A stretch of DNA of 64,000 bases from Spironucleus salmonicida (GCF_000497125.1 NC_090600.1:124001-188000), one strand, 5' to 3'; counted from the stretch's first letter, positions 1-64,000 are shown. The notes: generated by a model not told the origin, from the letters alone. Program-made: numbers and translations.

Positions 1-977
1 ATTTAATTGATAGATAAATCAAGATTCTTATCATAATATGATGGAAACTGAGTCATAGGATAATCCTTAGGTATATTTATAATAACTACTTAAGTAAAAT
101 CTTTATCACATGTATCAAAATAATCTGATTAAATAGGAAAATCATCAATTAACCTAGGATTTAACCAAGCTCGCAAAATAATAAAGGAACATTAAACCTA
201 GTAAGTGAAACTTTCTATATTAAATTCTAATTCATTGCAGTTACGAAGAATTTTAATAGCTTCTAGTAATGTATATTAGCGTAAAAACTCAAAACTCTCA
301 TCATTTTTATCAAAAATCATTGTTTTTTGTAATGGTTATACCTTAAAACTTATTGGAAAAAACTATTACCAATCTATATCCACCTCAGCATTTCTTAATG
401 TTTTTTGTAATAAACTTTTAACTGTTAACTAGTTATTTGATTTTATATGGTTTGCAAACTAAAATTATGTTAGTAATTAGAAATTTATGTCTATTGCTCT
501 AACACAAAATCTTAAATTTACATTCATATCATTTATATTTAATGTAAATAAAAATCCACGTCTTTGTAGTTCATATTTAATATCTATAAATTTTTCATCA
601 ATATAAGCGATATTTTATACCTAAGTCATGAAATTTTCACGAAACTCTTACACAGAATTCTATTTGGCTTATTTTAGCAACTAAATAAATGGAATATTTT
701 ATGTTTCATATAATAATTTATCACATTACGATTTCATTTTTCTTTCAAATAGGCGAATAGCTTCCATTGAAAAATATCCTAATAATTATATGGCAATTTC
801 ATTATTTTATGGAATCATAAAAATATCCTATTTGAAAATACGATTTTATTTTGTTGGACTTTAAAGTGTTGCTGATAGCTACGGAAATTTAATCATTTTA
901 ATATGTGGTAATTTAATCAATTACTTATTTTAATGCACTAAATCTACTGTTTTATTTAATGTATTTTTTTAGGTCAT
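1..977 (-). CDS. hypothetical protein, runs off the left edge (3' end outside window)
   Basis: ATG at 977 (MTQKNTLNKTVDLVHQ...). No TGA in the segments of this frame I translated, down to position 1, with TAA/TAG read as Gln. Divergent from the TTL gene at 1028. Confidence 0.6.
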
Positions 978-1027
978 TACAAATTTTTGTTATAAATTTT
1001 TTATATCTAATAGTATATATTTTTAAA

Positions 1028-3358
1028 ATGAGCATAACACGGATAAAATCATAGGTTAATTTACCTATGATTAAAATAGCTTAGCCTAAGAAAAATTTAC
1101 ATAAATAACCAAAAAGTTGTCGAAGCGAATCTGCATATCCAGTTACATAATTTTCCTCAAATTTTATACCAACTTTTTAAGGATTTCATTATTATCCTCG
1201 TGATACTTCAAAAATAACCTAAAATAAAGATAGAAACCTTTTAGTGACTTAAAAATCCTTTTCTCGTACCTAAAAGCAAAAATTTTAAAATATGCCTGAA
1301 AGTCTAGATTATCGGCAATATGCATAAAATTTTTTTATGATCCCATTAAAAGGATTGAACTTTATTTATCCAAAAGAAGTCTTATTCTTAACAAAGAAAT
1401 TTGAGAGGAAAATAAAAATATCAACCTAATAAATACTTTAACTAAAAGCATTAGAAAATAACTTATATATTTAATTCAAAACAGAAGCTAAAGAAACTTC
1501 TTCATTTTTTACATAATTTTTCAATAAAGTTGTGCCAAATATAGCTATTTTTAATGGAGCCTTTCCAACTTTCCGCGAGGAGTTTGCTAAGCGGGGTTTT
1601 ATAATAAATCCAGATTTAGAATCTGAGTGTTTCAATGTAAAATTCGTAGTTAAAATTGCGGATGCAAAATGGGATAATTTATATCCATTTTAGTATATTA
1701 ACCATATTCAAGGAATGATCTACTTATCTATTAAAGGAATGATTATAGAAACTTTAAAAACAGAGGTTGATATTGAAGCAACGGACTATTTTCCTCTGGC
1801 ATATCGAGTACTTACAGATGCAGGGGGAAAAGGTAGAATTTAACCAGGTAATAATGATGATACGTTAAATTTTTTTGATGATTATATAAATTTGGAGGCA
1901 TGTAAGAAAGTGAAAAGATTTATTGAAATAATTTGCGATTAGTAAATTGTAAAGTAGTAAAAAGAATGGAATGAATATGTTTAAGAAAAAGAGAAAACAA
2001 TCATTTAGGAATATAATGAGGAAAATATTGAAAATAAGCTGGATATAATTAAATATGATTTTTTTAATATAGCTGAAAATTCTGAATAGTAAAAGCAGTT
2101 TTGGATTTCATAAAAATAAATTTTGGAAGCAATGCATATTTTAAGATATTATTTACAAAATCGAATTATTGACAATTTTCCAGTTTAATGTGATATAATT
2201 GATAATATAACTGAAGGGGAAATTATATAATTAATTCCTAATTATCCTTTATAATACCCAATTACGTATACTAAACATGAATACATAGTAACGTCAGGAA
2301 AAGGATTAAAGTATCTAGATAAACTTTCACTCAGTTCATTATAGTTGATATTTTTTGAATGTGAATTTCTATTACAGTAATTTAAAAGAAATTCGAAATA
2401 ATCGATGCTGAACGATTTCAATAATATATGGATCTGCAAGCCAAGCGGTAAGTCACGGGGGAGAGGTATTTTTGCTAGCGATAACCTGCGATAGCTTTTG
2501 ACGTTAGATTGTGACTAATTAGAGGCCCTTCCAGATGAGGATCTAATCGACAAGGATGACAAATATATTATTCAGAAGTACGTTGAACGACCGTTATTGA
2601 TACATGGCTACAAGTTTGATATCCGGTAGTGGGTGTTAGTTTCTTCTGTAAACCCTCTGGTAATATGGTAGTGGACTCGCCCATACTTGCGCTTCTGCTC
2701 AGCAAAATATTCAAATACTGATCTAAATAATCCGTTTATACATCTATCCAATAATTCCGTCCAACGGCATGCAGAGTCATTTGGTGCTAGTATCGATGGC
2801 AACATGTGGCATTTTTCTTAGATGTGTGAGTATCTGGCTGGTATTTACGACTTTACATCACATCCTGAACTATTGACATCTAAATATGATTCTGCAAAAA
2901 AATTCGACTCGCTCGGAGACCGCATTATGTACGACATGGCACGTATCGTCCTGGCAACCATCCATGCAGCCCGCTTCCGGTTTGGAGAGCAAAATGGCTT
3001 TGAAATGTTCGGTTACGATTTTATTTTAGATGCAGATTTACAGGTGTGGTGTCTAGAGGTCAACACTTCCCCTACCATGGAGCACTCGACCGATCTCGTT
3101 ACCGCCCTCATCAAGGACATGACAATGGGTTATGTTTCGATAATTTGTGATGGTTATTGCGGCTTATTGGTTTAAACTAATGATTTTTAAATGTTTCCAA
3201 AAATTTTAAATGGATAAGAACAATTTCCACAAGGATTAAACAGCTGGGTATTAATTTGGAAAGATGATATTAAATAATAAGAAGAATTTTTATTACCTGG
3301 TTTAGAAGTAAAAGGCGAGTAAATCAAGCTTCCAAAAATAGTTCCATGTAAACAGTGA
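1028..3358 (+). CDS. tubulin-tyrosine ligase family (TTLL) protein, ~776 aa, probably TTLL3-like glycylase
   Basis: TTL motifs [51 protein letters not shown]; ends CAG TGA. The subfamily is a guess from the QWVLV..PL.IW context. Confidence 0.9.
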
Positions 3359-3395
3359 TTGTATTATTATCTAATTATATATATTTAATTATTAA

Positions 3396-3854
3396 ATGTC
3401 TTTCGAACTTTTCACACCTGCAAAGCTGAAAAATAAATCAAATTTATCATTATCATTTGAGTAACATTTATTCTAATCCAAAATCATAATGTTTATAGTA
3501 TAAAATCAGCTTTATTAAAAGATATTTTGTTGTGTTTATCTTAGTTCAATGTTATTATCAATATATCAACTATTAAATGATACACCAATGTAAGTGATGA
3601 TATTAATAGCATCAACCATATTATTAGATTGCACTATGGTAATAAATACATATATTAGAATTAACAACTAAGTTATTATTCTAATGTTCTAGATTCTTTG
3701 TTAATTCATTTCTGCAATAATACGTAATTTTATCATTCATTTTTACAATTCCACTATTAATATATTCTATTTTAAAATTGGATCTTATGTTTCTAGGATT
3801 GCCTATCTGTTAATTTTCATAAAATTTATTGTTTGGATTTAGGAAACAAATTGA
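3396..3854 (+). CDS. hypothetical hydrophobic/transmembrane protein, 152 aa
   Basis: ATG to TGA open in the TAA/TAG=Gln code; several hydrophobic segments; fills the gap between neighbours. Confidence 0.55.
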
Positions 3855-3994
3855 CCTTAACAATGAATAATTTATAATTTTAAATATTTTTATTTTATTA
3901 TTAAAAATAATTATATTGATGATCCTTACAATTTATATTTATTATAATAGTTCCAATATATATAATAACAAAGTGTCTTTATATTCCGCTAAAA

Positions 3995-4975
3995 ATGACT
4001 AGTACACTAAATCAACTTCAGTCTTAGTTTTTAGATAAAATTAGCAGAACTAATTTCATAATAAATGATGTTAATCAAACTATTACAGAATAATAAGATA
4101 TAAAAGATGATTGCTTACTGTAAATTTAGAACTAAAAATAGAAAAATAATTAATATATTGACACTTTGCTATTACAAGAATAAAAAGATAATATATTATC
4201 TGTATAAAAGTTAGAAGCATCATAAGACGAGGCAGAGAGGTAACTTACAAATACAGTAGATATTGTAAATTAAAACTTTAATAATAAAACAGACTATATT
4301 CATTACTTAGAATTACAACTGTAAAAACATTTTAGGACTGAATCTGAATTAAGAATGCAGTTAGCATTGAAAAATAAATCTGTGTAAGCATTAGTAAATG
4401 ATTCTATTACGTAGTATGAAGAAAAAATTGATACCTTAGTTATTGATAATGAGTTGCTTAAAAAATAAGTATAACATTTATCTGATTAAGTAAAACATTT
4501 AAGTACTTATAATTAAACTTTAGTAAAGGAAAAATAGGAACTAGGGTTTAGCCTTAAAACAGCTGAGCACCATATAATAACATCATCATAAGTAGTACAA
4601 GATTAATCACAATATTTTAATTAATCTATTGTCTAATAAAAAGATGCAACTGAAAAAGAGTTTGGTATGTTTTCTAAAATATATGTTGAGCTAAAGGAAG
4701 AAAAATAAGGACTTGAAAAATCTTTATCTTCAAAAGATTAAATGATCGATGTTTTAAGTTCCCAATTTAAGAATATGAAGGAGTAGAACTCCGCATATAA
4801 GCAATATAATAAACATTTAGAAAGAGAATTTGAGGAGATTAAGAGTAGCTAAGTTTTAGCCAATTAAGAAATAGAAATCTTGAAATCTGGTAGTGGTAAT
4901 GAAATGATATCAAAAATTAATGCTCTTGAAGCAACAATTGCGGAATTACAAATATCAACATCATAATGTCAATGA
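3995..4975 (+). CDS. coiled-coil hypothetical protein, 326 aa
   Basis: MTSTLNQLQSQFLDK...; E/K/Q/L-rich heptad-like composition; TGA at 4973. Confidence 0.75.
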
Positions 4976-5023
4976 AATTATTTTACATTATAGTATATTA
5001 TACACTATTTATCAATATTAATA

Positions 5024-5602
5024 ATGTAACCACCAAAAATAAATTCGATCCATACTTGGTAGGAATTTTACAGTGAAATAAAGACAAATAAAGATTGGTA
5101 TCTAAAATTACCATAATTGTAAGAATTGATACAATAACTGGCTGAATCTTAAAGTGAAATTCTTGATATTGGATGTGGGTCGTCAAATTTAGCCAATGAG
5201 CTTAATGAATTAGGATATAAGAATGTCACATGTATAGATTACTTAGAATCAGTGATAAATTAAATGCAACCCTAGGTTTCTGGTAGCTAATATATTTTAA
5301 TGGATGCTAAAGATTTATAGTTTCCGAATAATATATTTGATGTTGCAATCACCAAGGGAACATTAGATTTCATGCAAGAAGATATTACGGAAGTATGTTA
5401 AATTATTACGGAAATTCATCGGACTTTGAAGCTAAATGGTGCATGTATAATTGTAAGCTAGATATTACCAGAAATTATACGAAAATCTTTAAATATCGTT
5501 CAGTGGAATCATATTTATGAGAGTAATTTTGAAGTTAATAATGGATGCATTTGTAATGCATAAGCAAGAGCTGAAGTATCGGTTTTCGTGGCTTTTAAGT
5601 GA
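5024..5602 (+). CDS. class I SAM-dependent methyltransferase (EEF1AKMT4/ECE2-N-like), 192 aa
   Basis: DWY, ILDIGCGSS (motif I), VTCIDY, MDAKDL, FDVAITKGTLD. Confidence 0.85.
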
Positions 5603-5746
5603 AATATTCATGTTTTATAATAAAATAAATATATTGGCAAATCAATAAATTTAAATATGAATTATATAATAACATGAAAATATTTTCAATACATACTGTA
5701 AATTGTCCTCAATTTACAATCAATTTCATTCAACCACTTCCCTGTC

Positions 5747-6127
5747 ATGTCAAAGATTTTTGTACAGTACGGTCGTGTCGTTATGGTTGACGCTGGTGAA
5801 TTCAAGAGCAAAGTAGCTATGATCACTGATATCGTTGATTACAAGACTATATAGATTGAAGGTCCCGAGGTTAAGAGACATATCTGCCCTATCAAGAGAG
5901 TAGTCCTCACTGAATTCGTCCACTCTACTGAGACACCCGTCACTTCTGCCGACTGCAAGAAGGCTTTCAATGCTGAAAAATTCGTTGAAAAGTTCGCCGC
6001 AACCCAGAAAGGTAAGGAAGTCGCTTTAGAGAACAAGTATAACGCTCTCTCTGAAGTTGAAAAGATCAAACTTAACATCATGAAGAAACAGCGTGCTAGA
6101 ATGATCGCCAAGGTTGCCTGCAAGTGA
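5747..6127 (+). CDS. RPL14: 60S ribosomal protein L14 (eL14), 126 aa
   Basis: FVQYGRVV...GEFKSKVAMITDIVDYKTIQIEGP..VKRH (KOW-type eL14 N-terminus); codon bias typical of highly expressed genes. Confidence 0.88.
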
Positions 6128-6273
6128 TTTACTAATCTTGAGCAATGAGTTTTACATTTTATTTTTATGATTTTTTCACTTATTAGCTGTACTACGAAAA
6201 ATCCCACTACTTAAATCGCCATATTTTTATTGTATTAGAACCCCCAGACGCACTACAAACCACAAAACCCCAC

Positions 6274-8232
6274 TCACTGAATTAAGCACGCATCCAAATC
6301 CTCGTCGTGCCCCTCCTCGACTCCCTGCTCCTGGCTACAGGCGATCATTCGTTCGATATTTTCCTTTCCTTTGACGGCCCCGTAGCGCACTCTCGCCTCG
6401 ATAAACGTGTTACCCATGTCCTCCTCGCCCTCATGCTTCTGAAGTTCGTCCCAGGCGTTTTCCATCATATTCTAATTGTCTGAGCTGTTGAAAGTGAGCT
6501 CGCTAGCAGCCGAAACTGCATACTTCGTGCTCAGATTCTATCTCTGCTGGCTCAAAACGCTACCATTTTCGCCCTGCATTGTCACTGCCAAAGTGCGGTT
6601 TGCTACCTCATAGCGCTATCTCAATAGCTACGTCCGCTGCTCAATTTTGTTCTACTGGCGCGCCCATCGCGCCTTCCACGCGAGAGAATTGATCTCGAAA
6701 AGACCACCAGCGACTACTAGGTTATCAGAAAACTAGGCAGCCAGGTCGTATATTTCAAGCTTGGAAACTAGCTCAGCGAGGCGTTTGAAAGCTGGAATCT
6801 TCATGCAATAAATATCGAGATTTTGAGAGGTCTGCGTGGCAGTTTTGAGCAGCGATAATGACTGCAGGACCTGCTAATACGTGCAGAGCATTGTGACCGG
6901 GAGCTCAGGATGGGTGAGCTCGGTGAGCGTTAGTTCGTCGCTTTTCTGATCTTTTCTGATCAATTAGTCGATTTCTTGTAAGAAATCTAATTATACACCG
7001 GACTCCTTTTGTTGAGTAAAGACTTGGCAAGCCAATTAAATCATGTTCATAATCGCAAAAATACGACCGCAATAGACGAATTCTGTGAGCTCTGATAGGT
7101 CACCAACGTTATCACCAAGAAAAACAGCAGTGTTCTCAAGTTCGTCCTAATTCGTTTTTTATATAGTTTTACGATCTTCTAGAAGCGCAAATTCGTTTAA
7201 ATGGACATTCCATTTCGTTGGAATTGACTATTTATCCAAAAGGAGTTTAAATAGTTTTGGGATTTGACTAATTTCGAGGTTTGCAAAAGCTAGATTGTCA
7301 TCTTTTTTGTCTTTATTTAAGTTTACATGATCGTCTTGGAGAATCTACAAATATTCGTTTTTATCTGTTGGGATAAAATGGTCCTAAAATTTACCGCCGA
7401 GAAGAACTTCAATACACTCGCTGCATTTTAAAAATTTCTAGAAAACGACATAACTAGCTTTGTAAAGATTAAACTGATTTAAACTATAGCTGAGACGTAA
7501 GAAACAACCATTTAACAGCAATAAGAATCTTAATTACTAAATTTGACTTAAATCAACATATTCTGCATCAGCTTCATAAACTACGTCCTTATCCATCAAT
7601 TAACATATTTATTCACACTTAAAGCTGCCAATTTCTTTACTTATAAATTCAAATAATACATTTCTTGCTTATAATGCAAAGTGAATAACTACAGGAACAA
7701 ATATTTACTTGTCAAGCTCAATCTTTTTAATCTTGGCAATAGCAGCTACTAAAGGATCCTCACGTTCAATGGTTCTTGTGAACTCTGCCGAATCAATTAA
7801 TTAGAGAATATCGATTGATTTCGTTTATTAAAGTTCTGTTAAAATAGCAAATGGCATAACTAATGGGAGCATTTTAACATGAGAGCGGAGTTTATGGTTA
7901 TCTAAAAACAAGTCTGAGACTTCTGATAGGGATTGAAATTTGTCAAAAAGCTAATTTTATAAACCTGCATTATCCGATGTTTCAAGGAGAATTTAAAGGC
8001 GTTGAAGAGTTTTAATGGGTAATGAAAGTGGATTATCAAATGCAAACTCTGGGAGGAAAAGAGGGGCTTCTGGACCAGCTGTAGCAATGATATCCTCAAA
8101 AGTTTGTGGTTAATTTGATCCTAAAGGCTGTGTCATATGAGTAAGGCGGAATAGATCTATGAATGCATTAATTGCACCAGATCTGATGGTTGAAAGACAA
8201 AGTTTCTAAAGATTAGAATAGTTGTCCGCCAT
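6274..8232 (-). CDS. TPR-type protein, TTC29-like (possibly flagellar), 652 aa
   Basis: Start and stop are in one frame (1959 nt). N-terminal LCLSTIRSGAINAFIDLFRL and C-terminal EARVRYGAVKG resemble TTC29 conserved blocks as I recall them; identity moderately uncertain. Confidence 0.6.
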
Positions 8233-9127
8233 TTTTGAAGTGAAAATAATATAAGTGCTAATATAATATTATATATTTGCATTTAGATTTAATTATGAAA
8301 ATTATTCTTTCATCTTATACTTTACTTCACTCTATTGTTGTTGTACTCAAAATTAATAATAATGTTAACAATAGGTTGAAAACAGTATTACTAAGGGAGT
8401 AAGAATACTGGTAAGCCTATTGAATAAGGAATATAATTTAGAAGTTTCTAGTCGACTATAATAATAATTGATAATACAAATAGATATTAAAATATTGGAT
8501 ATATTTTATTAAATTAAGCTAGAGATATCATTAGTAATACAAGCAAAGAAAAAATATAATTACTTCATTAAATATTTAAAACATACTTAGAGTTATTTAT
8601 AGCAAAGGACATAAATATTATATATTGTTAGAATATATTGTATATTAAACTATATTGTATTTACTTATAATGTAACCGAATTGCTATATTTCTAAGATTT
8701 TTGTAAGCTCTTTATTTTATTATGGCTAAAATATTTACTATTACAAGCTATTAGATTAAATAATATATTACATCCTACATTAAATTAACAATCGTTTATT
8801 GAATATAATTTCATATTGTTTCAACTATCTGAACAACAATACTTTTCTTTGCAACATTAACTCATACTAGTATACTACTACAGTTTGATGATTATAATTT
8901 ATCCTGAAATTGTAGATAATCTAGTACCAGTTTAGTATAAAATTATCATGATTGGAATCAGTATAGATACTAAAATACTAAACATAAGCCTTGATCAATA
9001 AAACTTAACAACTAAATCTATAAAATAAAAATACCTACTATTCAACATATCAAATATTAGTCTAACCAGTTAAAACTCTACCTATTTTTTCATATATTTA
9101 GTAGTGCAACCAGTAATCATAAAACGC

Positions 9128-10951
9128 TCACTCCAACCACGCCTCCTTAACGCCGCTAACTACCCTTAAATAAACATCTGATGTCTATACGGCCTCGTTA
9201 TATACCACGAGCTCTGAACCTCTAAAACCACCCCCTGGATGTAGTTTCGCAGTAAGACCTCGAGTGGAATATTATTATGTCCCCTCAACACTCATGGCTA
9301 CGTTCTCGACGAATCCCTTCAGTACGCAGCGCAAAACTACCTCATTTTCATCCTCAACGGAGACGCTGCAAATCGTGAAATTGGCCGTTATGATGGCCAT
9401 GATTTGGTCAAAAACACTACGTGCGAACTACATTGACCGATCACTTACACCATATTTCACGCAGAATTCCTTGCGATTTTTGACCGCTTCCCACTCCTCG
9501 AAGACATTTACTAGCGTTATGTGGTCACCTAGAGCGCTCTCGAAATTCGCTCGAAGCTTCTTCGTCTCGCCAGAAAAAATAGACTCCACAACCTATAATA
9601 CAGCGACCAATTTGACAGTTTTGCGGAGGACGTTTTCATTGTACTACAAACTTGAAATTACGCATACGGCCTGATCTACTGCAAGAGGCAGTTTAGCACA
9701 CTATAAACCTAGCGTGCTGAGCTGGAATGCGCCGATTTCAGGTCCAGTTTCCACAATTCCGAGCTTGAAAAGTCGTGCCAGAGCGCGTTTTTTACTAATT
9801 TGCTGCGGTTATTGCGGTACCTAAAACTCTTAAATTTTGCTAATTCCAGCTGCCAGCAACGTCAAAAACACGTCACTGAGGTCACTGCGCAAAATTTCTG
9901 GAATTTGAGCGTTTTTGAGCTCTGAAAATGACTCAAAAGTGTAGAGATGGAACACCTGGCCAGCAGAAATTCGCCCAGCGCGGCCAGCGCGCTATTGGAG
10001 CTGCGATTTTGCAGCTGGGATTGTTATCAGCCTCGAAAGGCCAGAATTCGGATCGTAAATTTTCTGCCGCACAAGGCCTGAGTCAACGACGAAACTGATG
10101 CAGGGAACGGTGATGGAGGTCTCGGCGACGTTTGTTGCGACGATTACCCGAATTTCTATGTTTTCCGGTTTTGGCGAGAAAATTCGCATCTGCTGCTCTT
10201 GTGGGAGAGACGAAAAAAGCGGAAGAATTTCAATTTTTGGGTCATTTTGCAAGTAAATTTTGAGCGTTGAAACGACAGTTTCAATCTCGCGCTCACCTGG
10301 CATAAATGTCAGAATATCACCTTTTATTTGTTAGCTTTACGACTAAATTATCTGGTAAATTGCAAGCGCGGTAGCCTCGATATAATTTCGTTCTGGTTGC
10401 TCCAAAAATAGATGTCTAATTGGATATGTTCGACCCTGAATATGCAGTATATTCTCGGTTTCAAAGAAATTAGCGAATTCCTAGCAGTTTAGCGTTGCAG
10501 ACATAATAATAATCTTTAGTTTTGCGTTTTGTTGGCCCCATAGCTTAGCGAGGCCTAGCAAAATATCGGTTTGTACAGAGCGTTCGTGAGCTTCATCTAT
10601 TATAAGAAAATCATCTGTCAGAAAAGAACCACGTAACGCTTCCCTGACAACGACACCATCTGTTGCGTATCTAATTTTTGTAGATTTATCCGTTTGATCT
10701 TAAAATCGGACTGAAAACCCAACTTGAGTACCGATTTTTACGTTCATTTCAAATGCTACGCGTTCTGCCAAAGAAATAGCTGCGACACGGCGCGGCTGTG
10801 TGACTGTAATACGTTTTTTAGTGTGAGCGAGCAAAAACTGTGGGAGTTACGTAGACTTTCCAGAACCTGTTGGGGATGATAAAATAGTGAACTATGATCG
10901 TAAAATTGCGTCTACAAGTTGGTGCTAATGTTAGTGTATTGGGAGGCTCAT
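9128..10951 (-). CDS. DEAH-box ATP-dependent RNA helicase (Prp43/Prp22/DHX33 family), 607 aa
   Basis: [51 protein letters not shown]; ends VKEAWLE TGA. Confidence 0.93.
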
Positions 10952-10960
10952 TGTGAAGCG
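10952..10960 (-). promoter_or_regulatory. CGCTTCACA element directly upstream of the helicase ATG
   Basis: The identical 9-mer abuts the IscS ATG (63791-63799); related C-rich tracts precede other genes. Confidence 0.5.
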
Positions 10961-10998
10961 AAATAAGAAAAGTTATTCCTAATATAAATATATAATAA

Positions 10999-11313
10999 TC
11001 ACTTTGGTATATATGTTTCACAAAAAAGACTATATGAATTAACTCTTGGTTTTTGGCGCATGTAGTTTCTACCCTTAGTAGAAGTTGCATTATTAATGCA
11101 AAATTCGTTATTACTGTGTTTGCATGAGCCAAATCCATTTTTGGCCATTTCGTATGCTGGAATCATGATAATATCTTTATTCTCTTTGCTCATTAAGTGT
11201 CCATATTAATTCAACACTGATTACTAATTTGAACTCATTTTCATTGGTTTATGCCCAGATGCACCGTAGGAGTACACCTGCTCTGAGGTTCTAGGGCGAT
11301 CAGAAAGGAACAT
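10999..11313 (-). CDS. small hypothetical protein, 104 aa
   Basis: ATG at 11313 preceded by C-rich CGCACTCCTTAAA; extends the track ORF 10999-11193; ends AAG TGA. Confidence 0.65.
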
Positions 11314-11670
11314 TTTAAGGAGTGCGAATGCGGGTAATTATGCTAAATGAAAAAACTCATGAATATTATATTATAATGTATAATATTTTTAAACCCCAAT
11401 TTTTAAGTAAATGGAGGTTAGTAATTATAGGAGATGATAATTCGGCATAGAGAATACAATGGTAAAATTCGTTAAAAAAGTTATGTAATTAATTTTTTTA
11501 GTATTTCTAGCTTGTTATCAAAGAATTTTGCATACAAATATTATAATAAAAATATTTTACCTATTTTCTATATGAGTGGTTGCTACAAAATAAATTAATT
11601 TTTGTTATTAAGATTTAACATTCAGGATAAGCATATTCTAAAATAAATATAAGTAAACAACAAGTAATGG

Positions 11671-12501
11671 TCATTTCTTACCTTTTTTGATAAAATACTA
11701 AGCTAGACCCACACCAACTCTGCCAGTTTAAATCAATAGTATATAATGACACCTACAATCCTATTATCAGCAGAGACTACTGGTTCTGAGGTGGGATAGC
11801 ATATGTCACCTTTTTTGTATCCAACGACACAGTCACTACACAGAGGATAACTATCCTTTACGATCTCTGAAAGGTATAATTTACAGAAATTATAAGAATC
11901 TTCCCACAGTTAACTATTTTCAGAACCATTGCAATAGAAAATAGAGATTGCTTCGTACTTGTAATACTTATCAGCAACACTATTTTAGATTTTGTTATCC
12001 ATATTACTTCCATTGTGGTGACACAACTTTTAGACTTACAGTTAATACAAAAAGTAGCGAATGTGCACAAATCGCAGGTAGCATCGTAGGCTACACATTC
12101 CTTCGCAGAAGGATCACATACGTTTTTGTTTCATCTTAGCTCCCCCTGTAGATCGTGCATGCATTAACGACCGCGTTATCAAAAGTTTTGCAGCCTAGTC
12201 GAAAGCCCAGCCATATTTGCATTTTGTGCATGTTTCTCTACCAGTACATTCCCACAATCTTGCACGTAAAATTTGCAAAGTTACACGATTACAAATACAC
12301 CTGCAATGTATTTAACCATGATATATCTGCGCATTAAGTACAATATAGCACAGGAGTTCCGGTCACGCAGGCGTATCCAGATCCCATTCTGACGTAGTCA
12401 GTTTAAGGTTTATATTATACTGAGCATATCCCAATTACTAGACAAAAATTATTTGTGTCATAGTTTTTAATTGAAATAGTAAAGGTGCTGCTTTAAGTCA
12501 T
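11671..12501 (-). pseudogene. degenerate cysteine-rich membrane protein (CRMP) pseudogene
   Basis: CxxC pieces lie in different frames (YCTQCAD; ECTGRETCTKCKYG; CDPSAKEC..CDLCTFATFCINC), followed by a broken TM segment and the basic tail YFIKKGKK TGA. Confidence 0.75.
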
Positions 12502-13414
12502 TTTGAAAATCGACATATAATTTTAATAAAAAGTTTAAACATATATCCTTTTTTGTACCATAGAATTATAATTGAATATATAGAGTTTATTTTTTAATTA
12601 TGATAGACTCATCAATTTTAGGTTATTTCTGATAGTACTCGAAATATTAGGAAAATGTTTATAAAATAATCTTATATTATTTGTATATAATTGATATATA
12701 TGTAAAAATTCCTTTAAGTATATTGCTTTAAACAGTTTTCTTCAATTTATTCATTAATAGTCAATGAAGGCCTATGACTAAAACACAAGTATACTGTTGT
12801 GCTCTACTTGTTGTATATAGATAAATTTCAGTTATTCTTCTTACTTATCAGCAATAAATTTGTAGAAGTATAAATATTGCCAACTATATCTTCAATGTTT
12901 ACTAAATAAATTGAATAATGATTGTATGATAACTGTTTACATAAACATATGAATACATGAAATGTTAATGAAAAAATACTTCTATTTATTTTTCATTATA
13001 ACTAATATATTTGGTTTAAAACTCTAAGAAACTAAAATTGACATCTCAGTGGCAAACTATAATCAGTTATGTGATTTATTAATGTTATTTTCATTTTATG
13101 ACCAATTACTTTTCGTGTATTAAGTAGTTAAGATAAATTTAATAGTTATTATATAATTAAAAAATATATTAGATATAAATATTAATAAATTTAGTATATT
13201 TCTATTATTTTTATAAAACAATAAACTTTATATTCATAATCTTATTACTAACTCCAAACAGTAATTTTTAAATATGAAGTATTCATTATGTATTATATTT
13301 ATATGAATTTCAGTATAAAATCAGGTAAATTAAATTCTGCGTGCTTTTAATTTCTTGATTTTTTTAAGTTTCATTTAATAAATATGTACATTATTTTATA
13401 AGTTTAGTAATGAA

Positions 13415-14284
13415 TCATTTCAGGAGATTTATTTTCGCTTTTCCTATAAAATAGTAGGCTAAACTACCTCCTACTACAGCGCAAAGAGCTAAAATTCCTA
13501 TTACGATTCCAACGATCGCACCACTGCTAATTTTATTATCATTTATCTGCTGCGAAATATAACAATAGGCCCCTATTTGCTCATATCCTGTTTTACAAAA
13601 TAAGCAGTCTCCATCTTTAGTTTAGTCAAAATTATGAAAGCAGGTAGCACATCCGCTATTATCTGCATTACAGGATGCACAATTCTTCCTACCCTCACAG
13701 TAACAGGCAGATGTGAGTCCATCAGAGCACAATATGTTGTTTCCATCTTTACAATACTTTCCATTTACATTTTATAAACAATATTTCTCACAGGTACCAT
13801 TAATTGAATTTAAATTATATTATCTAATGCATTTATAACAAAATATATTATCTGAACATATTTCACAATTTAACTCACATTTAACACATACCTTTTTACC
13901 TGCATCACAGTATCCATTTCCTGTATCTTAACAATCCTTATTGATATTACAGGGCAATTAACATTAATTGCTCTCTTCACTAAAAATGAACCCTTCCGCA
14001 CATTTTTAGCAAGTATCCAGCTAATCACAAAGCAAGCAATTAGAAGAACAACTTTCGCATTCATTTTTAATAAGAAAAGTTCCAGGAAGACATTTTATAC
14101 ACACACCATTTAAACATTGTTTACAATTTTGTACTTCATTTCGTCTGATGCAGTTGCATCCTTATCCTAGAATCATATCATCAGTGCACGGTTTACACTA
14201 TACTTAACGGTTAAGACGTTAAGGGCAAAAATAATTTACATTACAGTTTTAACCAGTATCTGAGCAGTAGCCAGATTCTGTCAT
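13415..14284 (-). CDS. cysteine-rich membrane protein (CRMP1/VSP-like), 289 aa
   Basis: MTESGYCSD...; many CxxC; C-terminal NKISSGAIVGIVIGILALCAVVGGSLAYYF TM segment plus short basic tail. Confidence 0.9.
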
Positions 14285-15181
14285 TTTTGAATTTATTATA
14301 GTTTTCTTAAAAAAATATTAGTTATTTTTGTGAAATTTGAAAAAATATTTTGTGGATTTGATTTATGAATAACAAATATATAATGATATAATTACACTTT
14401 ATCTAATAATTAAGTATATGCAAAATATCTATTCTGATGCTAGTATCTTAAAACTAGTTTTTCATATATATTTATTTGAACTGAAAATAATATATATTCG
14501 TGAAATTTTACCCTATAAACGTTAATACATCTATTTATAGTAATTTATTATCCATTCCACTTATACTGAATATATATTATTATACTATATTTGAAAATCT
14601 AGTATGTAAACTAATAAGTAACTAGATCAATAAATTCCAGAGTATTAATCATTAAATTACCTTATAATATTTTAAAATCTTCCGCCAAAAATATGTTGTA
14701 CATACTGTTTTTATTAATAATTTTTTTTAAATCACTTTTAAATATATTTTAACATCTATAGTAAGGTCTCTTAAAATTAAATGATTAGATTGATATAATA
14801 ATATGAATGTCTATAACACAAATTAGCCATCTTATTATGATAAAGTGATAATAAACGTAATTATTTAAGTTTATAATTGTTAAATTTAATAAATCAATAT
14901 TAATAATTAAAGTATTTACGTAATAATTTATAATTATTTTTTATTATTTATGTTTATTCTACTATTAAATTTTTATTAAAGACTTATGTTATATAATAAA
15001 ATTAAAAAATTTACTTTTCCTATATATTTAATAGTATTTAAAATATTTACTTTTATAGCTTTTGAAAATAAAAATGATAAACATAACTAAAAGATGCAGA
15101 TTATTAATTTATTTTTAATAATATTTATGAAAAATTGTTATTTTAATTTTAATATCCTATAATATATCATGAAATTTAATA

Positions 15182-15569
<388 letters not shown>

Positions 15570-15774
15570 ATTAATAAATAAATAAATATTTTTAAGTTTC
15601 AACTATTTAGCACTAAGTGAATACTATTATAACTATTTATTAAGTAATACTCTATACATTTATAAATTTATCATAATAGCATATGAAATAAGATTCTTAA
15701 ATTTAGGACATATTTTTTAAAAGCTGATAACTAGCCTAAGTATTATTATTTTTTTTCAAAACGAAACTTCATAA

Positions 15775-18255
15775 ATGACATGCCCCTCGGGATAATCGTC
15801 TATTGGAAACAATTGTTACTCTAATGAATGCATCATAGGTAATATTATTTGTGGAGGGCATGGTGAATGTTTAAATGAAAGTAATTCATGTCGTTGCTAA
15901 CATAACTTTGTCGGTCCTTAGTGCACTGACTGCTCAGAGGGGATGGTTATGGTAAATAATAAAACTGAGTGTGCCAACGTATCTTGTGTTATAAAAGACA
16001 CTATTTGCAGTGCAAAAGGCACTTGTGATGGCACCGGAAACAATAAATGTACCTGTTAGACTGACTACTCTGGAAAATTCTGTTAATGTGCACCAGGATA
16101 AAAATAGATAAGCGAAACAAGTACGGAATGTGCAGATGATCTATGCACCTCTCCCAAGGGAGAGTGTTTTGGTCGTGCTAACTGCATACTTAAAAACGAT
16201 GTTTATAAAAAGTAATTCGTCTGCAATGGTTGCGGAGAATTTTTAGGAAATGATCCCGAAAAAGGTTGTACAGGATGTCTACGAGGCTATGGCTACATTT
16301 CCCCGGAATCAGAGTACATTTGTGTGGATGATTTTTGCAGAACCGGTACTACAGAGTGCAACGGGCATGGAAAATGCAGCAAATCTGGTATTTGCAATTG
16401 TAAAGATAACTTTGACTCATTTTCTGTATGCTTATTATGCAAATCAGGGTTTTAAATGGTAGGTGATCAATGTGTTGAAGATTTCTGTACCACAGGCAAA
16501 ACGCAATGCAATGCTCGCGGTACATGTAACCAAGCAACATTATAGTGCAATTGTAGCCCGACGTTTGCCGGAAAATCCTGCGAACTCTGTTCAACCGGCT
16601 TAGTATTTGTTAAAAACAATACCTAGTGCATAAGTTAGGAATGTGTTTTAAACGGAAAAATTTGCAGCGAAAATGGTACCTGTTCTAGTGCGAATAAATG
16701 CATATGCTCGGGAAATGTTTCTGGAAAATACTGTTAGTGCCAGCCAGGCTTCAAGCAAATTAGTAATTCTAGCGCAGAATGTGCTGAATATCTGTGTGGT
16801 GCTTCTGATAATGTATGTTTCGGGCGTTCCACCTGCAAATTACAAGCTGATGTATTTAAGAAAGAATTTGTTTGTGATGGTTGCGGAAAATTTACTGGAA
16901 ATGATCCAAGATAAGGATGCAGTGGTTGCCTCAAAGGCTATCAAATTATCAAGCCATTTGAAGATAAAGTTTGCGTGGACGAATATTGTATCACTGGGGA
17001 TACTGTTTGTTACGGCCACGGAGAATGCAACCGCTCTGGCTTTTGCTCATGTTCAGATAACTTTGACTCCTCGTATAGTTGTTTTTAATGTAAATCAGGG
17101 TATAAACTCATTAATGAACTTTGCCTGTAAGATTTCTGTACAACTGGTAAGACATAGTGTAGCGGGCATGGAATTTGCGATTCTGAAACTCTATAATGCA
17201 GATGTCATTCAAGTTTTTCTGGTAATTCATGTGAAGATTGCGAGGATGGTATGATATTCATTAAGAATAAAACGGAATGCGCGTAACCTAACTGCATTAT
17301 TAATGATACTATATGTAATAATAATGGAATCTGTGTAGGACAATACTATATAAGGTGCTAATGCTAAAATGATACCAGTGGTGATTTCTGTCAATGTCCT
17401 AAGGGCTATTCACAACTTTAGTTTGGTTAACTTTAATGCGGGCTAGATCTTTGTATAACTTCGCAAGAATCATGCTTAGGGCGTGGTAGATGCACACTTA
17501 TAGGCAATGAATTAGTTTGTGATTCTTGTGGAAGTTATAAATTCAATGATCCAAGAAAAGGTTGTGAAGAATGTCTTCCTGGGTCAATTTATTTTGGTTC
17601 TTTAAGAGCTAAAGACTGCAGACCAGAAAAATGTATAACTGGCGACACGATATGTAACTATAAAGGAGTTTGCCAAAGCTCTGGAATCTGCAAATGTACC
17701 GATGACAATGCGGACCCCAATACAGGCTGCAAGTCCTGCCTGGCCAATTATCAGATGTTAAACAACGAATGTATAAACAAAAACTGTATCTATAACAATA
17801 CTGAGTGCGCAGATAAGGGAAAGTGTGAAAACGGAAACTGCGTGTGCCAAACCCATTTAATAGACAACAATACTAAGTGTAGCACATGTAGTTCAGAGAA
17901 TGCACTGATAAACGAATTTTGCACGGTATGTAAACCTGGGTTTGAACTTATTCGTGAATAGTGCGTTATGGCAAAATGTGGAGAAGGATAATTTTTCAAC
18001 TTTGAGATCTTAAGCTGTGAGGAAATTGAATAAAAATAATCGGGCTCCGATAGTGGTTTGGTTGCAGGTATCGTTGTCCTAGCGTTGGTACTAGTAGGAT
18101 TCATCATATTATCAGTATTTTTAATTATCAAGAAAAAGGGAGTCAATACTAGGAGAGATTCTATCGTTATGCCTACCAGAATATAAGAAATTACGCGTTA
18201 ATAGACAAATAGTTCTCAGGGGTTAATAAATGAAGTTCCTTAATATGAGAAGTGA
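15775..18255 (+). CDS. large EGF/CxC-repeat cysteine-rich membrane protein (CRMP2/HCMP-like), 826 aa
   Basis: MTCPSG...; repeated C.G.G.C...C.C....G..C modules in ~219-aa tandem units; TM segment GLVAGIVVLALVLVGFIILSVFLII followed by KKK; ends AAG TGA. Confidence 0.92.
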
Positions 18256-20796
18256 TGGATAATTAGTTTTATTAATTTACAATAAATTATTATAAACTAC
18301 TATATTAGCTTAATTTTACCTTATAATAAATATAATAATCGTGACTTTTCTTCATTAATAGTAACTTTTAGGTAATTATTTATCAAGCTTGTGTTGTAAA
18401 GAAAATTTCTGTGCTATGATGCTTTTGCCTGCCGTTTTTCATATAAAGTAATGTTAATACACTAAATTGTATTTACTTAAACTGTTATTTGTTCAAATAA
18501 ATTAAAATATTAGCCAAAATGTATATATTTTTATTACCCACATTGTTAAAATAATATTAGCCAAGAATATAATCATTTTTTAGCTCTATGAATATATCAG
18601 AAAATTATTTCATAAAATAGTGCATAAATCATTCTCGCAATACTCGAGAAACATAAGTATGCAGTATTGAATACGTTTTAATTATTTATTCTTAATAATT
18701 TTATCTTGATATATAATATATGATTCGACCCTATTAAGAATCGTTTAACATTTTGTTTATTACACAATGTAAACTTACAATATTTTAATAATAAAGTATC
18801 ATATTTACAATAAAACTATCATATTTAGTTTCTAATATATAAATAGTATATAATCTTTAACAAGTATTATTGCTCTTAGAAGTTCTTAAGTTTTTATAAC
18901 TATAATTATAGAAATTACTATTATATCTAATAATAATATTAATGTAACTGGTTTTTAACTAATAAATCCCGTATCTAAGTTTTTATTAAGAATTATACTA
19001 ATATTTTAAGTAGTAAATATTTATTCTTAAATCCATCAATCCACTAAATATATTTACTATAGATATCCATTTTACATATTAAATATAACTAGTATTTCCC
19101 CTCTGATCTTGTTTATAAGAAGCAAAATTAATTTTATAGCTCAATTTCCATGTAGAAGTAATAACTTAAGCACACTATTTAACACAAGTCAAAGTAATTA
19201 TGGTAGCTAAATCATAAACTTGAACGTATTACCAAAAAGTTGACGATTAACATATGTTGATATTAGTATTAGATACTATACATCTATAAAATGCTGTGCC
19301 CCAGTATACTTTCTCTGCTATTTAATAATTTAAGTAGACTAAAAAAGTAAATATGCATAATATCTTATGTTTGTCTTTAATAAAGCTATCTGACGATTAA
19401 AAATAGTTACTGTTATTAGCAAAATTTCTGCAGCCAATCGGGTACAAGTAAAAGTATCTATAAGAATATAAAAATCAAGCATACGTTTATGATATATTGT
19501 AGGAATATATTAGTAATCCTTTAATCTAGTTTGTTATAGTTATAATAGCATTTGGTGTTAAGACTCTTATGTGAAGTATACAGCAAATATATTGTCTAAT
19601 CTGAATTATTAGTATAACTGTAGTTTCCGATTTTACACCTAACTTCTTTTATTGATCAAGTGATAACTGAGTTTTTTAAAGGCAATCTAGTATTTTTATT
19701 GTCTCATCATTATAAATGAATAAGATTTATTACTAATTAGCGTCAATATTACATCTAAAATTATTAATGGTTATATATTATATTATAATAAATTTATATT
19801 AAATTAAGATAATAACGATATTATACCTAAAATTTCAATAACTATGTAAAAATTAAAAAATGGATAGTTAAACGTAAAGGTAGAAATAATACAAAATTAT
19901 AGTTTCAGTATTATCTGTATGGGGAAATAAATATTATAAAACTTATAAATATAACTAGGATTTTTGATCTAAAATAATTTATTGCACATTAGTATGTTTG
20001 TTTGTCTACGTTAATTTCCATTAAAATTTAAATATTGTATTATGTATAAACAATTTTTATAAAAAATATCTACAATTAATACTGAGGTTATTAATATTGT
20101 AAAAACTATATTTAAAATACAATCAGAATAATGATATGTTACCTTTAATTTTCTAATTGAACTAGCAGTTATACTGGTATTTAATTAATGTATTTTAATC
20201 ATTTATACTTACTAGTTATACTACAAGAAGAAACTATAATAAGATCTAAAATATGTCAATAAACGTATTAGAGTAATTATAATATCATATGTTAAGCAAT
20301 TTTATCAGAATTTCAAGTATAAATTAAAATAAATAATTATCTTTACATTTTTTACATAAGATAATGATTTCAATACTAAAATATTTATTGTACAAGTTAA
20401 CTTAATTTAGATTAGAAGCATATTTCTGAAAATTAATATTCTTATTAGTCATTCAACATAAACAATAAGAACATTAATACTTATCTGTTAATTTATGTTT
20501 ATCAATTTAAAGCATCATAGCATTGCGGGTTAATCTTATAATGTGGAATACTAAGTGTTAAGAATAAAATTGATGTTACTATTATTCTAGCTTTTATATT
20601 AAATTAATAAATTATTTTCCCTAAAAACTAACTATTCGATTGCCCTTAAGCGCTTAAAATAAATAAACTTTTATAATAATGAATCATAAATAACCATATG
20701 CTGTGTTCAGCCTTAAATAATGGAAGTGATCTTATCTTATTTACCATACCAAACACCAATTCTTATGAAATTTTTAAATTATTATACTTTTCAACC

Positions 20797-21675
20797 TCAT
20801 TACGCCTCACTCACTAACAGTTTTTTTGCTCTTCTAACCAAATAATAAGCAACTCCGCATCCAACTACCCCTACTACTGCGACTATTCCAATAACAATTC
20901 CAGCAATTGCACCACTACCAATTTTGTTGCTTTCCACTTCTTCAAGTTTCCAGCACAAATCGCCCAATTTTTCATATCCATTAGAACAAGTTTGACATTG
21001 GTCAGTGAGATTCTTTTCTATACCTGGCAGGCAGGTAGCACATTTTTTATTATCAACTGTACAAGTAGCACAATTCAAACTCCCGCCGCACTTACATGCA
21101 GAGTCTATTCCTTCACCGCAGATCGTCGCAACACCTTTTTTGCAGTATTATCCATCCTAAAGATTGTCGCATTTCGGCGTACAGAGACCGCCCAAAGTGG
21201 TTGTTTTATTCATAGAATCACAGGCGTTGCATATTTCCACTGAAGAACACAGTTAGCAGCCGGGTGGACACGCCGAACATGACTTTGTTTAACCGTTACA
21301 GATACGATAATTTATATCTTAGCAGTCTTTGTTAGACTCGCAACTCATCTCGCACTATTATGTTAATGCATTAAGCACATAGTTGTCGGCACACTATATG
21401 CAAGATTATTCCTAAAAACAGTGAATGCAACCTTTTGGGCACAGCTTGCACCGTGAATCTGAGTAGTAAGAACCCTTTAGGCATCTTGCGCAGGTGCCTC
21501 CATTGCATTCTTTGCAGTTTACGTTTACTTACCCAGCTTTACAGTAGCATCCCTGGCCTAGAATAATATTATCAGTGCACGGTAAACATGGGACTTGATT
21601 AGAATCTAGTGCAGGGCAGAATTGGTCAATGTTACAAGTAGGTTTATCTTTGGAACATGTTTGCACAGCAGCCAT
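20797..21675 (-). CDS. cysteine-rich membrane protein (CRMP1/VSP-like), 292 aa
   Basis: MAAVQTCSKDKPTC...; CxxC repeats; NKIGSGAIAGIVIGIVAVVGVVGCGVAYYLV-RRAKK tail; TAA (Gln) then TGA. Confidence 0.92.
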
Positions 21676-22859
21676 TTTTAGATGAAATATGATAATCGAT
21701 GATATTAAAGCAATTCTTTCTTTAAGTATTGTGTGCAGTTTTTTAATATGGAAACTAGCTTTGGTGGCTAATATGATAATTTTGTTATTAGAAAAAATAA
21801 TATAATCAAAAGTTTAAGACAAAAATAGAATATTACTATTTAATTAATGCATAATTTAATATAATTTATAATTTTGATAACCTATTATATAATAATGTAT
21901 AAGTTAACCAGAATACAAATGAGTTCGACAGCATGCTCATTTGGGCAGCAGTCTTAGCTATTTAAACCCTAAAAATAATAGTGCACTATAAGTCTCAGTG
22001 TCATAAACATGCACAGCTTATTTTATATAAAGTTGCATCATACCAGTTCCTCTTTCTATAAGCAAATAAGTTATCGATCGATTTAATGATAACCTTATAT
22101 TTATGGTGTCATAAATATCATTACTATTCCACAAAAGCTATGCTTTATTTAACGTTAGTAGATTGCCAAAATATTCATATGATGAAATGTTTAAAAATAA
22201 AGAGGTAGCATACTTGCAAGTTTTAAGGAACTAATTATTCATATTCCTCAAATTTACTAATATAATATATTAATCTTTATGTTATTGAAGCTACTCTAAT
22301 ATGATTTTATTCTATAGTCCTAATTTACTTTATTTAATTCAATCACTATTACTAAAGTAGTATAGTTACAATTGTCAATATGAAGGGTTTATTAACATTT
22401 TGAAGCATATGTCACAAATTACCAAGTTAACTTAATAATATTAATGAAATATAGTTATTAATATAATTAAAAATAAATTAATATAAGACTATGTATATCA
22501 TTGTTAGTTCAATTATTAAGAATACAAATATAATTATAATTGACATAATAATATTACATATATAAATCAAAATTAATGTATAAATACATTGAAACAATTC
22601 ATATATCCCGAAAAACATCTTAAATTTATAATTAAGTACCGTATACAGTCTTATACTATCAAATCTAGATTTTATCAATAATAATTATATGGTATATATA
22701 GTGTTATAATGTAACTATGACGATTCTATAGTAAATTGCATACTCGGTTATAACTTGATAATAACAGGATATATCTTAAAAAATATTCTAGTTTTTCTTA
22801 AAATATATAATCAATATTTATATTATTTATTAGGATAATTAATTATATTTTTTACAAGA

Positions 22860-23306
22860 ATGTCAGGTGGTGGTAAGTGTAGAAACACTTTTAACTAATG
22901 CAAAGCGGATTACTTTTGTCCAGATTTTGAAACTACATCGACAGTGGATTGTGTCCCTTGTGCAGAGATCACTCCAGCCCACAAAGGTTGCAACTGTGTA
23001 AATAGTGTGATATCTTAAAATTGTAAATCTTGCGTAAACTAGGTGTGTGCCTCATGTTTGGATGGGTTTAACTTCGTATCGGAATCAAACACTTGCGTGA
23101 AAAGTGGAGACCCCAATCCTCCTCCTGTTCCTCCCCCAGGACCAGTCGATCCTTCAGATCCAGGTACCACAGAAGAATCAAACAAGCTCAGTGGTGGCGC
23201 TATAGCTGGTATAATCGTAAGTGTTATAGCCGTTGGTGGGGCTGTGGGTGGCGGTTTAGCTTACTACTTTATTAGAAAGTCTAAGCTTGCAATAGCTAGA
23301 TAGTGA
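22860..23306 (+). CDS. short CRMP1-type membrane protein with Pro-rich stalk, 148 aa
   Basis: MSGGGKCRN...; short Cys-rich head, [20 protein letters not shown] linker, [14 protein letters not shown] segment, YYFIRKSK tail; TAG TGA. Confidence 0.88.
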
Positions 23307-24324
23307 TCAATCAATTATTAAGTCATATTAATAACGCAAACATACACTATTACAATAATGTTATTCATATGTTATTGTGACTTTCACTACTTTAAATGAA
23401 ATATTTACATTATTTACAATTTTAGCACCTAGTCAAAATATTATCAGTACATTTTAAGACTGGTAGATAACTTATTAATATCTAAGCAAATAAAATTTAA
23501 ATATAATATTAAACTGATATCCTTTAATATTAAATGATTAAATTAAGTATTTTTATGTACTTTACAAATACATGCTTGGAAGATGCGATATGTCACTTAG
23601 TAAATGTTAAATTCTGTAAACTTTTAATGCAACGTACAGATAATCAGGATAATATAAGTAATTGGTTGGATTAGCATAAATACTTAATCGCAGCAATCAT
23701 TTGAATATTATTTGCCAAATATAAAGCATAGTTAAATACAAAATTAAATATAAATAGCGATAATATTATATTAGCTTATATTTTGTATAAATATAATAAT
23801 ATGTTCAAAATATTAACAAATTAATTATAAAACGAAAATTAGGCTAATATTAGTCGAAGATATATTAATTACATATGTTTAACTACAATACTAATACTTA
23901 AACAATTTATAATATTACAGAATCTATGCAAGAAGAATAAAATTAGCTAAATTTTACTATCCCTTATAAATATATACCCAATGGTGGAATAGGATATTTA
24001 GCAAATCATGATCCTTGGAATATTTATTATTTTAATATCATGATAGGCAATTAGTATAAAACTTTAAGTAGAACTAAAAAATGTAATAAACGAATTTAAC
24101 TATAAATCTTACTTAACAAATATAAAATACCTTCAACTTTTATAAATACTTTAATTATTAAAAAGTTGATATTTTTTGGTAATTATCTATTTTATTTCAC
24201 TAATATAGATATTTATCATCCTAGAAAAAATTGTAACAAATGGCTTAATTTACAACCAAATCTTATATTACAACACTTTCTTTTAAAAATGCTATACTTA
24301 TTATTTCCGAAATTTCAGAAGATT

Positions 24325-24831
24325 TCACTCGCAAATTATAGCCTAAATAATTGAATTCACGTTCAAATTAGATTACCCACTTTGTTTTTCAGCATCAAAA
24401 ATATTTTATATGACACTATTTTTAATATTTAAACTGTCTGAGTTTCTAGAATTTGTTAATTCCTCAACCTCTAAGGAAAGTTCCTAAATGATCTAATTTT
24501 GTTCACATATTTTGCTGCTCTGGAGTGCAATTGTATCGATATATTATGTCGCCGCATACATGTTTTGGTCCAAAATATTTGTGTCAGCCTAAACTTTAAG
24601 TCTAAAATCATTATCTAACTGGTTTATTATTGCACATAAAGTATCTTTGAGAAACTAATTTTCCGTTTCCAGAGACGTTATGGATAGTTATTTTTTGACA
24701 TTTTCAGCTTTTAGTTCTTTTAGGTTATTTCTAAGGGCGACTTAATCGTTATAGTATTTTCTTAGGAGCACACTGGTTTCAACGGTGGTTAGTTAGGCTG
24801 TCTCGATTGATATGCTATGATTTTGATCCAT
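24325..24831 (-). CDS. coiled-coil hypothetical protein, 168 aa
   Basis: MDQNHSISIET...LKELKAENVKKQ...; ends GAG TGA. Confidence 0.7.
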
Positions 24832-24922
24832 CTTTATTAGTATGATTATTTATATAGAATATATGTTACAGTTAATAAAACTTATAAACAATAATTATTA
24901 TAATATAATAAAAATAATACAA

Positions 24923-25456
24923 ATGCAACGAAAATTAACTCTGTTGCTAGTTGAAGCAGGATGCTAGCCTGTACCCCCTGTATTTGCAGAGGAAATTAAT
25001 CTTGCAAATTTTCGTCTTACTGATATAAGTTATATCTAAAATTTCCCTCAACTCAAGCATGTAATACTTTGGCATAACAATCTCGTTTCTCTGGATCCTC
25101 TCAGGTGCCTTAAAAACCTAGAAAAACTCTGGATGGGATCCTGCCAAATTTAATTCAGTTAAGATTTTTCGTTTCTTTAAAATTTTCCACTACTTTTTGA
25201 TCTAGAAGCTTCAAGTCTATGGATTTCTCAAACAATTTCCATATCTAAAAGTGCACCTAACCTTGTGAAGTTAACTCTAGAAAACAATAACTTTGACGTT
25301 TTTGCAGCTCTAATTCCTTTAAAAAAATTAGAAAAACTGCGATTTTTGAGCTTGAAATTGAATAAAATTTGTAGTAAATTGGGTTACCGTGAGAAGGTTT
25401 AGGGAATTTTAGGATAAATTCTCGTCCTTGATGATATTGGAATTGATATAATGTGA
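24923..25456 (+). CDS. leucine-rich repeat protein (SDS22-like with LRR cap), 177 aa
   Basis: FPQLKHVILWHNNLVSLDPLRCLKNLEKL, LVKLTLENNN, LRFLSLKLNKIC..YREKV...LVLD. Confidence 0.85.
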
Positions 25457-25617
25457 AAAATATGAATAAATATTTTAATATTGAGAATTATACAGTTAGA
25501 ATCACAAAGTGTTTAATTTTTATAATTTTAGTGTATAGTTTTATTTTATATTATTATTCATTATAAAACTAGTTTTATTTAGTTTATTCCTCTACATTAT
25601 TATCGTAAACAATCAAA

Positions 25618-26013
25618 ATGTGTTTTTCTAGTGTTGCAATGATAATTTCACTGTTTGGTCATTTTTACTATATTTCATCTCCTTTCAACCAATGTTTAAG
25701 TTATATGTCATAAAATTCTGTTAATGTTTCCATTCTCAATTAAAATTTTGAGTTCAAATTTACTGGGAAAATAGTCAACTAGCTAGACGTAGGACCAGAA
25801 TTTGTTTAATAAAGTAGATGGAAGCTATTTAGTTCAGGTTTCGTTAAATTTAATGAAAAGATGTATGTTGATTAATTTGTAGTATTTTTTACTGGAACTA
25901 TGCAGTTTGTTGCTAGTCTGATTTTGATTTTAATGTTTGTGGTACTTCTCGGATGCTGGATTGAATAACGAAATTTCAAACTAGAAGTATCAGAATTAAT
26001 GGAATACAAATGA
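25618..26013 (+). CDS. hypothetical membrane protein, 131 aa
   Basis: Open frame with C-terminal hydrophobic FVASLILILMFVVLLGCW. Confidence 0.6.
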
Positions 26014-26127
26014 AAATATTTAATTTTAAATTGGTTTTACAGTATAACTCTGTTAGTTTAAGAGTATTTCAACTGCTATATCTATAATTATAACACTTTA
26101 ATATTTATAAAACAATAATATAAGCCT

Positions 26128-28551
26128 TCACTTAATAAAATCTAAAAACTCTTCCTTTAGAACACTTTATGCTAACGCTAGCTTGTCTGGATCATTTTCT
26201 TAATATGATTTAACAATACTTTTAACCTAGGATACCATCAACTTTAATTTGTTTAAATCTTTTCCACGTTTTTATTATGCAAATAAAAATGCAAATGAAA
26301 CTATAAGAGACAATAGTAATAACTTATGTTTTAATATAGCCTTAATATCATTTCTAGCTAATAATAAAATAATAAAATACGTGTAAATTGGTAATTTTCT
26401 AGCCTTAAGTTCTGGTTAAATAACAACCTCTTTTGTTTATTTTTATAATAACATTGTGTCTATTAATTCTTAATTCAGTGATATTTGTAGTTCCTAAAGT
26501 TGTTATTCTTCAACTACTTGATGCGGAAGAAATCCTGATTATAAATTAAGAATTGATTATTTACTATTTATATTATCCTTATTTAACTCCATAATTCTAT
26601 TTGAATTATTTTGTATGACGAATGCAATAATTTCCTGAATGCTTTAGTTATAATATTTTCCTAATTACTTTATTAAGTAAACTCTTTATCCAACCATTTT
26701 AATTAATCCTTCTGACTTACCAATGATGAAGTTAGAGATAGCTTTATTATTAATATCATACGCCGAAGAGATTCCTATTTAATTTGGAAGTGAGAACATA
26801 ATATGCGACTCGGAAAATGATTTTTCTATACTTAATGATGTTTAAATAACTATACTTTATCTTTCATCTACTAATTGATCATAAAAATCTTCAGGAAGTA
26901 GCTCAATTAATTTAGCAACATCTTTTTTAATTGATACATAAAACCTATCCTTTTAAAGTTTAAAATATTACGATATTAACAATTTTACAAACTTATTTTT
27001 CATTAATTCCAACTAATTTTATAATTCAAATTACTACTCGATAAAATTTTCTGATATGTGTATCAAAATTGGTAATAAATACATCATTTCAAAAAAGAAA
27101 GTATACAACTAGGATATTGAAAACTTTTAAACTATTTCTAACGAAATAATGTTTAGCATAAATAAAGACGATAAATTACCAACAGAAAATTCTAACTAAT
27201 CCGCAAATGGGATACTTAAATCTATTTTTAAGTCAGTTAAACTAGATATTTTAGGTTTTACAAAGTCTTATACTAGCTTAAAAAGTTGAAATAAATCTGA
27301 AAGTCCATCTAAAAATACACAATTAAGACATAATTCACCTTCTTCTACTTAATAATTGATATGTTCTTAAAACATGTTATCAATTTATACAAAACTGTCA
27401 AAAACTCCTAAATAAATGGATTGTACGAAATCTTTTTATTATTAATTAAAAATATTTTGAATTTCGTTCTCAAAATCAATTTCTAAGTCATTAATAATTT
27501 CTTAAGAAACTCCACTTTTCTTTTCTAAATAATTATTAATCATTTATTATTTCGAATCGTATAATCCTTAAAAATCAACTTTACAAACAGCTTTAAGCAG
27601 CTATCCAATCTTCGAATTAACCTAAAAAGCACCTATTGAACTAGATAGACATAATTCATGTTCAATAAGTCTAATTTTACAATCTGACTATTATGTTCTA
27701 TCTTAAAATTCCTTAAGACTTGCTTATACCTCCCTAGAGAACTATATCTATCTCATCAACATCATTTCGCGCCCTAAATCTAATTCTTCATCAGAATCTA
27801 CTAAATTCCACAAATTCTTGAAGTAAATAGCTCTCAGTTCTTATGGAATCTACGCATTAAATGATCCTTACTCTCCTAAATACTTTTTCAAAGTTTGAAC
27901 ACCAATATCATACTATTATTTTTGATACTCTCTGTGAGCTAAGAAAAAGAAATTTACATTAAATTGTGCACTAAATTCTAGAGTTGATTACTCTTTCCAA
28001 ATTGTTAATATATCTTCTTAAATCTATTTTTCTATTAACCTTAAACTTTCGTTGTTTTCGATTTTTGAATCTCTAACGCAGAAAATCATTGAAATTTTAT
28101 TTGTATTTTCGCGCTAATTCTTAATTTTACGAGTGAAAATAGAAAAAACTTTGGCCAAAATACCATAACCAGACGCTTCATAGCGTCCAATATCATGATC
28201 CCATATATTAATTATAAAAACATCTCCAACTGCACAAGCAAATGCAGCGAATTTCTCAGAAACGTGTTACTATTAGAAACGACGTTCTCGCGAATCTGTA
28301 CCTTCTACATCAAAAATGAGATACTTAGATGATTGTACGGCTATAACGCCTTTTGTTGTTTGAGATCGTGGTGTAGATAGCTCTAAAGTTTACAATTTTG
28401 TATCAAAAAGATCGTTAAGTAGAGTTGATTTCCCTGATGATTGCGGACCAAAAATAGAAATAGCTGTAAAAGTCATGGGTAAATTTTATAAAAAACTTGT
28501 AGTTGCTTCAGTTTCAATAAAATGTTGGTCTTAGACGAGTTAAAGGCTCAT
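26128..28551 (-). CDS. SEY1: SEY1/RHD3 (atlastin-like) ER-fusion GTPase, 807 aa
   Basis: SIFGPQSSGKSTLLNDLF, RSQTTKG, FDVEGTDSRER, WDHDIGRYEASGYGILAKVF; hydrophobic segment near the C-terminus. Confidence 0.93.
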
Positions 28552-28619
28552 TTATAGTTAAATTAAATTAAATTAGATATATAAATAATATATTACTAAT
28601 TTTGTATAATAATGTGAAA

Positions 28620-29051
28620 ATGTTTGGTTCGTTAGCCCATCATTTTGCGAGTCCATTCGTTAAAAAATTTACCTTTTAAGACTAATACAAGCCATAAATC
28701 GGTAAATTTACACAGAAATTGGACAGGATATTAGGAAAATATATATAACCAATTGAATTTTAAAAATTTAAACATAAAAATTCTTATTCTTACTTAGCAC
28801 AATTAGATAAACCAGATCTAGCAGCCATTTATACTTTTTCTGCGGATAGTAGGCCAATTGAAAAATTTATCAAAATCAGACGTGAGGTTGTTGATGGAAA
28901 AGTTGATCCTAGTCTCATAAAATGGTTTTAAGATGCTTCTATAAGTGGTCAATTTTATGGCTCATAGGGAAATTTGGGGAAGTTAGATTTGAGAAAAGCG
29001 TTTTTGCAGTTGGTGATAGAAGACATTGCGGAGTTTTAACTTCATGATTGA
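28620..29051 (+). CDS. hypothetical protein, 143 aa
   Basis: MFGSLAHHFASPF... open to TGA at 29049; divergent from SEY1 across 68 bp. Confidence 0.7.
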
Positions 29052-29327
29052 ATAATCTTGATATACCATAGAAAATATTATTTATATATTTCTATTATAC
29101 ATAAATCTTGTATACGTAATATTTGGTTAAATTTAGTATTTTATCAAATATTTATTGGTTACAATTTGACAAAGTTTATCAACCAATTTTTATGAAAATT
29201 TAATATTTATATGAAAGTGTTTTAATACTACTAAAAATGATTCACAAATTATATTAAATTTTACAGATAGCGTTTAAAATATATATTAAGTATAAATTAA
29301 TTCTTGATTTATTTTCCATTTCACCAA

Positions 29328-30821
29328 ATGCAGTTAGCTGATCTCAAACCCAAAGAACTTTGGGATGAATTCTTTGAAATCTGCAAAATACCTCATGGTT
29401 CAGGAAATATTGATGCCCTTCGTGCCTTTATCAGAGCTCGTGCTGAGTAACGTGGCTTTAAGTGTGTTGAAGACGGTGAAGCTGGTAATCTTTTGATTGT
29501 CAAACCTGCTGATCCAGGTTTTGAAAATGCACCAGTTATCTGTTGCTAAGGTCATCTTGATATGGTCTGTTCTAAGCGCTCAGACTGTGCTCACGACTTT
29601 ATCAAAGATCCTATCAAGCCTCAAATTTCTAAGGTTGACGGAGAAGACGTCGTTATTGCTACTGGAACCAGCCTTGGAGCTGATAATGGTATCGGTGTTG
29701 CCACTGGTCTTGCTTTGATATTCGATAAATCTTTCAAAACTGGTAAGATTGAAGTTTTCTGCACTAAGGATGAAGAAACTACCATGCACGGTGTTTAACA
29801 TTTAAAGAGCGATCTATTGAGTGCTAAGTATTTACTTAACCTCGACTCTGAAGATTTAGGTGTTATTACTATTGGTTCTTCAGGTGGTTTCTGCTAAACC
29901 ATCACTATTCCTCAGTATCCCATTTAAGAATGCAAATCTTGCGACTGTGTAACATTAACTGTTAAGTCTTGTTCTGGTGGTCACTCTGGCATTGATGCTA
30001 GTGAATACCACGCCAATGCATCTAAGTGCCTCGGTCGTTTGCTTGATCTTGCTGTGTCTCATGGAGCTGGTCTTTGCAAGATTGTTGGTGGCGTTGCCCA
30101 CAACGCTATCCCTATGGATGCTACTGCATGTGTTTGTTTTTCTGGTGTTTCAAAGGGTGATTTTCTCACTAAAGCTAAGGTTTTAGGTGAATTAATCAAA
30201 GGTGAATTTACTGCTACTGATGCTGGTATGATTGTTGAAGTGAATGACAGCTGTGCTTGCTGTGAAAACTGTAAATGCATCTCTAACGAGAATGCTAGAA
30301 AGATTGTAGACTTCTTAAATATTGTCCCTTCCACAGTTTTAAGGATGAGCTAAGACGTCAAAGGCTTAACAGAATCTTCTATCAACCTTGGTAAGGTTCG
30401 TTTCAACTCCGTTGATTAATCACAAAATTTCTTCTTGCTCCTTGCTCGTTCCTCTATCAACTCTTTCCTACCTTATATTTAATAACAGTTAAATGCTTTA
30501 GCCCGTTTAGCTGGTTTCACCACTAGCGATATGTAGGATCCTTATGGCGGATGGGCTCCTAATACTAAGTCTGCTTTACTTAAGATTGCCATATCTGAAA
30601 CTGCCAAAGTTATGAAGATGAAGGACTCTGAGGTAAAGATTGAAGCTATCCACGCTGGTTTAGAATGCGGTGAAATTATCTCGAAATATCCTCATATTGA
30701 AGCTATTTCTATCGGTCCCACCATCAAGAATCCCCATTCTGACCGCGAACTTATTAAGATCAATACCGTAGAATAATTCTATCAGATCACCAAGAATATC
30801 ATCTAGGAGCTTTCTAAGTGA
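29328..30821 (+). CDS. pepD: aminoacyl-histidine dipeptidase (PepD, peptidase M20C), 497 aa
   Basis: FFEICKIPHGSGN, QGHLDMV, GTSLGADNGIG, DEETTMHG, LNLDSE, GGHSG, IHAGLECG, SIGPTIKNPHS. Confidence 0.95.
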
Positions 30822-30831
30822 TACATATTTT

Positions 30832-31812
30832 TCACAAATTTATCAATTATAACCAAAAATCTTCTTAATTAAAATCTTCTTCTAACTATACAAGAGCTTA
30901 AATTCCAATTTTTCTTAAAGCTCTACCACTGTACCCCTCTAGTTTCGCACTAGCCTACTTAACAAGCTCTTTGTTTACCTCTTCACTGCTTATTCCAGAC
31001 CAAACACTTTTGAGTATTTCTATTCTTTCGGTTATATTTGGTAATTCTATCTATTAAATAATATCACATCTATCAATAAACGCGGGGTCTAATTTATCTG
31101 TTAGGTTAGATGTGCAGATTGTAATTATATTTGGATAATTTCTTAATTAATCAAGTTAAGTTAGAACTGCATTCGCGGCTCTAATACTATCAGTAGGTTC
31201 ATTATCATTATTACGCGTACTAGCCAGGCTTTCAATTTCATCAATAAGAAGAAATACGGGATTTGATTCAGATTCTTCTATAATTTAGTTAAATAATCTC
31301 TGTACTATTTTTCCTGACTCTGAAAAATATTTAGAAAACAGCGCATGAGCATTAACAGTAATAAGAATAGAGTTTTTAATTTAATATGAACAATTTTAGA
31401 ATATCTTCAGCGCTAAAGATGTTTTACCGCCTCCTGGAGGTCCTGCTAAAAGTAATAGCTTGTGCAAATGTAAAGATGGATATTTATTTGCCATTATAAA
31501 TTTAACATAATTAGATAATTTCTTGATAACTGATTCAGGAAATTTAAGAGTATCATTTAAAATTTCGAGTTACTAATGTGGTAATGGTTATGAAACGTAC
31601 ATAATAGTATTATTTATCTCTAATGGTTCAGGTTATTCTGTTGATAACCAATATTAAAAAACTTTAACATTATCACAAGGTAAAATCCTAATTTAAGCAT
31701 CGCTATATTCAAATTATTACGGAGGAAATAAACTATTGTTGAGAATATACTCAGATAGTTCAGTTATCTAAGTAGAATCGAATTCAGTTTTGTTTATAAT
31801 ATGAATTTCCAT
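30832..31812 (-). CDS. PCH2: Pch2/TRIP13 AAA+ ATPase, 326 aa
   Basis: LLLAGPPGGGKTSL, family-specific NAHALFSKYFSESGK, LLIDEIESLASTR, EPTDSIRAANAVLTQLDQL, DPAFIDR, GYSGRALRK. Confidence 0.92.
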
Positions 31813-33042
31813 TTAGAAGTAGTAGAATATGAATATAAAATAATAATATCATTATTTAAAAATTAGTGAAAAACAATATCCAAGTAAAATAATAAAACTA
31901 GATACAATTTACCACTTCGCACCCTCTATTATTACATATTAATTCATCATTTATATTCTGCAACCTTTGAGTGAGATTCCCACCAAAATAATGCCTAAAA
32001 TAATCAATAGTTGACCAAACCAATAGAATCTTCGAAGTATGAGGCGAAACTTCTTTTATAAATGTTTAAATCTACTTATATTCTATTGGATTATTTTCTA
32101 ATTTATCTGCTAATCTTACAGACATTAAAAAACAATCTGTTATATTTCGAATTATATATTCAGAAGATTTATAACCTGTATATTCTAATACTTAAACACT
32201 TGAAAATCTTAACAAATTATCAATTTATTAATATTTGTGTTTAGTTCAAGTAGAAGTGTCTGATCTAATCGCGGTGTCAGAAAAATTAATTTTTAAATAT
32301 TTTATACTGCTATTTTTGGTAAAGTATTTGCAAATATAAATGTTGGCTCGAAAGATTATTCATAAAATTAATTATTATAGAAATCTTATGATTAGTATGT
32401 ATACCTTTCAATAAAATGAAGCGACTAATGAAAAATATGGTTTTAATTCAATTATGTATATATAGCCGGGGTTTGATTAAGTTATTTCTTTATTAATAAT
32501 TATACTATTTATTATAAGGCTTTGAAATCAGATGAAATAAAGGCTATCAGTGGGGGTTCATTTGATGATAAAATCTATGACATTTATTAAACCTTAAATA
32601 TATTATATTATAATATTAATCTAATTAATTTATAAATTTTTAATACCTTGTATTTGGTAAAATCATTTATTCCTAAAATTATATCAAACCAAGACGAATT
32701 ATAAACCTATAAGACCAAACTTTTCAGATTACTTAACTGCATACTAAAATTAGTAATTCTAAATAAGTAAAATAAACCATTCATGGATCACAAAGAATGA
32801 CTTTCTTCAATGATAACCCGATTTTGGTATTGTTATTTCTAACATTAACCTCTGGCTAAACCTTATTAAGCTAATAACTAAATTTCACCTCAACCCCTGG
32901 CATCCCTACTCTTGAACAAGTTAGCAACGGCACTCATTAAATATTCTTATAGTAATTCTTGACTTATATCTTCTTATTATTATACATTAACATACCGTAT
33001 TTTATAATAGCTAAACCCCTCTTATTATATAGGAAAAATTGC

Positions 33043-36000
33043 TCACTGCACGCTGATTCTCCATCTTACGTCGCCAACCTCGAAATCGTCCTCCTCGGCC
33101 TAGCAGCCAATTTCAACGCATAAATCTCCATTCACGCGCTCAGCGATTTTCTTTACAATTTCGCCAATTTCAGCTTCCCCGGAAACGATTTTAACCGCTA
33201 AATTCCTCCTCTCATTCAGCTAGAGCCCGGCGCTCTTCCTGGCCTGTTGAATTCTGCTGAAAAAGTCTCTTTCGAGCGCCAATTTGACCAATTCTGCGTC
33301 CTGTTTCAGGTCGAATTGCGTCAAAAATCCGTTTTCGTCAGCACTTGCCCCGAACTCTGCAATTGGGGCTAGGTTTACAGCACAAAACTCTTTACTAATT
33401 GTTATGTTCTAATATACAACTTCGCCTTCATATCTCAATTTTTTGACCAAATCTGCATCCATCAAAGCGCAAAATTCCTTCACGGCCTTTATGGCTCCAG
33501 CGAGCTCTTTTCCAGTAAATACTTCGCGTATTTTTTTGAAATTTGGCTCCAGTTCAATTTTCGCGTAATTTGCTTCACCAGAGACGAGAATTACATCCAA
33601 AACGTTCAGTTCTGATGCAATGTAAAATTTCAATGTCTAGAGATGCGAAATGATCAATTCAGAGTCGTGAACGACCGTCACAGAGCGCAAAGGTGCTTTA
33701 AAAGATGAAATGTTGCACTTATCTCTCCTGCACATTCTACCAAGCATAATAACGTTTTTCATAGCTTCTATTTTTTCAATTAAAAGTGGGTCATTGAACT
33801 GGAATGTTCCTGGTTAAATTGCTGGCATTTAGTGGAAGTGGATTGATTTGAAGCGGTCTTCTTCAGGAAGTAACGGCATAAGTTAGTGATACATATACTC
33901 AGTGAGGAATGGAGTAAATGGCGCCATTAATTTACAAAGATTGATTAGTACAAAAAAGAGAACATTTAAGCAGACCAATGACTCGTTGGAGTCGTTTAAG
34001 GACTCAGTGCCTTTCATACGAGAACGATTGAAACGGATGTACCAATTTGTCAAATCGTTCAAAAATTTAATAAGCTCTGGAAGTACGTTATAAAGCTTAT
34101 ATGCTTCCATTTCACGTTTTACCGTGATTGTAAGCTTTTCAAATGCAGCTAAAACCCACTTATCCATCACGTGTTCGACCTTTTCCGTCAAGTTTATTAT
34201 CTCAAATTTTATGTTAGTCTGTTGATATCTGATAACGTTTTATGCGAAGAATCTGAAACTGTTGAACCATGGTAAAAATACGTCTTTAATGACATCTTTA
34301 ACACCATCATAACGGAATCTAAGCTCCTAGGCTCTGACTGCTGGGCTTTAACACAAATACATTCTCATAGCATCAGCACCATAATTATCCAAAACTTCTT
34401 CAACTGGCGGATAATTTTTGAGCCTTTTGCTCATTTTCTGTCCATTTTCTGCTAAAACCAAACCATTCACAATGCAGTGTTTTGCAGGCGGTTTGTCGAA
34501 CAGAATTGTACTAAGAATGAGAAGAGTGTAGAACCATCCTCTAGTTTGGTCCAGGCCTTCAGCGATGAAATCAGCTAAACCATCTTCTTATTCTCTGAAT
34601 TGAGTATCTGAGAAAGGATAGTGAGATTGTGCATAAGGCATCGAACCAGACTCAAACCAACAGTCGAATACAGGTGCTATACGTTTCATTGGAGGATAGC
34701 TAGGGCCTCTAGGATCTGGAATTTCGATAGAGTCGACGAATTCTCTATGGAGGTCTGTCACAGTGACACCTGATAGTTTTCGGAGTTCTTCGATAGATTC
34801 AATACATATTAGCTCTTTTCCGTCTTCTGATGACCAAACTGGGATTGGACAGCCCCAGAAACGGTTCCTTGAGATAGCCCAATCGCGAGCATTTGCTAAC
34901 CAGTTATGGAAGCGTTTTTCCTGCACAAAAGATGGCACCCATTCTGCCTTTTTATTATTTCTAATAAGGTCTTCTTTGATATCTTCAACACGAACGAACC
35001 AGGAAGGAATCGCGCGGTATATTAATGGAGTTTCAGATCTCCAACAGAAAGGGTACGAATGAGTGCAAGTTGCTTATGAAAATAAGCGTTTTGACTCTTT
35101 CAAATGTTTGCAAATTGATTTATCAGCATCTTTAACATAAATTCCTTTGAAATGAGTGACCTCTTCAGTGAATTTACCAGATTCATCTACAGGACAAACG
35201 ATTGGAGAGTCTTTTGTGATAATACCAGCCAGTAAACATACACGATAGTCGTCTTCACCAAAGAATGGGGCCATGTGGACAATACCAGTACCGGAATCAG
35301 CAGTTACATAATTATCAGAAAGAACACGATGAGCGTTATATTTTTCAGAATATGCACTGAAATAGTCAAACAATGGCTAATATTTTAATCCTACTAAATC
35401 TTTACCTTTAACTTTGCGAATAATTTCATATTTGACCGTTTTATCCTTTTTATTTTCAGGATAAAGCTCAGTGATTCTATTCTCTAATACTATATATTGG
35501 CTCGATGTTGCGAGATCTTTAACTTGAATATAATCAAAACCTTCATTAACACAAAGGGCTAAATTAGATGGTAAAGTCCAAGGAGTAGTTGTCCAAGCAC
35601 AAATAGAGAAATCTTCACCAATTACTGGGAATGAAACGATACAACATGGATCCTAAACATCTTTATAATTTTGACCTGCTTCAAAGTTTGAAAGTGAAGT
35701 AGCACATCCAGTTGAGTAAGGCATAACTTTAACACCCTAATAAACCATATTCTTTTGCCAAAGTTACTTAAATACCCACCAAACAGACTCCATAAATTCA
35801 GGTTTGAGAGTTTTATAGTCGTTCTTGAAATCAATCCACCTTCCAGAACGCTTAACAATAGTTTCCCACTCACCTGCATATCTTGTAACAATAGCGCGGC
35901 ATTCTTCATTATAGTTATGAATACCCATATCACGGATCTATTAGGGAGAAGTAATACCAAGCTTCTAGTCAATTTCATACTCAACAGGTAAACCATGAGT

Positions 36001-36273
36001 ATCCCAACCAAAACGGCGAGGTACATATCTGCCGTTTTAAGACTAATATCTACAAACTACATCTTTGATAGTTCCGGCCAATAAATGACCATAATGAGGT
36101 AAGCCCGTGGCAAAAGGAGGTCCATCAAAAAAGTGGAACTTAGGGAGGTGTTCTGTAAGTTTCATCTGTTCTTGGAAAGCATCAATCTCTTCCCAATAGT
36201 TGAGAACTTAAGTTTCCATCTAAGGGAAATTCAGAGATTGGGGAGGTAGATCAAAGTCAACAGGGTTGAACAT
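33043..36273 (-). CDS. IARS1: isoleucyl-tRNA synthetase (eukaryotic cytosolic type), 1076 aa
   Basis: [78 protein letters not shown]. Confidence 0.97.
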
Positions 36274-36649
36274 TAAGGAAAGAAAAATAAGGAGAAGGTA
36301 GAATATTTAATTACTGAATTATTATATTATTATAACTAAATAAATTCATTTTTTAATTACTACATAATCTTATATTATGTCAATTTAATTTACTGTAGAT
36401 AACATTGTTTCTTAACGAACTATACTCTATACTAATCATTAAATTTATTTTTTAACTTTATAATTCCACTATTTCTTAATATTATAAAGATGTTTAAACT
36501 AAGTATAGCAATTTTGAAAAGAAGATAGTTTTTGGAGTTATTTGAAGAAATTCATTTAAATAGCATTTAAAATTGCATATAATGACCGAAAAAACTATCC
36601 TTTTACATTTCAATGTACTATGCTAATTTTATTTTTATATACTTAAAAA

Positions 36650-36952
36650 ATGCCCATATAATCATCCTGGACTAGAAAAGAAGAAAAAATGCTTTGTAAA
36701 TTTATAGCTGATAACAATATTACTACTAGTCCTGTAGACTGGACTGGGGTATAGAGATATTTGCCAAACCGATCTACAAAATAAATAACTGCAAAGTTTT
36801 TCCGAATGAAAAACGATATAAGCTAAAGATGGGATTTTGATGCTAAGAACTTAAAATTCTGCAGATCGGAACCATAATCAGACGATAGTGATAATGTTGA
36901 TAAGATGATAATAGATCTATGTAGCCTTATCAATAACATGTAGATTGAGTGA
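36650..36952 (+). CDS. single Myb/SANT-domain protein, 100 aa
   Basis: WTRKEEKMLCKFI...VDWTGVQRYLPNRSTKQITAKF. Confidence 0.8.
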
Positions 36953-37149
36953 TTCAAAATAAAATATCATATTCATATATAAAAGACATCAATATAGTAT
37001 TGAAAATCTGTAGTGAAAAACTATCAGGTTATAATTTAAAAATTTAAAGAATCGATATATTGCGAATCAACATAAATAATATATATATTTATTTATTAAA
37101 ATAAAATATACTATTATATATCAGTAAAGTTTAATTATAAATATAATAA

Positions 37150-38994
37150 ATGGAACTTGAGGAATAAAATTGGAAAAATTTATATACTTAAAATTCATTA
37201 TTACTATAGAAGGCTTATTAATAATTATAGTAATAAGGTATTGATGTCAATAAATGGAGAACATACTCAGGCGAACTAAGGTAAATAATTAATAAACACT
37301 AAATGACCTATTCCGAAAATAGTCATTATGAAAAAGAAATAAAGGAAAAAGTATAGGAAAAAGTTATTACCGAGCTTAAAAGTAAATTAGAAATCAAAAA
37401 TACGTAATTGCAGAAAGCTAAACTTGAACTTCTGGAAACTAGAGATAATCTTACGTTATAACAAGCATATGAGATGAAATATAATTAAATATTAGCTGAA
37501 CTCACTAAAACTCATTCAAAATTACTATTAGAAATGGAAATTAGGTAGTCAAATGATAATGAAAATATGAAATTATGCGATTAATATTAAAATTAAATAA
37601 GATAATTAGAATAATAAATTCGTACTTATGTTGATAGAGACACTGATATTTCACTCCAGTTAAAGTTAGTATAATAAACTAACAAAACTCTCAAAATTGA
37701 GGTTGGTTAGTAATCTAAGCAATAAGATATACTTTTAGAAAATATTGAATATCTGAAAAATTAAGGTGAAATAACTGCTGGTGTTATTGAAAATATGAAT
37801 AAAGAAATACTTTAAAAAGATATAATCATAGGTGATTTAGAAACTGAAATTAAAAAGATGTAAGAAAATATTAAAGAAATAGACCTTATATAGAAAAATA
37901 TATTGAACTCAAAGGACGAAATAAAAATAGAATCAGTTACTAAGTAAGATATATAAGTAGAATTAAAATTAGAAGAACCTGAAACATAAAAATAACCGCC
38001 TATATAAACTTAATAAGATAAAAATCCACTATTATAGGATAAATTAGAATAATTATTGACTGATGATGAAAATGACCCATAAGTAATTTAATAAGAAGAA
38101 AATACTATTATTGATATTAAATTGTCGAACGAAAATTATGAGATTTAATAAGAAATTGAATAGCCTGAAAATCTAGAAAATAAATAATAACAATAGGATT
38201 TATAAATTAAGGAAGTTATTGAAGACATATAGGAGGTAGAATAAGAAGAAAATGACATCCCGTCGCCATAATTTAATAATACAGAAGATTAAAAGCAATA
38301 ATCAGAATAAGATAAGTAGATTCTAGATACAAAAAAAATATAATCATTATTCGGAAAAAAACTGAATGTTGCAAAACTAATAGGTAATAATAAAGATAAT
38401 GAAATAAAAGATAACGACCCTGAACTTTCAAGCAACGATGAGAAAATATAGAACCCAACAAAAGAGAAGAAAATGTTCTTATCTAAAAAGAAGCAAGTTA
38501 ATGATTCTGATAATACGGTAGAAATAATACAAAAAGATAATAATAATATATTTGAAGATTAGAAACAAGAGTAAGAACCGGATAAAATCATTACCAATAA
38601 AGAAGATGATAATAGCAAATAACCTACAATTTCAGAATCATAATTAAGAAAATTAACAAAATCTATGAAAAAATTAGAACATAAATAAGAAATAGGTATA
38701 GAACATTAATAAAAAGATAACTAGGTTGTATCTGAACAAAAACAATCTAAATCATTGCTTGGTAATAAAAAATAATAAGATTAACTTTAATAAGAACCAG
38801 TGGATCCTGATGATCCATAAAATTTTGAAGAGATACCAGCAGAAGTATTGATTAAACAAGAAGACAAAGTTTAACCTCTAACATTAGAAACAATGGAAGT
38901 TAAAACTAAAAGACCAAAAACCATAGCACCAATCAGAAAAAAAGAACCAGAAGGGCCAAAGCTACTACCGTCTATTGTTATATCTAAATAGTGA
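37150..38994 (+). CDS. E/Q/K-rich coiled-coil and low-complexity hypothetical protein, 614 aa
   Basis: Long frame from MELEEQNWKNLY to TAG TGA. Confidence 0.8.
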
Positions 38995-39058
38995 AATTAT
39001 ATTATTATATAATATAAATTAATTATTCTCAAAACCCTGTTCTACCACTTCCAAACTA

Positions 39059-41821
39059 ATGAGTGATAATGAATCATCGTAGGATATAGTAAAAGAAAAT
39101 AGTTAACCTAAAAAGAAAGCGAATTAATTTTTGATTATTTGGCGTCAGTATCTAACTATGTTGCGTAAAGATTTCATCGTAACGTACCGTCATCCAATTT
39201 TACTTGCCCTTGAAATACTCGTGCCAGCATTTCTTTTCCTCAGTATCTGTGACGATCGTTTCCGTGTTAAAGGTCTTGTTGCGAGCTATCCAATGACAAA
39301 TCTTACCCAATTCAATATAGACCAGAAAATATTAGGATATTATTTCCCAGATAATGCTACTATTTTTGAAAAGATGGAACTCACGAAATTAATGGAAGAG
39401 ATGGCTCTGATGTATACCCCTGCACTAGATAACACCTAACTTCTTGCTCTTGGGAATGTGGATGATGCCCAAAAAGCTGTTCTCGCTTGTTAAGATTGCT
39501 TCTGGGCTGTTTTTTCTGCAAAGATAAATTCAATCACTCAAGTATCAATAGATTACAACTTCAGAGTCCACGAATAATTCATTATCGATTAAGAGGTAGG
39601 TCGCAACAAAGATCGACTCTGGGATGCATAAGTCGCCCAAAATATGATAGAATTCGCTATAATGAATTACTTAGCCAAAGAATCTTCTATTGAGTAAATA
39701 AAGCCTATAAGCTAATATAGTAATTAATTTGGATTTTAAAAGCTCCCGGATGTCGAATATTTTAACCCGAGCGGAATTTATAATAAAGTCGCGTCAGGTG
39801 CTCCTGTTGTCCTTGGCATCTCTTGCCTTTTTTCATTTTTCGCATTTTCATTCAGTATTGTATCTGAAAAATAGATGAAACTCCGCTAAAGTCTTCATAC
39901 CGTAGGACTCCGTGATTCTGCATTCTGGCTTAGCCAGTTTACAATAGCAATTGGTCTTTCTTTTTGCTAATCATTTTTGCTTAATATTATTGGGAGAATT
40001 TCAGGGTATGTATACTTTAAATACACTGATTTTGGTATTAATTTTGTTATCATTTGGTTTTTCTTTTTGGCGTCACATACCTTTGCATTCCTAATAGCTT
40101 CAATTGTAACACATATTAAGGTACTCTCATTCGTCATATTTATTGCTTTTGTGGGATTTTTCGTTATTGGAACGCTTTGCACAAATCATTTAAAGATATA
40201 TCCCCCATTTGCACAATTTTCAGGTTGGTAAGTATTCTTTTTATCTCACGTAAGCTAAGCAATGTTTTTGGTATCTTTAAAATCTTTGCCATTTATAGAT
40301 AAATATCTTCCCACAACGCCTCCTGGATTCACTTGGTATGACTCGGTTCATTACACTGGTGCGTGTGAAGGAAATCCTTGCAACCCTGATTCATATGATA
40401 GTGGAAGAACTGTAGCTTTTTCAATTGGAATGCTCATAATCTGTATTATTGTACAGACAATTTTGGCCGCCTATATTGATTTAATTACACCATCTGCACA
40501 CGGTTCTAGATTGCCAATTTATGGACCTTTTTCACCGGAATTTTGGGGGGTTTCTAAAACACCCCCTCCACCAGCTTCACATTATCCGACCTATAAACGA
40601 AAAGCCGATTTAACATAATGGGACAAAGATGTTCGTACTGAATCTAGAAAGATATTATCCCCTTTAGGTTCTGCTGATTTCAACTCGATCAAAGATTCTG
40701 CAATTATAATTTATGATTTAAATGTTATTTTCAAAGGATTTAAAGATACAAAGCATGCAGTAAACCAGCTGTCATTTGCAATGCCTAAAAATTAAGTAGT
40801 TGGACTACTTGGTGCTAATGGAGCAGGAAAATCGACTACACTTTCAGTTCTCACAGGATCTCTTAAGGCAACTTCTGGGGAAGTTTAAATTTTGGGATAT
40901 TCGACAACATCATAACGTCGTCAGATATCAGAATTGCTTGGATACGCACCATAATTTGATGTTCTTTGGCCAGATCTTTCACCAGCTGAACATATTAGTA
41001 TTTTTGCTAATCTTAGAGGTTTAACTTATGAAGAAGAAATAAAATCAATAAAGCTTGCCAGAACTGCAGCGTTTAGAGCTGGTCTAGCTTAAATGGAGGA
41101 TGAAGAAGAAAGTAATGCTAGTGAAGGTAATGGTCTTTTGAAGAAATTATCTAAAAAAGAAGCTTTAGCAAAATTAACACAACTAAGACTATAAGATGTG
41201 GGACTATATGATGCACAAGACGTCAAATCTGTATCCCTTTCAGGCGGTATGAGAAGACGTCTAACACTGTGTTTAGCTTTAGTTGGTAACCCTCCGATCC
41301 TTATGTTAGATGAAATTTCAACTGGTCTAGATCCTATCTCACGTAGAAAGATATGGGATGTTATTTTAAGAGCTAAAACAGACCGCTCTGTACTTCTGAC
41401 AACACATTCAATGGAAGAATGTGATACACTTTCTGATCGCATTGCTGTCATGGCTCACGGAATTTTGCGTTGCATTGGAAGTTCTGCGCATTTAAAAACA
41501 AGATATGGAATGGGTTATAGAATCGATATTTCTTGTGAATTTGATCCAATTTCTGGAGTTTCTGATGTATTAAGAGTACGAGATGAATTAGTGAAAAAAT
41601 ATATGCCTGAAGCTATTTTAGTTGGTCGTACAGGAGGTCATTTAACATTAGCAGTTGCCCGAACTGTTGAATTTTAGCGTTTGTAAGAATTTTTAAAATA
41701 GGTTGAGACATCAGATTTGGTAAAAGGTTGGGGCATACGCTAAACTACCCTAGAAGAAGTGTTTTTGGCTATTAATAGACATGCTGATAAGCTGGAGATG
41801 ATCAAAGGTGTTATGAAGTGA
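39059..41821 (+). CDS. ABC transporter, subfamily A, half-size (one TMD plus one NBD), 920 aa
   Basis: QYLTMLRKDF..R.P...LEIL.P, IVSEKQMKLRQSL..VGL, GLLGANGAGKST, LSGGMRRRL, LDE.STGLDP, LTTHSMEECD. Confidence 0.93.
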
Positions 41822-42142
41822 ACAATTTGGGGGTTTATGAATGGTATGCTATACCATAAATACAGTAATTAAATAATGAATGCAATTTTTAAATTTAAAA
41901 CAGGATCATAGCATAGTATAATTATTTAGTCTCAAAATATAATCTAAATTAGCAGTCTAATTCTGATTTACTGTCGTTTAAATCTCTAAATAATCGTTTT
42001 AACGTTATACTGCATTTGTAAATCATTATTTTTATTATAGCAAATAATTTGATTATAGGATTTATCTGCTATGTTATACGTTCGTTATACTTTTTATTTA
42101 AGAACACTATTTCTTTCCTATTTATTATAATACTACTATACT

Positions 42143-42551
42143 TCACTTCGGTAATGCTAATTTAGATTTTCTAATGAAATAGTAAGCTAAACCACCATCA
42201 ATAACATCCATTATCCAACAACACTAACTGGGATACCTGTTATTGTACCTCCACTAAGCTTGTTAGGTTACAGTGGAGTACGATTAGACCGATCAACAAT
42301 ATCTACTTTTTCAAACATATGTTTTTGGTTGCATTGAAGTTAAACCCATCCAAACATGAGGCACACACCTAGTTTACGCAAGATTTACAATTTTAAGATA
42401 TCACACTATTTACACAGTTGCAACCTTTGTGGGCTGGAGTGATCTCTGCACAAGGGACACAATCCACTGTCGATGTAGTTTCAAAATCTGGACAAAAGTA
42501 ATCAGCTTTGCATTAGTTAAAAGAATTTCTACACTTACCACCACCTGACAT
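42143..42551 (-). pseudogene. frameshifted paralogue of the short CRMP at 22860-23306
   Basis: The 5' 216 bp are near-identical to 22860-23075, then diverge. NKLSGGTITG and [20 protein letters not shown] are out of frame with the ATG (span 409 nt), and the ATG frame hits an earlier TGA. Confidence 0.8.
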
Positions 42552-43752
42552 TCTTGTAAAAAATATAATTAATTATCCTAATAAATAATATAAATATTGA
42601 TTATATATTTTAAGAAAAACTAGAATATTTTTTAAGATATATCCTGTTATTATCAAGTTATAACCGAGTATGCAATTTACTATAGAATCGTCATAGTTAC
42701 ATTATAACACTATATATACCATATAATTATTATTGATAAAATCTAGATTTGATAGTATAAGACTGTATACGGTACTTAATTATAAATTTAAGATGTTTTT
42801 CGGGATATATGAATTGTTTCAATGTATTTATACATTAATTTTGATTTATATATGTAATATTATTCTTTCAATTATAATTATATTTGTATTCTTAATAATT
42901 GAACTAACAATGATATACATAGTCTTATATTAATTTATTTTTAATTATATTAATAACTATATTTCATTAATATTATTAAGTTAACTAGGTAATTTGTGAC
43001 ATATGCTTCAAAATGTTAATAAACCCTTCATATTGACAATTGTAACTATACTACTTTAGTAATAGTGATTGAATTAAATAAAGTAAATTAGGACTATAGA
43101 ATAAAATCATATTAGAGTAGCTTCAATAACATAAAGATTAATATATTATATTAGTAAATTTGAGGAATATGAATAATTAGTTCCTTAAAACTTGCAAGTA
43201 TGCTACCTCTTTATTTTTAAACATTTCATCATATGAATATTTTGGCAATCTACTAACGTTAAATAAAGCATAGCTTTTGTGGAATAGTAATGATATTTAT
43301 GACACCATAAATATAAGGTTATCATTAAATCGATCGATAACTTATTTGCTTATAGAAAGAGGAACTGGTATGATGCAACTTTATATAAAATAAGCTGTGC
43401 ATGTTTATGACACTGAGACTTATAGTGCACTATTATTTTTACGGTTTAAATAGCTAAGACTGCTGCCCAAATGAGCATGCTGTCGAACTCATTTGTATTC
43501 TGGTTAACTTATACATTATTATATAATAGGTTATCAAAATTATAAATTATATTAAATTATAAATTATATTAAATTATGCATTAATTAAATAGTAATATTC
43601 TATTTTTGTCTTAAACTTTTGATTATATTATTTTTTCTAATAACAAAATTATCATATTAGCCACCAAAGCTAGTTTCCATATTAAAAAACTGCACACAAT
43701 ACTTAAAGAAAGAATTGCTTTAATATCATCGATTATCATATTTCATCTAAAA

Positions 43753-44631
43753 ATGGCTGCTGTGCAAACATGTTCCAAAGATAAACCTACTTGTAACATT
43801 GACCAATTCTGCCCTGCACTAGATTCTAATCAAGTCCCATGTTTACCGTGCACTGATAATATTATTCTAGGTCAGGGATGCTACTGTGATGAGGACTATT
43901 TAATCGAAAACTGCAAAGAATGCAATGGAGGCAACTGCGCAAGATGCCTAAAGGGTTCTTACTACTCAGATTCACGGTGCAAGCTGTGTCCAAAAGGTTG
44001 CATTGACTGCTTTGAGGAATAATCTTGCATATAGTGTGCCGACAACTATGTGCTTAATGCATTAACATAATAGTGCGAGATGAGTTGCGAGTCTAACAAA
44101 GACTGCTAAGACGTAAATTATCGTCTCTGTAACGGTTAAACAAAGTCATGTTCGGCGTGTCCACCCGGCTGCTAACTGTGTTCTTCAGTAGAAATATGCA
44201 ACGCTTGTGATTCTATGAATAAAACAACCACCTTGAACGGTCTCTGTACGCCGAAATGTGATAATCTTTAGGATGGATAATACTGCAAAAATGGTGTTGA
44301 GAAGATCTGCGGTGAAGGAATAGACTCTGCATGTAAGTGCGGTGAGAGTTTGAATTGTGCTACTTGTACAGTTGATAATAAAAAATGTGCTACCTGCCTG
44401 CCAGGTATAGAAAAGAATCTCAACGACCAATGTCAGACTTGTTCTAATGGATATGAAAAATTGGGCGATTTGTGCTGGAAACTTGAAGAAGTGGAAAGCA
44501 ACAAAATTGGTAGTGGTGCAATTGCTGGAATTGTTATTGGAATAGTCGCAGTAGTAGGGGTAGTTGGATGCGGAGTTGCTTATTATTTGGTTAGAAGAGC
44601 AAAAAAACTGTTAGTGAGTGAGGCGTAATGA
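43753..44631 (+). CDS. CRMP1/VSP-like protein, 292 aa (variant copy of 20797-21675)
   Basis: Same length, TM segment and RRAKK tail; clustered ectodomain substitutions. Confidence 0.92.
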
Positions 44632-47171
44632 GGTTGAAAAGTATAATAATTTAAAAATTTCATAAGAATTGGTGTTTGGTATGGTAAATAAGATAAGATC
44701 ACTTCCATTATTTAAGGCTGAACACAGCATATGGTTATTTATGATTCATTATTATAAAAGTTTATTTATTTTGAGCGCTTAAGGGTAATCAAATAGTTAG
44801 TTTTTAGTGAAAATAATTTATTAATTTAATATAAAAGCTAGAATAATAGTAACATCAATTTTATTCTTAACACTTAGTATTCCACAGTATAAGATTAACC
44901 CGCAATGCTATGATGCTTTAAATTGATAAGCATAAATTAACAGATAAGTATTAATGTTCTTATTGTTTATGTTGAATGACTAATAATAATATTAATTTTC
45001 AGAAATATGCTTCTAATCTAAATTAAATTAACTTGTACAATAAATATTTTAGTATTGAAATCATTATCTTATGTAAAAAATGTAAAGATAATTGTTTATT
45101 TTAATTTATACTTGAAATTCTGATAAAATTGCTTAACATATGATATTATAATTACTCTAATACGTTTATTGACATATTTTAGATCTTATTATAGTTTCTT
45201 CTTGTAGTATAACTAGTAAGTATAAATGATTAAAATACATTAATTAAATACCAGTATAACTGCTAGTTCAATTAGAAAATTAAAGGTAACATATCATTAT
45301 TCTGATTGTATTTTAAATATAGTTTTTACAATATTAATAACCTCAGTATTAATTGTAGATATTTTTTATAAAAATTGTTTATACATAATACAATATTTAA
45401 ATTTTAATGGAAATTAACGTAGACAAACAAACATACTAATGTGCAATAAATTATTTTAGATCAAAAATCCTAGTTATATTTATAAGTTTTATAATATTTA
45501 TTTCCCCATACAGATAATACTGAAACTATAATTTTGTATTATTTCTACCTTTACGTTTAACTATCCATTTTTTAATTTTTACATAGTTATTGAAATTTTA
45601 GGTATAGTATCATTATTATCTTAATTGAATATAAATTTATTATAATATAATATATAACCATTAATAATTTTAGATATAATATTGACGCTAATTAGTAATA
45701 AATCTTATTCATTTATAATGATGAGACAATGAAAATACTAGATTGCCTTTAAAAAACTCAGTTATCACTTGATCAATAAAAGAAGTTAGGTGTAAAATCG
45801 GAAACTATAGTTATACTAATAATTCAGATTAGACAATATATTTGCTGTATACTTCACATAAGAGTCTTAACACCAAATGCTATTATAACTATAACAAACT
45901 AGATTAAAGGATTACTAATATATTCCTACAATATATCATAAACGTATGCTTGATTTTTATATTCTTATAGATACTTTTACTTGTACCCGATTGGCTGCAG
46001 AAATTTTGCTAATAACAGTAACTATTTTTAATCGTCAGATAGCTTTATTAAAGACAAACATAAGATATTATGCATATTTACTTTTTTAGTCTACTTAAAT
46101 TATTAAATAGCAGAGAAAGTATACTGGGGCACAGCATTTTATAGATGTATAGTATCTAATACTAATATCAACATATGTTAATCGTCAACTTTTTGGTAAT
46201 ACGTTCAAGTTTATGATTTAGCTACCATAATTACTTTGACTTGTGCTAAATAGTGTGCTTAAGTTATTACTTCTACATGGAAATTGAGCTATAAAATTAA
46301 TTTTGCTTCTTATAAACAAGATCAGAGGAGAAATACTAGTTATATTTAATATGTAAAATGTATATCTATAGTAAATATACTTAGTGGGTTGATGGATTTA
46401 AGAATAAATATTTACTACTTAAAATATTAGTATAATCTTAATAAAAACTTAGATACGGGATTTATTAGTTAAAAACCAGTTACATTAATATTATTATTAG
46501 ATATAATAGTAATTTCTATAATTATAGTTATAAAAACTTAAGAACTTCTAAGAGCAATAATACTTGTTAAAGATTATATACTATTTATATATTAGAAACT
46601 AAATATGATAGTTTTATTGTAAATATGATACTTTATTATTAAAATATTGTAAGTTTACATTGTGTAATAAACAAAATGTTAAACGATTCTTAATAGGGTC
46701 GAATCATATATTATATAACAAGATAAAATTATTAAGAATAAATAATTAAAACGTATTCAATACTGCATACTTATGTTTCTCGAGTATTGCGAGAATGATT
46801 TATGCACTATTTTATGAAATAATTTTCTGATATATTCATAGAGCTAAAAAATGATTATATTCTTGGCTAATATTATTTTAACAATGTGGATAATAAAAAT
46901 ATATACATTTTGGCTAATATTTTAATTTATTTGAACAAATAACAGTTTAAGTAAATACAATTTAGTGTATTAACATTACTTTATATGAAAAACGGCAGGC
47001 AAAAGCATTATAGCACAGAAATTTTCTTTACAATACAAGCTTGATAAATAATTACCTAAAAGTTACTATTAATGAAGAAAAGTCACGATTATTATATTTA
47101 TTATAAGGTAAAATTAAACTAATATAGTAGTTTATAATAATTTATTGTAAATTAATAAAACTAATTATCCA

Positions 47172-48995
47172 TCACTTCGCATATTAAGGAACTTAATTTA
47201 TTAACCCCTGAGAACTATTTGCCTATTAACGCGTAATTTCTTATATTCTGGTAGGCATAACGATAGAATCTCTCCTAGTATTGACTCCCTTTTTCTTGAT
47301 AATTAAAAATACTGATAATATGATGAATCCTACTAGTACCAACGCTAGGACAACGATTCCTGCAACCAAACCGCTATCGGAGCCCAATTATTTTTATTCA
47401 ATTTCCTCACATCTTAGGATCTCAAAGTTGAACAATTATCCTTCTTCACATTTTGCCATAACGCACTATTCGCGAATAAGTTCAAACCCAGGTTTACATA
47501 CCGTGCAAAATTCGTTTATCAGTGCATTCTCTGAACTACATGTGCTACACTTAGTATTGTTGTCTATTAAATGGGTTTGGCACACGCAGTTTCCGTTTTC
47601 ACACTTTCCCTTATCTGCGCACTCAGTATTGTTATAGATACAGTTTTTGTTTATACATTCGTTGTTTAACATCTGATAATTGGCCAGGCAGGACTTGCAG
47701 CCTGTATTGGGGTCCGCATTGTCATCGGTACATTTGCAGATTCCAGAGCTTTGGCAAACTCCTTTATAGTTACATATCGTGTCGCCAGTTATACATTTTT
47801 CTGGTCTGCAGTCTTTAGCTATTAAAGAACCAAAATAAATTGACCCAGGAAGACATTCTTCACATCCTTTTCTTGGATCATTGAATTTATAACTTCCACA
47901 AGAATCACAAACTAATTCATTGCCTATAAGTTTACATCTACCACGCCCTAAGCATGATTCTTGCGAAGTTATACAAAGATCTAGCCCGCATTAAAGTTAA
48001 CCAAACTAAAGTTGTGAATAGCCCTTAGGGCATTAACAGAAAAGACCACTAGTATCATTTTAGCATTAGCACCTTATATAGTATTGTCCTACACAAATTC
48101 CATTATTATTACATATGGAATTATTAGAAATACATTCAGGATACCCGCATTCCGTTTCATTCTTAAGGAATATCATATTATCCTCGCAATTTTAACATGA
48201 ATTACCAGAAAAAGTTGAATGACATCTGCATTATAGAGTGTCAGAATCGCAAGTTCCATGCCCGCTACACTATGTCTTACCAGTTGTACAGAAATCTTAC
48301 AGGCAAATTTCATTAATGAGTTTATACCCTGATTCACATTAAAAACAACTATACGAGGAGTCAAAGTTACCTGAACATGAGCAAAAGCCAGAGCGGTTGC
48401 ATTCTCCGTGGCCGTAACAAACAGTATCCCCAGTGATACAATATTCGTCCACGCAAACTTTATCTTCAAATGGCTTGATAATTTGATAGCCTTTGAGGCA
48501 ACCACTGCATCCTTATCTTGGATCATTTCCAGTAAATTTTCCGCAACCATCACAAACAAATTCTCTCTTAAATACATCAGCTTGTAATTTGCAGGTGGAA
48601 CGCCCGAAACATACATTATCAGAAGCACCACACAGATATTCAGCACATTCTGCACTAGAATTACTAATTTGCTTGAAACCGGGCTGGCACTAACAGTATT
48701 TTCCAGAAACATTTCCCGAGCATATGCATTTATTCGCACTAGAACATGTACCATTGTCGCTGCAAATAGTGTCTTTTATCACACAAGATGCGTTAGCACA
48801 CTCAGTTTTATTATTTACCATAACCATCCCCTCTGAGCATTCAGTGCACTAACGGCCGGTAAAGTCATGGTAGCAACGACATGAATTACTTTCATTTAAA
48901 CATTCACCATGTCCTCCACAAATAATATTACCTATGATACATTCATTAGAGTAACACTAGCTTCCAATAGACGATTATCCCTAGGGGCACGTCAT
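47172..48995 (-). CDS. CRMP2-like protein, 607 aa (copy of 15775-18255 lacking one 219-aa unit)
   Basis: ATG at 48995, TGA at 47172; junction IKDTICSDNGTCSSANKC joins the left-copy sequences at 16003 and 16660. Confidence 0.9.
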
Positions 48996-50108
48996 TTATG
49001 AAGTTTCGTTTTGAAAAAAATAATAATACTTAGGTTAGTTATCAGCTTTTAAAAAATATTTCCTAAATTTAAGAATCTTATTTCATATGCTATTATGGTA
49101 AATTTATAAATATATAGAGTATTACGTAATAAATAGTTATAATAGTATTCAGTTAGTGCTAAATAGTTGAAACTTAAAAATATTTATTTGATTAATACTT
49201 ATTATTATTTATTAAATCTCATGATATATTATAGGATATTAAAATTAAAATAACAATTTGTCATAAATATTATTAAAAATAAATTAATAATCTGCATCTT
49301 TTAGTTATGTTTATTATTTTTATTTTCAAAAGCTATAAAAGTAAATATTTTAAATACTATTAAAGATATAGGAAAAGTAAATTTTTTAATTTTATTATAT
49401 AACATAAGTCTTTAATAAAAATTTAATAGTAGAATAAACATAAATAATAAAAAATAATTATAAATTATTACGTAAATACTTTAATTATTAATATTGATTT
49501 ATTAAATTTAACAATTATAAACTTAAATAATTACGTTTATTATCACTTTATCATAATAAGATGGCTAATTTGTGTTATAGACATTCATATTATTATACCA
49601 ATCTAATCATTTAATTTTAAGAGACCTTACTATAGATGTTAAAATATATTTAAAAGTGATTAAAAAAAAATTATTAATAAAAACAGTATGTACAACATAT
49701 TTTTGGCGGAAGATTTTAAAATATTATAAGGTAATTTAATGATTAATACTCTAGAATTTATTGATCTATTTACATATTAGTTTACATACTAGATTTTCAA
49801 ATATAGTATAATAATATATATATTCAGTATACGTGGAATGGATAATAAATTACTATAAATAGATGTATTAACGTTTATAGGGTAAAATTTCACGAATATA
49901 TATTATTTTCAGTTCAAATAAATATATATGAAAAACTAGTTTTAAGATACTAGCATCAGAATAGATATTTTGCATATACTTAATTATTAGATAAAGTGTA
50001 ATTATATCATTATATATTTGTTATTCATAAATCAAATCCACAAAATATTTTTTCAAATTTCACAAAAATAACTAATATTTTTTTAAGAAAACTATAATAA
50101 ATTCAAAA

Positions 50109-50978
50109 ATGACAGAATCTGGCTACTGCTCAGATACTGGTTAAAACTGTAATGTAAATTATTTTTGCCCTTAACGTCTTAACCGTTAAGTATAGTGTAA
50201 ACCGTGCACTGATGATATGATTCTAGGATAAGGATGCAACTGCATCAGACGAAATGAAGTACAAAATTGTAAACAATGTTTAAATGGTGTGTGTATAAAA
50301 TGTCTTCCTGGAACTTTTCTTATTAAAAATGAATGCGAAAGTTGTTCTTCTAATTGCTTGCTTTGTGATTAGCTGGATACTTGCTAAAAATGTGCGGAAG
50401 GGTTCATTTTTAGTGAAGAGAGCAATTAATGTTAATTGCCCTGTAATATCAATAAGGATTGTTAAGATACAGGAAATGGATACTGTGATGCAGGTAAAAA
50501 GGTATGTGTTAAATGTGAGTTAAATTGTGAAATATGTTCAGATAATATATTTTGTTATAAATGCATTAGATAATATAATTTAAATTCAATTAATGGTACC
50601 TGTGAGAAATATTGTTTATAAAATGTAAATGGAAAGTATTGTAAAGATGGAAACAACATATTGTGCTCTGATGGACTCACATCTGCCTGTTACTGTGAGG
50701 GTAGGAAGAATTGTGCATCCTGTAATGCAGATAATAGCGGATGTGCTACCTGCTTTCATAATTTTGACTAAACTAAAGATGGAGACTGCTTATTTTGTAA
50801 AACAGGATATGAGCAAATAGGGGCCTATTGTTATATTTCGCAGCAGATCAATGATAATAAAATTAGCAGTGGTGCGATCGTTGGAATCGTAATAGGAATT
50901 TTAGCTCTTTGCGCTGTAGTAGGAGGTAGTTTAGCTTACTATTTTATAGGAAAAGCGAAAATAAATCTCCTGAAATGA
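50109..50978 (+). CDS. CRMP1/VSP-like protein, 289 aa (near-identical copy of 13415-14284)
   Basis: Fully translated with no TGA; the only differences I spotted are synonymous. Confidence 0.9.
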
Positions 50979-51891
50979 TTCATTACTAAACTTATAAAAT
51001 AATGTACATATTTATTAAATGAAACTTAAAAAAATCAAGAAATTAAAAGCACGCAGAATTTAATTTACCTGATTTTATACTGAAATTCATATAAATATAA
51101 TACATAATGAATACTTCATATTTAAAAATTACTGTTTGGAGTTAGTAATAAGATTATGAATATAAAGTTTATTGTTTTATAAAAATAATAGAAATATACT
51201 AAATTTATTAATATTTATATCTAATATATTTTTTAATTATATAATAACTATTAAATTTATCTTAACTACTTAATACACGAAAAGTAATTGGTCATAAAAT
51301 GAAAATAACATTAATAAATCACATAACTGATTATAGTTTGCCACTGAGATGTCAATTTTAGTTTCTTAGAGTTTTAAACCAAATATATTAGTTATAATGA
51401 AAAATAAATAGAAGTATTTTTTCATTAACATTTCATGTATTCATATGTTTATGTAAACAGTTATCATACAATCATTATTCAATTTATTTAGTAAACATTG
51501 AAGATATAGTTGGCAATATTTATACTTCTGCAAATTTATTGCTGATAAGTAAGAAGAATAACTGAAATTTATCTATATACAACAAGTAGAGCACAACAGT
51601 ATACTTGTGTTTTAGTCATAGGCCTTCATTGACTATTAATGAATAAATTAAAGAAAACTGTTTAAAGCAATATACTTAAAGGAATTTTTACATATATATC
51701 AATTATATACAAATAATATAAGATTATTTTATAAACATTTTCCTAATATTTCGAGTACTATCAGAAATAACCTAAAATTGATGAGTCTATCATAATTAAA
51801 AAATAAACTCTATATATTCAATTATAATTCTATGGTACAAAAAAGGATATATGTTTAAACTTTTTATTAAAATTATATGTCGATTTTCAAA

Positions 51892-52291
51892 ATGACTTAA
51901 AGCAGCACCTTTACTATTTCAATTAAAAACTATGACACAAATAATTTTTGTCTAGTAATTGGGATATGCTCAGTATAATATAAACCTTAAACTGACTACG
52001 TCAGAATGGGATCTGGATACGCCTGCGTGACCGGAACTCCTGTGCTATATTGTACTTAATGCGCAGATATATCATGGTTAAATACATTGCAGGTGTATTT
52101 GTAATCGTGTAACTTTGCAAATTTTACGTGCAAGATTGTGGGAATGTACTGGTAGAGAAACATGCACAAAATGCAAATATGGCTGGGCTTTCGACTAGGC
52201 TGCAAAACTTTTGATAACGCGGTCGTTAATGCATGCACGATCTACAGGGGGAGCTAAGATGAAACAAAAACGTATGTGATCCTTCTGCGAA
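51892..52291 (+). pseudogene. 5' fragment of the CRMP pseudogene (copy of 12102-12501)
   Basis: Matches the left copy up to ...GATCCTTCTGCGAA, then switches to unrelated sequence. Confidence 0.8.
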
Positions 52292-52292
52292 T

Positions 52293-52493
52293 CTGTGCGC
52301 CCAGCTGATTCACCACGCAATAAGCGGATTTGGGACAGATGACAGCTTGCTGATTAGCGTCACGACCCTATTTAGAGATCGGTACTATGACTGGATCCAG
52401 TAGGCGTATCCTGGGAATATTAGCAGAGCTATCAGGGGTGATACCAGCGGGTGGTACGAAAAGGGGTTGCTAAGCATGTGGAATCTGAGTTGA
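52293..52493 (+). pseudogene. 5'-truncated annexin (alpha-giardin family): last annexin repeat only
   Basis: LCAQLIHHAISGFGTDDSLLISVTTLFRDRYYDWIQQAYPGNISRAIRGDTSGWYEKGLLSMWNLS TGA contains the GxGTDD and GDTSG.Y annexin motifs. An in-frame TGA lies at 52260 and there is no ATG ahead of the repeat. Confidence 0.85.
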
Positions 52494-52577
52494 ATTTTTA
52501 GTTATAGTTTAATCAAGTTTGTAAATTTTTAATACGCGTATTATATATTTAATAACATAAAAACCAAATTTCATAAA

Positions 52578-52991
52578 ATGAATATCGAGTAAATCATAAA
52601 GTTGCACGAAGAGATTATCAAGGCGTTGAAGTAAAGTACAGTGGATATATTAACACCAATATTAGCATAACCATTGCCAATTTCTGAATATTTTCTCTTT
52701 GTGCAGTTAGCTGCAGCTTCTCCGCATTTGGCGATTCACACATTAGCCTAGTAGACAGGAAGAGATAAAACTATTTTCCAGGATATATTATACTAATTGT
52801 AGGGATTTGTAAATAAAAATTACGATAACGAGCTAACTCTAAGCGAACTTTCTGAATAAATAAAGTTTAAGAAATCACAAATGGGACCTGTTCCTGACAT
52901 TTTTAAAGAATAATCTGAAAATGAATCGAAAATGTCAGACATTGTTAAACAATTAGTCAGAGATCATAATTTTAAGACTGACTAAAAGTGA
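52578..52991 (+). CDS. hypothetical protein, 137 aa
   Basis: MNIEQIIKLHEEIIKALK...; ends AAG TGA. Confidence 0.75.
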
Positions 52992-53054
52992 TTATTATTT
53001 ATAATTTACAATATATTTTTTCTAATTCAAAAATAATTTCCATTCCTTTGTAGA

Positions 53055-55580
<2,526 letters not shown>

Positions 55581-55919
55581 TATTAATGACTTGTTTCTTA
55601 TTTTTTAATTTAGTTAATTTAGAAATTAATAATATAATTATATATGTATTAATATATGATGCGATTAAATATCTAGTAAGTAATTATAACAGAGTTTATT
55701 CTAGTATATATGATAATTTGTAAGTTATTAGTGTATATTTTCTAAGAGCTTTTAAAAAATAATTTATAATATACATAATATAAATGCTACTTCTATGATA
55801 ACCTCTATAAAAACTGATTTTGCCTTAACTCATTAATATATATTATAAGATATAGTGTAATTAATAGTATAATTATATTTATAACATTTATTAAATATAT
55901 TACGATGCATATTTGAAAT

Positions 55920-56288
55920 ATGGGATGCGCATCAAATTAATCTTAACCTATTAAATCTGATACAGAGCTAAATTATGAATAAGGCAAATCAGATATAAAC
56001 TTCGAGAAATTTATTGAAACTAAATAATAACCTTAATTTTCAACTGATATGCCTAAATTAGACAACATAGGAAATAATTTAGATCTTGCCCTTGAGAAAT
56101 ATAAAGTTTTAAACTCAGAACAAGAAAGAAAGGTTACATCTATACTGAAAATGGGTTTACCATCAACTTCATTTGATTATTATACTCCAGACTAAGGTGA
56201 GGCGTAAGGTAAACATGTTTAATTGGAAACGAAATTAGATTGTGACGTAGATAGCATTTAAGAAGAGGAAGATTACAAATAATAGTGA
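55920..56288 (+). CDS. small hypothetical protein with N-terminal MGC acylation motif, 122 aa
   Basis: MGCASNQS...; ends TAG TGA. Confidence 0.75.
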
Positions 56289-56589
56289 TTTTAATAATTT
56301 ATTAGTGATACAATCTGGAATGTATCAATTTTAACAATAAATTGATATTTGTGAGTCTTTTATAAAAATATTATAGAGAAGATCGCATAATTATTTTTAA
56401 TCCTTAACAATAAACTATACATGAAATATATTGATAATTAAACCATATATGTGTTCATTTGCTATATTTATGCTTTTATTTATACAAATAAAACTAGTCA
56501 TGAGAATTAGCTTGAAATGTTTTAACCAGTAATATTTATTTATTATATATATATTGAATCATTTATTTTCAATTCCACTCCAGAATCAT

Positions 56590-59500
56590 ATGGAATTAAC
56601 ACAAAGAGATACTCGTCAATTAAATTCTTAAAATTCTTACTTTCTAGTCTCTTAAAATTCTTTATACAATAACTTTATCAGTTTATAGCGAAGAATTTCA
56701 AAAGGTATTCAATAAGGTCAAGTTATTGATAGTAAGAATTAATTTTAGCTACAGCAAAAAACAATTGAATATCCACGATTTATAAACAATAGAAACACGT
56801 CAGTTTAATTATCTATAGTCCCATAATCACCATTCGTATAATCCTAAGGTATGCCATCTTTATTTATTTTACCTTATGAGGATTCAAAATGGTTCTAACC
56901 ATTAGCATCAATGGCATCTTATACATAAATATCTGTTACTAACAAGCAATAGTAATTGATATGGTCATTGGAGAGAAAAAAGAAGATCTTACACGAACTT
57001 GCAATTGCATGTAAAGATTCTTTATTTATGAAAAAGTCTAAAAAATAGGAAGCACACATAATAAAATATGCTATTAGTTAAAGCTAGCAGGTGTATAGTT
57101 AAATTTTAAAATCATAGACTTAACGAAATGTGTCAGAGGCCTTTATAAATTAAATAATGTAGGAACGAGGATCTATTGGCGTATAGGGCAATATATCACA
57201 TCTTATATATAAAAAGTCAACTATCTCATCTATTTTAGAATTAATTCCATTAAATATGTAAGCTGAAAGATTAGGGGAAGTATTTCCCGGTGATTCTCAT
57301 CTTCAGCGATTTACAGCATTATATTTGCTTAAAGCCTTTTAATGCGGATAAAAATATGCAGTTATATCTTTACCAGATGGTAATTAAAAAGTTTTACTAA
57401 GATATTTATCTACATTTTATAAAATTAATAAGTCCCCTTAGCTTTAACATAGTAACCGAAGTTTAATCATATTTACTTAAAATGGACTATCTTTTATTTA
57501 AAATGAAGATTTTAGATCATTTTATAATTCAGTGACAGTAAAAATTGTATTAATTGATCAAGATTGTAGAATATAAAGAAATCCAGGTAGAGAGCGATCA
57601 AGAAAACATGAAATGTATAATTTTTCATCAGATAAAATGGAATTTTTTAAGATACAAGAGAAAACTCACTAAAATGATGTATTTGTTTTTGAATCTGGAT
57701 ATACAGTAAATATTGTAATTGTAGAAATGGCAGCCCTCGATAAAGAAGAGGATTTGCAAAAAGCGATTAGATAAGTTTAAGAAGCCACAAAAATTTATGA
57801 GTATGACTCATAAGTCGTTTATCATCTGGATTCTTATATGAGAAAAAAAGGCCTTAAAAAGTTGCCATTTATCTAAACTAAGTTTAAAATTGTTATTTTA
57901 TCTGAGATGAATCCTAGATCATGGGTCGATATTATCCAGATCCTGCTATGTGATTAGGTTAGAGAAGCAGATGTAAAAATACACCTTTAAGATAAATGTA
58001 GAAATTATCTTAAAAATGTTTATTATAAACCAACATAAGCTATTATAGAAAAATCGGTCTGCACAATAGAATATTAAGAAAAAAAGATATACCTTTCCGG
58101 AAAATCAGCCGAACTAGCAAATGAATATTCTGAAACATAACTTTTAGGATAAGTAGCCTCTATTATTCTAGATGAATAACTTTAGCCACATCTGTCTATT
58201 TTATAGGATTCTCCTTCTATTAAAGAAGGTTTACAAAACTAAATTTATGAATCATTGTCAAATATGAAGTTTCAAAATTAGTTTTAAGACAGTAAGGTAG
58301 CATCATGTTTATAAGAGGATCTACCTGTTTTGTGTGCAAAAACTATGATGAAATTTGTTTAACATAGAAGCGTTTAATTATCAAAACCTGTTATTTAATA
58401 GGATTAAACTATTTGTCAAGCAATGTACTAAATGGAAAGACTATAACAATGTTTAAGTACAAATAAAGATTCATTATCAATTAATTTAGATTTACCAATA
58501 AAATTGAATAGAGTTTCAGCATATAATAAAAGCAAAAGATTAGACATTGATATTTTTTCACGAAATTAGCTTAAAAAGTAATTGAAAATTGTATCTAGAG
58601 ATGTCATTAGACGGCTTCCTGTATAATTATAGTTTAGATTTACATAAGCAGCTCTACAAGAAAAAGTTGGTAGGGATGATTGGCGGCGAAGAGCAGTCAA
58701 ATATTCATAGTCTAGAAATATTAAAGTAGAGTACAATCAATTTTTATTTCCTGATCTGGACATTTTAAATATAAGTTTGAGTCCATTTGAATTTGTTACT
58801 GAAGTATATAACAAAGTGTAATAGAATTTATAATTTATACAAAATTTACCACAAAAGCAGTTTTAAATGAGATTACCTTATGATATTGTTTGTATTAATC
58901 CTACTAGCGAAAATAAAATAGAATTTGTAACTAAGTAATAGGCATCCCATACATTTTTCTTTTAGTCATTTGATATAAATAGTCATATTGACAATGTTTT
59001 TATTACAATTTAAGATTCTGATTTCCCTTAAAATAAATTATGCTGTCTACCTAGATAATAAAAACATCCTATATTTGTAATGTTAGACAACATATTAAAT
59101 ATATAAGTCCAGAAATATTTTGAGACAGAAACTATTATATAAAAAGCTAACAAGATTAAAATAAATTTGATTCCACTACGAGTAATTACAAAAATAATCA
59201 TTTTTTGTGACATAAATGATGTAAGTATATATAGATCTTATCTTTCTAAATAGTACGCTTTTATTTATAAGTAATGCAGGTTTTTAGTTACTGCTGATCT
59301 GCTAGAAATAATAAGTTATAATCCATCAGTTTTGATAATAACTCCAGGGCCAAGTTAAAAGAAAGTAGAATATGCAATTAAAGAAATGGTTTTTAAGGCA
59401 AATGTTTAAGTTCATAACATTTAAATTGATCAGTTTTAATTTAACTAAACTTATAAAAAAGTTACAGAAGACCGTGTTATAAATGCATGCAACTTAATTC

Positions 59501-60870
59501 CAAAAACCCATTATTTAAAGAATAGAATTGATCCATATCTTCAAGGATCAAAAACATTTGAGAAATAAATAGAATAATAGGTCGTTGAACTCCAAAAATG
59601 TTTAAAATACAATACTGGTATTTATAATCTACTACGTGCAAGTATGTATGCGCCATAAAAAATAGAGACCAATATTAACACTTAAGAGCAAATAAATTAT
59701 AAAATATACACAAACACTTTCAGTAAGCATTTATAAATGGGAAATGGTGCATATTTATGCATAAATGATAAGCAACTTAACGAATAAAAATATTTCATTA
59801 AACTTTTTATTAAAAATTCAATAAAGCTAGATAAGATTTTATATTATAACCACTGCTTAAGATTAAGCAAATAAACAATAACACCTATTTCAACTTAATA
59901 GAAATAAACTAGATAAAATCATTATAAACCATTCAACTATTACAAATTTATTGGATAACTAGATACATTTATGAACTTTAAAGGTTAAATTACTTAGCTG
60001 GATGGAATCAATATACTGTAAAAAGCAAGTATTTTTATAAAGTAAAATCCATTTGAACGATGTTATTTGCCTAGATGTTGTATGATGTAAGATATTTCAT
60101 AATATTTATTCTAAGTAATTTAGATAATTTAAAAACATTCAACACCAGTCTCATAAGTTAAGCTGTTTACTATAAAGGAATCATTTTATGATTAAATGTT
60201 GCATTATATGGATTCATTGCATCTCTATGCTTATTAAACTTAGTCAGTACCTCATGTTGATCTTAAATCTATTTCTTTAGCAATATAATATTAGCGGATT
60301 CAGTATTCATAGCAGCAATAGTAAATGCCATAATAGTAATTACAATATCTACATAAAGTATTTTAACATATTCATTAATAATTCGTTGAATAACCAAAAT
60401 ATTTCTCTTTATAATCTTAATTAAATGTTTTTGCTACTTTATCTAAGAGAATTCACTCAAATTATAATTCTATATTCGTTTAATCAAATTAAAATACATC
60501 TCAGAATATTAAGCATTAAATAAAACCACCTCTATATTTATAACTTGAATAAAAGCTTAAGTAAGATTTAACTTATTAAAATTTACTGTAGATAAGTTCA
60601 TAGATTTATACTTAAGATAAAAATTGCTAAGATGGACTAAAGTTTTAGTCTATTTCTGGTTTTTGTTTGAATGTAAATAGATCTATTTTTATTACAGAAA
60701 GTAAAGGCAACTTAAAATTTAGACATAATAATGAGTTGTTTGTCCATAGGCATGAGTTTGAGCGAAAAAATATTATTATAGGCTTCCAAGGAACTGAAGC
60801 AACATAACCTTTATAAATTGACTGTACAGATGTTATTGAAGGTATTAGTTTAGTTTTTGATTTACTTTGA
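56590..60870 (+). CDS. large hypothetical protein, ~1426 aa (possibly a degenerate SWR1/p400-like scaffold)
   Basis: Frame +1 from ATG 56590 to TGA 60868 had no TGA in the lines I translated (most, not all). No intact catalytic motifs recognised. Confidence 0.75.
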
Positions 60871-61011
60871 TATGATTTTTTTCGATTTCTTTAATATTGT
60901 AGCTAATTGTTTGAATGATTATTAGATTCTTAGATTTTAAAAAAAAGTAACGTGATTGTCTAAATTTAGAATATTTATACTAATTATACATAAATATTGG
61001 TATATGCAAAA

Positions 61012-61434
61012 ATGGGTAATTGTGTTAGTAACAACACAATTATTTCTAGTTTATCTACCGATAAACCTATATCCCAACCATCATCTAGAGTACCATCATT
61101 ACATTTTGTTCATGTTTAGCCATAATAAATAATACCATCAAATATACCAATTTTAGAAATTGATTTTGATCAGTCAGAAATGCCATCAACATAAGCAGAT
61201 AACGACATAAAACTCAATAAATTTGATAATTCTTCACTAAACTGTTAATTATCTCCAATTTCCTAAAGGATACCATCCGTTTCTTCACATGTTTACTCTA
61301 CGTTAGCATAAAAAATAGAAGAAAACGACGTTTTCTCAGACAGTGACATATCATCAGATTTAGAAGAGGAAGGATACACAGAGAATAAGTTATAGGATTT
61401 CCAATCTATAGATTGGAAGAATCTCAAAATGTGA
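61012..61434 (+). CDS. small Ser/Asp-rich hypothetical protein with MGNC acylation motif, 140 aa
   Basis: MGNCVSNN...; open to TGA at 61432. Confidence 0.75.
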
Positions 61435-61496
61435 CTTACAAGGAATATCTATAATAATTTATATATTATTTCTTACATATTTTTCATTTCTATTGC

Positions 61497-62579
61497 ATGT
61501 AAGATATTTATTAGTAAGCTGGATAGTGCCTCATTGATTTTTATAATTAAAAATCTGGATTAAAGACATTATGTCTTGCTTAAAAAACTTCCCCTGGAAA
61601 GACTTACTTACTGGCATTAAAAGTAGGTTATAATTATAAAATATTTTAGTAAGCCCTAAAATTTACAGTACCAACATAAGACCTATTCACACAGGCATCT
61701 ATTATTGTATAATCATTAGAAGCTAAGATTTTACCTAATAAAAGGCTCAGACTATCAAAGCAAACTAGAGACTCATTAAAATAAGTTAGACCTCTCTGGC
61801 CGGAACTTTAGAATACAATATTATTACATTCACCACCATAAAAGCATCATTGGATTCGCTCTATCACATAGCCAGAAAGTTCAACTCCATCTTAGTTTAT
61901 TCCAAATTTTTATCTTCTTAACGAAGCCCCTAAATGCGAAAATATGATATAAGGGGAGCTACAAACTCTAGCGTCAGGACTTCCAGCAGAAGCCCTGTAT
62001 TAATATTTTAAATCAGAAGCTTCATAATTAACTGTTTTAGATGCATGCGCAGCTCCTGGTTCTAAATCCCTTCAACTTGCCACTCACTTTAAACATGTTA
62101 CAGCAAATGAAAGAGACTAGAAGCGATCGAAAATTCTACAAAAACGTGCTTAGAACGTTAAAAATTTGACAGTAAGAACCAGCGATGCATTCTAAGCATT
62201 TTAAGACCCATATGATCTTATTTTATTAGATCCAACCTGTTCTGGGTCAGGTACACTTAATCTAGACTTTTAGATAGCTCAATAAATGGGTGCAGAGCGG
62301 GATAGAGCAGATACAAGTTAACTCCATAAGTTTTAGGTCAAAATTTTGACTGCCGCATTAGAAAGTAATGCATATGGTGTCGTTTATTCAACTTGTAGCG
62401 TGAATAAAGAGGAGAATGAAGACGTTGTTTAGGAAGTATTAGCTGAAAATAGAAAATGGAAGTTAGTCGATGCACTTCCTTAATGGCCACTGAGGAGTAA
62501 AAGTATAACAGAATGTGCAATTTGTAATGAGGAAATGCAGTCTGAGGGCTTCTTTGTAGCGCTATTTGTAAGAAAGTGA
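61497..62579 (+). CDS. NSUN5: NOL1/NOP2/Sun RNA m5C methyltransferase, NSUN5/Rcm1-like, 360 aa
   Basis: VLDACAAPGSKS, ILLDPTCSGSG, VVYSTCSVNKEENEDVV, GFFVALF; N-terminal IYQQA....SGLKTL resembles NSUN5. Confidence 0.85.
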
Positions 62580-62590
62580 GAGAAATAAGT

Positions 62591-63790
62591 TCAGTGTGAG
62601 CCAAATGCACCAACGTCGTTCAGATTCTTACCTTGTTTCATGAGGTCCCAAACAATTGAAATATCCCGGAGGCGATTAACTTCGCTGATTATTTTATCAA
62701 GGCCTTCGTCAACATCTTTTTTGGTTGTCCAGCGGCTGAAACCCATTCTAACTGATGTATGTGCAGCTTCTGCAGGAATATCCATTGCATGAAGCACATG
62801 GGACGGTTCCAGTGACTATGAGGTACATGCAGACCCTGTGGAGACACATACATCATCGTCGATTGCCATCATTAATGATTCACCCTCAACTCCCAAGAAT
62901 GAGACGTTCATACAGTTAAGAAGTCTTTTAGTTTTATCATCTGGACCGTTGAACTTTACATGCTCTAGTTTATTGATTTTATCAGAAGCATAATTGTAAA
63001 GGCTTTCATAATGCTTATGATCTGACACTAGTTATTTTTGTGAAATCTCAGCTGCTTCTCCCAGTCCTACTACTAAAAATACCGGTAAAGTTCCAGGTCT
63101 TATATTTTGTTCTTAACCACCACCAGAAAATAGTGGGTTCAATCTAGTTCTTCTTTTCACATAAAGAGCACCCACGCCCTTTGGACCATAAATTTTGTGG
63201 CCACTAATCGACATTAAATCTATATTTTCAGTGTTTAAAGCAATTTTTCCTGCCGCTTAAGCACAATCTGTGTGGAAAACAGCACCTGCCCGCTTAGAAA
63301 TTTTTCCTAGTTCCTAAATGTCTTGAATTGAGCCCATTTCATTATTTGCAGCCATGATAGAAACCACGCCTATATCGTTTTTAAACCTATCACAGGCTTC
63401 TTTAAATTCATCCATTTTTATAAGACCTTTATCATCAACATTGATAAAATGAGTTTAATAGCCTTCCGCCTCTAATGCCCTAACTGACTCTAGAACACAT
63501 TTGTGCTCAATTGTTGATGTGATAACATGCTTTTTCTATGCATATCTTGCGGCACCTTTGACTGCAATATTATTTGATTCTGTTGCACCTGATGTAAATA
63601 TAATTTCGCTAGGTTTTGCTCCTATTAGAGATGCGACTTATTATCTTGCTACATCAACCGCTGAGTTCATTTATCTCCCTAGTTAATGTTATGAATGACA
63701 GTTTGCAAAGTTTTCAGTTAAATATGGTACTATTTTTTCTAGAACCCTAGGGTCAATCGGTGTTGTAGCTTAGTTATCAAGATAGATCAT
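62591..63790 (-). CDS. NFS1: cysteine desulfurase IscS/NFS1, 399 aa
   Basis: [73 protein letters not shown]. Confidence 0.97.
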
Positions 63791-63799
63791 TGTGAAGCG
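63791..63799 (-). promoter_or_regulatory. CGCTTCACA element directly upstream of the IscS ATG
   Basis: Same 9-mer and position as at 10952-10960. Confidence 0.5.
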
Positions 63800-64000
63800 G
63801 GCAACTGTATTAGTTTGATTAAATTATATAATAATGATATATAGAGAGTAATTTTAAAATATACAATTTGTATAGTTTGATTATTATTTAACATATAATC
63901 AGGATATTGTGAGTCTTAAATATTTTGTAGTTTAGAAGAGGAAGAGTTTCGTGTGAATAAACATCACTGTGGTCACAAGAAATAGTCAGGAATAACCCTT

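Follow-up and report, generated by a model that had tools for sequence, protein, structure and literature searches.

The window analysed here, a stretch of 64,000 nucleotides from Spironucleus salmonicida, a diplomonad parasite of salmon, contains long, highly similar inverted repeats around a block of single-copy genes. Arm A (12102..23075, plus strand; 10,974 bp, 27% GC) and arm B (42336..52291, minus strand; 9,956 bp, 27% GC) were delimited by self-BLAST, and the single-copy spacer between them (23076..42335; 19,260 bp) by self-BLAST together with one contig of 19,320 bases in DNA run X4. On opposite strands, 12102-15207 matches 52291-49184 at 99.36% identity and 16642-23075 matches 48785-42336 at 97.83% identity; besides a TAA run and an internal module of the middle gene, self-BLAST of the window returned no further long repeats, and no tRNA genes were found in the window. 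The initial annotation had read arm A as the reverse complement of arm B; the inverted repeat is real, but the correspondence is not exact, as the arms differ by 154 substitutions in 9,914 ungapped aligned columns (1.55%) and by two insertions confined to arm A, a (TAA)133 run and a 657-bp module. Identical stretches between the arms extend up to 1,016 bp.

The spacer carries genes for a leucine-rich-repeat protein (24842..25456, plus strand; Pfam) and a SEY1/RHD3 GTPase (26128..28695, minus strand; Pfam, 2014 annotation), the start codons of both not being settled; a PepD-type M20 dipeptidase (29328..30821, plus strand; Pfam, 2014 annotation); an AAA ATPase (30832..31812, minus strand) that is weakly PCH2/TRIP13-like (TRIP13 lid match E 0.0012, below cut-off); isoleucyl-tRNA synthetase (IleRS; 33043..36273, minus strand; Pfam), the sole entry so annotated among the gene-table rows listed; a small Myb-domain protein (36620..36952, plus strand; Pfam E 2e-4, below cut-off; 2014 annotation); a Gln/Glu-rich protein with no Pfam match (37150..38994, plus strand); and an ABC-A type transporter (39059..41821, plus strand; Pfam, 2014 annotation). 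The repeat is flanked by a DEAH-box helicase on the left (9128..10951, minus strand; Pfam) and by elongation factor 2 (EF2) on the right (53055..55580, plus strand; Pfam). The spacer gene content originally proposed is thus borne out by Pfam for RHD3/SEY1, M20, AAA, IleRS and ABC-A, with the TRIP13 and Myb matches below cut-off, and the 2014 annotation lists matching spacer genes.

The outer end of arm A is crossed by a CRMP1-like pseudogene with frameshifts and stops, the tail of which ends KKGKK (11671..12501, minus strand); arm B retains the 5' part of the same pseudogene (51892..52291, plus strand). A partial gene had been placed at both outer ends, which describes arm B, where the gene is cut at 52291, but not arm A, where the frameshifted pseudogene runs past 12102. 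The 641 bp at 12102-12742, which hold a piece of this non-functional pseudogene, show 0 differences between A and B; the unique sequence past the outer end of arm B (52293-52511) had no homologue among 13 longer candidate proteins, a weak test. Further inward lies CRMP-a (arm A, 13415..14284, minus strand; arm B, 50109..50978, plus strand), a protein of 289 aa with 12 CxxC motifs, a C-terminal hydrophobic helix and no KKxKK motif, which is identical in both arms and encoded with 2 synonymous differences.

The middle gene of each arm encodes a tenascin/EGF-like cysteine-rich membrane protein with a Pfam EGF_2 match, and its counterpart in the 2014 annotation is named Tenascin. The arm A version (15775..18255, plus strand; 826 aa) contains an internal module of 657 bp, or 219 aa (16003..16659, plus strand), and the arm B version (47172..48995, minus strand; 607 aa) is shorter by this one module. 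The (TAA)133 microsatellite of arm A (15177..15577, plus strand) lies about 200 bp upstream of the gene. A 1150-aa poly-Gln ORF at 14803-18255 was rejected: it arises by reading through the TAA run under code 6, and the recorded protein begins at 15775. Intragenic conversion from the neighbouring module was likewise rejected as the source of the tenascin-like differences, because sites at which A, B or neither copy agrees with that module are about equally common.

CRMP-b encodes 292 aa in both arms (arm A, 20797..21675, minus strand, with the motif RRAKK; arm B, 43753..44631, plus strand), the two proteins being 93.8% identical with 34 base differences, and carries the name CRMP1 in its 2014 counterpart. 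Codons 46-52 form a dense micro-patch of A/B differences; polarised on 9 paralogues, the 18 amino-acid differences comprise 5 that are A-like, 6 that are B-like and 7 ties. The short CRMP, listed as CRMP2 in its 2014 counterpart, is intact in arm A only (22860..23306, plus strand; 148 aa), where it crosses the inner end; this A-type inner joint is present in all 4 runs examined. Its arm B copy (42143..42551, minus strand) has a 5' part near that of A (3 differences in 216 bp), followed by a degenerate, frameshifted, homologous tail. Searches that detect only proteins of similar length with exact 5-residue words in common returned no close third copy of CRMP-b, the next relatives being 43-45% identical (8 matches besides itself), and for the short CRMP only its own two copies.

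By the published rules, CRMP1 proteins have at least three CxxC/CxC motifs, a C-terminal transmembrane helix and the motif [KR][KR]x[KR][KR], and CRMP2 proteins at least three CxxC/CxC motifs and a C-terminal helix without that motif (PMC3916229). CRMP-b belongs to CRMP1 in both arms; CRMP-a, the tenascin-like gene and the short CRMP do not. CRMP-a and the short CRMP of arm A fall under CRMP2, as by rule does the tenascin-like gene, which lacks the CRMP1 motif; the helix was assigned by hydropathy scan only. Giardia VSPs have a C-terminal CRGKA tail and a surface expression that switches and is mutually exclusive; the tail is absent from the arm proteins, and Pfam VSP gave a sub-threshold match in 1 of 5 CRMP-type proteins scanned. 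The view that each arm carries intact CRMP genes plus partial ones therefore needs amendment, since the middle gene is EGF/tenascin-like and the short CRMP is intact in A; the arms are not equivalent cassettes, but differ in gene integrity and length.

An assembly artefact, in which two allelic haplotypes of one cluster were wrongly joined at both sides of the spacer, is highly improbable, and the depth comparison suggested with the initial annotation speaks against this mis-join. Contigs common to both arms have depths of 16-22 in DNA run X1 and 258-359 in X4, about two-fold those of the spacer (11.7 and 164.6) and of the flanks (11.5 and 168.1), with arm-specific contigs near single depth (10.9 and 135.3); the median arm/spacer ratio is 1.85 in X1 and 1.77 in X4, these values being summed contig depths from a single sample and not calibrated copy numbers. 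The spacer is one contig whose 19,320 bases equal 19,260 plus 2 x 30; all 40 variant letters listed, of 127 found, are arm-A alleles; proteins across both inner junctions had already been recorded, also in a EukProt source; and the divergence of the arms (1.55%) compares with a reported allelic heterozygosity of 0.09% (PMC9509377). In favour of an artefact, no contig record spans an arm, unique contigs reach only 30 letters into an arm, below the 31-letter bridging rule, and the 2014 assembly had a single collapsed copy of the inner genes, with its proteins P0007 and P0024 as A/B patchworks. These two proteins, with several switches each, resemble A/B chimeras but were taken to be collapsed consensus sequences, a true recombinant being the less probable reading; residue H537 of P0007 is absent from both copies, and base-by-base mixing of the two codons yields it. 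Mosaic DNA contigs were similarly rejected as evidence of recombination because X1 and X4, from one sample, choose different alleles, as bubble collapse would give (A-type sites, 16/28 in 44457-47357 in X1 and 2/22 in 44304-46360 in X4).

Divergence between the arms is patchy. Within segment boundaries chosen by eye, A and B differ at 4 of 2459 sites at the outer end of the repeat (0.16%) and at 7 of 1519 at the inner end (0.46%); the counts are 23 of 412 between the two big insertions, 32 of 550 inside the tenascin-like gene and 34 of 565 inside CRMP-b (up to 6%), and the divergence peak also takes in upstream non-coding sequence of the tenascin-like gene, with 6 differences in 184 sites. In a boundary-free, Sawyer-type permutation of silent columns (5000 shuffles; sum of squared runs), no shuffle reached the observed sum, whether every silent site was counted (6,561 with 72 differences; P<0.0002) or just those bearing G/C (1,446 with 65), and non-coding G/C-bearing sites alone were also clustered (P=0.0016); the longest-run statistic over all silent sites was modest (P=0.04). 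In the two larger genes, 17 of 300 four-fold sites differ, where base-class-matched non-coding rates would give 3.6 (P 2e-7). Beyond the inner end, the two tails align with 133 identities and 56 mismatches (70%; score 143, against a mean of 27 and a maximum of 60 for 300 shuffles), and this alignment found no similarity beyond the stop codons or beyond the outer ends; B's tail matches A's at 93/126 and other CRMP tails in the window at 77/118 and 76/122. In all genes pN/pS is below 1, which speaks against positive selection, and values of 0.47-0.56 give no hint of diversifying selection.

The patchy silent divergence and the old homology beyond the inner end support gene conversion between the arms, as the initial annotation had suggested, and the locus is probably an older inverted duplication of a CRMP-gene cluster, 19 kb apart, that was patchily overwritten by arm-to-arm conversion. 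A small group of clustered genes for cysteine-rich membrane proteins would have been duplicated in inverted orientation on one chromosome, earlier than 98% identity implies, and non-allelic conversion during ordinary homologous repair would then have overwritten patches of it. Conversion tracts at both repeat ends may be recent, one of them probably ending within the short CRMP and leaving arm B's old tail as a pseudogene; conversion would have proceeded more slowly within the two larger genes and around the two large insertions, both beside and between them, and theory predicts both blockage at large indels and divergence peaks (PMC3924837). If a crossover accompanied such conversion, inversion of the spacer would follow incidentally. 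The inverted layout may have been kept because, with the copies in direct orientation, recombination would remove IleRS; the more far-reaching proposal that the layout protects essential genes appears superfluous, since purifying selection against deletions around IleRS would suffice. The repeat with its genes, the depth of two copies, the patchy silent divergence and the homology beyond the inner end are observed; we infer conversion as the cause, and with it the age order of the tracts and the survival argument, from one pair of sequences. Patches would also be expected from a duplication in steps or from a lost or foreign haplotype that was imported.

A rather unlikely alternative is duplication alone, in one recent event or in steps, with no subsequent conversion between the arms. 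The patches would then stem from successive copy extensions, from recombination of a divergent haplotype into one of the arms or from a higher mutation rate in genes that are transcribed. The sharp, non-homologous outer end of arm B, which cuts the pseudogene, and the micro-patch in CRMP-b agree with this alternative, as does the base composition: at 27%, the arms are not enriched in GC relative to their surroundings (30-32%), the G/C allele lies in A 69 times and in B 59 times, giving no signal of GC-biased conversion, and four-fold GC is 0.23-0.32 in the arms and 0.16-0.40 in single-copy genes. Yet it requires that an old sister tail should happen to lie precisely at the inner end of B, and low-divergence ends around a divergent middle require at least two events; no donor paralogue appeared in the homolog searches for CRMP-b and the short CRMP, and the divergence peak extends into non-coding DNA. 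An inversion with staggered breaks that duplicates its breakpoint region, a model from Drosophila, would place an inverted copy on either side of single-copy DNA and could explain the cut outer end of one arm; it is very unlikely here, as after a single event divergence should be uniform and only one inner junction new, whereas divergence is patchy and both inner ends continue into homologous tails. Returning to duplication with conversion, the lack of GC enrichment, unlike the reported duplicated regions of this genome with their average of 44.7% GC (PMC9509377), suggests that conversion here was neither long nor intense.

Inversion of the spacer by crossover in the arms is possible in principle. 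A recurrent inversion polymorphism of the Saccharomyces chromosome XIV flip/flop type, in which conversion-linked crossovers re-invert the 19-kb spacer over evolutionary time and both orientations occur among isolates, would complement conversion, not replace it, and is rather unlikely. Its appeal lies in the very similar yeast anatomy, the long identical runs and the signs of conversion, but a second orientation was not seen among the contigs, which carry no orientation information as none is arm-spanning; the 2014 short-read annotation keeps the order SEY1 ... ABC, short CRMP B, CRMP1, Tenascin, EF2, weak evidence on orientation given its collapsed arm and 3-kb mates; human palindrome P6 rarely shows resolution by crossover (PMC3723533); and in yeast the region stayed stable across ~53,800 mitoses (PMC9731477). 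It is quite unlikely that this is a recurrently inverting, conversion-active locus in which crossovers flip the IleRS block and make chimeric tenascin-like/CRMP1 proteins, selection keeps conversion-resistant islands of divergence and the arms supply different expressed members. The flips of such a locus would be found among isolates or nuclei.

A programmed antigen switch, in which regulated inversion or crossover brings different CRMP variants to an expression site as in Ogataea polymorpha, is scarcely credible. The arms do carry surface-type genes, and the 2014 counterparts are stress-regulated (log2 changes of 3.4 and 4.4 for Tenascin and 4.1 for CRMP1 without antioxidants). In Ogataea, too, inverted repeats enclose a 19-kb block and recombine by general homologous repair, a match in size that is coincidental; the Ogataea arms are identical and enclose the switched genes, one end being silenced by a centromere and the flip induced by a signal (PMC5720833). 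Here the CRMPs sit in the arms and housekeeping genes in the spacer, so that a flip leaves most variants in place. Contigs of RNA type, a status that is guessed and not on record, comprise an A-type tenascin-like gene, an A-type short CRMP and one B-type CRMP-b; they come from one study and show presence only, and bins without cover in the RNA-type runs X5 and X6 are not evidence of silence. Contigs of both arm types would argue against a single active arm, and all three are pure single-arm haplotypes (47/47, 48/48 and 34/34 sites), with no recombinants among them at this locus. Neither recombinase families, absent from Pfam matches of 57 ORFs, nor the pN/pS values point to a switch. The earlier description of two exchangeable copies of an antigen cassette was thus overstated for arms that are unlike in gene integrity and length and that yield no recombinant RNA-type haplotype; antigenic variation of CRMPs is itself unproven (PMC3916229, PMC6397501).

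The locus bears on how S. salmonicida varies or regulates its CRMPs in the absence of RNA interference (PMC3916229). It holds the cluster in two phased copies that 154 marker sites tell apart, so that long reads and RNA reads could directly reveal conversion, crossover and expression from each copy. A find of both orientations, or of chimeric genes, would point to recombination as a route by which this species varies its surface; as it stands, the locus is one duplication among many in a 19%-duplicated genome. Duplications of at least 2 kb and at least 95% identity make up 19.2% of the S. salmonicida genome, a definition that covers both BLAST blocks of the repeat, and CRMP regions are described as gene-poor, with gene conversion suggested there (PMC9509377). 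No published description of the locus was found in the literature; the excerpted text of PMC9509377 is silent on it, and its circular plot could depict the repeat as a ribbon.

Among known systems, the inverted vsp pairs of Giardia intestinalis and G. muris are likewise inverted cysteine-rich surface genes of diplomonads with abrupt ends of identity and recombination among family members, but they are single identical genes 2-4 kb apart (PMC2996952, PMC7641422); the S. salmonicida locus has four genes in each arm, separates the arms by 19 kb of housekeeping genes and holds diverged copies, of which only CRMP-a is protein-identical, 36 kb apart. Human Y palindrome P6 shares arm-to-arm conversion, with multi-kilobase tracts, but its arms are >99.9% identical, there is GC bias, and its inversions are documented but rare (PMC3723533). 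An inverted-repeat layout of this sort is already known from yeast, and the closest analogue is the flip/flop region of Saccharomyces chromosome XIV, where 4.2-kb arms of 97.6% identity enclose 24 kb with 15 genes (PMC9731477). Both loci have gene-bearing inverted repeats of ~98% identity, in coding and intergenic DNA alike, around 19-24 kb of single-copy genes; in both, the arms merge at twofold depth in short-read assemblies, and conversion is proposed as the homogeniser. Both orientations and cross-species homogenisation have been demonstrated only in the yeast region (PMC9731477), and the S. salmonicida arms differ from it in their length of 10-11 kb, their surface-type genes, two large insertions, a pseudogenised gene end and the patchiness of their divergence.

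The inverted repeat is confirmed. Self-BLAST of the window resolves two inverted blocks, 12102-15207 against 52291-49184 (99.36% identity) and 16642-23075 against 48785-42336 (97.83%), both of which satisfy the duplication rule of PMC9509377. The initial annotation had described arm A (12102..23075) as the reverse complement of arm B (42336..52291); the inverted arrangement stands, but the exactness does not, as the arms differ by 154 substitutions in 9,914 ungapped columns and by two insertions exclusive to arm A, a (TAA)133 run and a 657-bp module of the middle gene. The run (15177-15577; length as assembled) precedes the tenascin-like gene by ~200 bp and translates in frame into poly-Gln under code 6; it may be a fragile site or make the two promoters differ. 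Only 3 ORFs of at least 150 aa are found in the window under the standard code; table 6 (TAA, TAG = Gln) yields 107 ORFs.

From the outside inwards, each arm carries a CRMP1-like pseudogene with frameshifts, CRMP-a, a tenascin/EGF-like membrane protein gene, CRMP-b, and a short CRMP gene of which the 5' part falls within the repeat (CRMP, cysteine-rich membrane protein). The pseudogene crosses the outer end of arm A and is truncated at that of arm B. CRMP-a (289 aa) is identical in both arms, CRMP-b (292 aa) is 93.8% identical, and the tenascin-like protein, whose cluster-mate is EST44478.1 (Tenascin, Spironucleus salmonicida), measures 826 aa in arm A and 607 aa in arm B. By the rule in PMC3916229, with transmembrane segments called by hydropathy scan, CRMP-b alone among the arm genes is a CRMP1; S. 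salmonicida CRMP1 and CRMP2 are names given to its paralogues. The short CRMP is intact in arm A, and its arm B copy continues into a frameshifted tail homologous to that of arm A (133 identities, 56 mismatches; the alignment scores 143, and none of 300 shuffles exceeded 60); similarity between the arms is absent beyond the short CRMP stop codons and beyond the outer arm ends. The earlier count of three intact CRMP genes with partial ones at both arm ends is thus amended, the middle gene being tenascin/EGF-like and the short CRMP intact in arm A. Upstream of CRMP-b in arm B, a 17-bp unit is repeated 3.2 times (43537-43590), with one unit fewer in arm A. Directly outside arm B lies a unique, GC-richer stretch (52292-52520; 46%) whose minus strand contains an open frame. 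The repeat may have truncated a gene here and left this stretch as its remnant; a comparison with 13 candidates among longer proteins found no homologue.

The spacer (23076-42335; 19,260 bp) encodes an LRR protein, SEY1/RHD3, an M20 dipeptidase, an AAA ATPase, IleRS, a small Myb protein, an unknown protein and an ABC-A transporter; these protein calls, and the identical genes in identical order in the 2014 annotation table (PMC6397501, supplementary file 3), bear out the gene content first proposed. Since IleRS has a single row so annotated among the table rows listed, loss of the spacer by deletion between direct copies would probably be lethal; this would explain the survival of an inverted copy and does not imply design, a layout built to protect essential genes not being needed for it. 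Adjoining the EF2 gene, a 1,473-aa ORF (56449-60870) has no Pfam match; the 2014 table shows three hypothetical proteins between EF2 and methylase, and gene boundaries there may therefore differ.

Mis-joined alleles could in principle mimic such a repeat; none of the contigs crosses a whole arm, and overlaps of 30 letters are below the 31-letter bridging rule. Contigs were mapped on 37001-57000 for four of eight runs, the DNA-type pair (X1, X4) coming from one sample, maybe the source sample. Read as a pattern and not as copy number, contig depth in X1 was 11.7 in the spacer, 11.5 in the right flank, 16-22 in shared arm contigs and 10.9 in arm-specific contigs, and in X4 164.6, 168.1, 258-359 and 135.3, respectively. 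Mis-joined alleles predict an arm/spacer ratio near 1; the depth check proposed at the outset instead gave medians of 1.85 and 1.77, and not half depth on each arm. The X4 spacer contig (19,320 bases) extends 30 bases beyond the spacer at both ends; the A-type inner junction is a joint in all four runs (short side 30 letters in DNA-type runs, 36 in presumed RNA-type runs); the loose end at 52291 in X4 matches the outer flank of arm A across the 30 letters shown; and all 40 variant letters listed, of 127 found, are arm-A alleles. Allelic heterozygosity of the species (0.09%; PMC9509377) is also far below the 1.55% between the arms, and an assembly artefact is unlikely.

Divergence between the arms is patchy. 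In segments delimited by eye, it amounts to 0.16% over 12102-14560 at the outer end and 1.6% in the stretch that follows as far as the TAA run. The DNA that separates the two insertions differs by 5.6%, the tenascin-like gene by 0-5.8% along its length, 18419-20991 by 0.86%, CRMP-b by 6.0%, and 21557-23075 at the inner end by 0.46%. Differences at silent columns are clustered in a boundary-free permutation (0/5000 shuffles reach the observed value), also with G/C-bearing columns alone (0/5000), as are those at non-coding columns alone (P = 0.0016); a longest-run test is weaker (P 0.003-0.04). In the two larger genes, 17/300 four-fold sites differ against 3.6 expected, and pN/pS is 0.47 in CRMP-b and 0.49-0.56 in the tenascin-like gene. 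The near-identity of the outer block recurs in the contigs (1-2 other letters per 2.2-2.5 kb), which excludes polishing as its source. Protein homologue searches with CRMP-b and the short CRMP found no close third copy. Within CRMP-b, a micro-patch at codons 46-52 (21520-21540 vs. 43888-43908) differs at 7/7 residues, with no donor among nine aligned paralogues. Non-coding differences fall on 34/942 columns in which one copy has G or C vs. 4/3,668 A/T-only columns, which suggests a strong mutation bias at G/C.

The simplest reading of this single sequence pair is an older duplication, later overwritten by conversion tracts that differ in age, with the most recent ones presumably at the two ends of the repeat. 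Large indels block conversion, and selection can leave divergence peaks between converted duplicates (PMC3924837). A long conversion history is disfavored, since the arms have 27% GC with no G/C bias (allele counts 69 vs. 59), compared to an average of 44.7% in duplicated regions of this genome (PMC9509377). The repeat ends (12102-14560, 21557-23075) are its least diverged parts, the opposite of simple edge decay, and the repeat could be growing outward through conversion tracts, as plastid inverted repeats do. The proposal of an invertible or gene-conversion locus is thus partly supported, its conversion half by the patchy silent divergence, and the locus appears to work like a conversion-maintained inverted duplication.

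Flipping of the spacer is neither shown nor excluded by short-read contigs, which cannot give spacer orientation, as noted for yeast (PMC9731477). Three points weakly favor one orientation. The 2014 annotation has the order of the window (SEY1 ... ABC, short CRMP B, CRMP1, Tenascin, EF2), as evidence weakened by the collapsed arm and 3 kb mate pairs of that assembly; an NheI map, which would tell the isomers apart, aligns well with an assembly that may not be the source of the window (PMC9509377); and RNA-type contigs hold pure haplotypes, of A type at 47/47 and 48/48 sites in the tenascin-like gene. Minor recombinants would be missed, since contigs drop rare variants and the RNA-type runs represent one study. 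In CRMP-b, one low-depth RNA-type contig is of B type at 34/34 sites; the alleles are thus those of arm A for 15775-18255 (tenascin-like) and of arm B for 43753-44631 (CRMP-b), a hint, from contigs of one study presumed to be RNA, that the two arm copies are used reciprocally. Among the 2014 proteins some look chimeric, and some DNA contigs are mosaic; both were considered as recombinants and are best read as collapse artefacts. The public records of two such proteins, P0007 and P0024, are patchworks of both arm copies, probably assembly consensus, and their published expression values pool both copies. That the locus flips repeatedly and thereby yields chimeric surface proteins, with selection keeping two versions apart, is improbable.

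The two arms had also been viewed as exchangeable antigen cassettes, and a programmed switch, of mating type, is known from Ogataea, where the inverted block itself contains the alternative genes and one of its ends is silenced by a centromere (PMC5720833). In S. salmonicida, in contrast, the variant genes sit in the arms, RNA-type contigs hold sequence from both arms, no recombinase family appeared among 57 ORFs scanned, and antigenic variation by CRMPs is unproven in the text of PMC3916229 and PMC6397501; a programmed antigen switch is unlikely. No description of this locus was found in the literature searched, in PMC9509377 in the running text. That paper reports that 19.2% of the S. salmonicida genome is duplicated and already suggests conversion around CRMPs; in Giardia, identical vsp pairs stand inverted 2-4 kb apart, and gene families serve as anchors of duplications (PMC2996952, PMC7641422). 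Most similar to the present locus is the flip/flop region of Saccharomyces, where gene-bearing inverted repeats (4.2-kb, 97.6% identity) enclose 24 kb; conversion has re-inverted this region repeatedly, although it is stable under laboratory conditions (PMC9731477).
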